A stretch of 64,000 bases of DNA from Calditrichota bacterium (GTDB taxonomy: Bacteria > Caldisericota > Caldisericia > UBA6126), in assembly GCA_036725105.1 (NCBI GenBank), contig DAIMET010000002.1, positions 5,534-69,533 on the forward strand, written 5' to 3'. The position numbers were made by a program, and so were the translations under genes. Below are positions 1 through 64,000 of the stretch, one piece after another (position 1 is the stretch's first letter; each line of letters begins with the position of its first letter). The notes beneath the pieces are model-generated. The model made no database searches. It was not told the DNA's origin and saw nothing but the letters and a program-made list of their open reading frames with translations.

Positions 1-1865
1 TCTATCTACGTGTTGACAATTTTCTATATATTTATTCTACAGATGGTTCCTTACTGAAGACGTTCCAGTTAAATACCGTAAAAGGTTTCATTGGTAACGT
101 AGGAAATCGTATTATGGCAGTAAAAGATCGTCTAATTGTGTTCAAAGAGCAATCTCAAGGTATAGCATGGATTGGTTCTACGGAAGATGGCGACTTTATA
201 GCACGAGAACTTTTAGACGACGAAGGAAATACCATTCCTACGATCGACATCGCAGTTTCAAAAGATTCCATATACCTTCTTAGTGCTCCCTATGGTGATC
301 TTCGAAATTCTCACGCAACGCTTTTTCAGTTTAACCATTCTGGAACCTATCAAAAAAAGAGTACTCTATCAGAACTTACATACTTCCCCACTCAGATATC
401 TTGTCATCCAACTGGTTGTCTATCGCTTTTTAGTCATCCCTCATATTACTACATTTTGGAGAAGGAGACACTTGCCATCATTGCACAAGGAGAATATAAA
501 AATTCATTTGGGTTTTCTTCTCAAAATGAGCTTGACATGTGTAGTTTCTCTCAAAAAGAAATTTTGATTTGTAATCCAGACAAGGGTATTGAGATAGTTT
601 CTGAAAATGAAAACGGTATTTTCATTCCAATATGCTCTTCTGAAACAATTTCACCTTATCGGATTACAGGCGATAAAATTAATATTTTTACTTTCAATCT
701 ACTTTCAAACACGGTCAGTTATTACCATAACGATGTACTAAAGAAATCTGTTCCATTAAATCAGATCTTATCATTGGTCAGTGTTACAGATTTTAGTACT
801 GATATCCAGCTATTCATGGACAATGAAGACACAATATTTATCGTCATAAAAGGAGTTAAACTAACTATTCTTCGCTATAGCATATTGAAAAATACAGCTT
901 CATCCATACAGGTTCCTTCTTATATTCCTCCGAAAGCAAGCATATATTATCGACCTAAAGATCAAAAGTTTTTCATTCTTTCATGGTTTGACGGTATTTT
1001 ATACTCCTTTAACTCAAACGGAGAAGATGTTGCGAAATTAGAAATCTCTTCCCTGAAAAATCAACCCGCTTTCTCTTCTCAAAGCTCTATTTGTGTAGAT
1101 GAATCTGGTTTTTTATACATTTTGCTTCCAGCTTTAAGAAAGGTAAGGGTTATCGATTCGAAGGGGTACTTGGTGGCAGAGTTTGCACTGCCAATGGAAG
1201 GATTATATTCGGACATTCATCTATCTGGTTCGATTTTGTCTATTCTTAACTCTACCAATGGTTCAATACTATTCTGTACAAAAAGAGGTGAAGAGCTTTT
1301 CTCTGCTGGTAAAAATGGAGCAATCCTATATCCTTCAAATGCCGAAGGGTATCAAGAAAAAAAGGGATATTTTAATTATCCCGGTGACATTTGGAGTACA
1401 GAAGAATACGTTTATATTGCTGATACCGGAAACTCACGAATACAAATATTAACCCTGGGAGAGTCTGGGTCTACTCCAAAAAAAAGAACAACAATCGTTT
1501 TACAGATTGGTTCTAAATCTGCCTACATCGACAATACTAGGGTAGATCTAGATGAAGCTCCTTTTACTGAGAACGGTAGAACTCTTGTTCCGTTCCGGTT
1601 TATAGGAGAAGCATTAAAAGCTGAGATTCTTTGGGATAGCAACCAGAAAAAAGCTTCTTACATCCTGGATGGAAATCGGGTAGACGTCGTGGTGGGTAGC
1701 ACTACCGCTTACTTGAACGGAAAGGAAGTTACATTGGACGTTCCTCCAATGATAAAGAATGGTCGTACGTTTGTTCCTATCCGTTTTGTTACCGAGGCAT
1801 TAGGAGCATCAGTTATATGGGAAGCAAACACGAAAAAGATATACATCACATATCCAGGACAATAA
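1..1865 (+). CDS. Secreted beta-propeller (NHL-like) repeat protein with two C-terminal copper-amine-oxidase-N-terminal-like 'stalk' domains; 5' end probably lies outside the window
   Basis: Frame 3 is open from nt 3 to the stop at 1863-1865, with no stop upstream of the first ATG (114). The ATG-114 product has no signal peptide. Its C-terminus (nt ~1488-1853) carries two ~55-aa repeats, LQIGSKSAYIDN..ENGRTLVPFRFIGEALKAEILWD and VVGSTTAYLNGKEV..KNGRTFVPIRFVTEALGASVIWE, typical of the extracellular stalk domain. YIADTGNSRIQIL resembles an NHL repeat. Confidence 0.6.
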   Translation, partial: YLRVDNFLYIYSTDGSLLKTFQLNTVKGFIGNVGNRIMAVKDRLIVFKEQSQGIAWIGSTEDGDFIARELLDDEGNTIPTIDIAVSKDSIYLLSAPYGDLRNSHATLFQFNHSGTYQKKSTLSELTYFPTQISCHPTGCLSLFSHPSYYYILEKETLAIIAQGEYKNSFGFSSQNELDMCSFSQKEILICNPDKGIEIVSENENGIFIPICSSETISPYRITGDKINIFTFNLLSNTVSYYHNDVLKKSVPLNQILSLVSVTDFSTDIQLFMDNEDTIFIVIKGVKLTILRYSILKNTASSIQVPSYIPPKASIYYRPKDQKFFILSWFDGILYSFNSNGEDVAKLEISSLKNQPAFSSQSSICVDESGFLYILLPALRKVRVIDSKGYLVAEFALPMEGLYSDIHLSGSILSILNSTNGSILFCTKRGEELFSAGKNGAILYPSNAEGYQEKKGYFNYPGDIWSTEEYVYIADTGNSRIQILTLGESGSTPKKRTTIVLQIGSKSAYIDNTRVDLDEAPFTENGRTLVPFRFIGEALKAEILWDSNQKKASYILDGNRVDVVVGSTTAYLNGKEVTLDVPPMIKNGRTFVPIRFVTEALGASVIWEANTKKIYITYPGQ

Positions 1866-1880
1866 ACTTAAACTAAATTG

Positions 1881-2939
1881 TTACTTCTTTAAGTACACGT
1901 TTCCTTTTTCGGCAACCAATGATAAGCTAGGGATTGTTAACTTGGGATAGGGATTTTGTCGAATAGTACCAATTTTCTTGTGTGCAATCCCTACGTCTTC
2001 CATGTGTTTGTGAACGCTTCTATAGTCGCTTTTAGACAAGATTGCAACAAAACCCAAACCCATATTGAAGTCTTTGTACATTTCTTCTGTAGGAATTTCA
2101 CCAGCTTCCTGTATGGTTTGGAAAATAGCCGGGACAGGCAGTGGGTCTTCTATGCAGTATTCTACAGAAGAATCTAATCGAAGAATATTCAACAATCCAT
2201 CGCCTGTGATGTTTGCGAAACCTTTTACATTACACTTTTCAAGTAGCATTAGTGCTGTTTTTACGTAAATCTCTGTAGGCGTAAGTAATTCAAGTAACAA
2301 ACTCGTTGGTGGATCTTTGTATCCACTTAACAGAACTTTTCTAGCTAAAGTAAACCCATTACTATGAAGACCGGAACTGGGGAATCCAATAATGACATCT
2401 GTTTCTTCAATATTTTTTCCTGTTATGATGTTGTCTTTTTTAACAACACCAATGGCAGTTCCTACAAGATCAAAGGCGTTTTTCTTCGGATGAAGTAAAT
2501 CTCGTACTTGTGCAATTTCACCACCTGGAATTGGTATGTTTGCCATTTTGCAGCCTTCATATAATCCAATAGCAATTTGCTCAATCATCACAGAATCGTA
2601 ATCGGCTACGGCAATATAATCTAAGAAGCTTATCGGTTCTGCTCCAACGCAAATCAAATCATTTACATTCATAGCAACACAATCAATTCCAATAGTGTCA
2701 TACTTTTCAAGTTGTTCGGCTATCAACAACTTTGTACCTACGCCGTCGGTTGAAACGGCAAGGCCTATGTCTTGGTGTAAATGGATAACATTTGCAAAAA
2801 AACCAATTGGTAAGAGAACATGTCCCGTTTCATTGTTGGATCGGAAACGAAAAGTTTGGTTCACCCAATGCAATAACCCTTGCATTGCAGTGCCGTCTGC
2901 AAGGGTTTGTACGCCAGCTTCTTTGTATAAATCTTTCAT
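1881..2939 (-). CDS. purM: Phosphoribosylformylglycinamidine cyclo-ligase (AIR synthetase)
   Basis: 352-aa ORF. STDGVGTKLLIAEQL and GIDCVAMNVNDLICVGAEPISFLDYIA match the PurM N-domain signature. Confidence 0.85.
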   Translation of the reverse strand: MKDLYKEAGVQTLADGTAMQGLLHWVNQTFRFRSNNETGHVLLPIGFFANVIHLHQDIGLAVSTDGVGTKLLIAEQLEKYDTIGIDCVAMNVNDLICVGAEPISFLDYIAVADYDSVMIEQIAIGLYEGCKMANIPIPGGEIAQVRDLLHPKKNAFDLVGTAIGVVKKDNIITGKNIEETDVIIGFPSSGLHSNGFTLARKVLLSGYKDPPTSLLLELLTPTEIYVKTALMLLEKCNVKGFANITGDGLLNILRLDSSVEYCIEDPLPVPAIFQTIQEAGEIPTEEMYKDFNMGLGFVAILSKSDYRSVHKHMEDVGIAHKKIGTIRQNPYPKLTIPSLSLVAEKGNVYLKK

Positions 2940-3033
2940 TCTGTTCTCCTTTGGTGGATATTACCGCTATTATATAATTTCTTTCTTTCATGGTAAAATG
3001 GTGTTGAAAACTTTCATTATTCTGGAGAAGGAT

Positions 3034-3750
3034 ATGCCAAATAAAGACTTGTTTGATTCAATTTCAAATCGTTACGACGACTGGTACAAAACTCCCTTGG
3101 GTGAATTTGTTGACCAGTTAGAATATAAACTTTTGTGCAAACACTGTGGCAATCTTATGGGTAAAAGGATATTGGATGTGGGATGTGGCACTGGTATGTA
3201 TAGTATACGCTTTGCAAATATGGGTGCACATGTAACTGCAATTGACCCGTCTAACAAAATGCTTTCCATTGCAAAAGAAAAAACAAAGCATTTTGTTGTT
3301 CCAATACACTTCATTGAATCTGCTGCGGAAGATCTCCCTTTTCAAAACAATAGCTTTGATGTTGTTTTTGCCTGCAGTTCTCTTGAGTTCGTTGAAGACT
3401 TAGGACAGACAATGGAAGAATTGCATCGTGTTTTGTCTCCGGGAGGTAAAGCGATTTTTGGGGTTCTTAATAAGGAATCGGTCTGGATTCAATCGATAAT
3501 AAATCAACCAGATTTCGAAGATACAATTTATGCAAACGCTAAATTTTTTACATATAAAAGTTTCCTTCAACTTTTTCATACCTTTCCTTCTTTTTCCGCG
3601 CCCAATATAGAGTCAACTGTCTTTGTGAATTATCACCCAGTACTCTACCTAGAACCCGAAGCTTCAACAATAGAATTTTTCCGTCGATTAACCAAACCAC
3701 TTAAGGGAGCCTTTTTAGTAGGTTCAGCAAGAAAAGAAAACGAATCTTGA
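3034..3750 (+). CDS. Class I SAM-dependent methyltransferase
   Basis: SAM motif I is ILDVGCGTGMYSIRFANMGAHVTAIDPS, followed by VVFACSSLEFVED. I moved the start from the track's 2695, which runs antisense through purM, to ATG 3034, which is preceded by GGAGAAGG. Confidence 0.75.
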   Translation: MPNKDLFDSISNRYDDWYKTPLGEFVDQLEYKLLCKHCGNLMGKRILDVGCGTGMYSIRFANMGAHVTAIDPSNKMLSIAKEKTKHFVVPIHFIESAAEDLPFQNNSFDVVFACSSLEFVEDLGQTMEELHRVLSPGGKAIFGVLNKESVWIQSIINQPDFEDTIYANAKFFTYKSFLQLFHTFPSFSAPNIESTVFVNYHPVLYLEPEASTIEFFRRLTKPLKGAFLVGSARKENES

Positions 3751-3751
3751 T

Positions 3752-3779
3752 TTGATTTTCATTTGCAGTTTACTATACT
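3752..3779 (+). promoter_or_regulatory. Candidate sigma70-type promoter for rpmF-plsX
   Basis: TTGATT (3752-3757), 16-nt spacer, TATACT (3774-3779), about 50 nt upstream of rpmF. Confidence 0.3.
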
Positions 3780-3830
3780 ACTTTTCTTGCAGTTATTTTT
3801 ATTGATTTTAATGTTATTAAGGAGATATTG

Positions 3831-4034
3831 ATGAACGTTCCGAAAAAGAAAAGAACCGCACGGAGAAACAATCATCGTAGGGCAATGCAAAAGTTGACCC
3901 CTTTACAATTAACTAGATGTTCTAGTTGTAATAAATTGATTCTCCCCCATACGGTATGCAAATACTGTGGCCATTACGGCACAGAAAGCATTATTGCCAT
4001 TAAAGAAAAAGCAGAGAAACCGGCCACAGCTTGA
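3831..4034 (+). CDS. rpmF: 50S ribosomal protein L32
   Basis: MNVPKKKRTARRNNHRRA N-terminus and a CxxC..CxxC zinc ribbon (CSSCNKL..CKYCG). AAGGAG lies 6 nt upstream of ATG 3831. The track start at 3828 is a TTG one codon earlier. Confidence 0.9.
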   Translation: MNVPKKKRTARRNNHRRAMQKLTPLQLTRCSSCNKLILPHTVCKYCGHYGTESIIAIKEKAEKPATA

Positions 4035-5026
4035 CACACATAGCTCTAGATGCTCTTGGTGGTGATCTAGGCTATACAACCAGACTTAAAGGTGCTCTAG
4101 ACGCCATTAGAAGCAGTAACGATATTTCCATTACTGTTGTTGGTGATCACGATTCTATTGAGAACACTCTCCAGCAGGGTGATTATCTTCCGTTTCGTGA
4201 TCGTTTTTCTATTGTACATGCTCCTGATAATTTCCCAATGGATGAATCCCCCTCGAAGATATTGAAATCAGGAAAAACCTCTTCTCTGTATCAATCAATT
4301 CAACTTGTTCAGAATCAGTCATGTGATGCAATTGTTAGTGCTGGAAATACGGGCGCTCAAATGGCAGCATCTCTGTTTATTCTCGGTAGAATCGAAGGTA
4401 TTTCTCGCCCCGGCATTGCCATCCCTTTTCCTACCAACAAAGGAATGAGCACGTTGATTGATGCAGGAGCAAACCTGGATAGTAAACCAGAAAACCTCCT
4501 TGATTTTGCCTTGATGGGAACAACATATCACTCCCTAATGTTTTCTTGTTCTGAACCAAAAGTTGCGGTCATCAACAACGGAAGTGAACCATCAAAGGGG
4601 AATATTCTAACAAAAGCAGCATACTCCTTACTGAAAGAAAAAATCCCATCTTCGTTTCAAGGTTACGTAGAAGGTAGGGATTTGTTTAGTGGAGATATCC
4701 AGGTAATGGTGTGCGATGGCTTTGTTGGCAATATCGTTTTAAAAACTGTCGAAGGGTCTATGATATTCATCAAAGAATTCTTTAAAAAAGAAATTTCTTC
4801 ATCCTTAAAGCACACATTTGGAGGGCTTCTCTTAAAAGACAGCTTCTCCTCTCTGAAAAAAATGTTAGATTACCGGGAATATGGTGGATCACCACTGCTT
4901 GGTGTAAAAGGGATATCCATTATTTGTCATGGTTCATCCGACCACTTGGCAATTAAAAACGCAGTTTTACAAGCTGCAAAACTTCACAAACAAAATTTCA
5001 TTCAAAAAATTACCCCCGAATTGTAA
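4031..5026 (+). CDS. plsX: Phosphate acyltransferase PlsX
   Basis: IALDALGGDLG N-terminus, VSAGNTGA, CDGFVGNIVLK. The TTG start overlaps the rpmF stop. The rpmF-plsX order is conserved. Confidence 0.9.
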   Translation: MTHIALDALGGDLGYTTRLKGALDAIRSSNDISITVVGDHDSIENTLQQGDYLPFRDRFSIVHAPDNFPMDESPSKILKSGKTSSLYQSIQLVQNQSCDAIVSAGNTGAQMAASLFILGRIEGISRPGIAIPFPTNKGMSTLIDAGANLDSKPENLLDFALMGTTYHSLMFSCSEPKVAVINNGSEPSKGNILTKAAYSLLKEKIPSSFQGYVEGRDLFSGDIQVMVCDGFVGNIVLKTVEGSMIFIKEFFKKEISSSLKHTFGGLLLKDSFSSLKKMLDYREYGGSPLLGVKGISIICHGSSDHLAIKNAVLQAAKLHKQNFIQKITPEL

Positions 5027-5078
5027 AAATCCTCTAGGATTGGGTATACTTAAGTAAAGAAGCTTGATAATAAAATAT

Positions 5079-5439
5079 GGGGGTGTAATGGTTTCGACAG
5101 TAGGATTGCACTATGTCGGCAAGCCGGAGATGATACTTGGCTCCGTTAAAAATGTATCAAAACAATATTTGCCAATTATACAAATTACGCAAACAATTAC
5201 GCCGTAGCTTAGTCTGCGACTCAGTTTTTAACTCTCCCTTTTTGGGGTTATAAACTGCAAACAGAAAAGGAGCTACTTCACCTTCCTCTGAAGAAAGATG
5301 AAGTAGCTACAAATATTCTTCAGATCTCTATTGATTGGTTCCTTGTTCCCAACAACAGAGTACAAAACAGGGGAAGCTTGTAATTCCGGTATACTGTTGT
5401 TCTATTTGGACACGGGTTCGACTCCCGTCACCTCCACCA
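5079..5439 (+). ncRNA. ssrA: tmRNA (SsrA), 361 nt
   Basis: The 5' GGGGGTG pairs with 3' CACCTCC followed by ACCA, including the G3:U alanine identity pair. The T-arm is ACGGG-TTCGACT-CCCGT (5412-5428). The internal tag reading frame GCC AAT TAT ACA AAT TAC GCA AAC AAT TAC GCC GTA GCT TAG (5171-5212) encodes ANYTNYANNYAVA. Confidence 0.9.
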
Positions 5440-5672
5440 TTTCTATTTTCAACGTGTACTCGTATCAGGCCGATATGAAACTTGATTTTATCATTTTATC
5501 ATCCTATCTTTAACCTTGATAAACTCGCAATAGAAGGTTTATACCTGTCTAGGTTTTGTCCGGTTTATTCTTACATAAAAAGCCGTTTGGATGACCCACA
5601 AAAAAGAGTGAAATCATGCAAACAATATACACATATCGCCACAGTTAGAGAATCAATATATGGGGGTAAAGT

Positions 5673-6865
5673 ATGGAAAAAATGAATGGTAACACACTGA
5701 ATATTGTTGCTGAAAATGTTTGCGAACTTAAAAAACTTTTCCCAGAATATTTTTATTGAAGGTGATAATCTTCGGAAAATCTGTGACGAAGGCTGAAAGG
5801 CCCAATTCTTTCTTTACAATGATTAACCCGAAAAATGGTGACGAATACTTAGCAAACGAAACCAGAACATGGTCTGTTACTGAAAAAACTTTCCCGGAAT
5901 ATTACAATAATGGGAAAATAGTGTTTCCTAGAGATTATGATTTCTTGAGTATCAAACGCCCTGCTTTTAGAGTTTTTGAGAGCGAGGACAGGGAAAAGGC
6001 TCTAAAAAAAAATGGGACAGAAGAAGCTCGCATGGCAATTTCTTCATACTTACCCGAAAAAGATGTTGTAAGAACAGAGCACTGGTCAAAGGAAATACGC
6101 AATCTTTTCAGCTCTCAGGTCTTCTCCTACCCAAAGCCAACTGGGCTCATCAAGTTTTTTATCGAAAATATTAGCGATCCAGATGCAATTGTTATAGAAT
6201 TCTTTGCTGGTTCCAGAACAACTGCAGATGCAATGATGCAGCAAAATGCCATTGATAAAGAGAATCGTCGATTTTTGCTTGTGCAGCTCCCGGAAGTAAT
6301 TGATCCAACAAAGAAGGAACAGCAGACTGCAGCTCAGTATTGCAACCAAAACAAACTTCCATTTAAAATTACCGAGTTAACTAAGGCTCGAATTTCATTT
6401 TCTGCTGCCAAGATCAAAGAAGAAAATCCTGAATACGATGGTGACCTTGGCTTCAAGGTATTCAAACTCGACTCCACCAATATCAAGCCTTGGGAAGTCT
6501 ACTTTGACATGACGGAGCACACGCTTGTAGACTTTATTTCCAACATCAAACCCGAACGCCTTGAAGAAGATGTTCTTTACGAGATCCTGCTCAAGTATGG
6601 CCTCGATCTAACTTTGCCAATCAACGAACACACCATTGACGGGCAAAAGGTATTTGATATCGGGTTGGGAGCGCTGATCATCTGTCTATCAGATTCCATT
6701 TTCCTTGAGGCAGTCGAAGGCATTGCCAAGTTGAAGAATGAGCTTAATCCGGAAATCATGCGCGTGGTATTCAAAGACTCAGGATTCAAAGATGATGTGG
6801 TTAAGACCAATGCGGTTCAGATTCTTAAACAGGCTGGAATCAATGATGTGAGGAGCTTGCAATGA
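5673..6865 (+). pseudogene. mod: Type III restriction-modification methyltransferase (Mod), disrupted
   Basis: MEKMNGNTLNIVAENVCELKKLFPEYFY (5673-5756) is a typical Mod N-terminus and ends at TGA 5757. The conserved FIEGDNLRK segment lies in a second frame (5752-5793, stop at 5794). The C-terminal 369 aa are in a third frame (5756-6865). The DPPY motif IV region is missing, and SAM motif I reads EFFAGSRTT instead of DFFAGSGTT. Confidence 0.75.
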
Positions 6866-7968
6866 AACACGAAAAGAAACAAAAGAAGACGGTGACCACG
6901 AAACATGCTGAAAAAACAGAAGAACGGCGGCTGACTACGCGGGACGAAATGACAGAATTTTTGCTCTATACAGCACCAGATGGACAGGTGAAGGTGGAGT
7001 GCATTTTGCACGATGAGACCATTTGGCTAACGCAAAAGCGCATTGCTGAGTTGTTTGACGTTGGTATCCCCGCCATTTCCAAGCATTTGAAGAATATCTT
7101 TGAATCTGGAGAACTACATGAAGAAGTGGTTGTTTCCATTTTGGAAACAACCACTCAACACGGGGCAATAGAGGGGAAAACTCAGGCTCAAAAGACCCGC
7201 TTTTATAATCTGGATGCCATCATTTCCGTCGGCTACCGCGTGAATTCGTCAAAAGCCACACAGTTCCGCATCTGGGCTACTCAGTTGCTGAAAGAATACA
7301 TCACCAAAGGCTTTGCCTTGGATGATGAGCGGCTGAAAAACGGTCGTTATTTCGGTAAGGACTATTTCTGCGAGCTGCTGGAGCGCATCCGCTCCATTCG
7401 TGCTTCCGAGCGCCGCATCTATCAGCAGATCACAGATATTTTTGCCGAATGCAGTATCGACTATGATCCAAAGTCGGAAATCACGAAAAATTTCTATGCC
7501 CGTGTGCAGGACAAGTTTCACTTCGCCATCACGGGGCACACAGCAGCAGAAATCATCTATTTGAATGCTGATGCCAATAAACCACTGATGGGGATGATGA
7601 CCTATAAAAACGCCCCGGACGGACGGGTGTTAAAATCAGACACCACTATTGGAAAAAACTACCTGCAGGAAGATGAGATCAAAAAACTGGAGCGGACGGT
7701 AACCGCGTTTTTCGACTATATTGAGCGGATCATTGAAAACCGCACCACTTTCACCATGGAAAGCTTTGCTGAAAGCGTAAACCGTTTCCTTGAGTTCAAC
7801 GAGTACCGGATTCTTGAGGGCTATGGTTCTTTCTCCCGCAAACAGGCAGAAGAAAAGGCATTTACTGAATACGATAAATTCAACAAAACCCAGCGTATCA
7901 AATCCGACTTTGACAAAGCCATAAAACAGATCGAAACCTCAAACAAAAAAGGAAGTGACCATGAATAA
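6862..7968 (+). CDS. RhuM-family protein (virulence/R-M-associated)
   Basis: Strong match to the RhuM core: ETIWLTQKRIAELFDVGIPAISKHLKNIFESGEL, YNLDAIISVGYRVNSSKATQFRIWATQLLKEYITKGF. The ATG overlaps the Mod stop (ATGA). The ORF is intact. Confidence 0.85.
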   Translation: MKHEKKQKKTVTTKHAEKTEERRLTTRDEMTEFLLYTAPDGQVKVECILHDETIWLTQKRIAELFDVGIPAISKHLKNIFESGELHEEVVVSILETTTQHGAIEGKTQAQKTRFYNLDAIISVGYRVNSSKATQFRIWATQLLKEYITKGFALDDERLKNGRYFGKDYFCELLERIRSIRASERRIYQQITDIFAECSIDYDPKSEITKNFYARVQDKFHFAITGHTAAEIIYLNADANKPLMGMMTYKNAPDGRVLKSDTTIGKNYLQEDEIKKLERTVTAFFDYIERIIENRTTFTMESFAESVNRFLEFNEYRILEGYGSFSRKQAEEKAFTEYDKFNKTQRIKSDFDKAIKQIETSNKKGSDHE

Positions 7969-8019
7969 GAACCTTTTTGTGTATTCTCTTTGTTCTGTGG
8001 TTAAAACCGGGGGTGCAAA

Positions 8020-8351
8020 ATGAAAATTCAATTTGATCCGAATCTGAACTTCCAAAAACAAGCGATAGATTCTATTACTAAAATATTTGAGGGGCAGGAG
8101 ATTTGTCAGACTAATTTTACTGTGGAGATGGAGACAGGAACAGGAAAGACTGGGCTGTATTTGTCGAGGTGGATGACAAAGAGAAACTCTACTTCGTTGT
8201 TTAGACCAAAAGCACCTTACTCACCGATGCACTCCGACCTTCCGAAAAAGCCAAGATTGCATGGGGTAAGGAGCACTTCAAAGCTCTGGGTAAAGAGGTT
8301 GAGTTCGCTGTCACCAATGAGCTCGAGAACTTTTCAGGGAAGTATGTTTAA
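8020..8351 (+). pseudogene. res: Type III restriction endonuclease/helicase (Res) remnant with a large internal deletion
   Basis: The N-terminal 45 aa, MKIQFDPNLNFQKQAIDSITKIFEGQ..METGTGKT (Walker A), are joined out of frame at ~8150 to a Res C-terminal tail, WAVFVEVDDKEKLYFVV*TKSTLLTDALRPSEKAKIAWGKEHFKALGKEVEFAVTNELENFSGKYV. That tail has an in-frame TAG at 8202-8204. About 800-900 aa of helicase/nuclease sequence are absent. Confidence 0.7.
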
Positions 8352-9703
8352 TGAATAATGCTCGTAAACAAAAACTGATCGATTTAGGTTCTGAAACTCT
8401 CGCTGAGATACTCATCAATCTTGCAACCCACTCATCCGAGGCCGATGATCTGATTGAACAATTGATTTCCACGCCAAAGGAAAACGTTCAGCGGTTCAAA
8501 AAGAAGCTTTCCAGACTGAAACATTCAATTCATTTTATCGATTGGCGCGACGCTAGTGGGTTTGGCCGTGAACTTGAAATACTGTTACAGGATCTTAAAG
8601 CCGGTGTAGATGATCCTCTTACCGGCATTGAACTTGTGGCTGCATTTTACGAGGCCGACAATGCTATTTTTGAAATGTGCGATGACTCCGACGGTATTAT
8701 TGGCGATATCTTCTGCTATGATGCTAAAGAGCTTTTTGTGAAATATGCCACTCATTGTGATAATAAAGAAAAAATTGCAGACATTATCCTTAAGGTGAAT
8801 CAGAAGGATAATTACGGCATCCGTGACACGCTGATTTATTGTGCCGGAGAGTGCTTGCCTGAAGAGATCATCCGTACCATGATCACCACGCTTCAAAAGT
8901 GGGCCGACAAAGAAAAGGATGAATACGATAAGCGTCATTATTTGATGCTGATTGAGTCACTAGCTCGACAGATCAAGGATGCTCAGTTGTTTGAAAGGAC
9001 ACGCATTGCGTCGTGGGGAAAGCTAAATTCTGCAGCATTTGTCGACATTGCCCGAGTCTACCTGGAAAGCGGAGATGTTGAAACCGCTCATTCATGGCTC
9101 AAGAAAATCCCGGAAGGCGAAACCTTTCAGGCATACGAACGAGACAAGCTGTTTGAGGAAATCTACCATAAACAGGGTGATTCTGAAAAATTGACAGAAC
9201 TCCTGTTTCAGAAATTTAAATCCTATCATTCCACGGATACCTTGCAGGCACTTCTGGATGTCATCGGTTATGCCAAGCTGGATGAAGTCATTGCTGATGA
9301 GATTGAACAGATTCTGAAAGCAGATAGGCTTCGAGAATCTGATGCTGAATTCCTGATTGTAATCGGGAAGATAGATGAAGCTGAAGAATATCTTCTCAAA
9401 CGTGCTGATAAACTCGACGGCAACTATTATGAAATCCTGCTGCCACTGGCTGAGGTCATGGAATCAGAAAACCGCCACCTTGTTACCAGTCTTATGTTTC
9501 GCAGTCTACTTGTCTCCATTCTGGAGCGTGGTTACACTAAAGCCTATCCCCACGGTATCCGGTATTTGAAGAAGCTGGACAAACTGTCTGGGGCCATAGC
9601 CGACTGGAAAGAATTTAACAGCCACGAAGCTTTCAAAAAGAAGATCATTGAGGCACATGGTCGCAAACGTAGCTTCTGGTCAAAATATGAGGTGAAGAAA
9701 TGA
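8351..9703 (+). CDS. Hypothetical alpha-helical repeat protein (450 aa), island-borne
   Basis: Intact ORF. Its ATG overlaps the stop of the Res C-terminal frame (TAATG). It is predicted all-helical, E/K/L-rich, and has no motif I can name. I have a vague memory of DUF-type proteins found next to pRiA4b-ORF3 genes, but I cannot verify this. Confidence 0.55.
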   Translation: MNNARKQKLIDLGSETLAEILINLATHSSEADDLIEQLISTPKENVQRFKKKLSRLKHSIHFIDWRDASGFGRELEILLQDLKAGVDDPLTGIELVAAFYEADNAIFEMCDDSDGIIGDIFCYDAKELFVKYATHCDNKEKIADIILKVNQKDNYGIRDTLIYCAGECLPEEIIRTMITTLQKWADKEKDEYDKRHYLMLIESLARQIKDAQLFERTRIASWGKLNSAAFVDIARVYLESGDVETAHSWLKKIPEGETFQAYERDKLFEEIYHKQGDSEKLTELLFQKFKSYHSTDTLQALLDVIGYAKLDEVIADEIEQILKADRLRESDAEFLIVIGKIDEAEEYLLKRADKLDGNYYEILLPLAEVMESENRHLVTSLMFRSLLVSILERGYTKAYPHGIRYLKKLDKLSGAIADWKEFNSHEAFKKKIIEAHGRKRSFWSKYEVKK

Positions 9704-9855
9704 ACGAACGATTTTATCTACTGAAACTTCAATTACTTGATATCGAGCCGGCAATCTGGCGTCATTCGGATAACTGCTGCAACGGGTTCACGACACTCTT
9801 GCTTTCAGACTCGGGTTTGTCTCGCTTTGTAATGGTATCTAAAGGGTCTCGATAA
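9700..9855 (+). pseudogene. Truncated pRiA4b ORF-3-like (PRiA4_ORF3 family) gene
   Basis: MNERFYLLKLQLLDIEPAIWR matches the conserved N-terminus of the family (..L.v.L.g..P.IWRR..VP). Similarity is lost after about codon 21 (~9765). The ATGA start overlaps the upstream stop. Confidence 0.55.
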
Positions 9856-9979
9856 AAACCTTGATTTCATCTCGGACTTTTCTATAGCAATTCAATTGTT
9901 CCTCGGGGGTTGCTCCATTTTCTTGTAAAGTTTTTGCGTTTCATTCTTTCTCCTTGTTGGATGTAGAGTAAGTTTTGAT

Positions 9980-10552
9980 TTAGAAAACTTTTTTACTTAG
10001 CCATAGCAAACTTTGCCCCAGGTTTTTCATGTTTCGGATCCCTTCTTCGTCCTGTTCAACTTCCCCTGGGTTTCTACCAATACCCATATTCCAATATGTT
10101 GAGCCAATGGAGATCATTCCTTGGATATGAATAAAGTGCATCATGGAGTCAAAAGCATGAATTGATCCTCCTCGTCTGACTGCTACAATGGGGCTTCCAA
10201 TTTTTCTTTCTAAAAATCTACCGTTTGCATTAGACACATAGCCTAACCTATCAATAAACGCTTTCATTTCACTTGTAATATCAGCAAAATATGTTGGTGA
10301 AGCAAGCAATAAAATGTCCGATTGATACACTTTCGCGATGATGTCGTTTATTGCATCGGTGTGAATAGAACACTTCAAGTCCTTGGATTCTTTACATTTC
10401 ATGCAAGCACTACATCCGCGTATTGATAAACCACCAATTTGAATGATTTCAGATTCAAAACCATCCCCAATAAGTGGTTCCATAACATGTTGAATTAGTT
10501 TTTGTGTGTTGCCGTTTTTTCGAGGACTTCCGTTGATTGCAATAACTTTCAT
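9980..10552 (-). CDS. Iron-sulfur flavoprotein / NADPH-dependent FMN reductase family (Isf-like)
   Basis: MKVIAINGSPRKNGNT flavodoxin-like start and a CxxCxxCx6C cluster (CSACMKCKESKDLKC). The start is set at ATG 10552, preceded by GGAGG. The track start at 10609 adds 19 unlikely residues. Confidence 0.75.
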   Translation of the reverse strand: MKVIAINGSPRKNGNTQKLIQHVMEPLIGDGFESEIIQIGGLSIRGCSACMKCKESKDLKCSIHTDAINDIIAKVYQSDILLLASPTYFADITSEMKAFIDRLGYVSNANGRFLERKIGSPIVAVRRGGSIHAFDSMMHFIHIQGMISIGSTYWNMGIGRNPGEVEQDEEGIRNMKNLGQSLLWLSKKVF

Positions 10553-10660
10553 TTTTGCCTCCATCTTTTTAAGATATAAATCTATTATAAAACCAAAAGA
10601 GGGCTTCAAAAGTTTTCTTGTTCAACAAAGGAAATTCCTGAAACAAGGTGTTTTTTAAAG

Positions 10661-10689
10661 TTGTGTTTTCTTAGTAATCAAGGTATCAT
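10661..10689 (+). promoter_or_regulatory. Candidate promoter for parA-parB
   Basis: TTGTGT (10661-10666), 17-nt spacer, TATCAT (10684-10689), 35 nt upstream of ATG 10724. Confidence 0.3.
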
Positions 10690-10723
10690 CAAGGGAAACA
10701 AATCAAGAATATTGAGGATATAT

Positions 10724-11482
10724 ATGGCAAAAATTATTTCTGTTGCGAATCAAAAAGGTGGTGTTGGAAAAACGACATCATCTATCAATATATCAGCATA
10801 TGTTGCAAAGGCTGGAAAATCAGTTCTTTTAATTGACTTAGACATGCAGGGAAATGCTACGACAGGAAGTGGAGTTGATCGAAATAGTTTAGAGCAGTGT
10901 GCTTATGATGTTTTGATACAAGCTACAGAATCTTCTAAAGTAATCATTCCATCTGCCTACAGATATGATGTTTTACCATCTACATTGAATTTAGCAGGGG
11001 CAGAAGTAGAACTCTTACAAGTACCTTCGTGGGAGTTCTCCTTAAAAAAACAATTGGATAAAATTTCTGTTCATTATGACTATATTTTTATTGACTGCCC
11101 ACCTTCCTTAGGTGTTATAACTGTCAACGCTCTTGTTGCATCCGATAGCGTTATTATCCCGTTACAGTGTGAATATTATGCGTTGGAAGGGATTTCTTCA
11201 TTTATTCAAACATTTAAAAGAATTCAAAAAAACCTTAATCCCTCTATTCAAATTGAGGGGGTTCTTTTAACGATGTACAATCAAACCACAACTTTATCAA
11301 AAGATGTTTCCAACGAAGTAATTAATTACTTCGGGAATCTTGTTTTTAAAACCATTATTCCAAGAAATGTGCGTTTGAGTGAGTCACCATCATACGGAAA
11401 ACCCATCAGTGAATATGACGAACACTCCAGGGGGGCAAAGGCATATGAACAACTTGTAGAGGAGTTATTGCAACATGAATAA
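10724..11482 (+). CDS. parA: Chromosome partitioning ATPase ParA/Soj
   Basis: Deviant Walker A in MAKIISVANQKGGVGKTTSS, plus LLIDLDMQGNAT and IFIDCPPSLG. The start is at ATG 10724, not the track's TTG at 10661. Confidence 0.9.
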   Translation: MAKIISVANQKGGVGKTTSSINISAYVAKAGKSVLLIDLDMQGNATTGSGVDRNSLEQCAYDVLIQATESSKVIIPSAYRYDVLPSTLNLAGAEVELLQVPSWEFSLKKQLDKISVHYDYIFIDCPPSLGVITVNALVASDSVIIPLQCEYYALEGISSFIQTFKRIQKNLNPSIQIEGVLLTMYNQTTTLSKDVSNEVINYFGNLVFKTIIPRNVRLSESPSYGKPISEYDEHSRGAKAYEQLVEELLQHE

Positions 11483-12314
11483 ACGTATAGGTGGTCTTGG
11501 TAAAGGACTTGGGGCATTATTAGATGATTATAAAGATGACACAGCAACGGCGATCCGGGAAGTTCAAATAGAGTTGATTAAAAAATCCCCTTATCAGCCA
11601 CGGGTATTTATTGATCCAAATTCTATAATTGAATTAGCACAATCGATCAAAGAAAATGGTTTAATTGAACCTTTAGTAGTACGATTTGTCCATTCGTATT
11701 ACGAATTGATTGCTGGACATAGAAGGTTAGAAGCTCTTAGGTCTTGCGGTTATACAAAGGTTCCTGTGTATGTTTTGGATATTTCTGATCGTCAAGCTGC
11801 TCAGTTAACCATCGTAGAAAACATTCAACGGGAAGACTTAAACCCCCTTGATTTAGCTTCTAGCCTACAAACTCTAATTCAAGAATTTTCAATCACACAC
11901 GAAGAGTGTGCTTCTTCTATCGGAAAAAGCAGGGTATATGTTACAAATTCTCTTCGCCTCCTACAACTCGATGAAGAATCAAAAAAAGCACTACAGGAAA
12001 ATAAGATACAAGAGGGCCATGCAAGATTACTTCTTTCAATCAAAGAAATTGAAAATCGGCAGCGGGTGCTTTCTTATTTAATAGAAAAAAAGCTCACTGT
12101 TAAAGAACTTTCACATTATATTCTGAAAACCTGTGGAAAAAAGAAACAAAAGATTGTTCGTTTTCCACATTACAAAGAGCAAGAAAAAGTATTACGGGAA
12201 TTCCTGCACAAACCGGTGAAAGTTTTCCACAACCAAATTACTATCAAGTTTAAAGATGAGAAGGAGTTGCAGGAAATCTTTAAACATTTTCAACTCCCCT
12301 ATAAGTATGATTAA
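11475..12314 (+). CDS. parB: Chromosome partitioning protein ParB/Spo0J
   Basis: GLGKGLGALL N-terminus and ParB box IEPLVVR..YELIAGHRRLEA. Overlaps the parA stop. Confidence 0.9.
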   Translation: MNKRIGGLGKGLGALLDDYKDDTATAIREVQIELIKKSPYQPRVFIDPNSIIELAQSIKENGLIEPLVVRFVHSYYELIAGHRRLEALRSCGYTKVPVYVLDISDRQAAQLTIVENIQREDLNPLDLASSLQTLIQEFSITHEECASSIGKSRVYVTNSLRLLQLDEESKKALQENKIQEGHARLLLSIKEIENRQRVLSYLIEKKLTVKELSHYILKTCGKKKQKIVRFPHYKEQEKVLREFLHKPVKVFHNQITIKFKDEKELQEIFKHFQLPYKYD

Positions 12315-12346
12315 AATTTTAATATATATTAAAACCAATAAAGACG

Positions 12347-13705
12347 TTAAGAGGTATATTGGAGTTTTTTAATAATTTCTTCCACCTCATTTTTGAGTTT
12401 CGGATCCACCTTCATTTCACTTTTAATCTTTTCATACGAGTGAATAATAGTAGAGTGATCTCTACCACCAAAGTATCGACCTATTACTGGCAATGAATAA
12501 TTTGTCATTTCACGAATCAAATATATGGCAACCTGTCTTGGAACGGCTACATCTTTTGATCGTCTTTTACTTTCTAAAATCTGTGGTTTCGTGTTGTAAA
12601 AATCAGCAACAATCACTTTAATTTCTTCCGGTGTGAATTTTTTATAACTCAAAGGAAGGAAATTTTTCAATGTTTCTTTGGCAAAATCAACTGTCACGTT
12701 CTGAATGTTCTGCATAGAAGAATAACTTGCAACCCTAATTAAAGATCCTTCAAGTTGTCGAATATTGTTAAACTGCTGTGAGGCAATAAAATCTAGAACT
12801 TCATCCGGAAGATCGTATTGTTCCGCTTTATCTTTGTTTCGTAAAATAGCCAAACGGGTTTCGTAATCTGGGGGATAAATATCCACCGTTAAACCCATAG
12901 AAAATCTTGATATCAGTCTTTCTTGAATACCTTTTAATTCATTTTGTGGACGATCGCTAGAAATTGCAATTTGTTTCTTTTGGTCATACAAGGCGTTAAA
13001 AGTGTGAAAGAGTTCTTCTTGAGTTCTTTCTTTACCCACTAAAAATTGTATGTCGTCAATAATTAAGTAGTCGACCCGTCGTATATTTTCACGAAACTTG
13101 TCTACCGTATTTACCTGAATAGAGTGTACTACCTGGTTTAAGAATTGCTCAGAAGTAATATATACAATGTTTTTATTCCCTGACTCATTACACTCATGAG
13201 CAATTGCTTGCAACAAGTGAGTTTTCCCCAAACCTACCCCACCGTAAAGAAAAAGAGGGTTGTAAACTTTTCCTAAATCACTTGTAATACTTTTACATCC
13301 AGCATACGCAAGTTGGTTGTTACTACCTACAATGAAATTTTCAAACGTATAGCGAGGGTTGAGGGGAAGAGAGTCGACGCTTTCGGGGTTGTTAAAGTAA
13401 GAGGATCTTTCGTGTGTGGGGACATACTCTGTATCAAGTGTTGAGTTTTTTTCTACAGGCTCTTCGACGACAAAATCAAGGTTTTGGATCTCTGGGAATT
13501 GCTTCTGAATCGCACCCAAAAAAACAGGAAGAAAAGCATCCATAATTTTGTTCCTCACAAACTCAGACACAACCGATATAACCATCGTGTCAGATTGAAT
13601 GGCGTGAATTTTACTCTCTCGTACTGCTAAATAACTAGTTGGCACCAACTCTTTTTTGATGTCCTTCAAGATGTTTTTCCATTGATCACTCATCTGCTGG
13701 TTCAT
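12347..13705 (-). CDS. dnaA: Chromosomal replication initiator DnaA
   Basis: Walker A LYGGVGLGKTHLL, Walker B LIIDDIQFL, and C-terminal DNA-binding domain (VAVPRQVAIYLIRE..GGRDHSTIIHSYEKI). Confidence 0.95.
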   Translation of the reverse strand: MNQQMSDQWKNILKDIKKELVPTSYLAVRESKIHAIQSDTMVISVVSEFVRNKIMDAFLPVFLGAIQKQFPEIQNLDFVVEEPVEKNSTLDTEYVPTHERSSYFNNPESVDSLPLNPRYTFENFIVGSNNQLAYAGCKSITSDLGKVYNPLFLYGGVGLGKTHLLQAIAHECNESGNKNIVYITSEQFLNQVVHSIQVNTVDKFRENIRRVDYLIIDDIQFLVGKERTQEELFHTFNALYDQKKQIAISSDRPQNELKGIQERLISRFSMGLTVDIYPPDYETRLAILRNKDKAEQYDLPDEVLDFIASQQFNNIRQLEGSLIRVASYSSMQNIQNVTVDFAKETLKNFLPLSYKKFTPEEIKVIVADFYNTKPQILESKRRSKDVAVPRQVAIYLIREMTNYSLPVIGRYFGGRDHSTIIHSYEKIKSEMKVDPKLKNEVEEIIKKLQYTS

Positions 13706-13958
13706 AAAAAATCCTTTGCAAGTATAAAAAATTTATGTATCGTTGATGTAAGTTATTGTACTGGAAATCCTTCGTTTATAAAGACAACTTAAGGCTTTTA
13801 AAAAAGTGTGAAACGAGAAAATTTGAGAAAAAAAGCAACTAAACGAAAGAAAACATGGAAATCGCAATTTGTTGTTATATAATTTATCCAATTGATGAAA
13901 TAACTTAATGACGTTGAAAGCTACGAGGTTATTGTATGTTTTGGATTGCTTCCATAAT

Positions 13959-13986
13959 TTGATTTTATGGTAGTCTATGGTATTTT
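13959..13986 (+). promoter_or_regulatory. Candidate extended -10 promoter for the giant-gene pair
   Basis: TTGATT (13959-13964), 16-nt spacer, TGgTATTTT (13978-13986), ~115 nt upstream of ATG 14106. Confidence 0.3.
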
Positions 13987-14105
13987 TGACATACTTTGTG
14001 TTGTACGTTTTTTCCCTATTCGCGGAAGGGTAGAGGAAGCTGATAAAATCAGGCTTCTTCCGGTCAGAAAACCCTTAACAGCGAAGATGAGAAAGGAGAA
14101 CTGAG

Positions 14106-17100
14106 ATGAAAAAGATATTCGCTTGGTTAGTCATCTCTTTTATGGCTGTTGCTCTGCTACAGAATCCTTTTAACAATGCTGTGAATATTACTACAGCTAA
14201 TGAAGAATTAAACAAAGCTACCTTTATTGCAGTTAGGCTTGTTCCTGCCCGGTTCAATAGAGATGGGCAGCAACTTGAAGGTAAGCTATTTCCCTGGCAG
14301 CGATCTGGAGAAACTGTTTGGGGGCGAGAGGGCTATGGTATGCCCAATTCTTTATTAGCTATAGAGAATGAAAACAATATACCAGCACTCTTACCAAACA
14401 CACAAGCAGAACCTCTATTCTGGGCCAAGTTCTATCTCGATGTTATCGCTGATGGTGGTAAATCTCGATTTAAAGAACCTTGGTACGTGGTGTATGATAA
14501 TTGTGGTCAATTTTGGTTAGATCCAGACGGGTATTTCAACGATTCTCGTTATTTCGAACCTGCAGACCCTTCTAACCTAAATGGAAAATACCAAACCAAC
14601 CTGTGTACGAACAATCCCAACGCCCTGGTTGATCCATCTACGGGAAACAACACACAAGGACCATACATCCTGGACCCCGATAACCCTCGTTTTGATATGT
14701 TCCACGGACCAACATTCATCGACCAAGACGGAAACACATGTATTTATTTTTGGGACCGAAACAACACAATGAGATATTTCCGAATGGGCTGGATTGATAT
14801 GGTTGATTTTCCTCTAGAAAGAGGAGAGGGTTCTGTCCCCCCCATTCGACCATCTGTTGTACAGGGTGAAAATTACGTCTCGACCAAGTATATTGGAACT
14901 ATGGATTGGGACGCTCAACAAGCATACTCTTTACTCGAATTCCGATATTGGGGATTACCTGGTAGTACAGGGTTTAATTTCGATGATGACCCTGTTGTAC
15001 AACCCGACTATACTCTCGAACCCAATAAGTCTTTCCGCTGGTATTACAACAGCGACATGGACGATTTGCAATCCAAGCGCGCTCTTACTGGCGACGAACT
15101 CCATGCAGATAATGTTTCAGATGAGGCACAAAACAAAACTGCCTCTATCACCGTAAACTACCCACCATTTTCTATGCCAGAACAGCTCCATCGCTTTTAC
15201 ACACAGATATCCGACTTCGATCCTGGAGAACACATTTACCGCAAAGGCGAATATGCAAATACATTTCCAACCTACTCCTTCTTTGTTCAAGAAGGGGATT
15301 ATCGTTTAACTCCCGTATCTGTATATTTCAACGGAGAAACCCGAAACTATCCCCCAAACAGTAAAGTTTTACCTGGTGATTGGGATTGCGCATATGACCG
15401 CAATGGTGACCCCGTTAACCAAGCCGTTCCCTCTCATTACAAATCTTTATTCCGTTTCCGTACCAATTTTGCCGAATACAACGTCGACGAAGGTACTAAC
15501 GGAGGAGAGCGAATCCGTAAAGAAGATGACGAACTCCACGTTGACAACACAAAAACTCCTGCAGATTCTAAGTGGCACGAAGCATGGTATTCTTACGAAC
15601 ACAAAGAGTGGATATATAGAGATCGAGGAACCGACCCACAAACGTACGGACGTGTTACTGTTGGAGACTATCGTTTAACCAACGTAAATGGCCCCGTATT
15701 TGCTGGATTGAAAAAAGACCGTAACCGCGGTCTTGTGAGTTCTGATGTTCAACTTATGGTTAGTAAAGCATTGAAAGAAACATCTACACCATACGTCCCT
15801 CGTGTACGCGGGGATGCACTGGTATTAGCTGAAGTTATATTTGGTGGCGGAAACAATTCTCTTTACAACCTTTCCATCGAAAGTGATATATGGCAAGGTG
15901 AGATTCCTGATTTCACAGCTGCATCAATACGTTCCCAGAGTGGGAGCTTTTTACCAACTGCACAATCTATGCAACGTAACACCGTCCTAGATGATGATGG
16001 ACGTACATTTGATATTTCTGCAACCACCTTCCAAGATGTTGATGTTCGATATCGCGAATACTTGGGTCTTGAAATGTGGAAGGATGACGGTATTGACAAT
16101 AACACTGGAGAAAACTTTGTCGATAATCCTCCTCCACCCATCGATACACTTTTCCCATATAACCTTTCCGACGACTATCGACCTGGTAGAACAGGTGAAG
16201 AGTTTTTAGGCTGTTCCAACGACATTGTTGCTGACAAAGATTACGGTCGAATGTTATCTCCATTTCCTTTCGATATCATGTACCATGATACCACCGCTCT
16301 TGATGCCTCAGATCCTATTGGCAACCCCTACTCATACGGATGCGGTGAAGCAATTTATAAAAATAAAATCATTCAACCTGGAGCTCTCCAGGTTGTTGAT
16401 CCTGGCGACGAAAGAATTACCGAAGTTACTGTTACAGTTGGCGAAAATGTAATCACATACCCAGCCAACACCACCGTTGTTGATGGTGATTCTGACGTTG
16501 GCTTGTCTCTCTTCAACTTCGATTACGACGAAATGTTTTTTGATCAAGAATGGCCAGAAAAATGTATTGAGAAAAACTATACATATGATACCGGAGAAGG
16601 TATTTATCTGACAGAATCTAAAGTTCCTCGCGATGCTCCACTCTACACCCTCATATCTCAAACTGAAATTGATAACTACTTTTTCTGGGGAGAAATCCCA
16701 TTTGAAACCGTCCTCTATTTTGACCATGATTGGGATCCAGTGGTAAATCCTGTTCACACCATAACCCCAGGGGACGTCCGTGTTCTGGATCTATCGGGGC
16801 AATATGAACCCGGATCCATTGTTAGTTCCAACATGCTCATTGATATGGACTTGTACTATGACATGGATCCAACTCCAGCCCATATCCGAGTATATCAAGA
16901 CCCCATTTTCCCTGCTTCACATGTCGGTGGATATGTTGATGTGGATGAATCCGGATTTGTAAGCACGGGTGATATACGGTTGTATCCGATTTTTGGATAT
17001 CAACCTTATACTGTAGTTGAAGATGGCGATCGAGATAATTCTGACGACCCTCTTAACGAACTCCCACTTATCGCAGAAGACCTTACTTGGTATGGTTATA

Positions 17101-20100
17101 TCAGGCAGTATCAATTACTTCTAAGCGTCCCAGATTTTACCCCTTTCCGTGAAATTCGAATCACTCCTCTGATCATTGATCAGTTCCACACCACCAGACT
17201 TACGAGTATTGTACTTGACAGTACTACCTATGACTGTGGATCTCAAGTGGGCGGAAACAAAAACTATTGGGTAAACGAAAATGTCATTCATGGTTTATCT
17301 GTTGGTAAGAATTGTGATTTCCGTTATATCGACTGGGAAGTATTCCCTTCAGATCGTCTGGGAATGGAATTATCGATCGAACCAGAAATTAAAGTTGAAC
17401 AAACCACGCAAATTCAAATTACCGTTGATCCCCCCCCAAAACCAGAGTATTGGGAAAATGGTGTGTTTCATCCTGCTGAAAAAGTATTTGTTTATATTGT
17501 AAACACCCAAGAGTATATCGGCATTGATTTTAATGAAGACTATCGCGTCATAACTGCCGATGATCCTAAAGCTGTTTTTGAATTCACACCCTACCAGGGA
17601 TCTTGTACCCCAACTGGTTATCACAAAGGTTGGCAGCGAGTATGGAATAGCCAAGAATACCGCTACGAATTGGTTTCTTTTGACAATAACATGAGAATTA
17701 TTGCTGTAAAAGATTGTGGGGGAGTTACGGACCCAACCCCTGGACAATATACAATTTACGATCCATTCTGGAAGATGCACGACAATACCCTGAATTATGC
17801 CGGTAAAACCCGTGGTGATGAAATTTGGTCACCACCAACCTTTCCTACCTACTGTAGAGACTATTCTTGTTTTCCATATCCAAATACCAGCATATTAAAA
17901 AATAGATTCGATACTTACTCACAAGTTTCAATTCCAATTCTTCCCGAAGACATCGACATGCTTCCCTCTAAAAAATGCTTAAGCATTTTAGATCAAAAAT
18001 TTCCAAACCTTTCTGTTAAACTTCGTGATGCAGACAACCTCAAAGATATTAATGATCCCAACGGTCAAACTATCTCTGTTCCTGATGGTCATGAAATAAT
18101 AGCCTTCTATAATGCCTCTGGAGCTGGAATTCAATTCATGTTCACCGGACGCATTAGTGAAAGCCTTGCTGGCAAAGTTTATGGACTCCATTCTATAGGA
18201 GCCACTGAATATGATATTGAAGAAGACCAGCTCATTATTGGTCAATACAACGATGACGAGTCATTGTTTATATGGATGTGGAACGACTGTGGACCAAACC
18301 TGGGAATCCTCGATGAAGGCGATTTTCTTTGGGCTCCCAATCCTTTCTATGATCCAGATACTCCATCCACCGGACCTTCTATATTACCTGGATACCTAAA
18401 AGTAAACATTAGCAGCAACGAACAGATAAAATTCACAGATACTGACTGCTCACAAGGTACAAACAACTGTATTTCATGTGGAGATGGTATGTTTGATGAT
18501 CTTGGTACAGTCACCTATGGAGATACATTTGGTCCTCTCGAGCCGGGTATTCCTCCATTAATTACTGTAGCCACCTATGGCGTTCCTTCTCTGCTTAGAA
18601 ATTATGGACAAGCTCCGTATCCTTCTACAAATGAAGGAGGAGAACTTCCTGTCACTGTTCTTCCTAGAAATGCCTTAACGAAGCTTGCCCTTAAGGTTGA
18701 AACATACAATGTAATTTTCGATTACAATTCAGAAATCAAGCACCCACCCTATTTTGTCCAAACCAATCCAGATCATTCCATAGGTAATTTTGTTGATGAA
18801 ACCTATCTTGATTGGCAAAGACCTAGTTCTGGATTACAACGATTCAACCATTTTGGTACAGACTATTGCGGAGTTCACTTTTTCAAAGTTTTAGCACCCG
18901 ATCCATACGTCAATTTTGTTGAATTCAATACAATTGACCACGCACTTCAAAATTCCCAAGTGGACTATACTGCTGGATTAAATTCTTTATCTCCACTACC
19001 AGTTCCTTCTCCCCAAATTCAAGCACCTTACAACCCTATGGTAATTGATGTTGCCAAAGATTTACGAGCATACCCAGGTGGACAAACTCACACCGGTCGT
19101 GTTGCTGGTGCTGTTAAAAATGGTGGATACTACCGATCCGATGACTATCATAGCGGTTGGAATGCCTATCCCGCTGTTTGGTGGTGGTATTGGTATGGAG
19201 AGGATGTTAATTACAATCAATTCGTCGATTTTAACAAACTAGGAACTGAGTTTTTCCCTCTAACCGATTATGGTACCTTTTTTATCTTGAAAGATATTGA
19301 TGGAAACCACTTAAGTTTCAGCGAGGAAACAGAACCCGATTACCGTATTAGAAAAATAGAATTATCTGGTCCTATAGCAAGACCAAAAATTTTCGATCCC
19401 GTCAAGCAGACAATAAGTTCTGAATATCGCTATAACAATCTTCGTCATGTTCCCATTGTTTATGATTGGGAAAACAGTATTGTGATTGACAGTTCCAACT
19501 ATGCAGAGTTTGAAATGTCCTGGGATAATAAATACTACGGTAGAAAAGAAGACTATCCTCTAAATGTAAATGGAACGTATTCCAACCGTGAAGTATTTGA
19601 TTGGACTAGCACACGATCTGATGGAACTAAGTATCAGTATACGAATCCACTGCTTTTAGGTGGTGGACAACTCGATTTTAGAGGACTCAACAACGTATTT
19701 CGTATTGACGAATTTGTCCCCATTGCAAATGGATTGATACAAATCAAAGTAACTTTGTATGACGGTACGGTGAAAGTATATCAAGATTGTTGCGCGGAAC
19801 CTCCAACAGATGGTATCGAAGTACATGCACTAACAGTTGAATCAGATATTGAAGAACTATATGCAGACCAAGACAACAAAATTGAGGTAAAAGTAACCGA
19901 ACATACAACATTCCAAGAAGAAATGTTGGTAAATGATGCATTGGTTTACATCTGGCAAGACCGCGGTGTGATTGGCGATGTTGATGGTATGTATGAGGGA
20001 GCTGGTGATGGATGGGTAGGAAATCCTCCTCATTCCAGTAAATATACTGAGCTTGCCCCCCAATACCTAGAAGATGAAGATTTTAACAAAGATGGCAAAA

Positions 20101-23015
20101 TCTCCTTCAAAGAATATGAGACCGAGATTATTGGTTCCTATGACCTTGCCACCAATACCTGGACAGGTGGTGTGATAGACGGTAGAACTTTCCAAAGAGG
20201 AGATGGTGTTTACACGTTCACCATGTCTGTCGAAAACGGTTGCCAAATTGACACCGTTGGTATCGACTTTGGTGGATTAAACAATGAACCTGACCATCTA
20301 ATCTCTGACTATGAAAAACTTCCCGTTATGGTAACCGCTTATAAATATGGTGACGACAATACAGATCGTTCCTTTGAACCGCTGTATAACTATGGAGGAA
20401 CTACTCCACAATTCTCACACGAAGTATATTTAGCAGGCCAGAAGTTTTTACCTGTTGAACCCATTATTGATCTGACTGCTTCTGTTCAACCAAGTCCGTT
20501 AACAGCCGGTGTAACGCCAGAACTTGTCGATCCTGTTTCACCCCTATCTTTTGTCTTAACCGACGAAGAAGGTACACCAGTCGATCTTTCAATAGGTATT
20601 CCTGACAAAGAAGGCAAATACGCTATTGATGACGATGATGTTTGGAATCACTTGTTCCGTGATGTTCACCCTGATCCTCTACCAGATTATTACTGGCTTC
20701 GAACAGACCTTCATAATAATGACGGTACTCGTGAGAATAATCACCAACTCTATTCTGTTTCTGCTTCTGCACCATTTAGTCCAATTGATATTGATTTCAA
20801 CCTAAAGACAGATGGTAAGTATTCTTTCCGAGGTTTCTGTGCCAACGATGAAGGAGAATTTGATGTATTTATCTATACTCCTGATCGTAAGCATGCTGCC
20901 AAGGTAAATGTAAAAGTAGTACTACCAACGGTTGAATATGAAGTAACCAATATTGATGATCCAGCTGGAACATCATATTCTGTACCGGGTAACCCCGATT
21001 TTGTATTAACCGCAGCTGACAATAGAATCTATCGAATCACAATTACTGCAAAGAACGCACAAGGTCTCTTATTGAAAGGTGTAAGCAAAGGCGTTAGCAC
21101 TTGTGGCGGAGGTATTAAAAATACTGCTCGCTTCACTCCTTATACAACACGACCAGAGTCATTTGACTTTAATGAAAGAGATCGAAATCTCTTTGCAGAA
21201 CACTTCATGCAAGACTTATATCCGTACACAATCCACCTTGGATTCGACTTCAACGACAACAAGCAAGTCGACAATAGAAATTCTGAATTATGCCTACCTG
21301 GAACATTCTATCAATCACCTAAACCAGGTGCTGATCAACAAGAGATTGGTAAAGTTTACTACAATACAACTCTCGTCCGATTTGACGAACAAAGTATTCA
21401 TGGTGGATGGGATGTTACTCCAAATCCTAACCTAACACCACCTACGGTTGGTTGGGGTCTTGGTGCTATTTACAATAGCGCTCACAAAGGCGGCTACTTG
21501 TTTGCCGATATTGATCCAAACGAAAAGCTTGACTACCACGATTCCCTAGGTTTGGATGTCAATGCACAAACCACCTTCTATGTCTTCGCAGAAGATATAT
21601 GCTATATCGGCGGATTAGTAGGCGACAATGTGTATTGTAATAATCCATCTCAAGCTGATCTTTGTGGATATCCTCCAAAGTATAAAACTGATCCTGCACA
21701 CACTATTTCACGATTTGATCCCGGTAGAACCAATGACAATACATTCTTCCTCGATTGGGAAGCTTTCCCCAGCCACGAAGTTCACATTGCACCTCCACGC
21801 CTGACCGTACTTTCTGCTCTCACCCGTGTTGAACTTGGACAAGATCTCCTGAATGCTGCCAATTACGATTTAACCTATGCCATTGAAAACAACATGATTG
21901 TGCAAGTACGACCTGCCGACTCTCGTGATCTTCCTATGCACGAAGATGGCCGGGTCTTCTTGTTTGGTAATCAACACCAAACTGCCATTTACGGCGATAC
22001 TACTGCTTCCCCTACAGATCCATCTGTCATGGAAACCACTCTCTTCTTCACCCCCACCGGCGTTGGCGAACAAATTGCCTCTCTGGGATACTTCAATCCC
22101 AACCACCACTATCATGTTGAACCATACCAATTTGACAACACCTCTACATATACTCTCCGTGACCTTCTCCACTTTGATTCCATTGTTGGATTACAAGTGG
22201 AAGTTGCTTCTGTTCCTTCTCTGAATCCCAATGTCACTTCTGAGCTTACCATTTCGGTTTCAGAAATCGGAACCAATGCACCCGTTGAAGGTGCAAAAGT
22301 AACCATTGAAGGACCTGGTATCAATACGACCGGTACCACCAATGAGCAAGGCGTTTTGAACACAAAAGTCACTCCCAACAAAAAAGGAATTGTAACCATT
22401 CACGTTACCAATACCAACATGATGGAAGGCCATACAGAAGTATGGGTCAAACCAGACACAACTGAACCTATTCTAGAATTGGATCCCGTGGCCTCTATTA
22501 CTAACAAAGCCACCCTGGAAGTGACCGGAATGACCAATCCTGGCAATGAAGTAACAGTCAACAATGAACCTGCTACCGTTTCACAAAATGGGACCTTCTC
22601 CATTCGTGTTACGTTGGAAGAAGGACTCAATACAATTATCGCTACTGCCACCACCCCCACCGGAAAGACTGTACGCCGTATGCTCACTATTACCCTTGAT
22701 ACGACCCCTCCCATGATTTTTGTTGATGATCCAGGGGCACTCCAGGGATCAGAACCCTTCACCTATACCCTTACAGGCCGTGTAGAACCAGACTGTAAAG
22801 TGACTGTCAACAACCAAGACGCAACTGTAACCCATGACATATGGTCCATTGATGTGACCATCAAACCAGGGAAAAATGCTTTTGTCATTACAGCCACTGA
22901 TGTTGCAGGTAATGTCAATACGATGAATTTTGAAGTGATTGTACAAGAAATTGAAAAGCAGAATTCTTTTGTATACCAACACCCTGTTAGTGTTCGGTAT
23001 GAAGGAATTTTGTAA
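14106..23015 (+). CDS. Giant secreted protein, 2,969 aa, unknown family (paralogue 1); C-terminal Ig-like beta-sandwich modules
   Basis: Uninterrupted 8.9 kb ORF. AAGGAG lies 7 nt before the ATG. The N-terminus is hydrophobic (MKKIFAWLVISFMAVALL). It aligns along its full length with the next ORF. The last ~250 aa (VEGAKVTIEGPGINTTGTTNEQGVL.., DTTEPILELDP.., DTTPPMIFVDDP..) look like Big/CarboxypepD_reg-type modules. Confidence 0.8.
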   Translation: MKKIFAWLVISFMAVALLQNPFNNAVNITTANEELNKATFIAVRLVPARFNRDGQQLEGKLFPWQRSGETVWGREGYGMPNSLLAIENENNIPALLPNTQAEPLFWAKFYLDVIADGGKSRFKEPWYVVYDNCGQFWLDPDGYFNDSRYFEPADPSNLNGKYQTNLCTNNPNALVDPSTGNNTQGPYILDPDNPRFDMFHGPTFIDQDGNTCIYFWDRNNTMRYFRMGWIDMVDFPLERGEGSVPPIRPSVVQGENYVSTKYIGTMDWDAQQAYSLLEFRYWGLPGSTGFNFDDDPVVQPDYTLEPNKSFRWYYNSDMDDLQSKRALTGDELHADNVSDEAQNKTASITVNYPPFSMPEQLHRFYTQISDFDPGEHIYRKGEYANTFPTYSFFVQEGDYRLTPVSVYFNGETRNYPPNSKVLPGDWDCAYDRNGDPVNQAVPSHYKSLFRFRTNFAEYNVDEGTNGGERIRKEDDELHVDNTKTPADSKWHEAWYSYEHKEWIYRDRGTDPQTYGRVTVGDYRLTNVNGPVFAGLKKDRNRGLVSSDVQLMVSKALKETSTPYVPRVRGDALVLAEVIFGGGNNSLYNLSIESDIWQGEIPDFTAASIRSQSGSFLPTAQSMQRNTVLDDDGRTFDISATTFQDVDVRYREYLGLEMWKDDGIDNNTGENFVDNPPPPIDTLFPYNLSDDYRPGRTGEEFLGCSNDIVADKDYGRMLSPFPFDIMYHDTTALDASDPIGNPYSYGCGEAIYKNKIIQPGALQVVDPGDERITEVTVTVGENVITYPANTTVVDGDSDVGLSLFNFDYDEMFFDQEWPEKCIEKNYTYDTGEGIYLTESKVPRDAPLYTLISQTEIDNYFFWGEIPFETVLYFDHDWDPVVNPVHTITPGDVRVLDLSGQYEPGSIVSSNMLIDMDLYYDMDPTPAHIRVYQDPIFPASHVGGYVDVDESGFVSTGDIRLYPIFGYQPYTVVEDGDRDNSDDPLNELPLIAEDLTWYGYIRQYQLLLSVPDFTPFREIRITPLIIDQFHTTRLTSIVLDSTTYDCGSQVGGNKNYWVNENVIHGLSVGKNCDFRYIDWEVFPSDRLGMELSIEPEIKVEQTTQIQITVDPPPKPEYWENGVFHPAEKVFVYIVNTQEYIGIDFNEDYRVITADDPKAVFEFTPYQGSCTPTGYHKGWQRVWNSQEYRYELVSFDNNMRIIAVKDCGGVTDPTPGQYTIYDPFWKMHDNTLNYAGKTRGDEIWSPPTFPTYCRDYSCFPYPNTSILKNRFDTYSQVSIPILPEDIDMLPSKKCLSILDQKFPNLSVKLRDADNLKDINDPNGQTISVPDGHEIIAFYNASGAGIQFMFTGRISESLAGKVYGLHSIGATEYDIEEDQLIIGQYNDDESLFIWMWNDCGPNLGILDEGDFLWAPNPFYDPDTPSTGPSILPGYLKVNISSNEQIKFTDTDCSQGTNNCISCGDGMFDDLGTVTYGDTFGPLEPGIPPLITVATYGVPSLLRNYGQAPYPSTNEGGELPVTVLPRNALTKLALKVETYNVIFDYNSEIKHPPYFVQTNPDHSIGNFVDETYLDWQRPSSGLQRFNHFGTDYCGVHFFKVLAPDPYVNFVEFNTIDHALQNSQVDYTAGLNSLSPLPVPSPQIQAPYNPMVIDVAKDLRAYPGGQTHTGRVAGAVKNGGYYRSDDYHSGWNAYPAVWWWYWYGEDVNYNQFVDFNKLGTEFFPLTDYGTFFILKDIDGNHLSFSEETEPDYRIRKIELSGPIARPKIFDPVKQTISSEYRYNNLRHVPIVYDWENSIVIDSSNYAEFEMSWDNKYYGRKEDYPLNVNGTYSNREVFDWTSTRSDGTKYQYTNPLLLGGGQLDFRGLNNVFRIDEFVPIANGLIQIKVTLYDGTVKVYQDCCAEPPTDGIEVHALTVESDIEELYADQDNKIEVKVTEHTTFQEEMLVNDALVYIWQDRGVIGDVDGMYEGAGDGWVGNPPHSSKYTELAPQYLEDEDFNKDGKISFKEYETEIIGSYDLATNTWTGGVIDGRTFQRGDGVYTFTMSVENGCQIDTVGIDFGGLNNEPDHLISDYEKLPVMVTAYKYGDDNTDRSFEPLYNYGGTTPQFSHEVYLAGQKFLPVEPIIDLTASVQPSPLTAGVTPELVDPVSPLSFVLTDEEGTPVDLSIGIPDKEGKYAIDDDDVWNHLFRDVHPDPLPDYYWLRTDLHNNDGTRENNHQLYSVSASAPFSPIDIDFNLKTDGKYSFRGFCANDEGEFDVFIYTPDRKHAAKVNVKVVLPTVEYEVTNIDDPAGTSYSVPGNPDFVLTAADNRIYRITITAKNAQGLLLKGVSKGVSTCGGGIKNTARFTPYTTRPESFDFNERDRNLFAEHFMQDLYPYTIHLGFDFNDNKQVDNRNSELCLPGTFYQSPKPGADQQEIGKVYYNTTLVRFDEQSIHGGWDVTPNPNLTPPTVGWGLGAIYNSAHKGGYLFADIDPNEKLDYHDSLGLDVNAQTTFYVFAEDICYIGGLVGDNVYCNNPSQADLCGYPPKYKTDPAHTISRFDPGRTNDNTFFLDWEAFPSHEVHIAPPRLTVLSALTRVELGQDLLNAANYDLTYAIENNMIVQVRPADSRDLPMHEDGRVFLFGNQHQTAIYGDTTASPTDPSVMETTLFFTPTGVGEQIASLGYFNPNHHYHVEPYQFDNTSTYTLRDLLHFDSIVGLQVEVASVPSLNPNVTSELTISVSEIGTNAPVEGAKVTIEGPGINTTGTTNEQGVLNTKVTPNKKGIVTIHVTNTNMMEGHTEVWVKPDTTEPILELDPVASITNKATLEVTGMTNPGNEVTVNNEPATVSQNGTFSIRVTLEEGLNTIIATATTPTGKTVRRMLTITLDTTPPMIFVDDPGALQGSEPFTYTLTGRVEPDCKVTVNNQDATVTHDIWSIDVTIKPGKNAFVITATDVAGNVNTMNFEVIVQEIEKQNSFVYQHPVSVRYEGIL
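21453..22942 (+). repeat. Direct repeat copy A (3' end of giant gene 1), ~1.49 kb
   Basis: Matches 30606-32095 at a constant offset of 9,153 nt. I found two mismatches by eye (21494, 21521) and none from 21522 onward. Confidence 0.9.
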
Positions 23016-23072
23016 TAGTTTGTTATGCAAAACGATAGACAACAAACGATGGTTTTTGAAAGGAGAATTGGT

Positions 23073-26000
23073 ATGAAGAAGTTAACAAGTGGGCTGATAG
23101 CACTTCTTATGTTTGCCAGTATTCTTCAAGTCGGTTTTTATTCTGTTCCTGCAAAAGCTGCTGAATCCCAAAATGCAGTTTTTATAGCTTCTAGATTTAT
23201 TCCTGTAGGCTTTGAAAGGGATGGTACGGCTTTGGATCCAGGCATAGACTTTCCGTGGCAGAAACCTGGTGAAATGTGTTGGGGGGGAGATGAATATGGT
23301 ATGCCAGATACAGAACTAGCTGTATTGGCACATTATATTTATTCTGAAGAACCTCTAGGACTTACACCAGAACCTGTGTCCGAAAGTTACAAAAAAGGAC
23401 CCAATGAATATGCATTTGGCGATATTAATATCCCCGCTAGACCTGATCAACCTCATTTTGATGAATTAGGCAATCAACTCTACGACCAAGAAGGATTTCC
23501 AATTACCACAAATACTACTGTTCAGCCGTTGTTATGGACAGAGTTTTATTTAATGGTAGATCCAGCCAGTGGTAAATCACAAGAATACAATCGCTGGTAT
23601 GCAGTTTATGACTCTGCTGGTCAATTGTGGTTTGACAAAGATGGATATTTTAACGATTGCCGGTATTATGAATTTGCCGATCCATCCAATCTATATGACA
23701 CATATGAAGTGCAGTTTGATCCTGAAAAGAATGACTTAGAAAAGTTTTTATCTGCATTTCAAGAAAACAATACATGTCGAAACAATAAAAATGCCATTGT
23801 GGATCCAATTGGAAGCAATAACACACAAGGTCCTTATTTCTTAGATCCAGATCATCCAATGTACCGCGGTGATATGGATGCAGGTGGCATAACCAGAAAT
23901 TACTTCTGGGACCGAGAAGGAACTGGACGTTATTTCCGCATTGGCTGGATTGACATGCCAGATTTTCCTATACTTATTGATGAATTTGGCGTACGATCTC
24001 CTACATCTGTCGTAGGAAATCTATCTACCCACGGCGAAACCAAGAAAGCCGATTGGGACGGAGCTGCCCAGTATCCTTTATACGATTTTTCTTATTGGGG
24101 ATTACCCTCCGATTTTGCCGATTCAATGGGATTACCTCGCAGTGTTAGCTGCGAAGGTGTTGAACAAGTAGATTCAAATGCACAACCATATGACGACTAC
24201 ACTTGGTATTACACCTCCGACCCTAATGATGACGAGAGCATGTATGTAAACGTATATGATGAATTACATGCAGACAATATCAATGCTTCTGGTAACAGAA
24301 TTAAACCCGATCCTGTTGATGATGGCATTGATTATTACGCCAATGTATCTGCATATCATCCTGGTGAATGGATATATCGGAAAGGTGTTGATACTAGTAC
24401 ATTGCCACCTACGCCTAACAACGATTATACCGTGCAAGTTGGAGACTTCCGTCTAACACCTGTTGCTGTCCGCATGGATGACGGGAAAACATATTATAAA
24501 TATGCAGCCAATACTACCGTCAAAGAAGGCGACAAAGACGTTGATATCAGCTTATGGCGCTTTGTTGCAAATTTCGCAGAAACAGGTATGTTTGCTGGAG
24601 AACGTACCGGTAAGGCTAATGACGAAATGCATACCGAGAATATCAATTCATCTAGATCAACTACATGGGGTATGGATTTTGATTGGACACTGTATGAATA
24701 CGGCGAATGGATTTACAAAGAAGCTGGAACAACTGGATTTGGGGTTGTTTCTTATGGCGATTTCAGACTATCTAATGTAAACAATCTAATCAATCCAATC
24801 ACGAACGCAAAATACCTGAAACGTGGATATGTAAATGCTACCATGATTCCTGTTCCTGCATATCCCGGTAGTCTCACAAAAGTCCCAAGAATCTATGGCG
24901 ACGTATTATTGCTCGGAGAAGTTTTACATGGTGGTTGTAATGAGCCCACATACAATCTATCTGTTCAAACAGATGTATGGTCTGGCATTATGCCTAGTGT
25001 TACATCTGCTGCCCTTCGATCTCCGAATAAAGACATTCAGGGAGCTGTACAATCAGTTCAAAAGAATACAGTACTCGACCCTACTGGTGAAGAATTTTTC
25101 GTTCCTGCCACTACTTTCCAAAACATCAATTTAAAATACAGAGAATACATTGGTGTTGAAATTTTCAAGGACAACGGTGTATCAAACGATATCTGTGATT
25201 TAGATGAAACACTTACTAGAGCAGAGCGATACAACTTATTCCCATACAATCTTTCTGATGATCAAGAAGAAGGTATTGCTTGCGAAGAGTATCTCGGTGC
25301 TGAAGATTCTATTATTACTTCTCGAGACATTGGTAGAGTACTGACACCCTTCCCAAGCGATGTTATGTATTATGAAGGTTCTCAAAATCCAATCTACGGA
25401 TGCCAAGAGCCTATTTATAAAAATAAAAATAAAGTCGATGACGGTTTGGGTAATCAAATTGTGAACGAAGGCGACATTCGCCTCACCGATCGTATGATTA
25501 CTAGAAGTAACCTTGTTACTGAATACAAGGCTGGTTCAGAAGTTTCAGAAGGCGATCTAGATGTCGGCGATATCTTGTTTCATTTCTCAAAATTGGACAT
25601 GTTCTACGATCAGGACTGGCCCAATGAAAAGATTTTCAAAAATGGTACATACGATATTGGCGAAGACATTTATCACCTTGGTAACATGGAAATTGATCAA
25701 AAACAATTCTTACCTGTCAATCATCAATTTTACATGGGATTAACAACTGGTTCTGGTACAGAACGATATTTTGATACAGTTTTGTATTATGATGCTGATG
25801 GAGATGGCAAAGCAAGTCCTGGGGATATTCGAGTTTTTGACCTTTCAGGTCGTTTCCCCAATGGATCTATTTTAACCGTACACGATGCTGATTGTCCTAC
25901 CTCTCTATCTAGCTGGGACAACTATGATACCCTCCTATACTATCCCATGGATGGCTTAGTAGATATTTTCACTCTTGCTGAAGACTACGATGTAAGCCGA

Positions 26001-29000
26001 CCAGGAGCTACAATTCCCGACTACAAATCTCTCTATGTGGATATGGATAATAGCTATGATCCGCTCGATCCTACCCCTGAAAAAACATGGTTGACTCCTA
26101 ATGACGTTCGATTAACATGGAGCTATATATATGCTCCCTTTACCGTAGTCCAACCTGAAGATTTTGATTATGAACACTACATTATTCCCGAAAGCCCTCT
26201 TGGCTTGGGTGCTTGCGATGCAAACCTTCGCCTGTGGGATCGCGTCGATCACAACGTTCTAATATCCGATCCAGAAAATGACGATGAAATACTATACGAT
26301 GCTGTTTGGGGTATCGGTGTATTATCTGCTCCCGATCCATCTGTGTACTTAGATGACATTATTGTCATGATCAAGACCAAAAAAGACAACACACGCATGA
26401 CCGATATTCAAATTGAAGATAATACCTATCTTTGCGGTTCTCTTATCGGTGAAAAAATACATTATTGGTGGAATCAAAATATTGTTCATGGTTTTACAGT
26501 TGGAAAAAACGGTGACTCCCGTTTCATTGACTGGGAAGTCTTCCCTTCCGATAAACTTGGAATGGAAGTTCACGTCACCGAAGAACTAAAAGTTGAACAA
26601 ACCTCTACATTAAAGATTACCGTAGAACCACCACCTAGACCAGGTTATTGGGATGACAATGTGTACATTCCCCAAGAAGAAGTATATGTGTTTGTAAAAG
26701 ATGTTGTTACTGGGAGAAATATATTCATTGATGAAGATTACCGCGTGTTAGACGGTGATCATCAAATGACTTCCTTCGAGATCACTCCATACCGTGGATC
26801 TTGCTCTGTTGATGGAAACTACAAAGGTTTCAAAAGATTGTATGAAGAAGGACGATACGTATTAGAAGATTTTGATAATCGCTTGCGAATTGTCGCCATA
26901 CGAAATACCGGTGGTATTGATGATAGCGTTCCACCAGAGGTTTCTTTGTATGATCCTTTCTGGAAACAACACGATAATAGGTCTTATTTCAACGGCCAAA
27001 ATGAACTTGGACGACTTATTGGACATGCCTATGGGTGTAAACCTCAATCCACACCTCCTTGGAACGACAATATTCCCCCTCTATTCCACACCAGTTATGA
27101 TTGTTTTACGGACATGGCATATGTAGTGGGATCCGAGGATATGCGTTTTACTGCTAATAAAAAATGCGTTGGTGTTTTGGATCAAAAATTCCCCAATTTA
27201 TTTATCAATCTCATTGACAAAGATAACAAAAATGATGTGAATGATCCAGCTGATCTTCCCATATCTACTATAGCAGGAAGAGAAGTAGTAGCTTTTTATA
27301 ACGCAAATGGTGCAGGCATTGATTATATGTTTACCGGGTATATGGTAGAGCCACTTGACTCTTCTATAGCTCGTGTGTATAACAATGACGACATGGGCGT
27401 TAATGATCCTTACTACGATGATCTAGCTTACTCTGAAAAAGTAATTGTACAAGTGAATGAAGATGGTACATTCTGTTACTGGCATTGGGACGATGTCGGA
27501 CCTCACAAGGGCATTCTAGACCCCGGCGACGATCTATGGGTACCAAATCCAAATTATATTGGACCGCTCCCAGTTGGTGGCGACAAGTATGATATTGCCT
27601 ATATGGAACGAATACCTGGTTATATTCAAACCGTTAACAGCCCACAAGTGTTTGACAGTGATTGCTCCGAAGGTAAATATCAATGTCACAATTGTGGTGG
27701 CAGTGATTTCCGAAATGATGGTCTGGTATCTTACGGTGATAAATATGGTCCATTCAAAGTTGCTACTTTTGGTGTACCTGTTTATCTTCGAAACCATGGG
27801 GATACAAACTATTCCTCATCTGATAGCGGTGGTGTGATTCCTGTAACAGTTATTCCCCGTTCTGCTGCTACCAAACTCCAAGTACAAGTAAAAACTTTTA
27901 ACCTTATATTTGATTACAACTCTGAAATTCAACATCCACCTTATTTTATTGAAGATGGCATTGTATGTCCTCCTGGAATGTTCCACGACGAAGTTTTCTT
28001 TGATATTATTGGAAATCCCGGAGGAGGTTTGCGTCGTTATGAATCCATGGGAGTTGACTATTGTGGTGTTAAGTCCTTCAAAGTCTTAGCTCCTGATCCA
28101 TATGTTAACTTTGCTGAAATGGCAATGGTTGACCATGCATTACAAAATTCAGAAGTGAATTACACATCTGGAACCATGGATAATCAACCAATATCTAATC
28201 TTCCCTTACCTACACCTCAGATTCAATCTCCCTACAATCCAATTGTCCAAGACGTAGGAAGAGACTGCAAAGGATATCCTGGCGGCCAGACACACACTGG
28301 TAGATTACGCGGTGGAGTTATTTCCAGCGGATATACCCGAACTACTGAAGACCATTCCGGATGGAATGCATATCCAGCCATATGGTGGTGGAAATGGTAT
28401 GATGATGTTGACATTAACAATTTTACTGATTTCAATAAATTGGGTACAGAATTCTTCCCTCTAACCGATTATGGAATATACTTCATCGTCAAAGATATTA
28501 ATGGAAACCATCTCAGTTTTGACGAAAAAACCGATCAAGATTTCCGTATTCGACGTATGGAAATTACTGGGCCATTTGCTCAACCAAAAATATTCAACCA
28601 GGTGAAGCATACTGTTACACCAGAATACGAATATAACAATGTTCGCAATGTACCTATTAACTACGACTGGTCTGGAAAGATTGTTGTTGAGCACTCCAAT
28701 ATGCAAGATTACGAGTATGATTACGGATATGATTGGACAGATAAAAACGGTGATTGGGATATTTCTCAACCCGATAACGAGCTAACAAAATATCCTAATG
28801 AAAATGCTCAATTACGCGATGGAGGACAACTTGACTTCCGAGGACTTACCAATGTCTTCCGTTTTGAAGAAATAATCCCTATTTCTCATGGAATCATAAA
28901 CATTAAAGTTATTCTATGGGACGGAACAGTAAAAATTTACCAAGATTGTTGTGCTGAACCTCCAACCGATGGTATTGATGCACATGCATTGGAAATTGTT

Positions 29001-32000
29001 ACTGAATCGGATCATGTTGTTGCAGATGTTGACAACAAAGTAGTTGCAACCATTAAAGAATACGAAATGATGCAAAGCACTGAAATGTGTAATGATGCCT
29101 TCGTATTTGTATGGCAAGATCGCGGTGTTGCCACCAAAAACAGCAAATTATTCAATGGTGCAGGTGATGGTTGGGTTACCAATCCTCCCAGAAATACTGT
29201 AACTACCGAATTAAAAGAACAATATGACTGGGAAGAAGATTTAAATAATGACGGCAAGATTTCCTTCCGTGATTATGAAACTGAAATTATCGGTACATAC
29301 GATATGGCTACCAATACTTGGGCTGGTGGATTGATTGATGCTCGAACCTTCCAACGAAACAATGGACTATATGAGTTTGATCTGTCTGCTTCCAACGGTG
29401 CGCTGGTTAATACAATCGGTATTGATTTTGGTGGTCCAAACGATGAACCTGATCACGTCATCAGTGAAAATGAAACCCTTCCTATTATGATTACAGCATA
29501 CAAGTATGGAGATGACGACAACGATCGTGCTTTCACTCCGCTCTATGGATTGCCAGGAACACCTCCTCAATATTCCCATGAAGTATATCTTTCTGGGCAA
29601 AAATTCCTAACCATTGAACCTGTATTTGACCTGTCTGTATCCGTTCAACCTAACCCCTTGACAGCTGGTGTAACCCCTGAACTTGTCGATCCTGTTTCAC
29701 CTCTTTCTTTTGTACTTACTGACCAAGAAGGCAATCCTGTTGACCTATCTGTTGGTGTTTTAGACATGAAGGGCAATCGTGAAGTATTAGATGACCATAT
29801 TTGGAATTTCTTATTCAAGGATATTCACCCTGATCCACTTCCAGAATATTATTGGCTGCGAACCGACCTTCACAACGATGACGAAACTCGCATATCCAAC
29901 CGATACCTATACTCTACTTCTTCTGCTGCCTTCCAACCTATCAAGATTGATTTCAGCCTTGCAAAAGACGGTAAATATGCTTTCCGAGGTTTCTGTGCCA
30001 ACGATGAAGGAGAATTTGATGTAATCATTTACACTCCTGACCGCAAGCATGCTGCCAAAGCACAAGTGAATGTTGTATTGCCGACTGTTGAATATAGTAT
30101 TGCAAATGCAGAAGACCCTGGTTTAACCACCTACATGGTACCTGGTGAACCAGATTTTGTGTTAACCGCAGCCGACAATAGAATCTATCGGATCACGATT
30201 ACTGCAAAGAATGCACAAGGTCTCTTGTTGAAAGGTGTAAGCAAAGGCGTCAGCACTTGTGGTGGTGGTATTAAAAATACTGCTCGCTTTACTCCTTACA
30301 TGACTAGACCAGCATCTTTTGATTTTGACGAAAAAGATCGCAAACTTTTTGCAGAACACTTCCTGCAAGACTTGTATCCCTACATTCCTCATCTTGGTTT
30401 TGACTTCAATGACAATGCTAAGATTGACCGTACAGCTTCCGAACTATGCCAAGCTGGTGGATTTGTTCATACCAAAAACCGCAACGATCAAGTCACACTT
30501 GGACATGTGTATTACAATACAACTCTCGTCCGATTTGATGAACAAAGCATTTATGGTGGATGGGATATCGAACCAAACCGCGGTTTAGTTCCCCCTGTAA
30601 AAGGGTGGGGTCTTGGTGCTATTTACAATAGCGCTCACAAAGGCGGTTACTTGTTTGCCGATATTGATCCAAATGAAAAGCTTGACTACCACGATTCCCT
30701 AGGTTTGGATGTCAATGCACAAACCACCTTCTATGTCTTCGCAGAAGATATATGCTATATCGGCGGATTAGTAGGCGACAATGTGTATTGTAATAATCCA
30801 TCTCAAGCTGATCTTTGTGGATATCCTCCAAAGTATAAAACTGATCCTGCACACACTATTTCACGATTTGATCCCGGTAGAACCAATGACAATACATTCT
30901 TCCTCGATTGGGAAGCTTTCCCCAGCCACGAAGTTCACATTGCACCTCCACGCCTGACCGTACTTTCTGCTCTCACCCGTGTTGAACTTGGACAAGATCT
31001 CCTGAATGCTGCCAATTACGATTTAACCTATGCCATTGAAAACAACATGATTGTGCAAGTACGACCTGCCGACTCTCGTGATCTTCCTATGCACGAAGAT
31101 GGCCGGGTCTTCTTGTTTGGTAATCAACACCAAACTGCCATTTACGGCGATACTACTGCTTCCCCTACAGATCCATCTGTCATGGAAACCACTCTCTTCT
31201 TCACCCCCACCGGCGTTGGCGAACAAATTGCCTCTCTGGGATACTTCAATCCCAACCACCACTATCATGTTGAACCATACCAATTTGACAACACCTCTAC
31301 ATATACTCTCCGTGACCTTCTCCACTTTGATTCCATTGTTGGATTACAAGTGGAAGTTGCTTCTGTTCCTTCTCTGAATCCCAATGTCACTTCTGAGCTT
31401 ACCATTTCGGTTTCAGAAATCGGAACCAATGCACCCGTTGAAGGTGCAAAAGTAACCATTGAAGGACCTGGTATCAATACGACCGGTACCACCAATGAGC
31501 AAGGCGTTTTGAACACAAAAGTCACTCCCAACAAAAAAGGAATTGTAACCATTCACGTTACCAATACCAACATGATGGAAGGCCATACAGAAGTATGGGT
31601 CAAACCAGACACAACTGAACCTATTCTAGAATTGGATCCCGTGGCCTCTATTACTAACAAAGCCACCCTGGAAGTGACCGGAATGACCAATCCTGGCAAT
31701 GAAGTAACAGTCAACAATGAACCTGCTACCGTTTCACAAAATGGGACCTTCTCCATTCGTGTTACGTTGGAAGAAGGACTCAATACAATTATCGCTACTG
31801 CCACCACCCCCACCGGAAAGACTGTACGCCGTATGCTCACTATTACCCTTGATACGACCCCTCCCATGATTTTTGTTGATGATCCAGGGGCACTCCAGGG
31901 ATCAGAACCCTTCACCTATACCCTTACAGGCCGTGTAGAACCAGACTGTAAAGTGACTGTCAACAACCAAGACGCAACTGTAACCCATGACATATGGTCC

Positions 32001-32105
32001 ATTGATGTGACCATCAAACCAGGGAAAAATGCTTTTGTCATTACAGCCACTGATGTTGCAGGTAATGTCAATACGATGAATTTTGAAGTGATTGTTGAAG
32101 AATAG
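23073..32105 (+). CDS. Giant secreted protein, 3,010 aa, unknown family (paralogue 2)
   Basis: Uninterrupted 9 kb ORF. The start is set at ATG 23073, with AGGAG 7 nt upstream, giving MKKLTSGLIALLMFASILQVGFYSVPAKA/AE with an AxA cleavage site. The track start at 23025 adds 16 residues. A strong terminator follows. Confidence 0.8.
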   Translation: MKKLTSGLIALLMFASILQVGFYSVPAKAAESQNAVFIASRFIPVGFERDGTALDPGIDFPWQKPGEMCWGGDEYGMPDTELAVLAHYIYSEEPLGLTPEPVSESYKKGPNEYAFGDINIPARPDQPHFDELGNQLYDQEGFPITTNTTVQPLLWTEFYLMVDPASGKSQEYNRWYAVYDSAGQLWFDKDGYFNDCRYYEFADPSNLYDTYEVQFDPEKNDLEKFLSAFQENNTCRNNKNAIVDPIGSNNTQGPYFLDPDHPMYRGDMDAGGITRNYFWDREGTGRYFRIGWIDMPDFPILIDEFGVRSPTSVVGNLSTHGETKKADWDGAAQYPLYDFSYWGLPSDFADSMGLPRSVSCEGVEQVDSNAQPYDDYTWYYTSDPNDDESMYVNVYDELHADNINASGNRIKPDPVDDGIDYYANVSAYHPGEWIYRKGVDTSTLPPTPNNDYTVQVGDFRLTPVAVRMDDGKTYYKYAANTTVKEGDKDVDISLWRFVANFAETGMFAGERTGKANDEMHTENINSSRSTTWGMDFDWTLYEYGEWIYKEAGTTGFGVVSYGDFRLSNVNNLINPITNAKYLKRGYVNATMIPVPAYPGSLTKVPRIYGDVLLLGEVLHGGCNEPTYNLSVQTDVWSGIMPSVTSAALRSPNKDIQGAVQSVQKNTVLDPTGEEFFVPATTFQNINLKYREYIGVEIFKDNGVSNDICDLDETLTRAERYNLFPYNLSDDQEEGIACEEYLGAEDSIITSRDIGRVLTPFPSDVMYYEGSQNPIYGCQEPIYKNKNKVDDGLGNQIVNEGDIRLTDRMITRSNLVTEYKAGSEVSEGDLDVGDILFHFSKLDMFYDQDWPNEKIFKNGTYDIGEDIYHLGNMEIDQKQFLPVNHQFYMGLTTGSGTERYFDTVLYYDADGDGKASPGDIRVFDLSGRFPNGSILTVHDADCPTSLSSWDNYDTLLYYPMDGLVDIFTLAEDYDVSRPGATIPDYKSLYVDMDNSYDPLDPTPEKTWLTPNDVRLTWSYIYAPFTVVQPEDFDYEHYIIPESPLGLGACDANLRLWDRVDHNVLISDPENDDEILYDAVWGIGVLSAPDPSVYLDDIIVMIKTKKDNTRMTDIQIEDNTYLCGSLIGEKIHYWWNQNIVHGFTVGKNGDSRFIDWEVFPSDKLGMEVHVTEELKVEQTSTLKITVEPPPRPGYWDDNVYIPQEEVYVFVKDVVTGRNIFIDEDYRVLDGDHQMTSFEITPYRGSCSVDGNYKGFKRLYEEGRYVLEDFDNRLRIVAIRNTGGIDDSVPPEVSLYDPFWKQHDNRSYFNGQNELGRLIGHAYGCKPQSTPPWNDNIPPLFHTSYDCFTDMAYVVGSEDMRFTANKKCVGVLDQKFPNLFINLIDKDNKNDVNDPADLPISTIAGREVVAFYNANGAGIDYMFTGYMVEPLDSSIARVYNNDDMGVNDPYYDDLAYSEKVIVQVNEDGTFCYWHWDDVGPHKGILDPGDDLWVPNPNYIGPLPVGGDKYDIAYMERIPGYIQTVNSPQVFDSDCSEGKYQCHNCGGSDFRNDGLVSYGDKYGPFKVATFGVPVYLRNHGDTNYSSSDSGGVIPVTVIPRSAATKLQVQVKTFNLIFDYNSEIQHPPYFIEDGIVCPPGMFHDEVFFDIIGNPGGGLRRYESMGVDYCGVKSFKVLAPDPYVNFAEMAMVDHALQNSEVNYTSGTMDNQPISNLPLPTPQIQSPYNPIVQDVGRDCKGYPGGQTHTGRLRGGVISSGYTRTTEDHSGWNAYPAIWWWKWYDDVDINNFTDFNKLGTEFFPLTDYGIYFIVKDINGNHLSFDEKTDQDFRIRRMEITGPFAQPKIFNQVKHTVTPEYEYNNVRNVPINYDWSGKIVVEHSNMQDYEYDYGYDWTDKNGDWDISQPDNELTKYPNENAQLRDGGQLDFRGLTNVFRFEEIIPISHGIINIKVILWDGTVKIYQDCCAEPPTDGIDAHALEIVTESDHVVADVDNKVVATIKEYEMMQSTEMCNDAFVFVWQDRGVATKNSKLFNGAGDGWVTNPPRNTVTTELKEQYDWEEDLNNDGKISFRDYETEIIGTYDMATNTWAGGLIDARTFQRNNGLYEFDLSASNGALVNTIGIDFGGPNDEPDHVISENETLPIMITAYKYGDDDNDRAFTPLYGLPGTPPQYSHEVYLSGQKFLTIEPVFDLSVSVQPNPLTAGVTPELVDPVSPLSFVLTDQEGNPVDLSVGVLDMKGNREVLDDHIWNFLFKDIHPDPLPEYYWLRTDLHNDDETRISNRYLYSTSSAAFQPIKIDFSLAKDGKYAFRGFCANDEGEFDVIIYTPDRKHAAKAQVNVVLPTVEYSIANAEDPGLTTYMVPGEPDFVLTAADNRIYRITITAKNAQGLLLKGVSKGVSTCGGGIKNTARFTPYMTRPASFDFDEKDRKLFAEHFLQDLYPYIPHLGFDFNDNAKIDRTASELCQAGGFVHTKNRNDQVTLGHVYYNTTLVRFDEQSIYGGWDIEPNRGLVPPVKGWGLGAIYNSAHKGGYLFADIDPNEKLDYHDSLGLDVNAQTTFYVFAEDICYIGGLVGDNVYCNNPSQADLCGYPPKYKTDPAHTISRFDPGRTNDNTFFLDWEAFPSHEVHIAPPRLTVLSALTRVELGQDLLNAANYDLTYAIENNMIVQVRPADSRDLPMHEDGRVFLFGNQHQTAIYGDTTASPTDPSVMETTLFFTPTGVGEQIASLGYFNPNHHYHVEPYQFDNTSTYTLRDLLHFDSIVGLQVEVASVPSLNPNVTSELTISVSEIGTNAPVEGAKVTIEGPGINTTGTTNEQGVLNTKVTPNKKGIVTIHVTNTNMMEGHTEVWVKPDTTEPILELDPVASITNKATLEVTGMTNPGNEVTVNNEPATVSQNGTFSIRVTLEEGLNTIIATATTPTGKTVRRMLTITLDTTPPMIFVDDPGALQGSEPFTYTLTGRVEPDCKVTVNNQDATVTHDIWSIDVTIKPGKNAFVITATDVAGNVNTMNFEVIVEE
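30606..32095 (+). repeat. Direct repeat copy B (3' end of giant gene 2), ~1.49 kb
   Basis: Partner of 21453-22942. Off-frame and antisense ORFs in the track are duplicated letter for letter, e.g. 21870-22172 = 31023-31325 and 22400-22762 = 31553-31915. Confidence 0.9.
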
Positions 32106-32124
32106 CATTTCAATTTAACGATAG

Positions 32125-32163
32125 AAAAGCCCGAAAGCATGTGTATGCTTTCGGGCTTTTTTT
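32125..32163 (+). terminator. Rho-independent terminator after giant gene 2
   Basis: Perfect 16-bp stem AAAAGCCCGAAAGCAT / ATGCTTTCGGGCTTTT with loop GTGT, followed by a T-run. Confidence 0.8.
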
Positions 32164-32190
32164 GTAAGAAAAGATTGATGGGAACAGAAA

Positions 32191-32757
32191 ATGAACGACA
32201 AAGACAAAGCTCTTTTACTCGATGTAGCTCGAAGGAGCATAAAAAGCCATTTGTATGAAGAAGAGCACTTTTCTATGCCTAAGCAAAGCGATCATAACGT
32301 ACATTTATGGGAGAAAAAAGGATGCTTCGTGACACTGACCAGCAGTGACCAATTACGTGGGTGCATCGGAACAATTGAGCCCATCTATGCTCTTATCAAA
32401 AGTGTACACCTTAATGCAATCAACGCTGCTTTTTATGATCCTAGATTTTTTCCCTTATCCGTAGAAGAATACCCTGATGTTTGCATTGAGATATCTGTTT
32501 TAACTGTGCCTGCTGAACTTCACTATTCTACACCTGACGATTTGCTAAGCCGTGTTAAACCTGGTGTAGATGGAATTATCCTTCAGCTTAATCATCATCG
32601 TGCAACATTTCTACCTCAAGTCTGGGAGGAGCTTTCAAACCCAGAGGATTTTTTCAACCAACTTTCCTGTAAAGCAGGGTTAGATCCAAACGATTGGAAA
32701 AATAACCCTAACATGAAAATCTTTACATATCAGGTCGAAAAGTTTGCTGAAGAATAA
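32191..32757 (+). CDS. AMMECR1-domain protein
   Basis: GCFVTLTSSDQLRGCIGTIEP and DPRFFPL are characteristic AMMECR1 motifs. Confidence 0.8.
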   Translation: MNDKDKALLLDVARRSIKSHLYEEEHFSMPKQSDHNVHLWEKKGCFVTLTSSDQLRGCIGTIEPIYALIKSVHLNAINAAFYDPRFFPLSVEEYPDVCIEISVLTVPAELHYSTPDDLLSRVKPGVDGIILQLNHHRATFLPQVWEELSNPEDFFNQLSCKAGLDPNDWKNNPNMKIFTYQVEKFAEE

Positions 32758-34390
32758 AATATTTATTACGGCTCTTGCTATATTTTTAATCGGTAGTCTT
32801 GGAATAATTATCTGGATTCAACAAATGAGACCAGAAAAACTATCATTACTAACCCCATCTGTCTACGTAGATGGTTGGGAATATTCCAGTAATTTTATTT
32901 CTACTACCAACGATGGGATTCATATTTCATGTCAAATGTTACGGGATATTGCAAACATGGAAATTTACTGGGATGTTTCTGATAAAATTGTAGTATACAC
33001 GAACCCAAAGCAAGTAGTGTACATTGGTCTTGACTCATCGTTTGATCAAGACATCAAATGGATTGGATCGATGCCATTTTTACCCCTACACTCAGTAGAG
33101 CTTCTTTATGATGGAAAAATTACGTGGTATTCAGATTCACAATGCCTTCATGTTATAAGACCAGCATTTCAAAGTTATCAAACCAAGCTAGTGAAAAACG
33201 AATGGTTGAAAGCTTATCCATTTTCAAAGGCAGATTTCTATCAGAAAATATTCAAAGACCAATCTGTTATGGTTCTGAAAGTACAAAATGATTGGGTAAA
33301 AATTTCAACGAATCAAGGAATTGTGGGATGGGTGGAAAAAATATCACTAGATACTGATTTACATCCTCCTCATTATGCATTACCAGAAAAGCCAAAGAAA
33401 GCAGAAACAGTTTCATCAAAGATCTGCATGACCTGGCACTATGTTTATCGCACAATGTCTGATCCAGAGGAATTCTATGTAGCAGAAGAACTTGACGTTC
33501 TTTCACCTACCTGGCTATCTCTTGCTAATGAGCAAGGAGATCTTGTAGATAAAGGCCGAAAAGACTATATAGATTGGGCTAACAAACATCAATATCAAGT
33601 ATGGATAGGATGTACCAATAGTTTTGATCCTGATTTAACACACGCAGTATTGGAAAGTACAAAAAAAAGAAAAACACTAATTGATGCTCTACTTTTAAAG
33701 GTAGAATATTATGGAGCTTCCGGATTGAATATTGATTGGGAAAATATTCATCTGGCAGACAAAGATCTTTTTACCCAGTTTATACGCGAATTATACCCCA
33801 TTTTTCATCAAAACAATCTTCTTGTATCCATTGATATTACTACGATATCAGAAAGCGAAAATTGGTCTTTGTGTTACGATCGAGAAAAACTGGGAAAAGT
33901 AACAGATTACATCGTGCTAATGGCATATGACCAATACTGGGCAGGAGGAGGAGAGAGCGGATCGGTAGCAGAGTATGACTGGGTACAAAAAGGAGTTGAA
34001 GAATTGATTGAGCTTGTTCCTGCAGATAAAGTGATTTTAGGAGTTCCTTTCTATTCCAGGCTATGGATAGAGGATCACTCAACTATCCCCATTACAGCAG
34101 AATCAGAGTCCTATTATATGGAATATGCAATGGAGTTGGGAGATACATATAGTGCCAAATGGGATTCATCGATACGTCAATATTATGCTCAATGGGAAAG
34201 GTATCCCTATACATACAAACTTTGGATTGAAGAACCCAAATCTGTTTTGCATAAAGTTCAGTTGGTTCACAAGTACAACTTAGCAGGAGTTGCCTTTTGG
34301 CGAAAAGGGTATGAAAAAACCGAAATATGGCCTCTTGTGCGGGAAGTATTAGATAATCCCTCACAAAATATTAATGAATTAAGTTGGTGA
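32744..34390 (+). CDS. Membrane-anchored glycoside hydrolase family 18-like protein (YaaH/YdhD-type peptidoglycan/chitin hydrolase) with an SH3b-like segment
   Basis: N-terminal TM helix. GLNIDWEN is a GH18 DxDWE-type catalytic motif. MAYDQYW and GVPFYSRLW are also present, along with the SH3b-like segment VLKVQNDWVKISTNQGIVGWV. The TTG start overlaps the upstream gene. Confidence 0.7.
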   Translation: MLKNKIFITALAIFLIGSLGIIIWIQQMRPEKLSLLTPSVYVDGWEYSSNFISTTNDGIHISCQMLRDIANMEIYWDVSDKIVVYTNPKQVVYIGLDSSFDQDIKWIGSMPFLPLHSVELLYDGKITWYSDSQCLHVIRPAFQSYQTKLVKNEWLKAYPFSKADFYQKIFKDQSVMVLKVQNDWVKISTNQGIVGWVEKISLDTDLHPPHYALPEKPKKAETVSSKICMTWHYVYRTMSDPEEFYVAEELDVLSPTWLSLANEQGDLVDKGRKDYIDWANKHQYQVWIGCTNSFDPDLTHAVLESTKKRKTLIDALLLKVEYYGASGLNIDWENIHLADKDLFTQFIRELYPIFHQNNLLVSIDITTISESENWSLCYDREKLGKVTDYIVLMAYDQYWAGGGESGSVAEYDWVQKGVEELIELVPADKVILGVPFYSRLWIEDHSTIPITAESESYYMEYAMELGDTYSAKWDSSIRQYYAQWERYPYTYKLWIEEPKSVLHKVQLVHKYNLAGVAFWRKGYEKTEIWPLVREVLDNPSQNINELSW

Positions 34391-34394
34391 GAAT

Positions 34395-34805
34395 ATGCAG
34401 TCAAGTTGGAGAAATATACTTGTTATTTGTATTGTGGTTAGTTTCATCGGAGTTGTGGCTATTTGGAAAAGTCAGGAAGCAGAAACCAAAATACCAACGC
34501 ATAGCTATGAAACAAATGGACTTCCCTTGCTACTGGAGGTAGGATCTGATACCTGTGTTCCTTGTGTAGCAATGGAAGATGTGTTAAAAGAACTTCGAAA
34601 TGACTATATCAATGTTTTGCATGTCGAATTTTTGCATGCAAAGAATACCGAAGAGGTAAAAAAATTAGATGTACATGCAATACCTACACAGATATTTTAT
34701 GATGCTGATGGTAATGAATTTTATCGACATGTTGGTTTTTTTTCTACTCAAGAAATCCTTTCTATATTTAGAGATCATGGGATAAATATAGACACTCCCG
34801 AATAG
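34395..34805 (+). CDS. Membrane-anchored thioredoxin-like protein (CVPC)
   Basis: N-terminal TM helix, then LLLEVGSDTCVPCVAM..AIPTQIFYDADGNE (thioredoxin fold with cis-Pro). Confidence 0.7.
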   Translation: MQSSWRNILVICIVVSFIGVVAIWKSQEAETKIPTHSYETNGLPLLLEVGSDTCVPCVAMEDVLKELRNDYINVLHVEFLHAKNTEEVKKLDVHAIPTQIFYDADGNEFYRHVGFFSTQEILSIFRDHGINIDTPE

Positions 34806-34818
34806 AAAGGTGTTTGTT

Positions 34819-35388
34819 ATGTCTACCATTATCGCATTAACAGGACTTTGCGGATCAGGGAAAACAACTGCGGCATTAGTGATTGAAAAATTAGGGTACC
34901 AATATCTTCGCTTTGGGCAAATTGTGATTGACGCCTTGCAAAACAAAGCAATGGAAGTTACTCCAGAAAACGAAAAGTTGATTCGGCATCAATTACGCGA
35001 AACCTATGGCATGGGAGCATTTGCTATTGCTAATCAGCAAAAAATCTACAATATGTCAAAAAAGGGCAATGTGGTCATTGATGGGATGTACAGCTTTGAA
35101 GAATACAAAATTCTAAAAGAACAATTCCAAGATGATTTCATCAATGTGGCGGTATATGCTCCTCCAATTGTACGTTACAATAGGCTTGGAAGTAGATTTA
35201 CCCAAACAGGCGATGTAGAAACACGCTTTCGTCCTTTAACCAGAATTGAAGCACAAAAGCGCGATTATGATGAAATTGAAAATGCATCTAAAGGCGGGCC
35301 CATTGCTATAGCAGATTGGACAATCTTAAATATTGCTACGTTGCAACACCTAGAAAAAGAAGTAAAGGAGTTTGTATGTCGGATATAA
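34819..35388 (+). CDS. P-loop nucleotide kinase, UPF0200 / dephospho-CoA-kinase-like
   Basis: P-loop in MSTIIALTGLCGSGKTT, plus VVIDGMYSFEEY and a RDYDEIE..IAIADWTI tail resembling archaeal-type UPF0200 kinases. ATG 34819 has GAAAGG 8 nt upstream. Confidence 0.55.
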   Translation: MSTIIALTGLCGSGKTTAALVIEKLGYQYLRFGQIVIDALQNKAMEVTPENEKLIRHQLRETYGMGAFAIANQQKIYNMSKKGNVVIDGMYSFEEYKILKEQFQDDFINVAVYAPPIVRYNRLGSRFTQTGDVETRFRPLTRIEAQKRDYDEIENASKGGPIAIADWTILNIATLQHLEKEVKEFVCRI

Positions 35389-35861
35389 AATACAATAGAC
35401 CTTCGTGGGATGAATACTTTATGGAAGTTGTACATGCAATATCCAAACGCGCAACTTGCGGAAGAGGACGAAGCGGGTGCGTTATTGCAAAAGATCACCA
35501 GATTTTAGTAACAGGATATGTTGGCTCTCCTATTGGCTTTCCCCATTGTGATGATGTTGGGCATTTAATGCGCAAGCATGTTAAGGATGATGGGACGATT
35601 TCTGAGCATTGTGAAAGAACAGTTCATGCAGAGCAGAACGCTATTTGCCAAGCAGCAAAACGAGGTATATCCATTGATGGAGCAACCATTTATTGCACGA
35701 TGACTCCCTGCCGCACATGCACAATGCTATTGATCAATTGTGGAATCAAGCGAGTGTATTGTGAGAGACGTTATCACGCCTACAAAGAACCAGAGATGAT
35801 GTTTAAGCAAGCTGGTGTAGAAATTGTTTATAAGTATGATGAAATACAGGAATATGAATAG
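35376..35861 (+). CDS. comEB: dCMP deaminase (ComEB family)
   Basis: HAEQNAI and PCRTCTMLLINCGIKRVY zinc-binding motifs. ATG 35376 has AAGGAG 5 nt upstream and overlaps the kinase gene by 13 nt. Confidence 0.85.
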   Translation: MSDIKYNRPSWDEYFMEVVHAISKRATCGRGRSGCVIAKDHQILVTGYVGSPIGFPHCDDVGHLMRKHVKDDGTISEHCERTVHAEQNAICQAAKRGISIDGATIYCTMTPCRTCTMLLINCGIKRVYCERRYHAYKEPEMMFKQAGVEIVYKYDEIQEYE

Positions 35862-35870
35862 AATTGAAAG

Positions 35871-37217
35871 TTAGCGGAAACTAAATGAGGCAAATACTTC
35901 GTTAAGGGCTTTATAAACTTCTTCTTTCGAAAAGGGTTCAACTGTACCAGGGTCGTAGTTGCTTATTTGGGTTGAGTGAAGTATAAATTGAATTTGATAG
36001 TGAATTTTGATACAAGTGCCAATGTATGTCTTTATGTCATATATATTCCCAGCTGCTACATCGGAGTATTCATAACTGATAAAGGGTACGCCATCAACGA
36101 TCTCTTCTTTTGTGGGCAGCTCAGATAATTCTTCTGGTATTTTAAATGGTATGCTTTTGCTCCATTGAATTTGGATTTCAGCACTACTAAAGTTGTTTTT
36201 TTGAGAAGAAGAAAAGGACACAGGAATAAAGAGATTCACCATACCACTTGTATGGTCCTCTGAAACAGAAGACTGGATATTAGAAGGGGCTTGTTCTGGA
36301 TCCAAAACAGGTGTAATTGGGTGGTAAATAATGAAGCTTCCATCACCAGAATACATTGTCCAATGCGATGGATATACAATCTCAGAATAGGCCTCTTTGT
36401 CGATAGCAAATGTACAAAACGAGGCAATGTCATCAGAAGGAATAAAAACTTCCCAGATTCCTGTCTGTTCTTTGCTAATATTCTCAGATAAGAAGAAAAC
36501 AAGTATACCATTTGGAACAATGGCAATGTGTTCAAAATTCTGGGGATTCTGTGGATCGGTACCTTGTTTAAGCAAACGCAAATCATATTGCGAGGAAACG
36601 TACTCTATATACTCTTTTGGAGTGGATGGGTCAAATTCAGTAAATTGTTTTTGTAAGTCGAGGAAGCAAATCGTTGATATACGTTGCAGGAATTGATGAT
36701 AGGGCGTAAATAATGCTTGATTCCGAAGAGCTTTTTGCTTTTGAATGTCAAAATTCAATATCGAAACAAGGTCTTCTGGAGAAGCTCCTCCATAATTTGA
36801 GAGAAATGTGAAAGGAATTGAAATAAGCGCGGGATCAAAATACGCGATATTGTATCCATAATTTGTGCTAGCAAACTGATTTTTTAAGAAAGAATGGTGG
36901 TATTCTTCTGCAAATCGGGTAAGAATATCTATTTCTGATTGTGGGATTTGAGAAGAAAGCTGATTAAACTCTGTAAATTGAGACAGGGTCGAGTATGGTC
37001 TAGCTCCTCGTATGTAAAGGTGTTTGTTCTCATCTTGGATTTCATTCCATTCCTTGACAATAGGGTATGGCATGATTTCAGGTGCAATCCAAGCTATTTC
37101 ATTGTGTTCTATCGGTGTTTTCGGTACATCTATGGTAGAGCTGGGGTTGTTTGAGCATCCCGAAAACGGTATAAGTAAGCAAAAAAACAAAATGGTGGAG
37201 ATTAATTTTTTTAACAT
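35871..37217 (-). CDS. Hypothetical lipoprotein
   Basis: MLKKLISTILFFCLLIPFSGC carries a lipobox (FSGC). No other recognisable motif. The start is set at ATG 37217; the track start at 37232 is a TTG. Confidence 0.55.
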   Translation of the reverse strand: MLKKLISTILFFCLLIPFSGCSNNPSSTIDVPKTPIEHNEIAWIAPEIMPYPIVKEWNEIQDENKHLYIRGARPYSTLSQFTEFNQLSSQIPQSEIDILTRFAEEYHHSFLKNQFASTNYGYNIAYFDPALISIPFTFLSNYGGASPEDLVSILNFDIQKQKALRNQALFTPYHQFLQRISTICFLDLQKQFTEFDPSTPKEYIEYVSSQYDLRLLKQGTDPQNPQNFEHIAIVPNGILVFFLSENISKEQTGIWEVFIPSDDIASFCTFAIDKEAYSEIVYPSHWTMYSGDGSFIIYHPITPVLDPEQAPSNIQSSVSEDHTSGMVNLFIPVSFSSSQKNNFSSAEIQIQWSKSIPFKIPEELSELPTKEEIVDGVPFISYEYSDVAAGNIYDIKTYIGTCIKIHYQIQFILHSTQISNYDPGTVEPFSKEEVYKALNEVFASFSFR

Positions 37218-37292
37218 GGTACTAGTATACAATTTTTACTGATTTTTGGGAATAAATATAGCAACAAACCCTATATTCAATGGAGGTAAAAC

Positions 37293-37742
37293 ATGGATAA
37301 TAAAAATCTCAAAGTTGTTTATGACAAAGGCTATAATAAACCAACACTAAAACCAGCTTTTCTTTTAGACGATTTTTTCAATCATTTCTTTTCTGATGCC
37401 AAACCTTTCTTTGGTTCAAATTCCCCTTTCCCTGCAATTGATTTAGTCTCAAAAGAAGACAAATATATTCTGAAAGCAGAATTACAAGGCGTGAAAAAGG
37501 ATGATATTGAAGTAGAAATCGGAGATCAGTACATTGTTCTGAAAGCAGAAAAAAGGCAAGATGAAGAATGTAAAGATTGTGATTATTACTATCGCGAAAC
37601 ATCCAGTGGTAAGATGATGCGAGAAATTCCTATTCCTGAAAAAATTGACAAAAACAAAACGGAAGTTGAGTTTAAAGAAGGTATTTTGACCATTAGAATG
37701 CCAAAAGCAGAAGAAACCAAAACACGAAAGATTAAGCTGTAA
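37293..37742 (+). CDS. Small heat-shock protein, Hsp20/alpha-crystallin family
   Basis: PAIDLVSKEDKYILKAELQGVKKDDIEVEI..GILTIRMPK is a typical alpha-crystallin domain. Confidence 0.9.
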   Translation: MDNKNLKVVYDKGYNKPTLKPAFLLDDFFNHFFSDAKPFFGSNSPFPAIDLVSKEDKYILKAELQGVKKDDIEVEIGDQYIVLKAEKRQDEECKDCDYYYRETSSGKMMREIPIPEKIDKNKTEVEFKEGILTIRMPKAEETKTRKIKL

Positions 37743-37764
37743 GAGGTTTATAGCCCAAATAAAA

Positions 37765-37793
37765 AAGGTGGCGTTTTAAACGCTGCCTTTTTT
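37765..37793. terminator. Bidirectional hairpin terminator between hsp20 and tRNA-Ser
   Basis: AAGGTGGCG-TTTTAAA-CGCTGCCTT (two G:U pairs), flanked by an A-run on the left and a T-run on the right. Confidence 0.55.
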
Positions 37794-37885
37794 TGGCGGA
37801 GAGGGGGAGATTCGAACTCCCGGAGCGGGATAAACCACTCACTCGCTTAGCAGGCGAGCACCTTCAGCCACTCGGTCACCTCTCC
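37794..37885 (-). tRNA. tRNA-Ser (anticodon GCU), 92 nt with long variable arm, CCA encoded
   Basis: The reverse complement reads GGAGAGGTGACCGAGTGGCTGAAGGTGCTCGCCTGCTAAGCGAGTGAGTGGTTTATCCCGCTCCGGGAGTTCGAATCTCCCCCTCTCCGCCA. The acceptor stem is GGAGAGG/CCTCTCC, the anticodon loop is CU-GCU-AA, and the T-loop is TTCGAAT. Confidence 0.9.
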
Positions 37886-37931
37886 AAACTACTACAAGGG
37901 TAAAATAATATTTCGTGAAGTCAATACTAGT

Positions 37932-38237
37932 TCAATAGTTGATATAGGTATGGGGTGCTTTTTCCCAAAATTCTTCTAAAGCATATGTTTTTCGTTCTTC
38001 TGGCATGAAAATATGCACAACAATGTCTCCAAAATCTGCAATTGTCCAAGCAGGTGATTTTTCTCGAATCGGATACAAAGGTTTTATGCCTTGGTGTCTT
38101 AGATTCTCTTCTAACCGACTAACTACCATTTGTAACTGAGTTGTATTGTCTACTGAGCAAATTATAAAATAATCAGCGATAGTGGTCAGCTTTTCTACTT
38201 TAAGAAGAACAATGTCCTCTGCTTTCATTTCCTTCAA
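37932..38237 (-). CDS. rsfS: Ribosome silencing factor RsfS (iojap)
   Basis: AEDIVLLKVEKLTTIADYFIICS..WTIADFGDIVVHIFMPEERKTYALEEFW. The start is uncertain: the frame stays open upstream into the nadD end, and the track start is a TTG. Confidence 0.85.
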   Translation of the reverse strand: MKEMKAEDIVLLKVEKLTTIADYFIICSVDNTTQLQMVVSRLEENLRHQGIKPLYPIREKSPAWTIADFGDIVVHIFMPEERKTYALEEFWEKAPHTYINY

Positions 38238-38287
38238 TACTTCAACAATGAACTCTTTCTTATCGTCTGTTGTTATCGCTACTCTAT

Positions 38288-38923
38288 CTATATGAATGCC
38301 TCCTTGTATAAAGTGTTATTATCAATATACGATTCAACGGTCTTAGGTACAAGATACTGAATCGATTTTTTTTTGGAAACTCGATCTCGAATCACTGACG
38401 AGGAAATGTCGATATATGGCATAGGAAAACAGTGAATTTTCTCCTTTGCTTCAGGGATTTCTTTGTAGATACGATCAAAAAAAGTGTTTTCAAGTGGTTT
38501 TTTTTGTCTCTTTGCTACTAAAAAATGTAAACTACTGAGGATTTTTCTTGGTGATTTCCACGAAGGGAGCTTTTCGATAGCATCACTTCCAACAATAAAA
38601 TAATACGTGTATTGTGTTCTTGGAAACTGGACTGAAATATCTTCAATAGTGTTCATAGTATAGGTCGGACATTGTCTTTGAACGTCAAAAAGCAAAATAG
38701 AAAAATGTGCATTGTCTTCAATGGCGAGTCGAATCATTTGGATCCTGTGATAAGGTGGAGAAAGAGAGATATTGGTTTTGTGAGGAGAGCTCCAGGTTGG
38801 AATGAAGTATACTGTCTCTAAGTTAAAGGTTTCTCGGGCACGCTCTGCTGCTATAAGATGACCCAAATGAATAGGATTGAAAGAACCACCAAAAAAACCG
38901 ATTGATTTTTTTGTTAAAGCCAT
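38288..38923 (-). CDS. nadD: Nicotinate-nucleotide adenylyltransferase
   Basis: GGSFNPIHLGHL (HxGH) and ISSSVIRDR motifs. Confidence 0.9.
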   Translation of the reverse strand: MALTKKSIGFFGGSFNPIHLGHLIAAERARETFNLETVYFIPTWSSPHKTNISLSPPYHRIQMIRLAIEDNAHFSILLFDVQRQCPTYTMNTIEDISVQFPRTQYTYYFIVGSDAIEKLPSWKSPRKILSSLHFLVAKRQKKPLENTFFDRIYKEIPEAKEKIHCFPMPYIDISSSVIRDRVSKKKSIQYLVPKTVESYIDNNTLYKEAFI

Positions 38924-40221
38924 CGAAAACGCTTGCCTCCAAGTTCAACTACATCATCTTCTTTAACACCGTGAAAGTTTAGAATATTGTCAATGTGATA
39001 CTTTCGAAACATGCGATAGACATATCGCAGACTTCCAGGATATTGCAAATCTGTTCCAGCGATGATTCTCTCTAAACGAGGACATCGCACTATAAAAATC
39101 CCATCTTCTTGGATGACTTGAACTTCTTGGTCTCCTAGGGTGTGGACAGAGTGAGTTTCAACAGTTGTTTGAAGCACAGGAATGGTCTGAAGAAAACGAT
39201 AAAGAGTGTTGTTAAGTTCTTGCACATTTTCTCCTGTTTGGGCAGAGATAAAAAAAGATTTTTTTCCAGATTTTTCCAGGTGACTTTTCACATGCTCCAT
39301 ATTACCTTGTCCCTGTAAAGTATCGATTTTATTGCCACAAACAAAACTGGTTTTGTGGTATAAGTCGTCATCGTAGTCTTTGATTTCTTGCATGAGCGTA
39401 TCTAATTCATGAATACATTCGTGGGGCGTTTCCTTGTCTAGGTCAATAACGTACAAAAGAATACGACAACGCTCAATATGCCGTAAAAACTGAAAACCCA
39501 ATCCTTTTCCTTCCGAAGCACCTTCAATGATTCCTGGGATATCTGCAATTGTGAAATTTTTCCCAGGTGAAACTGAACATACTCCAACGTTGGGGATAAG
39601 AGTAGTAAATGGGTAATCACCGATTTTTGGTTTGGCATTCGTGCTTTTTGACAGTAAAGTGGATTTCCCTGCATTTGGAAAGCCTACGTATCCCACATCT
39701 GCAATTGTTTTCAATTCCAAATACAATGGTTTTTCTTCTCCAGCTGCCCCATGTTCAGCAATATGGGGTACATGTTCAATTGAGTTAGCAAAAGAAGAGT
39801 TTCCTTTGCCTCCAATTCCTCCCTTAGCAATTTCAATTTCACATCCGTGTGTGTGAAGGTCAGCAAGTAAAAGAATAGAGGGAGTACTTTCAGAGCCCGA
39901 TTCGATAAGCTTTTCGGGTTCTTTCATTTCGTATATCAATGTTCCAACAGGCACAGGAATGAACGTGTGTTTACCATTCCGACCATGCTTAAGTTGACCT
40001 TCTCCGGGTTTTCCATTTTCTGCAGAATAAAAACGTTTGTTCTGAAATGAACTCAGAGATGATATGCCTTGATCTGCTTGAAAAAAGATGCTGCCCCCTC
40101 GACCACCATGGCCTCCATCAGGGCCACCTTTTTGAATGTATTTTTCTCTGCGGAAGCTGATGCAGCCATTACCACCGTTACCGGCTTTTACGTGAATAGT
40201 AATTTCATCAAGAAACAACAT
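38914..40221 (-). CDS. obg: GTPase Obg/CgtA
   Basis: Glycine-rich Obg fold (GNGGNGCISFRREKY..GGPDGGHGGRGGSIFF), G1 GFPNAGKST, G3 DIPGII, G4 NKID, and a C-terminal OCT-like domain. Confidence 0.95.
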   Translation of the reverse strand: MLFLDEITIHVKAGNGGNGCISFRREKYIQKGGPDGGHGGRGGSIFFQADQGISSLSSFQNKRFYSAENGKPGEGQLKHGRNGKHTFIPVPVGTLIYEMKEPEKLIESGSESTPSILLLADLHTHGCEIEIAKGGIGGKGNSSFANSIEHVPHIAEHGAAGEEKPLYLELKTIADVGYVGFPNAGKSTLLSKSTNAKPKIGDYPFTTLIPNVGVCSVSPGKNFTIADIPGIIEGASEGKGLGFQFLRHIERCRILLYVIDLDKETPHECIHELDTLMQEIKDYDDDLYHKTSFVCGNKIDTLQGQGNMEHVKSHLEKSGKKSFFISAQTGENVQELNNTLYRFLQTIPVLQTTVETHSVHTLGDQEVQVIQEDGIFIVRCPRLERIIAGTDLQYPGSLRYVYRMFRKYHIDNILNFHGVKEDDVVELGGKRFRWL

Positions 40222-40243
40222 TTATATGGTAATCCTGTCCAAC

Positions 40244-40276
40244 AAAAAAAGCCCTTTCATTCTCGAAAGGGCTTTT
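40244..40276 (-). terminator. Hairpin terminator/attenuator between rpmA and obg
   Basis: GCCCTTTC-ATTCTC-GAAAGGGC. On the minus strand it is followed by TTTTTTTGTT. Confidence 0.55.
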
Positions 40277-40294
40277 ATATGAAAGAAGGTCTTG

Positions 40295-40549
40295 TTAATT
40301 AGCATCTGGATAGACAGAGACTTTTTTCCTTGAACGACCGTATCGTTCAAATTTTACCCGTCCAGTTGTTGTGGCACAAAGGGTGAAATCTTTACCTTGT
40401 AAAACATTAAACCCAGGATAAATTCGATTGCCACGTTGTCGGACTATAATGTTACCACCTTGGGCGATTTGACCATCATATAGCTTAACACCAAGGTATT
40501 TTGGATTCGAATCTCTACCATTTGAACCAGTTTTGTTTTTTCTACCCAT
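40295..40549 (-). CDS. rpmA: 50S ribosomal protein L27
   Basis: [38 protein letters not shown] lies 6 nt upstream of the ATG. Confidence 0.95.
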
Positions 40550-40565
40550 AGTAAACTCCTACGCA

Positions 40566-42938
40566 TTAAAAGTAAGGTCGCAAAAAATTAATATACCACA
40601 AATTGGTATTTTTACAAATTTCTTCATAGAGTAATCGTAATCGTCTGGGTTGATCCTCCCATTGAATCTCTGCGCCAAAAGCTTCGGCAATAAAACGAAG
40701 AGGAACAAAAGTTCTTCCGTTTTGAATGACGGGTGGTGCATCCAAGATTATGGGATTATCATCAATCGACGCAATAGTAGAACCAACTTTCATCACAATG
40801 GTCTTTTTGTCAAGCAAGATCGTAATCGTCTGGGTTGATCCTTCCCATTGAATCTCTGCGCCAAAAGCTTCGGCAATCACTCGGATAGGAACAACAGTAC
40901 GTCCGTTTAAAATGAAGGGAGCAGCATCCATTGTTTTCGGTTTATTGTTGATTAATACAGTTTTGTTTCCAATCTGGAATTGTATTACAACAGATTCTTT
41001 TGAAACTACAAAGTGAATGTCAATTTCCTGGTTGCCACCATTGGATGTGAACATTATCTTACCAGTATTTTTGCCTTTTTTTGCTTTTTCAACATTAAAT
41101 GAAAGGGTAATAGTCTTTTTTCTTCCTCCGAGAAGAGCAAATGAGTGATCTGATAAGCGTAACCATGATGCATCGTGTTCTATAGTTCCGTCCATACGAG
41201 CTTCACCATCATTATATATTACACATTCAATTTCAACATTCTGATCCTCGGTCTCAACTGTAAATATTCCATCTTCTGAGAGGTAGTCGCTTTCCAATCG
41301 TAGAATAGCGGGTTCTTCAATGATTTCCACTGAAACCGGGATTTCAATAGTCTCCTGCGAGAGCTCGAAAACAATGTTTTCTTGATATTGGGAAACCGAT
41401 AGTTCTTTGTGTTTAAGTAGAATGGTAAAAACCTTTTCTTCACCACTTTCAAGTGTGAATCTCTTGTCGTCCATGTCAATAAAAGAAGGGATTTGTGTTA
41501 TTTCTATAGTGGCATCGGCATCACCTTCATTTGAGATGGTTAGAGTTTCTTTAACATTTTTTGCTTCTTTGAGTGTTAAACTTCCAAATTTGATTTCTTC
41601 CTTATCGATCACAATTTCAGCAGCGACAATTGTTAGTGTCACACTAATTTCTTTGTTACCCCCATCAGATTCGATATATACAGTTCCAGCGTAATCTCCA
41701 GCTTTGAGTTTACTTGTACTGATGCTGACTTTTACATCAAAAGCATTTTCAGAAAAGGCACGAGGGCTTGAACGTAGCCATTCTTCCTTTGTAGAAGTAG
41801 TACCTGTAAGAGCGCCTTCATATACATTTGAAACTTTAATTGTTTCAGAAGCGTTCTGCCCACGTTTGATTTCACCAAAATTGATTGTGTTTGTGTCAAT
41901 TTTTATTTCTGGAGAGTGAAGTACTTGCAGTTGGAAAGGGATGTTTTTTTCGTAGCTATCTCCTTGAAGTTGTAAAATACCTCTGTACACACCAGGTTCA
42001 AGATTACGGGTTGAAACACGAATCGTGTAAGAAGTTTCAGATAATTGAGGAAGATTAACGGATTTTTCTAACGAAAGGTAATTTTCTGCAATTTTTAAAT
42101 TTACTGAAGCATCCTGAAGACCACAGTTTCGAATATTAATTTCTGCTTCAGCAGAGCTATTGGGTTTCATTTTTCCAAAATCGAGTTCGTTGGGGTAGGA
42201 AGCAATAACTGGGCCTAAATGGTTGATGTCTCCATGGCCAAAATCATAATAATCAGAATTGTCAACACCAACTCTAGTTTCAATCCAAGCATATACCCGT
42301 AACATTTCTGTTGACCATTTTGGATTAATTTCAATTGAAACCGATGTAGATCCATCTCCACTGATAGACGGGATACTACCTCCATCTCTTGATATAAAAC
42401 GGTGACGTTTTTCTCCGTTTTGGGCTTTAACGTATAAAAAATCTTCTACCAGACAATACCATATTTCACCGCCCTCAGGTACATTTTCATACTCAATCTG
42501 AATGTTGACTGTTAGATTATCCATTGTGCTTTTGTCTACAGAAATGGAAGATGTAGCTCCTTTTGATTTTGCCTCTTTAATATCTTTTGTTAATGCATCT
42601 GTTGTTCTAGAGTCTGTTAATTTTGTATCAATAAAGAAAGAAGGATAATACGACATGCCAAGTTTATTTGCTCGTAATTGAGCGAATTTGTTCACCATTG
42701 CATCACCTTGGGTGGAGGGATGGTGTCTAATCAAGATGAAATCCCTTTCTCCATATTTATCATATATTCCATCCATCATTTCGGTTCCGCGAACGCAAGG
42801 ACCACACCATGTAGCAGTAAATTGTTCTACTAAAACCATTTTTTTTACAATAGCTTTTGCAGGTTTTATGGAAACAGAAGTGCCTATAGCTCCAAGAGCT
42901 ACCATGATACTCAACAGGATTGAAAACAATCGTTTCAT
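40566..42938 (-). CDS. Exported thioredoxin-fold (WCGPC) protein with several Ig-like/BACON-like beta-sandwich domains and two C-terminal stalk domains; C-terminus altered by a 1-nt frameshift
   Basis: Signal peptide MKRLFSILLSIMVALGAIGTSVSIKPAKA. EQFTATWCGPCV is a thioredoxin/Omp28-like motif. Four to five ~90-aa modules begin (L/I)xFG. Two repeats of NGRT(V/F)VP(I/L)RxIAEAFGAEIQWE follow. See the finding on the frameshift near 40657. Confidence 0.7.
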   Translation of the reverse strand: MKRLFSILLSIMVALGAIGTSVSIKPAKAIVKKMVLVEQFTATWCGPCVRGTEMMDGIYDKYGERDFILIRHHPSTQGDAMVNKFAQLRANKLGMSYYPSFFIDTKLTDSRTTDALTKDIKEAKSKGATSSISVDKSTMDNLTVNIQIEYENVPEGGEIWYCLVEDFLYVKAQNGEKRHRFISRDGGSIPSISGDGSTSVSIEINPKWSTEMLRVYAWIETRVGVDNSDYYDFGHGDINHLGPVIASYPNELDFGKMKPNSSAEAEINIRNCGLQDASVNLKIAENYLSLEKSVNLPQLSETSYTIRVSTRNLEPGVYRGILQLQGDSYEKNIPFQLQVLHSPEIKIDTNTINFGEIKRGQNASETIKVSNVYEGALTGTTSTKEEWLRSSPRAFSENAFDVKVSISTSKLKAGDYAGTVYIESDGGNKEISVTLTIVAAEIVIDKEEIKFGSLTLKEAKNVKETLTISNEGDADATIEITQIPSFIDMDDKRFTLESGEEKVFTILLKHKELSVSQYQENIVFELSQETIEIPVSVEIIEEPAILRLESDYLSEDGIFTVETEDQNVEIECVIYNDGEARMDGTIEHDASWLRLSDHSFALLGGRKKTITLSFNVEKAKKGKNTGKIMFTSNGGNQEIDIHFVVSKESVVIQFQIGNKTVLINNKPKTMDAAPFILNGRTVVPIRVIAEAFGAEIQWEGSTQTITILLDKKTIVMKVGSTIASIDDNPIILDAPPVIQNGRTFVPLRFIAEAFGAEIQWEDQPRRLRLLYEEICKNTNLWYINFLRPYF
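40590..40618 (-). promoter_or_regulatory. Candidate extended -10 promoter for rpmA
   Basis: The minus strand reads TTTGTAaaaataccaatttgTGgTATATT. The -35 TTGTAA is at 40617-40612 and the extended -10 TGgTATATT at 40598-40590, ~40 nt upstream of the rpmA ATG. Confidence 0.45.
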
Positions 42939-43062
42939 AGTTTTCCTCCAAAATTTTCAAATATGGACTTGACTCATTTGTTTTTTATCGTAAAAATTCT
43001 TACTTTTCATTTGCATCTATGATACAAAATATAGTATACCAAAAAACTTTGGGAGGGCTACG

Positions 43063-46000
43063 ATGAAACAGCATGTTCGTTTTTTTATACTTTTATTGGT
43101 TGGTTTACTTGTTTTCCAAGGTTCATTTTTTGTAAACCCTACTGCTCTTGCAATCCCATATCCTGGAAATGGATCTATAGAAGGATCAATAACCCCGGTA
43201 GATTGTGGTCGGGGCTTCCAGATAACTATTCGCAACTCAATGGGAGATTCACTTTGGGATGGATATACAGATGATCAAGGATATTTTTCCACACCATACA
43301 GTATACCCGAGGGAATAGCTTCAGTTGAGGCTGTTAAGATAGGGTGCAATGCATGGCCAAACCCACAACAAGTAAATGTAAAAGCAGATAAAAAATCAAC
43401 TGTACGTTTTTCTTGCAAATGTCCTGGTTACAAAGAAAAAAATGCAAGAATTGTTGTATATATGCCAGTGAATTGCTTGGATGGTACTAGCGTTCGCATA
43501 ACAGGCATAAGCAATAACCAGTCTATTACTATTACACAATTCAATACAGGTGGTTTTTTTGATTCAGGATGCGAGCTCTACTGCGGAGAACAATATCGAG
43601 TAGAACCAATCAACTCAAAATGCAGTTTCAGTCCTACTTCACAAACTGTAAAGGCAGAATGCTGTCCCAGTGAAGGACGTGTGACTTTCCGATGTAGCTG
43701 TAAAGAAGATTCTGGTCGGATTGTTGTTTCAATGCCTGATCAGTGTAAATCTGGCACTTCTGTTAATATATATTCCGAGAACGGAATGCTTGTGAAAACT
43801 TTGTCAGGTTCTTTTGATACCGGTTGCACAATTCCTTGCAATCAAAATTATAAAATCGTGCCTTCACATCCTCAGAAAACTTTTCAACCTTCTTCTCAGA
43901 TGGTACGAGTGCCTTGTTGTCCTGATATTGCTCGAGTAAATTTCACAGCTTGTGATCAACCAAAGGGAAGAATCCTAATCTATATAGCACAGAGTTGTAT
44001 ACAAGGTACATCGGTTGATATTTTCAATGCACAGGGAACTTTAGTAAAATCACTCACAACTTCGACTTCTCAAGGATTCGACACAGGTTGCACCTTACAA
44101 TGTGGAAACACATACAAAGTAGTACCAAAAAATACACATTTTGATTTCTCTCCTTCCTCTCAATCACTAGAAGTTAAAGAGTGTCCCTCAGTTTCTGAAC
44201 TGCACTTTCAATGTACACCAAAACCAGAAAAAAAAGGACGAGTAATTGTATCTCTTCCTGGAGAATGCAATGACACAAAAAAAGCAAAAACATCCGTGAA
44301 TGTGTACGATTCTACTGGATCGTTGATTCAAATTCTTACACAGAACTCATCCGGAGAGTACGATACTGGATGCACTTTGTCCACTGAAATGACATATACA
44401 TTTGTACCAAAAAATGATCTTTGCACCTTCACTCCCACAAAACAAAACCTCACGCCAAAAACTTGCCCAGATGCATCAAGGATTACTTTTCAATGTCAGT
44501 GTCAAGACACATACGGGAGAGTTTTGGTACGAGTAACAGAAGAATGTTATCCAGGAACATCCATTGAAATTTATGATAATGAAGGGAATTTGTACAAAAC
44601 TTTAACATCGATCAATTCATCTGGATTGTTTGATTCAGGCTGCACACTACCTTGCAATCAAAAATACGAAATAGTTCCCCGCAACAAGAATCTAGTTTTT
44701 ACACCTAGCCGCAAGGTTATCCCATTATCTTGTTGCCCGGAATCTTCAACGATATCGTTTTCATGTGAAAAAGAAAAAAAATATGGATCTATTTCAGTAT
44801 CAATGGCTCAAAAAGGAGCACAAAATACAACAATTTTCATTTACGATCAACATGGTGATGTTGCTTCAGTACTTCAAAAGCCAGACCAGGATGGTATTTT
44901 CCGAAGTGGCTGCACATTGTTTGGAGGGCAGAGTTACAAAGTAGTACCAAAGAATGATCATTGTACTTTTGACCCACCAAGTCAAACCATTACTTTGTCC
45001 TATTGTCCCGATGAAAATAAAATGTTCTTTGACACCGACTGCGAGGAATCAGAGGGGCGAATTCAAATTCGTATGTCGGAGGAGTGTGCCAAAAACACCA
45101 GAATTCATATATATAACAAAGCAGGTGATATCATAACCACTTTATCACAATCTGATCAAGGTGTTTTTGATACAGGATGCACACTTCCCTGCAATGTTTT
45201 TTACCGCATTGTACCAGAGAATGATCAATACACATTTACTCCGGAGTTTAATGAAATCCAGAGTCTTCATTGCTGTCCAGATATCAATGTGATTTCATTT
45301 CAACGAAATCATCGTAAAGGTGATGGACGTTTGCTAATCAGCGTTCCGAAGGATTGTGTTTCTTTTGAATCTTCAATAACCTCGGTGTACATATATGATT
45401 CTTCTGGCAATATTGTAAATGTATTAAACTCTGTAAATTCTGATGGTTATTTCGACACAGGAGAAAACTTACATTGTGACGAATTTTATAAGATTGTACC
45501 CAAAAATCCATTGTGCACATTTTTGCCAGAATACCAGCTGATTCAAATGGATTGTGATACAAACCCCAATGTTGTTTCTTTCCAAGGTAGTTGTGAAAAA
45601 GAACACGGTAAAATTCTAATCAAAATTAATGGAGAAGTGGAAGGAGTGGTTGTAAACATTTTTGAACAAGATACGAACCACTTGATTCTAACTTTAACAG
45701 AATCAGGTCCAAACGGATTTGATACTGGGTGTGTTTTAAATCAAGATTCACTTTACCATATTGTACCGTATAAAGAGAATTGTACATTCGATCCTCCTGC
45801 TATTGATACACACCCCAAAGACTGTACAAACAATTCTGCATTACTCTTTTCAATAACCTGCAAAAAGTTGTGCTACGGGGGTATACGAGGGTATTTTGTG
45901 AATCGTTTTACCAAAGGGGCTGTTATACACATCTTTCAAAAAGACACTTTATTAAACACAATTCAAAGCTCCTCTATAACGGGATATTTTGATAGTGATT

Positions 46001-47739
46001 TTTGTTTGCCCGAAGGAGAATATACTCTGAAACCAGAGAAAAAAGGGTGTGAATTCTATCCTCCCTCCAAACAGATTGAAGTGAAATGCAATACATATGC
46101 AGCTTTTGAGTGGGATGGAAAATCCACTTCTTCAGAAACTCCTACTCTTGTTTACTTTGTTCCCGCAGTTCAGTATGTTGATCAAAATCAAAAAACAGGA
46201 TCGCTCTTCTCACAAGCCATTCACATAGGCAACAAATACAATCCAATATCAGATATCATGGCGATGAAGCTAGTTGTACGATATGATTCTTCTTTCTTTT
46301 CTTTGGACTCTTTGGGTAAAGGAGAGTTGCTTCAAAAAGAAGGGCAAACATCTTTTTTTACATACAAAGAAACTACCCCTGGTGTAATAGAAATTGACAT
46401 TTCTTTTACAAATCAAACCCTCCGTGGTTATGGCACGATTGTTGAGTGTAAACTTTCGCTGAATCAATCACCTGTTGATCTCGCTCCCAATTCGTCCATT
46501 GAGAAGCCTTTTTCAATAATTGAAATAGCCCAGGTGGATATTCGTAATGCACAAGGTGAGAATCTACCCGGAGTTTCTCAAGGACTTTCTTATCTTATCA
46601 GAGAAAAGCACATCTTTAGTATTTGTGATTTTAACAATGATGGGCAGGTGAATTTTGATGATATGATGATCTTTTCTTTTGCATATGATAAGCAAATCTC
46701 TGATGAAGGATGGAAGGAAGAAGACAAATCAATCCCAGGAAGTCCTTTTAAGAATTGTGATATTTGGTCAGATCGAGAACCAGAAACAATACCATCTGAC
46801 TACAAACTGCCAGATGGAGTGATTGATTTTAATGATCTAGTACTATTTAGCATGAATTATCAATACTTCATGCAAACCCCTGTTCAGAATCCTTTAGCCA
46901 AGACTATCCATTTGACCATTGGGACAATGAGTAACAATACATGCTCTGTAGAGTGTATAGTCGCCCAACCTTTGCGTGTAGGAGACCTAGCCATTGTTGA
47001 GATAAGAGCAAAAGATGTTTCTCAAATCCTGCGCGGAGTAGATATATCACTACAATATCCGCGGAAGTTAGTAAGTATTGAAAAAATTGAAGAAGGGGAT
47101 TATTTCTCATCATTACATTCTCAAGGCACATTGTTTGTTCCTAGCATTAAAGAAGACACAGCCAATATCCAGGTTGCGGTTATGGGTGATCCTCAGAGTG
47201 TTCAACCAGAAGGTTGCATTGCAAAAATTAGCATTCGATGTCTTGCAGAAGGCAATCTAACTTTTCCTACATTTCAGTGTACTTTTAGAGATGAAAACAA
47301 TCAAAAAATCGAACCCAGTATCCAACCCTTTCAAGCTGCCATCTCCCAGGCAACAACGAATACGAAAATTGTCCTTCAAATTGGCAGCAAAACAGCATAT
47401 GTAAATGAAGAAGAATTCACCCTAGACGTAGCTCCTGTTATCCTAAGTGGTAGAACGATGGTACCCCTGCGATTTGTGTCCGAATCACTTCAGGCAACAG
47501 TGAATTGGGAAGCAGAAACCAAAACTATTGTGATTCACGATCATAAAAAAGTAATAACCATGACAATTGGTGACGTTAACGTTCACGTAAATGGTCAGCT
47601 ATATGTGCTAGATGTACCACCAGTGATTTTGGAAGGCAGAACAATGGTACCAATTCGGTTTGTATCAGAAGCCCTTGGGGGTTCGGTTTCATGGGATCCG
47701 AAAACACAAACAGTAACCATCCTTGCCCAATTAGACTAA
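43063..47739 (+). CDS. Secreted 1,558-aa modular protein: 10-11 Cys-rich ~90-aa repeats, cohesin-like, dockerin-like, cohesin-like, two stalk domains
   Basis: GGGAGG RBS and signal peptide MKQHVRFFILLLVGLLVFQG. The repeat consensus is GR(I/V)x(V/I)..C..GTSVxIY..G.L...L.....G.FDTGCTLPC...Y.IVPKN..C.F.P..Q......CCP......F.C. Cohesin-like segments are aa ~1027-1165 and ~1280-1425. The dockerin-like loop CDFNNDGQVNFDDMMIF and PDGVIDFNDLVLF fall in aa ~1186-1266. The C-terminal stalk repeats are aa ~1434-1556. Confidence 0.8.
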   Translation: MKQHVRFFILLLVGLLVFQGSFFVNPTALAIPYPGNGSIEGSITPVDCGRGFQITIRNSMGDSLWDGYTDDQGYFSTPYSIPEGIASVEAVKIGCNAWPNPQQVNVKADKKSTVRFSCKCPGYKEKNARIVVYMPVNCLDGTSVRITGISNNQSITITQFNTGGFFDSGCELYCGEQYRVEPINSKCSFSPTSQTVKAECCPSEGRVTFRCSCKEDSGRIVVSMPDQCKSGTSVNIYSENGMLVKTLSGSFDTGCTIPCNQNYKIVPSHPQKTFQPSSQMVRVPCCPDIARVNFTACDQPKGRILIYIAQSCIQGTSVDIFNAQGTLVKSLTTSTSQGFDTGCTLQCGNTYKVVPKNTHFDFSPSSQSLEVKECPSVSELHFQCTPKPEKKGRVIVSLPGECNDTKKAKTSVNVYDSTGSLIQILTQNSSGEYDTGCTLSTEMTYTFVPKNDLCTFTPTKQNLTPKTCPDASRITFQCQCQDTYGRVLVRVTEECYPGTSIEIYDNEGNLYKTLTSINSSGLFDSGCTLPCNQKYEIVPRNKNLVFTPSRKVIPLSCCPESSTISFSCEKEKKYGSISVSMAQKGAQNTTIFIYDQHGDVASVLQKPDQDGIFRSGCTLFGGQSYKVVPKNDHCTFDPPSQTITLSYCPDENKMFFDTDCEESEGRIQIRMSEECAKNTRIHIYNKAGDIITTLSQSDQGVFDTGCTLPCNVFYRIVPENDQYTFTPEFNEIQSLHCCPDINVISFQRNHRKGDGRLLISVPKDCVSFESSITSVYIYDSSGNIVNVLNSVNSDGYFDTGENLHCDEFYKIVPKNPLCTFLPEYQLIQMDCDTNPNVVSFQGSCEKEHGKILIKINGEVEGVVVNIFEQDTNHLILTLTESGPNGFDTGCVLNQDSLYHIVPYKENCTFDPPAIDTHPKDCTNNSALLFSITCKKLCYGGIRGYFVNRFTKGAVIHIFQKDTLLNTIQSSSITGYFDSDFCLPEGEYTLKPEKKGCEFYPPSKQIEVKCNTYAAFEWDGKSTSSETPTLVYFVPAVQYVDQNQKTGSLFSQAIHIGNKYNPISDIMAMKLVVRYDSSFFSLDSLGKGELLQKEGQTSFFTYKETTPGVIEIDISFTNQTLRGYGTIVECKLSLNQSPVDLAPNSSIEKPFSIIEIAQVDIRNAQGENLPGVSQGLSYLIREKHIFSICDFNNDGQVNFDDMMIFSFAYDKQISDEGWKEEDKSIPGSPFKNCDIWSDREPETIPSDYKLPDGVIDFNDLVLFSMNYQYFMQTPVQNPLAKTIHLTIGTMSNNTCSVECIVAQPLRVGDLAIVEIRAKDVSQILRGVDISLQYPRKLVSIEKIEEGDYFSSLHSQGTLFVPSIKEDTANIQVAVMGDPQSVQPEGCIAKISIRCLAEGNLTFPTFQCTFRDENNQKIEPSIQPFQAAISQATTNTKIVLQIGSKTAYVNEEEFTLDVAPVILSGRTMVPLRFVSESLQATVNWEAETKTIVIHDHKKVITMTIGDVNVHVNGQLYVLDVPPVILEGRTMVPIRFVSEALGGSVSWDPKTQTVTILAQLD
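43444..46134 (+). repeat. Array of ten ~84-97-aa Cys-rich coding repeats (protein-level periodicity ~270-290 nt), preceded by a degenerate unit from ~43168
   Basis: Repeat boundaries counted by hand at aa 128, 218, 302, 392, 485, 575, 665, 755, 849, 939 and 1024. Each unit has 4-7 Cys in conserved positions. The DNA copies are diverged and not identical. Confidence 0.75.
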
Positions 47740-47802
47740 TGTAGCTAGTGAAACGAATACGAACCAAGATTGTTTATGGTTCGCATGGAAGTTTGTTAAT
47801 AG

Positions 47803-47844
47803 AAAAGCCAGCTCTTTTCTACACATAGAAGAGCTGGCTTTTTA
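47803..47844. terminator. Bidirectional rho-independent terminator
   Basis: Perfect 14-bp stem AAAAGCCAGCTCTT / AAGAGCTGGCTTTT with a 12-nt loop, A-run upstream and T-run downstream, between convergent genes. Confidence 0.8.
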
Positions 47845-47848
47845 CTTA

Positions 47849-48913
47849 TCAATTCGTAAATGCTTCGATAGCAGGTTCAACGTCATCTACGATGCTATCA
47901 ATTTCACTTTTGTATTGGATAGTAAGATCAGAGTCAACAAACATAAGATATGGAGCGGTACCAAAATAAAGAAGATTGGCAATTGATTTGTCTTGATCAT
48001 AAATAACAGGTTGAGTTCTAGCATAATCACTGACAAATTTAGCAGAGTCTTCTTCATTGGCATCGGTGATAAATATGACTTCAATTCCTAAAGGAACCAA
48101 AAGATCCCGAATAGTACCGCATTTAGATTTACAAGTACCACATCCTACATCGACATAGATGAGAGCGGTTTTTTTGCCATACAAATCCTGCAGTGACCAT
48201 TTTTTACCATTCATATCTACAGCTTGGAAGCTTTTTAGTTGATCACCAACACTTGCAAGAGTAAGACCATTAGGGAATAGCCGATCAAACTCATCAGATC
48301 CTCTTACATAGCGAAATGCTACAGCAAATGTTCGCAAAAAGCTATCTTTAAAGTGTTCAGTGAATACTGATAGATCTTCTTCGTCGGGTTGGAAAATTCC
48401 ATTGTTGCCTACTACATGTTCAATTGTCATGCCTTGAAAGCGTCGAAAATAAGAACCAGTATAGGCTTTTGTTCCCGCTATAGAAAAAGAATCCATTAAA
48501 TTGATAGAATACACGCTCATTTGGGCATCAAATATTACTGTTCCATCTGGAAAACGATCAATAGGAAACTGTACTACATAACCAAGAGATCTTTGCATAC
48601 GGTTATCCCATACTTCGGCGATTGATACGCGATATGACGTCTCAGAATTAACCTGGTCTTTTAAGACAACAGGATTGGACACTGTAAATGCAGCTTTAGA
48701 AGCTGCCATCATCATTTTATCCAATGGAGAACGATCGAAATACAAGCTTTTACCCAAGAAAAAAGCGTTGACTAGGAGTGAAGAAATCAAAATAATCACG
48801 ATCCAAAAAAGAGGATTCTGTTTCGGATTCTTTCTCACTTTCTTGTTAGACGCTGCGTGTATTCTGGATTGATCTTCTTTTGTGGTTTCGTGATTGTACT
48901 TTTTTCTAGCCAT
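47849..48913 (-). CDS. Membrane-anchored TlpA/ResA-like thiol-disulfide oxidoreductase (CGTC) with an extra extracytoplasmic domain
   Basis: Basic cytoplasmic N-terminus, TM helix (LFWIVIILISSLLVNAFFL), and a C-terminal redoxin fold, FQAVDMNGKKWSLQDLYGKKTALIYVDVGCGTCKS. Confidence 0.7.
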   Translation of the reverse strand: MARKKYNHETTKEDQSRIHAASNKKVRKNPKQNPLFWIVIILISSLLVNAFFLGKSLYFDRSPLDKMMMAASKAAFTVSNPVVLKDQVNSETSYRVSIAEVWDNRMQRSLGYVVQFPIDRFPDGTVIFDAQMSVYSINLMDSFSIAGTKAYTGSYFRRFQGMTIEHVVGNNGIFQPDEEDLSVFTEHFKDSFLRTFAVAFRYVRGSDEFDRLFPNGLTLASVGDQLKSFQAVDMNGKKWSLQDLYGKKTALIYVDVGCGTCKSKCGTIRDLLVPLGIEVIFITDANEEDSAKFVSDYARTQPVIYDQDKSIANLLYFGTAPYLMFVDSDLTIQYKSEIDSIVDDVEPAIEAFTN

Positions 48914-50138
48914 GTTTTACAATTTCTTCCTTAATAAAATCTCCAAGGCGTTTTATTGCCTCATGAATTTGTTCAATGGTAGGTTTGGTAAAGTTTAAAC
49001 GAGCAGTATTTTGTCCAGAACCATCTGGGAAAAAGGCTGAACCAGGAATATAGGCAACTTTGTATTTTTCTATTGCAGTGGGGAATATCTCTTGAGTATT
49101 TAAATATTCTGGGAGACTACACCATAAAAACATACCACCATCCGGAGGTAATATTTGTGTTTCTTGGGGGAAATACTTTTTGATAGCATCTAACATGGCA
49201 TCACATTTTTTCGCATAGGATTTACGAATTTCTTCAATATGAGGCCATAAATATCCTTTGCGTAAATAAATATCTGTAGCCATTTGGATGATAACGGGAG
49301 AACATAAATCTACTGCTTGTTTAGCAAGGCTAAATTTTGCCGTGATTTCTTTTGGTGCAACAATCCACCCCAACCGATTACCTGGAGCTAATATTTTCGA
49401 GAAGGTACGCAAGTAAACGACATATTCATTTTCTGTATCAAGGGCTTTCAAAGCCGGGATTGGTTCTCCTTTGTATCGTAGATCACCATATGGATTGTCC
49501 TCAACGATTACAAACCCGTATTCTTTGGCTAGAGCAAGAACCTTTTTTCTTCGTTCAAGGCTCATACAAACCCCACCAGGGTTTTGAAATGTTGGAATCG
49601 TATAGAAGAATTTGATCTTTTTGCCTTCTTTTTTCAAGCGTTTCAAGATTTCTTCAAGTTCTTCCACGGAAGCACCATCTTGGTCAATGCTAACGCATTC
49701 AAATACAGCTCCATAGGTTTTAAAACTCTGAATAGCACTTAGATAAGTTGGTTTTTCAGTAACGACAATGTCCCCATCTTCAAGGAAAACTTGAGACAAT
49801 AAGCTGATGCCTTGTTGAGAGGCGGTAGTAACAATTAAATTGTCCAATGTAATGTTGTGGATACCATCTTTTTTTGAAAGTTCAATGAGTGATTCTCGCA
49901 GGGGTAAATAGCCTGGTGTTTCTCCATATTGCATGGCAACAACGCCATTCTTTTCATTGAGTGCTTCATCCATGCATTCCCGATATTCGCGGATAGGGAA
50001 TAAGGCAGGATCAGGTAATCCGCCACCGAGAGAGATAATACCAGGCTGACTACCCAATTTTAAAAGTTCACGAATGATAGAAGACTTTACACGACCAGCA
50101 CGACTTGAAAAGAAATCATCATAATGTAACATACTCAC
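48906..50138 (-). CDS. PLP-dependent aminotransferase, class I/II (LysN/ARO8-like)
   Basis: SSIIRELLKL..IISLGGGLPDPALFP N-terminal signature. TFSKILAPGNRLGW contains the PLP lysine. Confidence 0.8.
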   Translation of the reverse strand: MSMLHYDDFFSSRAGRVKSSIIRELLKLGSQPGIISLGGGLPDPALFPIREYRECMDEALNEKNGVVAMQYGETPGYLPLRESLIELSKKDGIHNITLDNLIVTTASQQGISLLSQVFLEDGDIVVTEKPTYLSAIQSFKTYGAVFECVSIDQDGASVEELEEILKRLKKEGKKIKFFYTIPTFQNPGGVCMSLERRKKVLALAKEYGFVIVEDNPYGDLRYKGEPIPALKALDTENEYVVYLRTFSKILAPGNRLGWIVAPKEITAKFSLAKQAVDLCSPVIIQMATDIYLRKGYLWPHIEEIRKSYAKKCDAMLDAIKKYFPQETQILPPDGGMFLWCSLPEYLNTQEIFPTAIEKYKVAYIPGSAFFPDGSGQNTARLNFTKPTIEQIHEAIKRLGDFIKEEIVKHG

Positions 50139-51334
50139 ACCTTCCTTTGTGTATTGTTAAAATGAAACTTGTAAAACGAAAACTTTTTGGGATAACAAAC
50201 CTCGATAATAACATATCCATTGTCAGCAAGAGAAAATCCTGTTCTCGAATTTTCTATTGTGTGTTTTCGCCAGATGACATTATCCATCCAATTCAGCTCT
50301 ACAATACCCTTCTGGAAAAAACTAGGGCGGATTTCGCTGTTGGGTTGGAATTGTATGAGAAGGTGAGAGTAGAATACTTGGGCGTTTTCAACCCGATAAC
50401 CAAAAATTTTATTTTCTTGTAACATATTGCCAGAAAGATCATACAATTGAGCTAGCTTTGAAGTTCCAATGAGGACAGAGTCTTTGTGGTGTGAGAAAGA
50501 TAGGGTTTTGACGGGATCTTTCATAGCTCTTTCCCATAATATGACACCATCTAGGTTGATCATGAGAATGGTATGTAAAGGAGACTCTTCTGTATTTTGA
50601 GAAAAATAGATACAGACATCTCCGTTGTTGTTAATATCTTGGAGAAAAGGGTATGAATCTGAGGATGTTTGATTCGAAAAAGACACTTGTTTATTCCAAT
50701 GAACAAAGCCGTAATAACTCATGCACTCTATGCTTCCCTCTTCGGTAGTCCATATGAGTAATTTTCCGTCAGGAGAGGGAGTTATGCGGTATCGAACATG
50801 TGTATTAGGAAGGCTTTTAGGTTCTTCTATGGTGACTCCGTCGGAGTTAGACAAAAAGTAATAACGTTGAAGCTCTCCAAGGGATGAAGCCAAATATCCA
50901 ATTTTACCATCTTGGAAAACCCAGAAATCTTCAATATAAAACTGGTCGGGTTGATAGTATTTTTCCCAGACAATCCGTTGTTCCGTAAGATCAATACAGT
51001 AAACAGAATAGCAGCGGACATACAAAGATGTTTCATCAAAAGCAAAAGCAAGATCTAGAATAGGAAACTGAAACTGATGAGAGAAATATTCTGCACCATC
51101 TTGATTGTAAACATGAACAAAACCATCTTGGTCACCAATAGCTACAAACTTACCATTTGAAGATACTGTATGCGATGAAATCGAGGAGTTTAATTCTTTT
51201 TGCCATAATTGCTGTAAAGATCCTTGAGCAAATGAATTTTTAGAAAATTGGAAAAAGAAAAAAAAGCAGAGAAGAACGAGAGAAAGAATCAAATAATTGG
51301 TCCAATGGTTATGTTTCATTCGTATTGTCTTCAT
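50135..51334 (-). CDS. Exported WD40/PQQ-like beta-propeller protein, unknown function
   Basis: Signal/anchor in MKHNHWTNYLILSLVLLCFFFFFQFSKNSFA/QG, then repeated ..DG.....Y blades (VAIGDQDGFVHVYNQDG). The track start at 51370 lies inside the -35 box of the promoter. The likely start is ATG 51334 (leaderless) or ATG 51319. Confidence 0.6.
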   Translation of the reverse strand: MKTIRMKHNHWTNYLILSLVLLCFFFFFQFSKNSFAQGSLQQLWQKELNSSISSHTVSSNGKFVAIGDQDGFVHVYNQDGAEYFSHQFQFPILDLAFAFDETSLYVRCYSVYCIDLTEQRIVWEKYYQPDQFYIEDFWVFQDGKIGYLASSLGELQRYYFLSNSDGVTIEEPKSLPNTHVRYRITPSPDGKLLIWTTEEGSIECMSYYGFVHWNKQVSFSNQTSSDSYPFLQDINNNGDVCIYFSQNTEESPLHTILMINLDGVILWERAMKDPVKTLSFSHHKDSVLIGTSKLAQLYDLSGNMLQENKIFGYRVENAQVFYSHLLIQFQPNSEIRPSFFQKGIVELNWMDNVIWRKHTIENSRTGFSLADNGYVIIEVCYPKKFSFYKFHFNNTQRKV

Positions 51335-51341
51335 TGAGAAC

Positions 51342-51370
51342 ATTATAGAGAAAAAGAGTAGCATTCTCAA
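51342..51370 (-). promoter_or_regulatory. Near-consensus sigma70 promoter for the beta-propeller/aminotransferase/TlpA-like operon
   Basis: The minus strand reads TTGAGA (51370-51365), 17-nt spacer, TATAAT (51347-51342), then gttctca and ATG 51334. Confidence 0.5.
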
Positions 51371-51416
51371 TTGAATTTCTTACAGCTTTATGAATAACAT
51401 TAGATGATGATTTTAC

Positions 51417-53591
51417 ATGAAAGGAAGAAGTATGTTAGGTACATTCTTGCTCTGGTTCTCTTTAGGTACGGCCTGGATTGCAGTGTTTTTTTGTTTTCGA
51501 AAAACAAAAAACGAGAAAAGTAGTATTTTCATCTTTGTTTTGTTAACTGCATTGCTCGTATTTGTATCATATGGAATGTATATGAACGCGTTTCTCCAGC
51601 ATCAATTTCAGTTTTACAATGTATGGAGCCATTCCAATCGTTCTATGAATACTCTTCAGTTGATTGCTTGTTCGTGGTCAGGACAATCTGGGTCTTTATT
51701 CTTATGGCTTATTTTTACACAGATTGCATTGTTTATTGGACTGAAAGATCGTCTCTTGCGGAATCAAGTTGTTTTCTTTCTGTTGCTTTTGCATAGTCTT
51801 ATCCTTTTGTTACTTTTACAATCAAATCCTTTTTTAGTTCATTCCAGCCCATTCACAGACGGTCTTGGAATGAACCCAGTTCTTAGTCATCCACTTATGG
51901 TTACGCATCCTCCCTTTGCATTTTTATCCTATGCATTCTTAGGCTTGTATTTTAGTGCTAGCATGGGAGCATTACTTAAGAAAACAGATTTTGAATGGAT
52001 AAAGCGATATCATTACACACTCTATATTGCTCTATTTGGGATGACTGTCACAATGATTTTGGGCTCATTGTGGGCATATGAAATAACAGGATGGGGAGGA
52101 TATTGGTCTTTTGATCCGGTTGAAAGCGGGTCTTTATCTCTTTGGTTTGCCATTTTGTTTTTGCTTCATATATACCCTCTTTATATAAAACATCACTTTG
52201 GGAAGATATGGTTTTATGTAGTACCTATCTTTTTCACATTTTCTATATTTTACGTGAGCTTCCTTATTCGCTCGGGATTGTTAGAGTCGTTTACAGCACA
52301 CACTTACGCACAAGGGGGATTGGTTGTGGTGCTCTATGGTATTATATTTCTGTTGCTTGTACTCCCAGGAGTTTTTTTGTGGAGTAAGTACCCACAACTT
52401 ACAAGAAGTAAAAATGAACAAAAAGAGCTGCAAAAACCTCTCGTCACAGAACGGATTCTACATTATTGTTTTGGAGTTTTTGCTTGTATTTTGTTTGTAC
52501 AAGTTACATTACCGGTTTTTACGGACAAGATATTTTTATCTGCCACTCTAATCCAGATTTTTATGATTCTTTTTCTTTTCTTCATTAGTACTTATCTAAT
52601 TCGATTGTTTTTAAGAAAAAAATCACTTTCTTTCTTTCTGCAAGTGCAAGCCTCAACGCTGATCGTATATATGTATATCGTTGCGATATACCCACAGCTT
52701 CGAGATGTTCAATATCCACCACTACATTATTTCAGTATATATATCGGATTTTTATGGAGCTTTTTTTGGATTTTCAGTTCTTTGAAAACGATTTCTTGGA
52801 AAAAGATAGGCTCAATGTTTGTGCATTGTGCCGTGGGTTTCATTCTAGTGGGCGTGTTTATCAACACACCACTGAATACACAAGAAACAGTTTTTTTATC
52901 ACCAAACAAAACCAAAACTGCAGGAAATTATCAATTTGTTGAGAAAGTAGAGAAGCATCAATCTTCCATGTACATTGGTCAAAAAAGAACAATGCATCTT
53001 CTTTGTGAAACTTTCTTAGGTAAAACAGTTCATCTTTGGCCTGCCATATGGAGCTATACCCGGAATTTTACAAATTATACCCTTCCAATTCCAGCTATGA
53101 TGTTTCAACTGAAAGAGGATTTACAAGTGATCCCGCATGGAGAAGTGGGTATTCTTGCACAATTGCATGATACGATTGAAAGAGAGGGTATCTCGTTTCA
53201 CCTTATTCGCTTTGAATCTTCTCCTCTAGAGAATGGTTTTACGTTAGAAAGAGCCACAATTGAATTGAAGAGTCATCTTGATCTCCTGCCAGAAGAAATT
53301 CGATTGCAAAGGCTATTACATCCTAATGGTAAGCAGTTAAACAATGCTTCTGCTTTTTCAACTACTTTGCAAGACTATCTTCACTGGGTAGATACCGTAG
53401 GAGAAAACGCAATTGTGCTAGACACTGAAAAATTTATAGACCAAACAAAGTATGAGATTCAATTCAAACCAGGGATGTTCTGGATACGAACCGCCTACTG
53501 GCTTCTTATGATCGGTTGCCTATTTTTCTTATTCTCCCTGCTGAAGAGGGTATTTAAAAAAAGTAGAAAAACTCGTACAATAATGGAATGA
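51417..53591 (+). CDS. ccmF: Cytochrome c-type biogenesis heme lyase, CcmF/NrfE family
   Basis: WSGQSGSLFLWL, SNPF, GMNPVLSHPLMVTHPPFAFLSY (first conserved His), WWD motif in WAYEITGWGGYWSFDPVESGS, and LIRSGLLESFTAHTYA (second His), with many TM helices. An alternative start is ATG 51432, preceded by AAGGAAG. Confidence 0.8.
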   Translation: MKGRSMLGTFLLWFSLGTAWIAVFFCFRKTKNEKSSIFIFVLLTALLVFVSYGMYMNAFLQHQFQFYNVWSHSNRSMNTLQLIACSWSGQSGSLFLWLIFTQIALFIGLKDRLLRNQVVFFLLLLHSLILLLLLQSNPFLVHSSPFTDGLGMNPVLSHPLMVTHPPFAFLSYAFLGLYFSASMGALLKKTDFEWIKRYHYTLYIALFGMTVTMILGSLWAYEITGWGGYWSFDPVESGSLSLWFAILFLLHIYPLYIKHHFGKIWFYVVPIFFTFSIFYVSFLIRSGLLESFTAHTYAQGGLVVVLYGIIFLLLVLPGVFLWSKYPQLTRSKNEQKELQKPLVTERILHYCFGVFACILFVQVTLPVFTDKIFLSATLIQIFMILFLFFISTYLIRLFLRKKSLSFFLQVQASTLIVYMYIVAIYPQLRDVQYPPLHYFSIYIGFLWSFFWIFSSLKTISWKKIGSMFVHCAVGFILVGVFINTPLNTQETVFLSPNKTKTAGNYQFVEKVEKHQSSMYIGQKRTMHLLCETFLGKTVHLWPAIWSYTRNFTNYTLPIPAMMFQLKEDLQVIPHGEVGILAQLHDTIEREGISFHLIRFESSPLENGFTLERATIELKSHLDLLPEEIRLQRLLHPNGKQLNNASAFSTTLQDYLHWVDTVGENAIVLDTEKFIDQTKYEIQFKPGMFWIRTAYWLLMIGCLFFLFSLLKRVFKKSRKTRTIME

Positions 53592-54481
53592 CTATGAAAA
53601 ATACTTCACATAAAATTGATGTTATACGTTTGATCCGCTTTAGTATTGGAGCTATTATGGCAGTTTTTTTTGGGTGGATTTTCCGAGATATTTATCTTAC
53701 ACCACTGCTCAAAAAAGGACTGACATTGCTTAACATTGATCTCGCGACAACTTTTTTTTGGATATTTGTGGGAGCAGCTCTGGGGTTTGTTCTTGGTTTT
53801 CATATCGTTTTCTTTTTCATTGACCTTGTTGTTAAAAGCTTCTCTCATATTCGCTTGCAATTGACCAGCTGGGCTCATCGAAAATCCTATATTTTGGATA
53901 GCAGTGCTATTCTCGACGGTCGAGTTGCAGATCTTGTTCGATTAGGACTTTTCCCATCTCATTTCTATATTTCATCCATCACAATGGATGAATTAGGGCG
54001 TTTAGAAAAGATAAGTTCTGTGTACGCCAAAAGAGTTGAAAAAGGGCGAAAAATCATTGATCGCTTGTTTGTTCTACTCAAGAAAAAAATTCAGGTTTTA
54101 TCTTTTGTCGAAGCTCCAAAATCTATTCGCGAACATATCATAGAACTTTCAAAGGTGACTAAATCCACTATCATCACTTTGGATGTTAACCTTACTGATG
54201 AAGCTCGCACTCAAAAAATCCCTGTTATCAATATTAATGAACTCGCATTGGCATTCCGACTTCAGCTGGTTCCTGGAGATGTTTTATCGCTTCGACTTTC
54301 TCGCCCAGGTAAAGAAAAAACTCAAGCAGTAGGCTATTTAGAGGATGGAATGATGGTGATTGTAGAAAATGGTATATCCCATCTTCACAAGAATGTAGAA
54401 GTTGAGTGTATGTCAGTTCTACAATCTACCGCGGGTAAAATTGTTTTCGGGAAATTTATAAGGGAACTTGATGGATCTTAA
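53588..54481 (+). CDS. yacL: PIN/TRAM-domain membrane protein (YacL-like)
   Basis: Two N-terminal TM helices, PIN segment ILDSSAILDGRVADLV, and a C-terminal TRAM-like segment GDVLSLRLSRPGKEKTQAVGYLEDGMMVIVENG. The position upstream of ispD is conserved. The ATGA start overlaps ccmF. Confidence 0.75.
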   Translation: MTMKNTSHKIDVIRLIRFSIGAIMAVFFGWIFRDIYLTPLLKKGLTLLNIDLATTFFWIFVGAALGFVLGFHIVFFFIDLVVKSFSHIRLQLTSWAHRKSYILDSSAILDGRVADLVRLGLFPSHFYISSITMDELGRLEKISSVYAKRVEKGRKIIDRLFVLLKKKIQVLSFVEAPKSIREHIIELSKVTKSTIITLDVNLTDEARTQKIPVININELALAFRLQLVPGDVLSLRLSRPGKEKTQAVGYLEDGMMVIVENGISHLHKNVEVECMSVLQSTAGKIVFGKFIRELDGS

Positions 54482-55637
54482 TAGCACTAGCTGTATCATT
54501 GTTGGCGGTGGTAGTGGTTCACGATTTTCTTCTCATACATCCAAATTACACATTAATATTGCAGGAAAACCTGTATACATCTGGGCTATAGAAAATTTTA
54601 TGAGCGATGACCGTATCAATGAAATTGTAGTAGTGGGTCCCTTTTCTATCCATGAGATTGAGCACTGGATGCAAGAACCACAGAAAATTGTTTTTGCACA
54701 GGGCGGTAAATCAAGAACTGAAAGTGTTTTCAATGGCTTGTGCAAATGTAAGAAAGCTACGCAATGGGTTCTGATACATGATGCTGCTAGACCGTTCATT
54801 CCTTTCTCTATGTTAGATCGCATTTTTCATGCAGCCAAACCCAATGTAGAGGGTGTGATTCCTGTATTGCCCATCTATGATTCCTTAAAAAGAATGAATG
54901 CAGATAACCTTGTTCTTGAGACTGTTTCTAAAAAAGATCTGGTTCGTGCACAAACCCCACAGCTATATCAAAAAAAAATTTTGCTAGATACATTTGAAGA
55001 ACGAAATGGTATGTACGAAGACGAGAGCCAACTTTTGTTAGACAGTTTTTTATCTGCAAAAGTGAAATGCGTTCCTGGTTCGTATATTGCTGAAAAAATC
55101 ACAGATTTACCATCGCGAGTATTGATCGAAAGAATGATTTCGCTGCAAAGCAAAACTGGAATTGGTTGGGATTTTCATCCTTTCCAGGAAGGTCGTGATT
55201 TGGTTTTGGGAGGAGTCTTGATTCCGAATCACTGCGGTTTAGAAGGGGATTCTGATGGAGATGTTATTACTCATGCAGTCATTGATGCCCTGTTAGGAGC
55301 TCTTGGACTCGGGGATATAGGCTCTTATTTTGGTGTTAAAAAACCTGAATTAATGGGAGTACGAAGTCTATCTCTTCTAGAAGCTCTGCGAAATAAAATC
55401 TTTCCTTTTTTTTGGGAAGTAACTCATGTTGACATTACCGTAGTGGGGAAAACTCCACATATTCATCCATATAGTATCCAAATGAAGAAAAACTTAGCGA
55501 GATGCTTACAAATATCAGATCGAGATATTAATATTAAGGCAACCACAGACAAAGATATGGATGCAGCTGGTCAAGGAAAAGGAATCCGGGTCGTTGCCGT
55601 TGCTACTATACAAAAGACGGAGGAATCTTATGGCTGA
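54471..55637 (+). CDS. ispDF: Bifunctional 2-C-methyl-D-erythritol 4-phosphate cytidylyltransferase / MEcPP synthase
   Basis: IspD motifs: [11 protein letters not shown] and LIHDAARPF. IspF motifs: IGWDFHPF and [26 protein letters not shown]. Confidence 0.9.
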
Positions 55638-56097
55638 TGAAAAAGATGCAATTTTACACCAAGTAGAAAATTTGATTCATATTATGCGCACCAATTCCAC
55701 GAAAAAAGTGAATATTGAGACAAAAGACTGGAAGATCAGTATTGAACAAAAGGAAGGTCTTTCCAAAGAAGATGTTGCAATTGAAACTACAAACTCTGGT
55801 TTAGACCGTGCAGAAACAGTCAGTACAACATCAGACCAACTGCATACGATCACTTCACCTCTTGTAGGCTCTTTTTACCGATCCTCATCTCCGCAATCTG
55901 ATCCATATGTTGAAATTGGTGAAGAAGTGGAAGAAGGCCAGGTTCTTTGTATTGTTGAAGCCATGAAAGTAATGAATGAAATACATTCTGATGTAACAGG
56001 AACAATAAGCGAAATATTGGTCGATAACGGCGAAATGGTTGAATATGGACAACCTCTTTTCAAGATCAGCACTAAGGAAGACGATAATGGGACGTAA
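55630..56097 (+). CDS. accB: Biotin carboxyl carrier protein
   Basis: Biotinylation motif EAMKVMNEI. The start at ATG 55630 has GGAGGA 6 nt upstream. The track start at 55561 lies inside ispDF. Confidence 0.9.
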
Positions 56098-57433
56098 GAT
56101 TCAAAAAGTCTTAGTAGCCAATCGAGGAGAAATTGCACTTCGTATACTACGTGCATGTAAAGAAATGCAAATTGAAACTGTTTTAGTGTATTCAGAAGCA
56201 GATACCAACTCCCTGCCAGTCAAGTTTGCTGACAACGCTGTTTGCATTGGACCAGCAAATCCTTCTCTTAGCTATTTAAACTTTTCTCAAATCATGGCTG
56301 TAGCAACGCTATTAGAAGTGGACGCTATTCATCCTGGGTATGGTTTCTTATCTGAAAATGCTACTTTTGCCAATATATGTCAAGACTATAACATTGTTTT
56401 CATTGGTCCAACACCAGAATCATTAACCAGATGTGCCAACAAGGCACATGTTCGTAGTATTGCAAAGCAATCCGATGTTCCTGTTTTGCCTGGAACAGAA
56501 TCTCCCCTCCAAGATGTTCCTCAAGCAATTCAAATTGCCGAATCCATAGGTTATCCACTGCTTTTAAAAGCTTCAATGGGTGGAGGTGGCAGAGGAATAC
56601 GAAAAATTGATACCAAACAACAGCTTGCAGAGCTCTTTCCTGTTGTACAGCGAGAAGCCTTTGCTTCGTTTGGTTCAGATGAGATTTACTTGGAAAAATT
56701 TCTACAACATCCAAGACACATTGAAGTCCAGATTTTCGGAGATGGAAATGGCAATGTGATTCATTTAGGCACTCGCGAATGTTCTATTCAACGTAAGCAC
56801 CAAAAAATCATCGAAGAATCCCCCAGCTGTGGTCTTAGTAAAGAAAAAGAAGCATTGTTAGTAGAATCTGCTTTGCGATTGGGACAGACATTGAAGTATA
56901 AAAATGCTGGAACCTGCGAATTTATCACCGATGATGTCGGCAATTTTTACTTTCTCGAAGTTAATACGCGCATACAAGTAGAACACCCAGTAACAGAAGA
57001 AACAACAAGTACAGATATAGTCAAAATGCAATTTTATGTTGCTCAGAACGATGCATTGCCCCTACTACAGAGTGACATCAAGCAATCTGGTTGGGCGATG
57101 GAGTTTCGAGTTGTAGCAGAAGATCCCAAAACATTTGCGCCATCGGCAGGTTGGGTTGAGTTTGTGCATTTTCCTGCCGGCCGAGGTGTTCGAATTGATT
57201 CCCATATTTATTCGGGGTACCAAGTACCATCTTCATATGATTCTTTATTGGCAAAGCTGATTGTTCGAGGAAAAGATCGACAAGAAGTGATAAAAATTGC
57301 AAAAAGAGCTTTACAAGAGTTTACAATTCAAGGGATACAAACTAACATTCCCTTGCTACTTGAGATCATTGATCATCAAGAATTTCAAAAAGGGAATATT
57401 CATACATCTTTTTTGGATCAATACATCTTGTAA
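56087..57433 (+). CDS. accC: Biotin carboxylase
   Basis: [21 protein letters not shown]-grasp GGGGRGIRK, and [14 protein letters not shown]. The start at ATG 56087 has AAGGAAG upstream and overlaps the accB stop. Confidence 0.95.
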
Positions 57434-57458
57434 TTTTCACAGGGTTTGCAACTGGAAA

Positions 57459-60400
57459 TTAGAACGTTTCAATATTTTCTTGATATATGTATTTCACCTT
57501 TTCAGACCATTCCAAAAAAGACTGTGCATCTTCCTCAGAAAAGCTCTTAGAAAACCAATAAGAGTTTTCCCCTGCTTTTTGAATTCCCAACCCAATTTTT
57601 TTAATTTGCATTGATATTGCATATAAGTAACTGTTGGGATCATCTTGGGGATATTGAAAGTAGCCGTGATATCGCTGGATCGCAGAAACAAAACGTACAT
57701 CATCTTCTGTCAGTATCAAAGGTTTTTCAGAATAAGGAGAAGAAAACTCGATGGGGAAGGATATTTCAGTACAAGAGGTTGCTGACAGTTTGTCATGCAA
57801 AACAGTAAACCCATCTGCGATATTATTAAAAATGCCCAATGGAGTATTTGTGTAGATTCTACTACCTGAATCTAGCTTGCAGTTATAGATGCAAGTGCCA
57901 ATGCACTGATCCTTTTGAAATATACCACCCCAGTACACAAAAGTTTCTCCTGGGAGACATTCTGCCTCCACCCAATAGTATCCCCCAAATTTCTCCGAAT
58001 TCGCATTGTGGGAGGATGGATAATCAATGGAAAGGCCGGGTTCATAACAATTCCAATACGGAAGATATCTCATACCGGTATGATCGTACAGTGCCATTCC
58101 TAGTCCTGAACCCACATAGCTGTTGGTAGTGATTTGTTGAATGCCTCTACCAGCATCAAAAGTAACCAGAGAATTATCAAAATAGTAAACATCCGGGTAG
58201 GATTCGTGCACTACAAGTCCCAACAATAACTCGACGGGAAATGCACGGGGTAGAAATTCATCGTAGTGTGTAGTGATGAACTGTGCAATGATATTTTCAG
58301 AACTACCCCCTCTTTGTCCATCGGTGGTTGGCAAAATGGAACGACTAGAATGTAGAAGCTGGGATTGTTGAGTTTTTTCAAATCTAATCTGGCTTAGTGG
58401 AATCCACCCCTTTGTCCCGTCAGTAGGATCTTCAATGTAGATATACCAATCTTCGTAATTTGGTGTCACGATTTGCAAAGTTTGATCACGTAGAATGGGT
58501 TTTACAACCCAATTTGAAGGAAGAAGCTTTGTTGGTTTCTTGTGAAGGTATTGTAAAACTTGATCCAAACAAGTTGCAGTGTTCAGGTCTACAATGCCGG
58601 TGGTTTCAATTTGATGAAGAGCTTGAAACTTTTGCAGTGCTCGTTTTGTGTAAAAACCAAAATGCATTGTTTCAATACCTTCAAAGCCAGGCTCATTGGG
58701 ATTGCGGTGCAATTGTGTTAACGGGTTCACGTTTAAAATCATCTGAAGGTATTCAATACAAGGTTCAGAATAGTTAATCTGGATCAAATAATCTCTTTCC
58801 CTTACGAGCTGGACAAATGAGAAGTTGTTGGGAATAGTACGAAAAGCATTGTGTTTTAAGGGATCTTGTAAAATGAAACCACCAAAAGGTTGATGGATCG
58901 AAAACACTGGATTTTGCTGATGACAATCAGTTGTTCTTGATGGTTTGGATTGAACGATAAAAGGTTTGCGTTGAGTAGAATGAAAACCGGATATATAGAC
59001 GTTTTGGTATAAGTCAATACCGATGCTACCTGCAATATCATATCCCCCTTCTCCAAAATAACTAGCGTATATGATACATTGAAGCGATGGATTTATATGC
59101 ATATAGAAGACATCTTGTTGTCCTTGATATACAAATTGGTTAGCCTGGACTGTGGTGGGGAAATCATTAGAAAGAGTATTGCCTGTGATGTATACATTGC
59201 CCCAAATATCAAGGGAAAGGTCTACAATTTCATCCCAAGAGGAGCCTCCAATATATGTCGAAGAATGAAGTTGATTCCCTGAACTGGAAATTTTTGTTAT
59301 AAAACCGTCCTGATCCCCACTAAGAGACCTTTGAATGCCATGCGGAGATGTGGGAAAAGACGAAGAGCTAGTATATCCAGCTACAAAGACATTCCCTTTC
59401 CAATCACAAGCAATAGACTTACCAACTTCAAACGAATGACCTCCTAAAAAAGTACCAAAAATCATGTGATTTGTATCCGGAGTAAGCCGGACAATACACA
59501 CATCTTCTTCTCCATTGTAGGAGGAGTCAAAAGCATCCAAAGTTACTGGAAAATCATGAGAAAACGTGTATCCCGTAATGTAGAGGTTTTGTAAAGCATC
59601 CAGGCATAATCCATAGCCCACATCCCAATATGAACCCCCTATGACAGTACAATATTTCAATTTCCATGTGGTTGTGTCAATGCAAACCACAAGAATATCG
59701 CTTTGAGGAGAATCATGTGAGGTAGTAACAAATTTTTTTGTTATTGGCAGATCAGTAGATGTTGTATAGCCTGTTACATAAACATCTTTCATTGTATTGA
59801 CTTTAATATCCATTGCACCATCAATACCAGCTCCATCAATGATGTAGGATTTCTTTACTCGGTTTGTGGGGTTGTACCACAATACAAAAGCCCCCATTGA
59901 GGCATTTTGATTTTTTGAAGAGTTTTCCATTGCAGGAAAATCATTGGAATCTGTAACTCCACAGCAATATACTTGGCCATCATTGGAGACATCAATGCCA
60001 GTAACTTCTTCCCAACCAGAACCACCAAAGACAATAGTTTCAGCACAAGTGCCATCGCTGTGATATTTTTTGATATATGCATCGAAGTGGTTTCCATTAG
60101 ATGATTCTTCTAAAGAAGATTGTGTAGGAGACAATATCGATCCTCCTACCCATGAAATCCCCAAAGGGTTTGTATGCATTGCTTGAACTGTTTCTCGGGC
60201 AGACACATCATCAGAGGGTTGGAGCCAATCCTCCATCGGGAATTCAACAGAGCACAGGCTAGATGAAGGTTGGGATTCTTTTTTCAAAGAAGTACTAGAA
60301 TGTCTGGTATAGAAAGAAAAATCATCGAGGTGAGTGCAAGGAGATCCTTGAATTGAGCACATGAATGAGCGTGAGGATAGATAAAAAGTGTAATCGATAC

Positions 60401-60773
60401 CACTGGCAATTCCCCTATAAAGAATAGAGCTCCAGGTTCTCGGAGTGATTTCTGTGGTAGAGGTAAGATAGGTGTATTGAATAGAAGAAGGAAGGATTCC
60501 TTTTGGTGAGAGAGTAGCATATGGTAAACTTACTCGCTGTGGAGGGTGATGTATGGAGAGGTAAACAAGAGAATTCTTTTCAAATGCAATACCCCCAAAA
60601 GAAGTTGGACAAAAGAATAATACAGAAGAATCCCATTGTCCTTGATTTTCAATAATGCAATACTCCAATATTTCGTTCTGAGCCTGTGCCGAGGAGGAAA
60701 AAAAAAGTGCTGGAAAACCAGCACTTAAAAAAATGAAACAACTCAGTATGACAATAATACATCGTTGGTGCAA
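57459..60773 (-). CDS. Secreted 1,104-aa protein: SBBP-type beta-propeller repeats, peptidoglycan-binding domain, SH3b-like segment, C-terminal lytic-transglycosylase-like domain
   Basis: Signal peptide ..SSSAQA/QN. At least five repeats of GG..W(D/E)....(I/L)..D..GN(V/L)Y(I/V)(T/A)GYT.S.DFP(T/V)T fall in aa ~245-600. The PG_binding_1-like segment is GFYTKRALQKFQALHQIETTGIVD. HES..(17 aa)..GRGIQQIT resembles the SLT E-S / G-x-x-Q-I motifs. Confidence 0.65.
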   Translation of the reverse strand: MHQRCIIVILSCFIFLSAGFPALFFSSSAQAQNEILEYCIIENQGQWDSSVLFFCPTSFGGIAFEKNSLVYLSIHHPPQRVSLPYATLSPKGILPSSIQYTYLTSTTEITPRTWSSILYRGIASGIDYTFYLSSRSFMCSIQGSPCTHLDDFSFYTRHSSTSLKKESQPSSSLCSVEFPMEDWLQPSDDVSARETVQAMHTNPLGISWVGGSILSPTQSSLEESSNGNHFDAYIKKYHSDGTCAETIVFGGSGWEEVTGIDVSNDGQVYCCGVTDSNDFPAMENSSKNQNASMGAFVLWYNPTNRVKKSYIIDGAGIDGAMDIKVNTMKDVYVTGYTTSTDLPITKKFVTTSHDSPQSDILVVCIDTTTWKLKYCTVIGGSYWDVGYGLCLDALQNLYITGYTFSHDFPVTLDAFDSSYNGEEDVCIVRLTPDTNHMIFGTFLGGHSFEVGKSIACDWKGNVFVAGYTSSSSFPTSPHGIQRSLSGDQDGFITKISSSGNQLHSSTYIGGSSWDEIVDLSLDIWGNVYITGNTLSNDFPTTVQANQFVYQGQQDVFYMHINPSLQCIIYASYFGEGGYDIAGSIGIDLYQNVYISGFHSTQRKPFIVQSKPSRTTDCHQQNPVFSIHQPFGGFILQDPLKHNAFRTIPNNFSFVQLVRERDYLIQINYSEPCIEYLQMILNVNPLTQLHRNPNEPGFEGIETMHFGFYTKRALQKFQALHQIETTGIVDLNTATCLDQVLQYLHKKPTKLLPSNWVVKPILRDQTLQIVTPNYEDWYIYIEDPTDGTKGWIPLSQIRFEKTQQSQLLHSSRSILPTTDGQRGGSSENIIAQFITTHYDEFLPRAFPVELLLGLVVHESYPDVYYFDNSLVTFDAGRGIQQITTNSYVGSGLGMALYDHTGMRYLPYWNCYEPGLSIDYPSSHNANSEKFGGYYWVEAECLPGETFVYWGGIFQKDQCIGTCIYNCKLDSGSRIYTNTPLGIFNNIADGFTVLHDKLSATSCTEISFPIEFSSPYSEKPLILTEDDVRFVSAIQRYHGYFQYPQDDPNSYLYAISMQIKKIGLGIQKAGENSYWFSKSFSEEDAQSFLEWSEKVKYIYQENIETF

Positions 60774-60790
60774 GGAAATAACCCGAAAAA

Positions 60791-60955
60791 TTACTTTTCT
60801 TTTTGCTTCGTAATAAGGTCAAACATGGCTGAAATGAAAATTACAGTTGCCATTACAATTAGCGTGACAGGATGGAGACTCCACACATTCGTAATATGGA
60901 TGGAAAACAGAATGAGCCAAATTGAAGAAAAAATCTTTGTCCAGTTAGACCACAT
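60791..60955 (-). CDS. Small membrane protein (54 aa), not in the ORF track
   Basis: MWSNWTKIFSSIWLILFSIHITNVWSLHPVTLIVMATVIFISAMFDLITKQKEK has two hydrophobic helices and a basic tail. GGAGG lies 7 nt upstream of the ATG. It has the same orientation as the flanking genes. Confidence 0.4.
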   Translation of the reverse strand: MWSNWTKIFSSIWLILFSIHITNVWSLHPVTLIVMATVIFISAMFDLITKQKEK

Positions 60956-60993
60956 AGAAGAACCTCCGAAAGTTTTTTTTCATGGTACCATAT

Positions 60994-61458
60994 TCAAATT
61001 TCTTTGTAAATATTCCAGAGCTGTTTCACGGTTTTATTTAATACGGGATGGACATAATTTGGACATATTTCAAGGCAAGGCAATAAAATGAAATCTCTAT
61101 TTTGCATGTCTGGATGAGGAATAGTTAAAGAACTTTGCTCTACAATATCTTGATTCCAAAAAAGGATATCAATGTCAATTACTCTTGGACCCCACCGAAT
61201 GGACTCTTTGCGACCCATAAGCGACTCAATATGCTTGCAAATTTGAAGTACTTCCAAGGGGTCTGGATGATGAGTGTGAGTCTTGATAACAAGGTTTAGA
61301 AAAAAGTATTGATCAACGTAGCCATACGGAATTGTTTCAATGACCGAAGAAGAAGCAATGATCTGGAATTTTTCGCGAACCAAGTAATGCAGTGCCTTTC
61401 TAATAGACTGTTTTCGATCTCCAAGGTTGGAACCAACAGAGAAATAGACAGTGTTCAT
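60994..61458 (-). CDS. folK: 2-amino-4-hydroxy-6-hydroxymethyldihydropteridine pyrophosphokinase
   Basis: VYFSVGSNLGDR, GPRVIDIDILF and IPHPDMQNRDFIL. The start at ATG 61458 overlaps the folP stop (ATGA). The track start at 61542 lies inside folP. Confidence 0.9.
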   Translation of the reverse strand: MNTVYFSVGSNLGDRKQSIRKALHYLVREKFQIIASSSVIETIPYGYVDQYFFLNLVIKTHTHHPDPLEVLQICKHIESLMGRKESIRWGPRVIDIDILFWNQDIVEQSSLTIPHPDMQNRDFILLPCLEICPNYVHPVLNKTVKQLWNIYKEI

Positions 61459-62603
61459 GAATGCATCATGAGAGTTGTTTTCAGGGCATTTTTTGTTGCA
61501 CCTACATTGTGGATGCGAAGAATATCCACTCCCTTTTCCCACAGCAAAGCCCCCACTAAAGCAGTTGGAAGATCCCTGTCTTGAAGTGGGATTTGCAATA
61601 GGTCTCCGAAGAATCTTTTCCGAGAATGACCTACAAGGATTCTGCAGCCCAATGTAAAAAATGTGGAAATATTTTGTAAAATCTGAACATTTTGTTGTGC
61701 TGTTTTCGCAAAACCAATACCTGGATCCAATACAATCCTACTAGGATGAATGTGATTTTGTTTGCAAAGGCTAAGCCAATCCTCGAAAAAAAGATAAATA
61801 TCCTCTAAAAGAGATGAATAGGTAGTTTCATTCTGCATTGTTTCAGGAGTTCCTTTCATATGCATGATAACTATCTGAACATCAGGGTATTGAGCAACCA
61901 ATTCAATCATCTCTTTGGTCACTTTTACACAGTTGATCATGCGGACGCCTTGATCAATACCCGCTTTTGCGATTGAAACTCGATGTGTATCAAGAGATAG
62001 GGGAATTCGGGGGAATTTTTGATGAATTTGTTTGATGGGTGCAATGACTCGTTTGTATTCTTCTTGTTCTTGAATTAATGTAGCTCCAGGACGTGTAGAT
62101 TCTCCACCTATATCAAGAATGTCAGCACCCTCCTCCACAAGCTTCGTAGCTTTAAGAAGCACATTTTCCATTGTCATACATTCATTCCCGTCGGAGAAAG
62201 AATCGGGTGTTACATTGAGAATACCCATTAACAGAGGAAAAACTGTATTCTGTTTGCGTAGAATGATGGAAAGAAACTGCTTCAAGTTTTCTCGAAAAAC
62301 AGGAATATGGAAGTAGTTCTGACGAGTTAAACTTTCGATACAATGAGAAAAAATATCTTCTGTTCCTATCATTAGAACGGTAGAATCTTCTATTGCATGA
62401 TCCAAAACATTTTTATGAACTGCAACATCACCACCATGTCGAAGAAAAGTTTGTTTTAGTATGGTTGCTTCTCTGAATCCAACGTGATTGGCCTGAATGC
62501 ACAAAAGATTGGTTTTTTTGAGAAAGATAGGGTGGCTATCTTCAGTACAACCCACATTTTGAAGAGCAATAGGAACATTGGAGGGGTGTACAAGACTGAA
62601 CAT
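61455..62603 (-). CDS. folP: Dihydropteroate synthase with ~120-aa N-terminal extension
   Basis: The pterin-binding domain starts at LLMGILNVTPDSFSDG. DIGGESTRPG and VGHSRKRFFG are also present. Confidence 0.9.
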   Translation of the reverse strand: MFSLVHPSNVPIALQNVGCTEDSHPIFLKKTNLLCIQANHVGFREATILKQTFLRHGGDVAVHKNVLDHAIEDSTVLMIGTEDIFSHCIESLTRQNYFHIPVFRENLKQFLSIILRKQNTVFPLLMGILNVTPDSFSDGNECMTMENVLLKATKLVEEGADILDIGGESTRPGATLIQEQEEYKRVIAPIKQIHQKFPRIPLSLDTHRVSIAKAGIDQGVRMINCVKVTKEMIELVAQYPDVQIVIMHMKGTPETMQNETTYSSLLEDIYLFFEDWLSLCKQNHIHPSRIVLDPGIGFAKTAQQNVQILQNISTFFTLGCRILVGHSRKRFFGDLLQIPLQDRDLPTALVGALLWEKGVDILRIHNVGATKNALKTTLMMHS

Positions 62604-62605
62604 AG

Positions 62606-63388
62606 TTAACGCTTGTCCTTTTCAACCTGTGCATATGCATTGTGACTGTGAATACTCTCGTTACTGAGTACATCGATGGAAAACCATGAAACTCGAGGAT
62701 CTTGATCCAACGGAAGAAAAATGTTTCGAACTACATCTTCTACAAAGCGAGGATGGTCATAGGCATATTCTGTAACATATTTCTCATCTTTTCTTTTCAG
62801 CAAAGAGTATATAGGAGAAGAAGCAGCATTTTCGCAGATATCTATGATTTCTTCAATCCAAACGATGTTTTGGTGACCATGCTTCATGCGAATTGAAACA
62901 GAAGCTAAGCCTCTTTGGTTATGAGCACCATACGAGGAGATTTCTTTCGAACAAGGGCATAGGAGCTGGATTGGAACTTTTACCTTCATGATAAAATCAA
63001 AGTCGACAGCTTTGGATGCGATGAACGTGCAATCATAGGATAGAAAGCTTTTAATACCACTTACGGGGGCTGTTTTATTCATGAAAAAAACAAATTGGAT
63101 TTCTATATGAGAAGTTTCTGCTTTCAAAGCTTTTTTTGTGTCCTGCAATATGCCCTCAAGGGAAAGAATTGCAATATTATCACGATGAATATTGAGTATT
63201 TCAATGAAACGGCTCATATGGGTTCCTCGAAATTGCTTTGGAAGGTCTACATATAGACTAACGAGTCCAGTAGTAGATTGGAGGATACCTTCTTGGTCAG
63301 AAATGGAGATCGGGTAGCGTACATCTTGTACGCCAACCCGATCGATTTTTACTTTACGGTTGTCAATTTCGTTCTGAATGTCTCGCAT
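62606..63388 (-). CDS. folE2: GTP cyclohydrolase IB (FolE2/MptA family)
   Basis: MRDIQNEIDNRKVKIDRVGVQDVRYPI N-terminus, GTHMSRF, and CPCSKEISSYGAHNQRG. The start is set at ATG 63388; the track start at 63538 runs through the upstream gene. Confidence 0.85.
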   Translation of the reverse strand: MRDIQNEIDNRKVKIDRVGVQDVRYPISISDQEGILQSTTGLVSLYVDLPKQFRGTHMSRFIEILNIHRDNIAILSLEGILQDTKKALKAETSHIEIQFVFFMNKTAPVSGIKSFLSYDCTFIASKAVDFDFIMKVKVPIQLLCPCSKEISSYGAHNQRGLASVSIRMKHGHQNIVWIEEIIDICENAASSPIYSLLKRKDEKYVTEYAYDHPRFVEDVVRNIFLPLDQDPRVSWFSIDVLSNESIHSHNAYAQVEKDKR

Positions 63389-63749
63389 AGTCTTCTTTTG
63401 TGTAAGTAACATGGCTTGTGGGGGTTTCCGATAAGTGGACGGAAGACAAATGATAGAAGGTATGATGGAAGTGAGGAACCAGGGAATCGTATATCCATTT
63501 TGCAATATATTCTGTAGAAGGATTTTCGAAAAAATCATTAAGGCTGCTGTGGTCTAATTTCGATAGAATAACTTGTTGGACAATGGAAGAGATATCCAGA
63601 AAATCAATGACCATACCGGTGTTTTCATCTATCTCTCCTTCAATACAGACAGACAAATAGTACGTGTGTCCATGTAAGGATTCGCATTTGCCGTTGTAAT
63701 GTGTTAAGAAATGAGCAGCATCAAATCGAAAATCCTTTTGAACAATCAT
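63363..63749 (-). CDS. 6-pyruvoyl-tetrahydropterin synthase family protein (QueD-like); the Cys-Glu active-site motif suggests the PTPS-III (FolB-replacing) type
   Basis: FRFDAAHFL..GKCESLHGHTYYLSV..TGMVIDF..LDHSSLN; compare E. coli QueD KCGRLHGH. Embedded in the folE2-folP-folK operon. Confidence 0.8.
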   Translation of the reverse strand: MIVQKDFRFDAAHFLTHYNGKCESLHGHTYYLSVCIEGEIDENTGMVIDFLDISSIVQQVILSKLDHSSLNDFFENPSTEYIAKWIYDSLVPHFHHTFYHLSSVHLSETPTSHVTYTKEDYARHSERN

Positions 63750-64000
63750 TTATACGGGATATTCTGTTTCAATAAGCTTTTTGATATGAGCCATTCCTCT
63801 TTGAATATCTTCTTTGGAAGTAGCATAAGAGAAACGTATGTAAGAATCTCCCTGCTTACCGAAAATGCTTCCACTAAGGCAAGCGACAAAAGCTTTTTGA
63901 AGGAAAATTTCTGCTAGATCCGCAGAGGTTAGATGATATTTATCCAAGATGGGTTTAACATTAACAAATGCGTAAAAAGCACCTTTTGGTTTAATCATGC
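63750..64000 (-). CDS. PLP-dependent (aspartate-type) aminotransferase, C-terminal part only (5' end beyond the window)
   Basis: KPKGAFYAFVNV..SGSIFGKQGDSYIRFSYATSKEDIQRGMAHIKKL is a typical class I aminotransferase C-terminus. The frame is open to the window edge. Confidence 0.7.
   Translation of the reverse strand, partial: MIKPKGAFYAFVNVKPILDKYHLTSADLAEIFLQKAFVACLSGSIFGKQGDSYIRFSYATSKEDIQRGMAHIKKLIETEYPV

Follow-up and report, generated by a model that had tools for sequence, protein, structure and literature searches.

Two giant genes, here called A and B, lie in tandem beside dnaA in the window (the whole stretch of 64,000 nucleotides that was analysed). The features of the locus, all on the + strand, are as follows.

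13853..14105, +: conserved upstream region of A, with promoter-like hexamers and a leader of ~215 nt
14106..23015, +: gene A, an intact ORF of 2,969 aa (335 kDa, pI 4.4) with an AAAGGAG ribosome-binding site; product predicted to be exported
14106..14192, +: signal-peptide-like N-terminus of A, beginning MKKIFAWLVISFMAVALLQNPFNNAVNIT; called by inspection and conserved in the family consensus
15084..17267, +: part of the head with a ~60-aa module, from hhalign of family-profile slices
20079..20114, +: canonical EF-hand-type loop DFNKDGKISFKE at A aa 1992-2003, putatively Ca2+-binding, from a motif scan
20463..22940, +: C-terminal base module (A aa ~2120-2945), a conserved beta-sandwich region plus Ig-like domains
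21522..22942, +: putative gene-conversion tract, A copy; 1,421 nt, exact match to the B copy
23016..23072, +: A/B spacer, 57 nt, holding the ribosome-binding site of B and no terminator
23073..32105, +: gene B, 3,010 aa (338 kDa, pI 4.4), a paralogue of A; N-terminus MKKLTSGLIALLMFASILQVGFYSVPAKA/AE
30675..32095, +: putative gene-conversion tract, B copy, exact match to 21522-22942
32125..32163, +: intrinsic terminator 3' of B, a 17-bp stem followed by a T run

An earlier note on this DNA had described two ORFs with these coordinates, 57 nt apart, and both are present. The ORF of B begins at 23025 in its longest form and has an alternative ATG at 23073. We preferred the latter because a GAAAGGAG ribosome-binding site lies 7 nt upstream and the predicted N-terminus is canonical (MKK plus a hydrophobic stretch); the intergenic gap is therefore 57 nt. 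The start of A lies in the same AAAGGAG context as that of B. Signal sequences had been claimed for both proteins and, judged by eye, both do begin with MKK and a hydrophobic stretch, with an AKA/A cleavage motif in B. No hydrophobic segments were found in A or B beyond the N-terminus. The two proteins align end to end with 54.7% identity, as expected from the full-length paralogy proposed earlier. Their composition is D 8.7-9.4%, N 6.6%, P 6.4-7.1%, Y 5.7%, W 1.7% and C 1.0-1.1%, and their codon usage is unlike that of conspicuously highly expressed genes.

The pair had also been read as one operon. This is plausible from the layout of the signals, since A and B share an upstream promoter and leader region, a terminator scan of the short spacer found no convincing + strand terminator, and a single strong terminator follows B. 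That terminator, already recognised in the earlier note, folds at -27.7 kcal/mol (z = -7.25; 0/200 shuffles folded equally well). The promoter proposed at 13959-13986 is one of several TTGAC-type sites and is promoter-like (8/12 by eye), but the promoter scan ranked TGGAAA-16-TATAAT at 13856-13883 above it (10/12).

The upstream region of A is 92-96% identical to those of three relatives (L002, L013 and L005). In the same comparison the dnaA-proximal spacer shows 68% identity and the synonymous sites of the gene are saturated; this ~250-nt upstream leader is conserved far more strongly than coding DNA. RNAalifold paired TTTTTC (14009-14014) with GAGAAA (14089-14094, the 5' half of the SD) and TTCGC (14019-14023) with GCGAA (14081-14085), the two helices enclosing a variable hairpin at 14026-14076 with 6 compensatory pairs. 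The leader had no match in Rfam. Such a structured, conserved leader (~215 nt) may control expression of A and B by partly occluding the ribosome-binding site.

Domain architecture and structure models

As the earlier note had held, most of the length of A and B falls in no known family: Pfam and NCBIfam matched only the last ~250 aa. The matches were to Ig-like domains, with Glucodextran_B at E 4e-18 to 1e-19 (Pfam). Big_13, Big_6 and CarboxypepD_reg matched the C-termini below their own cut-offs, and NF033510 matched weakly over the Ig domains (score 25 vs cut-off 50). The Ig repeats of the base module lie at 2744-2820 and 2824-2903. SLH, LPXTG, T9SS, autotransporter and RTX domains were absent from A and B (Pfam, NCBIfam), in agreement with the earlier note. 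Its statement that there is no stalk is true of the pair but does not extend to the family, as 23 of 43 relatives have stalk domains (Cu_amine_oxidN1, PF07833) at the C-terminus. Neither a catalytic family nor a thioester or HExxH motif was found in the A/B family (Pfam, NCBIfam, motif scan), the family had no PDB match by sequence profile, and BLAST detected no internal repeats in A or B.

Profile-profile comparison did reveal a module of ~60 aa, diverged and scattered over 3-5 sites within the first 1,050 aa, with the pattern Y-x-x-G-E-x-I-Y-R ... G-D-x-R-L-T-x-V ... Y-x-A-G-S-x-V-x-x-G-D-x-D-x-G. The main copies are at A aa 327-430, 472-531, 742-800 and 1024-1054 (hhalign probability 91-99%, E 5e-18 to 9e-7), and weaker signals (83-93%) lie at about 708-752/793-835 and 884-915. 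The module profile matched nothing in the PDB, in Pfam or among proteins outside the phylum. In the putative EF-hand loop, D1992, N1994, D1996 and F2001 are invariant across the family; the Pfam EF-hand_5 match on the loop is sub-threshold (E 0.13). A and B probably bind Ca2+. The Cys clusters quoted in the earlier note were confirmed. C1448 and C1895-C1896 do not vary within the family, nor do many D, E, H, R, Y and W positions, such as those in YPGGQTHTGR, SHEVY, WQDRG and TAYKYGDDNNDR.

AlphaFold modelled aa 1440-2620 with a pTM of 0.66; the model is confident from about aa 1860 to 2620, and the base module is its best-modelled part. Beta-sandwich strings were modelled in the C-terminal third, across the final 1,100 aa or so. 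The Ig-like beta-sandwich that the earlier note confined to the last ~250 aa is there by sequence, but the predicted structure reaches well beyond it. Foldseek matched this model to multi-beta-sandwich proteins at E 1e-6 to 1e-3, including integrin legs, alpha-2-macroglobulin MG domains, PrgB, and archaeal and Deinococcus S-layers; because the TM-scores are ~0.1, these matches indicate generic beta-sandwich strings only. Several entries of the alpha-2-macroglobulin/complement C3 type (E 1e-5 to 1e-4) share such strings with A and B; however, A and B have no CxEQ thioester and no Pfam A2M or MG domains, and the TM-scores are below 0.12. In the same kind of search, an approach put forward in the earlier note, the N-terminal model had no structural match below E 0.05 in the PDB or BFVD; AlphaFold gave no recognisable fold for the N-terminal 1,100 aa. 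Since ~1,800 aa (aa 30-1860) carry no fold assignment, with a mean pLDDT of ~66 from an alignment of 26 sequences, they could hold a hidden catalytic domain.

The architecture is a signal-peptide-like N-terminus, a ~2,100-aa family-specific head without detectable relatives that contains at least 4 copies of the novel ~60-aa module, and a ~850-aa conserved base of beta-sandwich and Ig-like domains. The base module also stands alone in other genomes, in stalk-anchored proteins of ~1,000 aa; P0065 (985 aa), for example, consists of a signal peptide, the base region and Cu_amine_oxidN1.

Distribution, selection and gene conversion

The phyletic spread raised in the earlier note proved narrow: among 1.84 billion proteins the family comprises 84 cluster representatives, all in Caldisericota. 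Members are present in roughly two dozen species genomes of this little-known phylum; a genome carries about 6-10 of them, and they often sit in tandem. Judging from these searches, the family is undescribed and most of its length cannot be placed in any described family. Adjacency to dnaA does not hold as a family trait, being conserved in the immediate clade only (10 loci); origin-near family genes occur in two clades, beside dnaA in one and beside gidA/serS in the other. No accessory gene is conserved near family members, nor are transporters, regulators, an invertible promoter or a recombinase. Three other secreted proteins in the window carry the same C-terminal stalk module.

The earlier note had asked whether independent assemblies interrupt the ORFs; they are intact here and in four such assemblies. 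The same pair in the same order is uninterrupted in L002/L012 and L013 in full and in L008 up to the contig end, with A orthologues intact in each. The B orthologue in L002 (P0005) has 86% identity and the same tandem position. For A against L008, dN/dS is 0.046 overall and 0.02-0.07 in each 500-codon block; for B it is 0.034-0.037, with dS saturated. By these estimates purifying selection is strong along the full length (dN/dS about 0.05). Strong, uniform purifying selection together with a non-repetitive architecture is unusual for adhesins.

Identity between A and B per 100-aa block is 38-59% up to aa 1600 and climbs to 100% in the last 473 codons. Within the relatives' genomes the corresponding tracts are 100% (L002) and 96% (L013) identical, compared with 76-82% between genomes, and the remainder of the genes groups by orthology. 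Because the 1.42-kb identity of A and B recurs as the same pattern independently in two related genomes, the alignments indicate recurrent gene conversion of the 3' ends in three genomes, including this one.

Candidate roles of the pair

In our best explanation, in which our confidence is evenly balanced, A and B are functional, probably co-transcribed members of an undescribed, Caldisericota-restricted family of ~335-kDa, acidic, mostly beta-structured, probably Sec-exported cell-surface coat or adhesin proteins. The envelope or adhesin role proposed in the earlier note thus remains the best reading, but the pair is not a self-contained two-gene system: it belongs to a family of about 6-10 paralogues per genome, with no conserved accessory gene. 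The main clue to a surface location is the stalk-domain ends of the relatives. This domain is common to 23/43 relatives, the short P0065-type paralogues, the three window proteins and the Firmicutes-like and Caldisericia surface proteins named 'stalk domain-containing protein' at NCBI, a distribution that suggests wall or envelope binding. On the other hand, A and B end before the stalk domain, and in the family the ~2,900 aa ahead of it show no relationship to other proteins with that domain.

In the proposed arrangement, stalk domains would hold the proteins on the cell wall or envelope, the beta-sandwich base would act as a cell-proximal spacer with the large head turned outward, and Ca2+ would stabilise the fold. 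The stalk-less A and B may be kept at the surface by their homogenised C-terminal base, through contacts with each other or with stalk-bearing paralogues. Jointly the paralogues would build a protein coat on the cell, and their divergent heads would recognise different ligands outside it, be they particles, polymers or partner cells. As neither A nor B has a recognisable anchor, both could instead simply be released from the cell. Giant Ig-repeat adhesins (Ca2+-stabilised tandem-repeat adhesins of the NF033510 type, Bap/SiiE/LapA-like; the Ig domains of PrgB, 8beg, the second-ranked Foldseek match) are likewise very large, acidic, Ca-associated and extracellular, with Ig-like domains, as predicted for A and B. 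In contrast to them, A and B have only 2-3 Ig domains, no long tandem arrays and no T1SS/RTX, LPXTG or T5SS end, and ~90% of their length is unique and non-repetitive.

One unlikely alternative is a true S-layer or outer sheath, in which A, B and their paralogues self-assemble into a regular 2D lattice, the outermost membrane-like layer, like two-protein single-operon S-layers. S-layer proteins such as Brevibacillus brevis cwp MWP/OWP, Deinococcus HPI, Nitrosopumilus SLP (8c8m) and Haloferax csg (7ptp) resemble A and B in being exported, acidic, built of multiple beta-sandwiches and apparently Ca-stabilised, with one end anchored close to the cell and the rest facing outward, as we infer for A and B. 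In the two-protein cwp operon of B. brevis tandem genes lie behind a long leader, as in A/B, and S-layer genes typically have tandem promoters and long, stable leaders; here, too, the tandem genes come with a strong ribosome-binding site, several promoter-like sites, a long, conserved and structured leader and a strong terminator. Origin-near genes in two clades also fit, and whole-length constraint would suit a lattice with many contacts. Foldseek matched the AlphaFold model to S-layer entries 8c8m, 7ptp and 8cka (E 5e-5 to 3e-4), but these matches are generic (TM about 0.1), with no sequence homology. Moreover, A and B are two- to sixfold larger than S-layer proteins, lack SLH, CWB2 and any other known anchor and show unremarkable codon usage, while 6-10 conserved paralogues per genome, each under purifying selection, are not what a lattice of one or two proteins would need. 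Among the matches listed, no family member came from C. exile, so the electron-microscopy observation there cannot be linked to it.

Another possibility, which we consider quite unlikely, is a secreted or surface-displayed enzyme or polymer-binding machine, whose ~1,800-aa head carries a novel catalytic or carbohydrate/protein-binding domain that attacks particulate substrates, the Ig and stalk parts being a display module only. The very low, uniform dN/dS (0.02-0.07) and the many invariant D/E/H/R/Y/W residues resemble enzymes more than adhesins, and the head is non-repetitive and globular in size. Exoenzymes often carry display modules made of Ig domains and an anchor, Glucodextran_B itself being a linker domain of enzymes, and the organisms come from polymer-rich digesters and sludges. 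However, no family member matches a catalytic or CBM family (Pfam, NCBIfam) or, by sequence profile, the PDB; the N-terminal model lacks a structural match below E 0.05 (PDB, BFVD), and no partner genes such as transporters or regulators are conserved nearby.

The exact 1.42-kb repeat at the 3' ends of tandem genes, its recurrent conversion in three lineages, and the tandem arrays with divergent heads would also suit variable surface antigens or phage-receptor decoys, alternative coats that would be swapped by recombination through identical 3' ends as a means of escaping phages or predators. This is improbable: orthologues of each paralogue are kept across species at dN/dS about 0.05 with no fast-evolving block, each gene carries start signals of its own, the neighbourhood conserves neither an invertible promoter nor a recombinase, and conversion could be a by-product of adjacency.

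Finally, the metagenome-type assembly and the exact repeat could mean a collapsed or mis-joined region, or the ORFs could be decaying pseudogenes, but this is effectively refuted by the uninterrupted pair in the independent assemblies, the recurrence of 3' identity within genomes (100% and 96%) and the strong full-length purifying selection.

The gene pair and its family

Translation of the window confirmed the two co-directional open reading frames described in the earlier note, gene A (14106-23015) and gene B (23025 or 23073 to 32105). No ribosome-binding site precedes the upstream in-frame ATG at 23025, and we therefore accepted 23073 as the start of B; this gives the 57-nt gap between the genes that had been proposed. 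The main features around the pair are as follows.

5079-5439, tmRNA gene (ssrA), 150 bits
upstream of A, parA and parB
12347-13705, minus strand, dnaA, upstream of A
14106, plus strand, start of gene A (2,969 aa), preceded by AGAAAGGAGAACTGAG-ATG
23073, plus strand, start of gene B (3,010 aa), GAAAGGAGAATTGGT-ATG
downstream of B, an AMMECR1-family gene and a GH18/SH3 gene
37797-37885, minus strand, tRNA gene of 89 nt, 56.5 bits

The terminator that had been placed after B at 32125-32163 was recovered as a hairpin of -27.7 kcal/mol (z = -7.25), and no credible plus-strand terminator was found between A and B. The encoded proteins (335 kDa and 338 kDa, pI 4.4) are 54.7% identical over an end-to-end alignment. 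By eye, a hydrophobic stretch comes after the initial MKK in both, and a cleavage-type motif, AKA/AE, is present in B; a sequence search of A and B revealed no hydrophobic or transmembrane segment beyond the N-terminus. Nothing in codon usage pointed to exceptional expression: NNC/NNY bias, taken as a proxy, was 0.40 for A and 0.35 for B, inside the window's range of 0.26 to 0.53, and uninformative on expression level.

The coding strand of the pair (14001-32000) has a negative GC skew, reaching -0.15 at 30-32 kb, and a GC content of 0.40-0.45 compared to 0.34-0.39 in the flanks, while GC3 is ordinary. The raised GC seems to be an effect of amino-acid composition. Because of the skew and GC of A and B, the cumulative skew minimum lies at ~32 kb and not at dnaA.

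Aligned with 24 relatives, A and B match from end to end and have every invariant column of the family, which we define here by a collinear alignment of ~2,900 aa and the invariant motifs YPGGQTHTGR, QDCC, WQDRG, DxNxDGKISF, TAYKYGDD, and SHEVY. Among 5.8 billion proteins, a word-seeded search picked out 43 relatives, almost all of them 2,200-3,600 aa long, and the informative names among them all read “Caldisericia bacterium.” When 1.84 billion cluster representatives were searched exhaustively with HMMER, only 84 proteins matched a profile of the 1,082-position conserved core; these belong to this family alone, and all that could be traced come from Caldisericia. With one genome taken per GTDB species, two protein-guided scans yielded at least 127 and at least 153 stretches confirmed by tblastn. 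Those listed all belong to about two dozen MAG species of Caldisericota, three of the MAGs bearing no title but “bacterium,” and most derive from digesters, sludges, and sediments. One further Caldisericia genome came from a DNA-pattern scan, which also gave eight matches outside Caldisericota. Six of these eight showed no protein similarity by tblastn and are chance matches; the other two, matches by DNA pattern only, lie in MAGs of an archaeon (L220) and of Lachnospiraceae (L227). Caldisericum exile was absent among the 247 loci listed from three scans of GTDB species genomes and likely does not have the family. As far as these sequence searches reach, the family is confined to one phylum, Caldisericota, and is expanded there.

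Copy number is high in several genomes. On the 2.23-Mb chromosome OY771555.1, matches lie at ~112, 592-603, 661-670, 686-696, 740-750, 750-761, 762-772, 772-782, and 1,688 kb. JAXGMQ010000001.1 has about nine copies, mostly at 1.06-1.19 Mb. At least six copies, spread over four contigs, occur in AnMBR.bin291, the window's closest relative (95% identity for A). At ~9 kb per copy, the family makes up roughly 3-4% of some genomes. The giant genes often stand in tandem arrays of two or three, as at one locus (L065) that encodes proteins of 3,238, 3,542, and more than 853 aa.

The earlier note had presented the pair as a two-gene system next to dnaA. This view did not hold, as A and B belong to a multicopy family with no common accessory gene and with a clade-limited position. 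Clustering of 704 flanking ORFs from 74 loci identified no accessory gene common to the family. The best co-occurring clusters, serS, dnaA, parA, and parB, reached at most 14 loci and reflect clade-specific synteny: the A-B pair is kept beside dnaA in the immediate clade only, while in the clade of the relative P0014 a single gene adjoins serS and gidA. One 812-aa ENA entry (P0152) joins ~190 aa of the family core (E 9e-55) to NFACT/FbpA-type Pfam domains and is probably a chimeric gene call or contig, not a real fusion.

Known families, architecture, and predicted structure

The statement that the proteins belong to no recognizable family stood up to profile searches. At E ≤ 1, Pfam and NCBIfam recognized only Ig-like domains in the last ~250 aa of A and B: Glucodextran_B matched at E 4e-18 to 1e-19, and Big_13, Big_6, and CarboxypepD_reg fell below their cut-offs. 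Pfam searches of 11 diverse relatives at E ≤ 0.1 returned nothing besides further C-terminal Ig-type domains and the Cu_amine_oxidN1 (PF07833) or “stalk” domain, which neither A nor B shows even at E ≤ 1. A 17-sequence family profile found nothing below E 0.029 among all PDB sequences (hmmsearch). NCBI names for family members are “hypothetical” or “stalk domain-containing,” and the literature searched on giant, S-layer, or surface proteins of Caldisericota yielded no description of the family.

Several known kinds of surface protein were considered and rejected. A cellulosomal scaffoldin is not indicated, as A and B have no Cohesin or Dockerin match in Pfam; the E 0.029 match of the family profile, to scaffoldin chain 4wi0_B, covers one Ig-like stretch only. 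The alpha-2-macroglobulin family was dismissed because a motif scan found no CxEQ thioester and Pfam no A2M or MG domains. NF033510, the Ca2+-stabilized repeat adhesin model, reached 25.1 and 20.9 bits where its cut-off is 50, on two C-terminal stretches only. For RTX/T1SS giant adhesins, no RTX or HlyD/ABC families occur in A, B, or their neighbors. As the earlier note had stated, there are no LPXTG, T9SS, or autotransporter ends (no Gram_pos_anchor, Por_Secre_tail, or Autotransporter match). No S-layer anchors such as SLH or CWB2 were found in A, B, and the 11 relatives (Pfam; NCBIfam also for A and B).

The proteins divide into an N-terminal head of ~2,100 aa and a C-terminal base of ~850 aa. 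Conservation across 26 members peaks at about aa 1,600-2,650 and drops to its minimum in three stretches rich in indels (aa 250-350, 850-1,000, and 1,800-1,850). The claim that tandem arrays are missing held. BLAST of A and B against themselves detected no internal repeats, and neither BLAST nor hhalign found a long array. On the other hand, profile-profile self-comparison uncovered a dispersed module of ~60 aa with the pattern Y-x-x-G-E-x-I-Y-R ... G-D-x-R-L-T-x-V ... Y-x-A-G-S-x-V-x-x-G-D-x-D-x-G, and a single pair of Ig domains (hhalign).

aa 327-430, 472-531, 742-800, and 1,024-1,054, copies of the ~60-aa module, probability 91-99%
aa ~708-752/793-835 and 884-915, weaker signals of the same module
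aa 1992-2003, one canonical EF-hand loop, DFNKDGKISFKE, with D, N, D, and F positions invariant in the family
aa 2,744-2,903, the Ig-domain pair

The module profile had no match in the PDB, in Pfam, or in the 5.8-billion-protein set beyond two fragments, and none outside the family.

Short paralogues such as P0065, a complete protein of 985 aa, consist of a signal peptide, the equivalent of aa ~2,120-2,945 of A, and a Cu_amine_oxidN1 domain. Their existence marks the last ~850 aa as an autonomous base module. C-terminal stalk domains are present in 23 of the 43 relatives, and they occur in a third subfamily with ~50% identity to A as well as to B. They also end three exported proteins of the window that are unrelated to A and B, each with tandem Cu_amine_oxidN1 domains.

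114-1865, plus strand, 583 aa
40566-42938, minus strand, 790 aa, with HYDIN/ASH/BACON-type Ig domains
43063-47739, plus strand, 1,558 aa, with weak cohesin, FlgD-Ig, and Por_Secre_tail-like matches

From this distribution we infer that the stalk domain may be a general surface-retention or anchoring module of the lineage, with the C-terminus proximal to the cell.

AlphaFold2 with a 26-sequence alignment gave models of medium quality. The model of aa 1440-2620 (pLDDT 65.8, pTM 0.66) is good only from about aa 1860, and aa 1440-1860 are mostly unmodeled (most stretches have pLDDT < 50) although they are highly conserved. With Foldseek, the C-terminal model matched many multi-beta-sandwich proteins at E 1e-6 to 1e-3 and TM-scores of ~0.1, among them integrin legs, MG domains of alpha-2-macroglobulin/C3, PrgB Ig domains, mastigoneme proteins, and the S-layers 8c8m, 7ptp, and 8cka. 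The C-terminal third can be read from this model as a row of beta-sandwich domains, but no more specifically than that. The model of aa 30-1130 (pLDDT 65.9, pTM 0.65) had no Foldseek match below E 0.05 in the PDB or the viral BFVD, which, given a medium-quality model, weakens an origin from phage-tail or receptor-binding proteins as well as several known adhesin folds. Because the N-terminal model is matchless and the C-terminal one is good only from about aa 1860, ~1,800 aa have no fold assignment. About two thirds of each protein have neither sequence nor detectable structural relatives. Giant exported beta-rich surface proteins are a known kind; what is new is this family, along with its non-repetitive ~2,100-aa head, the ~60-aa module, its expansion, and concerted evolution of the 3' end.

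Selection, gene conversion, and the leader of A

Compared to its 95%-identical orthologue at locus L008, A has a dS of 0.55 and a dN/dS of 0.046, and each 500-codon block lies between 0.02 and 0.07. More distant comparisons of A and B gave a dN/dS of ~0.035 with dS saturated. By these ratios, A and B are functional genes that are constrained over their whole length. A typical adhesin or S-layer protein would be expected to be less tightly constrained.

At the end of their alignable part, A and B share 1,421 nt without a single difference (21522-22942 and 30675-32095). In a codon alignment of six genes, orthologues group together in the N-terminal and middle regions (identity of 76-82% between genomes versus 53-58% between paralogues). 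In contrast, the last 473 codons group by genome: the two copies are 100% identical within the window, 100% at L002, and 96% at L013, while identity between genomes is 76-82%. These data indicate that gene conversion has repeatedly, and in each lineage independently, homogenized the C-terminal base of the tandem genes. A ends in ...VSVRYEGIL and B in ...VIVEE. After the tract, A-type proteins have a tail of ~23 aa (22943-23015) that is absent from the B type; it ends in ...QEIEKQNSFVYQHPVSVRYEGIL in the window and in ...EVL at L002 and L013, is loosely conserved with a hydrophobic end, and matches no recognized sorting signal.

The 253 nt upstream of A (13853-14105), here called the leader region, are 92-96% identical to the corresponding DNA at L002, L013, and L005, compared to 68% for the dnaA-proximal half of the spacer and ~78% for coding DNA, whose synonymous sites are saturated. 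Only A-type orthologues have the motif upstream. Its best promoter-like site, TGGAAA-16-TATAAT (13856-13883), lies at the start of the region; the promoter previously suggested at 13959-13986 is found among further TTGAC-type hexamers in the region but is not the best site. RNAalifold pairs TTTTTC (14009-14014) with GAGAAA (14089-14094, overlapping the SD) and TTCGC (14019-14023) with GCGAA (14081-14085), both helices enclosing a variable hairpin, and the structure is predicted to partly occlude the SD. All covariation falls in the variable hairpin (6 double-change pairs versus 2.1 ± 1.2 in shuffles); the SD-occluding helices are invariant and therefore uninformative in this respect. Rfam scans of the window and the leader gave no riboswitch, and the leader matches no Rfam family.

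We read this region as a putative promoter together with a structured 5' leader with a regulatory or stabilizing role. An origin-related DNA element is a weaker alternative; oriC is unsupported as an explanation because no DnaA-box cluster was found in the dnaA-A spacer, where the phylum's own DnaA box may differ from the one sought. Both the concerted 1.4-kb 3' tract and the ultra-conserved structured leader are of interest independently of what the proteins do.

Possible roles at the cell surface and other features of the window

Caldisericota are a deep-branching phylum with one cultured species, and whether their envelope is diderm or monoderm is disputed. The reading we favor, with about even confidence, is that the paralogues jointly form a surface coat in which the base is proximal to the cell and the ~2,100-aa head distal, the divergent heads binding different ligands. 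We infer the same placement for A and B. As these two have no stalk, they would be held by association of the homogenized base with each other or with stalk-bearing paralogues, and Ca2+ may stabilize their fold.

A true lattice-forming S-layer or sheath is an unlikely alternative. In its favor, EM of C. exile reveals an outer-membrane-like layer, yet this species lacks genes for BamA and other outer-membrane proteins (PMC4104836), though that layer is not tied to this family. It could also be speculated that the proteins are displayed enzymes whose catalytic head escaped detection. The selection is enzyme-like; a motif search of A and B found no HExxH and we saw no enzyme or toxin signatures in either, and we consider this somewhat less likely still. 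A recombining repertoire of variable antigens is improbable. An artefact is next to inconceivable; the conversion tract is not one of assembly, since its pattern recurs in independent assemblies.

The boldest reading, which we hold unlikely, is that A, B, and their paralogues are building blocks of a proteinaceous, membrane-like outer envelope of Caldisericota, namely giant non-repetitive subunits with novel folds, anchored by stalk paralogues and with a base kept compatible by gene conversion. If the proteins are the material of this envelope, they are far more interesting than ordinary adhesins, which would make a useful annotation and not a surprise. Because the family takes up such a share of some genomes, is under enzyme-like purifying selection, and is without relatives over two thirds of its length, it is a concrete candidate for the surface material of Caldisericota, or for the means by which they attach to particles or to partners in digesters. 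The family offers new protein folds as well.

Three further observations concern other parts of the window. At 12132-12231, in the 3' end of parB and just downstream of the dnaA stop, three copies of TTTTCCACA lie within 100 nt. The motif is one mismatch from the E. coli DnaA box, a consensus that may not be that of this phylum, and matches of this type are not enriched over the window as a whole; the triplet could be origin- or DnaA-related. A minus-strand gene at 57459-60773 encodes a 1,104-aa protein with SBBP beta-propeller repeats and a PG_binding_1 peptidoglycan-binding domain, a candidate for a large envelope-associated protein. Finally, in 5079-9703 the tmRNA gene precedes genes for a DNA methylase, a RhuM-family protein, and a DUF6880/TPR protein, with a GC content of 0.41-0.45 compared to ~0.37. 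The counterpart at L002 holds different genes (methylase, DUF1016/YhcG, and ResIII restriction-type), and the region looks like a variable defense or mobile island next to ssrA.

What the first reader, a model, noticed from the sequence alone, without database searches (positions are those of the whole stretch)
21453..22942. Last ~1.4-1.5 kb of the two giant genes are identical at DNA level: sharp gene-conversion step (or assembly collapse)
21453-22942 matches 30606-32095 at a constant offset of 9,153 nt. By eye there are two mismatches (21494 C/T, 21521 C/T) and none over the last 1,421 nt. The track confirms this independently: off-frame and antisense ORFs are duplicated letter for letter (21870-22172 = 31023-31325, 21898-22224 = 31051-31377, 22112-22399 = 31265-31552, 22400-22762 = 31553-31915). 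Just upstream, identical peptides are encoded with many synonymous differences, for example FVLTAADNRIYRITITAKNAQGLLLKG at ~21001 vs ~30160. The N-terminal halves are far more diverged and contain indels. Identity ends two codons before the stop of gene 2 (..NFEVIV|EE* vs ..NFEVIV|QEIEKQNSFVYQHPVSVRYEGIL*). Such a step indicates recent gene conversion homogenising the C-terminal Ig-like modules. It also creates a substrate for RecA-mediated deletion to a single hybrid gene.
Basis: seen in the sequence. Interest (0 to 1): 0.7.

Follow-up and report, generated by a model that had tools for sequence, protein, structure and literature searches.

The report
Co-evolving ends of twin giant genes
Two neighbouring 9-kb surface-protein genes of an uncultured Caldisericia bacterium keep their last ~1.5 kb identical by repeated copying between the genes, a well-known process, although the perfect identity in this assembly is probably partly an assembly artefact.

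Summary
Window 21453-22942 equals 30606-32095 at offset 9,153, with two mismatches. Synonymous divergence (dS) between the two genes drops from saturated to 0.006 within 3 nt.

It is not one recent event. In at least five Caldisericia lineages whose orthologues differ at dS about 0.9-1.5, the two genes of one genome are 97-100% identical over the same tract. The left edge (21449-21452) and the right edge (stop codon of gene 2) are the same everywhere. This is long-term concerted evolution.

Two short gene-specific islands escape it: 21411-21452, and a ~140-nt patch at 21611-21749 / 30764-30902. Three JGI assemblies of this strain or a ~99% identical one carry the gene-2-type patch in gene 2. 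The window, which matches an ENA SPAdes-named contig, carries the gene-1 type in both genes. I put about 0.6 on assembler flattening and 0.4 on a very recent extra conversion.

The predicted hybrid-gene deletion exists. A MEGAHIT contig and a JGI contig show a precise 9,153-nt loss.

The proteins are orphan secreted giants ending in about four Ig-like domains. This is a new member of a known kind, closest to Helicobacter pylori babA/babB, and of modest interest.

The parts
14106..23015 (+). Giant gene 1 (2,969 aa). It has an N-terminal signal-peptide-like sequence and no Pfam domain over its first ~2,450 aa. Ig-like domains lie near the C-terminus, and a 23-aa gene-1-specific tail follows the shared tract.
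   Evidence: ORF list, translation, Pfam and NCBIfam
23025..32105 (+). Giant gene 2 (3,026-aa ORF). The likely real start is 23073, after a GGAG ribosome-binding site. It lies 57 nt after gene 1 with no terminator between them, so the two genes are probably one operon.
21453..22942 (+). Shared tract R, copy in gene 1 (1,490 nt).
   Evidence: Two mismatches to copy 2; dS 0.0057
30606..32095 (+). Shared tract R, copy in gene 2.
21411..21452 (+). Gene-specific island directly before the left edge. Gene 1 encodes VTPNPNLTPPTV and gene 2 encodes IEPNRGLVPPVK at 30564-30605. Each version is conserved among its own orthologues.
   Evidence: Protein alignment of 20 copies. dN between paralogues is 0.43-0.64; between orthologues it is 0-0.14 with saturated dS.
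21453..21610 (+). R1, a short homogenised tract (also 30606-30763). It is 97-99% identical within a genome in four lineages (the fourth, L026/L027, covers only its first ~90 nt) and 83% in the L009 lineage. Between lineages it is about 70-92% identical.
21611..21749 (+). Patch, X type, which is the gene-1 form (..KYKTDPAHTISRFDPGRTNDNTFF..). It normally escapes homogenisation.
30764..30902 (+). Patch position in gene 2. The window carries the X type here. Three JGI assemblies of this strain or a ~99% identical one, and all orthologous gene-2 copies, carry the Y type (..VYKTDPAHVESRFVPSQTPDGVFY..), which differs at 45 of 139 nt. This is probably assembler flattening, or else a very recent conversion.
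21750..22942 (+). R2, the main homogenised tract (also 30903-32095; 1,193 nt). It is 98-100% identical within every genome examined. It also contains the crossover interval of the 9,153-nt deletion.
22943..23015 (+). Gene-1-specific C-terminal tail (QEIEKQNSFVYQHPVSVRYEGIL*). Homology with gene 2 ends here because gene 2 stops.
32125..32163 (+). Hairpin followed by a T run (AAAAGCCCGAAAGC..GCTTTCGGGCTTTTTTT) 20 nt after the stop of gene 2. It is a likely operon terminator and is conserved in other lineages.
   Evidence: Sequence read; alignment

Best explanation
The two tandem giant genes are old paralogues whose 3' ends evolve in concert. Homologous recombination between the directly repeated 3' ends is inferred to be RecA-type; this was not tested. 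It repeatedly copies one gene's sequence onto the other within two tracts: R1 (~160 nt) and R2 (~1.2 kb).

The tracts stop at fixed places. On the right, homology simply ends at the stop codon of gene 2. On the left, and around the internal patch, they stop at short islands of gene-specific residues. The inference is that conversions overwriting these islands are removed by selection, and that the local ~35% divergence blocks heteroduplex extension.

The same repeats mediate a precise 9,153-nt crossover deletion. It leaves one hybrid gene: the gene-1 body, R, then the gene-2 stop and terminator.

The unbroken identity in this window, including the patch, most likely (~0.6) arises because the metagenome assembler projected the equal-length X/Y bubble onto one arm. 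That would be favoured if genomes carrying the deletion allele, which has X only, were mixed in the sample. Otherwise (~0.4) it is a genuine, very recent gene-1-to-gene-2 conversion across the patch.
For: Shown:
- Step in identity and dS.
- Concerted evolution. Within-genome paralogue dS in R2 is 0-0.056, while orthologue dS between lineages is 0.86-1.5. Upstream of the edge and in the patch the copies group by gene, not by genome (identity matrices; dN/dS).
- The dense gene-1/gene-2 mismatches end at 21449-21452 in every lineage, and the right edge is the gene-2 stop codon in every lineage.
- In strain L028 both R copies carry the same derived SNP, at 21902 and 31055.
- The islands have fixed gene-specific residues that are conserved among orthologues.
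- The Y patch sits in gene 2 on three JGI contigs of this strain or a ~99% identical one, including a 385-kb contig.
- A second case runs in the opposite direction. The SPAdes-named contig L011 has Y in both genes. Contigs L005/L007 are from the same strain (1 mismatch in 19,247 nt). They show X' in gene 1 plus three extra SNPs that L011 lacks.
- The two mismatches kept in the window are chained to the unique flank by gaps of 42 and 27 nt. The next true difference is 90 nt further on. This fits collapse at an assumed k of about 55.
- The metaSPAdes paper states that it masks strain differences, collapses larger bulges and projects them when resolving two-copy repeats (PMC5411777).
- Deletion allele. 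L032 (a k141 MEGAHIT-named contig) equals window[1..22942]+[32096..] exactly through the junction. L031 (JGI) is the same structure on the L028 strain background.
- Many MAG contigs break inside R, or close on themselves with a k-mer overlap, as expected for a genuine exact repeat.
Against: - No read-level data were available. The exact level of identity in R2 (100% versus a few SNPs) therefore cannot be trusted in any short-read assembly.
- The choice between artefact and real conversion for the patch is unresolved. Recombination in R is evidently active, so a real X/X genotype is plausible.
- The assembler that produced the window's own 95.7-kb source contig is unknown. Only the identical ENA contig has SPAdes-style naming.
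- Hybrid-gene contigs could in principle come from loop skipping. This is less likely for MEGAHIT, which by my own knowledge does not use read pairs.
- R1 is only ~160 nt and lies between two diverged islands, so homogenising it without converting the patch requires short conversion tracts. The L009 lineage shows R1 unhomogenised, so the process is not uniform.
- RecA dependence and selection on the islands are inferred, not shown.
Confidence: 0.8

Rival explanations
1. A single recent gene-conversion event copied about 1.49 kb from gene 1 onto gene 2 (or the reverse) in this strain. The step marks the end of that one tract.
For: Near-zero dS in the tract with a sharp step. The two surviving mismatches lie close to the left edge, as at a tract end. 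For the patch alone, a recent gene-1-to-gene-2 conversion remains possible.
Against: The same tract, with edges within 3 nt on the left and at the same stop codon on the right, is homogenised in lineages separated by dS about 1. One event cannot explain that. Three other assemblies of the same or a ~99% identical strain show the tract interrupted by the old Y patch.
Confidence: 0.1
2. The whole identity is an assembly collapse. The real 3' ends of the two genes differ substantially, and the assembler wrote one consensus twice.
For: All the data are short-read metagenome assemblies. One patch is demonstrably written differently in different assemblies. Assemblers flatten bubbles inside repeats (PMC5411777).
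Against: Where the copies really differ by more than about 15% (the patch, R1 in L009, everything upstream), assemblers with k of 55 to 141 keep them apart. R2 is nevertheless identical in every assembly of every lineage. Contigs break or loop exactly at R2, as they do at exact repeats. A diverged second R2 would appear as its own contig, and the scans of two collections found none.
Confidence: 0.05
3. There is no conversion. The tract is identical because of extreme purifying selection on the DNA or RNA, or because the 3' end was duplicated very recently in each lineage.
For: The tract encodes the most conserved part of the protein family.
Against: Between lineages the tract has dS 0.86-1.5, so synonymous sites are free to change. 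Independent recent duplications with identical end points in five lineages, each replacing the old 3' end, would amount to gene conversion in any case.
Confidence: 0.02

Closest known systems
Helicobacter pylori babA/babB (and homA/homB) adhesin paralogues, whose 3' segments evolve in concert by intragenomic gene conversion
   Same: The 5' and middle regions group by gene across strains, while the 3' segment groups by strain. Recombination between the paralogues gives chimeric genes and changes which surface protein is made (review PMC3960876, citing Pride and Blaser 2002). Here the upstream region and the patch group by gene, R1 and R2 group by genome, and hybrid genes are found.
   Different: The genes here are adjacent direct repeats rather than dispersed loci, so crossover deletes one whole gene. 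They are ~9 kb orphan genes in an uncultured, free-living anaerobe-type phylum. Two short gene-specific islands are preserved inside or next to the converted tract. No experimental rate or RecA dependence is known.
tufA/tufB concerted evolution in Salmonella and E. coli (own knowledge: Abdulkarim and Hughes 1996)
   Same: Duplicate genes are kept near-identical within a genome by recombination-dependent gene conversion over long evolutionary times.
   Different: The tuf genes are converted over their whole length and are functionally redundant. Here only the last sixth of each gene is converted, and the remainder is 35-60% identical in protein.
Giant Ig-like repeat adhesins (SiiE, MpIBP, Bap-like proteins, GhpA)
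   Same: A protein of about 3,000 aa with a signal-peptide-like N-terminus and a C-terminal string of about four beta-sandwich Ig-like domains. Foldseek matches to SiiE, the ice-binding adhesin and GhpA have E-values of 1e-7 to 1e-10. There is a weak Ca_tandemer hit.
   Different: The matches are generic to strings of Ig-like domains. The NCBIfam hit (25 bits) is below its cut-off (50 bits). The first ~2,450 aa match no family. No type I secretion signal or cell-wall anchor was identified.
Flattening of repeat variants by de Bruijn-graph metagenome assemblers (metaSPAdes bulge projection)
   Same: An equal-length 139-nt bubble flanked by exact repeats is written with one arm in both copies. 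The differences that survive are those chained to unique sequence within about k (PMC5411777).
   Different: This explains only the patch, and possibly isolated SNPs. It does not explain the within-genome identity of R1 and R2 relative to other lineages.

Membership tests
Concerted evolution by intragenomic gene conversion | In the tract, paralogues of one genome are more alike than orthologues of different genomes | tested here: met
   R2 is 98-100% identical within a genome and 66-95% between lineages. Within-genome dS is 0-0.056 and between-lineage dS is 0.86-1.5.
Concerted evolution by intragenomic gene conversion | Outside the tract, the copies group by gene (orthology) | tested here: met
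   In the 300 nt upstream, same-gene pairs are 71-94% identical and cross-gene pairs 61-71%. The patch groups as X versus Y.
Concerted evolution by intragenomic gene conversion | Abrupt change of synonymous divergence at the tract edge | tested here: met
   dS is 1.43 in the 88 codons before the edge and 0.0057 after it. The edge is located to within 3 nt.
Concerted evolution by intragenomic gene conversion | Dependence on homologous recombination (RecA) | not testable with these tools
   Inferred only from the exact-homology junction of the deletion allele.
Concerted evolution by intragenomic gene conversion | Recombinant (chimeric or deleted) alleles exist in populations | tested here: met
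   L031, L032 and L003 are hybrid single genes. L032 matches the predicted deletion product exactly through the junction. This is assembly-level evidence only.
Assembly artefact (collapsed or flattened repeat) | Independent assemblies of the same strain disagree inside the tract | tested here: met
   The window differs from L001, L028 and L030 at 45 of 139 nt in 30764-30902. L011 differs from L007 in the same way.
Assembly artefact (collapsed or flattened repeat) | Surviving differences lie only within about k of unique flanking sequence | tested here: met
   The gaps are 42 and 27 nt, followed by a 90-nt gap to the first flattened difference. The assembler's k was not known to me; 55 is assumed.
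Assembly artefact (collapsed or flattened repeat) | Reads from the sample contradict the contig | not testable with these tools
   There was no access to reads.
Assembly artefact (collapsed or flattened repeat) | The whole repeat is spurious: other assemblies show clearly different 3' ends | tested here: not met
   R2 is identical between the two genes in L001, L028, L009 and L011. Contigs break or loop at R2 in the other MAGs.
Diversity-generating retroelement (template/variable repeat pair) | Differences between the repeats are confined to adenines of the template, with a reverse transcriptase nearby | tested here: not met
   The 45 patch differences involve all four bases. Each patch type is conserved across lineages rather than hypervariable. 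No reverse transcriptase is among the ten neighbouring genes scanned.
Giant Ig-like repeat adhesins | A tandem array of Ig-like beta-sandwich domains in a very large secreted protein | tested here: met
   The model shows about four beta-sandwich domains with pLDDT above 85. There are also Glucodextran_B/Big_13 hits and Foldseek matches.
Giant Ig-like repeat adhesins | A recognised secretion or anchoring module, or a family-level sequence match above the curated cut-off | tested here: not met
   Ca_tandemer scores 25 bits against a cut-off of 50. Nothing else matches in Pfam, NCBIfam or PDB sequences.

The most novel reading that the evidence does not exclude
The locus is a selection-shaped recombination module. 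Two giant surface proteins share an obligatorily identical C-terminal stalk or anchor. About 60 residues of gene-specific determinants, held in two islands, are shielded from conversion across the class. The 1.2-kb repeat doubles as a reversible population-level switch between a two-protein and a one-hybrid-protein surface, for example under phage or grazing pressure. The converted tract alone shows raised GC3, which would be a clean natural example of GC-biased gene conversion in a bacterium.
Probability: 0.2. Interest if true: 0.55.

Novelty: new member of a known kind. Interest (0 to 1): 0.35.

Why it matters
The finding has four practical consequences.

- **MAG reliability.** It shows what can and cannot be believed in metagenome-assembled genomes at tandem paralogues. 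The homogenised tract is real. The "perfect" identity, and probably the loss of a conserved gene-specific patch, are not reliable. Single-gene versus two-gene contigs of the same strain also coexist in public data.
- **Biology of the locus.** It gives a well-delimited case of long-term concerted evolution with conserved tract borders and protected islands, in the almost unstudied phylum Caldisericota.
- **Functional pointer.** The roughly 60 residues in the two islands most likely distinguish the functions of the two giant proteins.
- **GC-biased gene conversion.** The tract-specific rise in GC3 is a small but controlled data point for the debate on GC-biased gene conversion in bacteria.

None of this overturns current understanding.

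Tried and rejected
- **Diversity-generating retroelement.** Rejected. The patch differences are not adenine-specific, each patch type is conserved, and no reverse transcriptase was seen among the neighbours.
- **Invertible or shufflon-type switching.** Rejected. There are no inverted repeats of at least 25 nt in 13700-32300.
- **A third copy inside the window as conversion donor.** None found. More distant paralogues (42-63% aa) lie elsewhere in the genomes and are not homogenised.
- **Naming the protein family.** Pfam, NCBIfam and PDB sequence searches gave only Ig-like hits (Glucodextran_B, Big_13) and a sub-threshold Ca_tandemer hit. The first ~2,450 aa are orphan.
- **Structure of the region holding the islands.** The AlphaFold model has pLDDT below 50 for its residues 1-214. 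The alignment was too shallow there, so I could not test whether the two islands are neighbours in 3D. The Foldseek matches are generic to Ig-like domain strings.
- **Promoter and terminator scan.** Matches were at or below the shuffled expectation and were not informative.
- **Translation of L006:248-1731.** It failed because that contig has frameshifts.
- **Provenance.** I could not establish whether the ENA and NCBI assemblies and the JGI assemblies derive from the same reads, or whether the 385-kb JGI contig comes from long reads.

Full report
**1. The observation**

At a constant offset of 9,153 nt, window 21453-22942 equals 30606-32095, apart from 21494 and 21521. The next differences are at 22943/22944.

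The tract lies at the 3' ends of two tandem ORFs: 14106-23015 (2,969 aa) and 23025-32105 (3,026 aa; the likely real start is 23073).

A codon alignment shows the following:
- The N-terminal parts are 35-60% identical in protein and contain indels.
- The 1.7 kb before the tract is 60-90% identical in protein.
- dS is 1.26-2.5 or not computable in most upstream segments. It is 0.66 in one 50-codon block at 21036-21185 and 1.43 in the last 88 codons before the tract.
- Inside the tract dS is 0.0057.

The 39 nt before the edge hold 23 mismatches.

**2. Where the sequence comes from**

Related contigs are titled Caldisericia or Caldisericota MAGs. Several titles point to anaerobic bioreactors or sludge digesters.

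The genes lie beside dnaA (12347-13705, minus strand) and parA/parB. A hairpin terminator follows gene 2, and none lies between the genes.

The proteins match no family except Ig-like domains near the C-terminus (Glucodextran_B, Big_13, and a sub-threshold Ca_tandemer hit). A model of the last 620 aa shows about four confident beta-sandwich domains that resemble strings of Ig-like domains in giant adhesins. The part holding the start of the tract is not modelled. Homologues are confined to Caldisericia.

**3. Other assemblies of the same strain**

| Contig | Source | Relation to the window | State of the locus |
|---|---|---|---|
| L002 (NODE_527) | ENA ERZ795057, SPAdes-style name | 100% identical to window 13025-39654 | two genes, X patch in both |
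| L001 | JGI 3300010350 | 49 differences in 28.9 kb; 45 lie in one in-frame 139-nt patch of gene 2 (30764-30902), with 17 synonymous and 12 non-synonymous codon changes | two genes, X in gene 1, Y in gene 2 |
| L028 | JGI, on a 385-kb contig | slightly different strain (~99% identical over 29 kb) | two genes, same gene-2 protein with the Y patch; its two R copies share a derived SNP at 21902/31055 |
| L030 | JGI | same gene-2 protein as L001 | gene 2 with the Y patch; the contig starts 195 nt upstream of gene 2, at the very end of gene 1 |

**4. Other lineages**

Scans of the metagenome and genome collections gave contigs from at least five further lineages. I compared the two genes within each genome, in window coordinates.

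- The dense differences between the genes stop at 21449-21452 in every lineage.
- R1 (21453-21610) is 97-99% identical within a genome in four lineages (one of them, L026/L027, is covered only for its first ~90 nt) and 83% in L009.
- The patch stays diverged (63-74% across genes).
- R2 (21750 to the gene-2 stop codon) is 98-100% identical within a genome.

Between lineages R1 and R2 are only 66-95% identical, and R2 has dS of 0.86-1.5.

Upstream of the edge and in the patch, the copies group by gene. Gene 1 encodes VTPNPNLTPPTV before the edge and ..KYKTDPAHVISRFDPGRTNDNTFF.. in the patch (X type). Gene 2 encodes IEPNRGLVPPVK and ..VYKTDPAHVESRFVPSQTPDGVFY.. (Y type). In these islands dN is 0.18-0.64 between paralogues but 0-0.14 between orthologues, despite saturated dS.

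This is long-term concerted evolution with conserved borders and two protected gene-specific islands. It is not a single recent event.

**5. Is the window's perfect identity real?**

The window has the X patch in both genes. A parallel case exists in another lineage.
- The SPAdes-named contig L011 has Y in both genes, with no mismatch over 1,491 nt.
- Contigs L005 and L007 come from the same strain (1 mismatch in 19,247 nt).
- They show X' in gene 1 plus three further SNPs that L011 lacks.

In both cases the differences that survive are chained to unique flanking sequence by gaps shorter than about 55 nt. The flattened differences lie beyond a longer gap.

metaSPAdes is described as masking strain differences, collapsing larger bulges, and projecting bulges while resolving two-copy repeats (PMC5411777). 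An equal-length 139-nt bubble between exact repeats is exactly such a bulge.

I therefore favour flattening (about 0.6). A genuine recent conversion across the patch (about 0.4) cannot be excluded without reads. The same caveat applies to isolated SNPs anywhere in R2 in any of these assemblies.

**6. The predicted deletion exists**

- L032 (ENA ERZ27257410, contig k141_283770, a MEGAHIT-style name) has no mismatch to window 4142-22942. It then continues with the gene-2 stop and downstream genes. It equals the predicted product window[1..22942]+[32096..] through the junction and for about 4 kb beyond.
- L031 (JGI 3300042281) has the same structure on the SNP background of L028.
- L003 is a hybrid with a crossover further upstream.
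- L006 and P0045 show the loop form: gene 2, then R, then the gene-1 tail.

By my own knowledge, MEGAHIT does not use read pairs to walk through repeats. A contig running flank-R-flank therefore suggests that the gene-2 branch was rare in that sample. I rate a real deletion polymorphism at about 0.7. Loop skipping remains possible for the other contigs.

**7. Mechanism**

Shown:
- the mosaic and its borders;
- its repetition in independent lineages;
- the recombinant alleles.

Inferred:
- RecA-type homologous recombination between the direct repeats gives non-reciprocal conversion within R1 and R2, and crossover deletion within R2.
- The borders persist because about 35% local divergence blocks heteroduplex extension, and because selection removes converts that overwrite the gene-specific residues.
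- The shared C-terminal module (a conserved ~250-aa region plus Ig-like domains) serves a function common to both proteins. The islands carry whatever distinguishes them.

**8. Comparison with known systems**

The closest known case is Helicobacter pylori babA/babB and homA/homB. There the 3' segments evolve in concert while the 5' parts diverge, and chimeric genes arise by intragenomic recombination (PMC3960876).

The differences here are the tandem arrangement, which allows whole-gene deletion, the gene size, the phylum, and the preserved islands. This is a new member of a known kind.

**9. Side observation**

GC3 is 0.39-0.44 in R2 in all lineages. It is 0.16-0.34 just upstream and about 0.28-0.33 in most other window genes sampled (one, 8351-9703, is 0.45). 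The unconverted third paralogues of the same MAGs show no such rise. This fits GC-biased gene conversion, but it is not proof.

**Verdict**

The 3' ends of the two genes evolve in concert over long times. The patch inside the tract is probably flattened by assembly in this window, and a deletion allele is documented in other assemblies. Interest 0.35.

Noticed in passing
window 21750-22942 and 30903-32095: Third-codon-position GC is raised in the homogenised tract: 0.41, against about 0.27-0.37 in the rest of both genes and 0.22-0.28 in the patch. The same holds in all lineages. The unconverted third paralogues of the same MAGs do not show it. This is a possible signature of GC-biased gene conversion.
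   Followed up: partly
window 5079-7968: A tmRNA gene (5079-5439, tag ANYTNYANNYAVA) is followed by a small island with an N6/N4 DNA methylase (5756-6865) and a RhuM-family gene (6862-7968). In strain L031 the RhuM gene is replaced by a DUF1016/YhcG gene, so the island varies between strains.
   Followed up: partly
window 35871-37232 (minus strand): A 453-aa ORF with no Pfam match is a hot spot of SNPs between otherwise near-identical strains (clusters at 36333-37080 in L028, L030 and L032).
   Followed up: no
window 12347-14105 and about 32000: dnaA and parA/parB lie directly upstream of the giant genes. The cumulative GC skew minimum in the window is near 32 kb rather than at dnaA. The 400-nt dnaA/gene-1 intergenic region was not examined for DnaA boxes.
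   Followed up: no
L012-L016, L025 (about 58-60% aa); L017 (63%); L018, L020, L022 (42-47%): The same MAGs carry more distant paralogues of the C-terminal module at other loci. Related database proteins carry a Cu_amine_oxidN1 'stalk' domain. These copies are not homogenised with genes 1 and 2. L020 has in-frame stops and may be a pseudogene or a poor contig.
   Followed up: partly
L006 (LZCG01000277.1), 1-9222: This contig closes on itself with a 99-nt terminal overlap, so it is a collapsed loop of R plus gene 2. It also carries several frameshifts that break gene 2 into pieces, so it should not be used as a gene model.
   Followed up: partly
P0043-P0046 (JGI fragments, another lineage): The patch is itself mosaic. 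The first residues are X-like (YCNNPS) and the rest Y-like (VYKTDPAHVESRFVPSQTPDGVFF). In L023/L024 the patch starts at 21644. The core that is always gene-specific is therefore about 21644-21749.
   Followed up: partly
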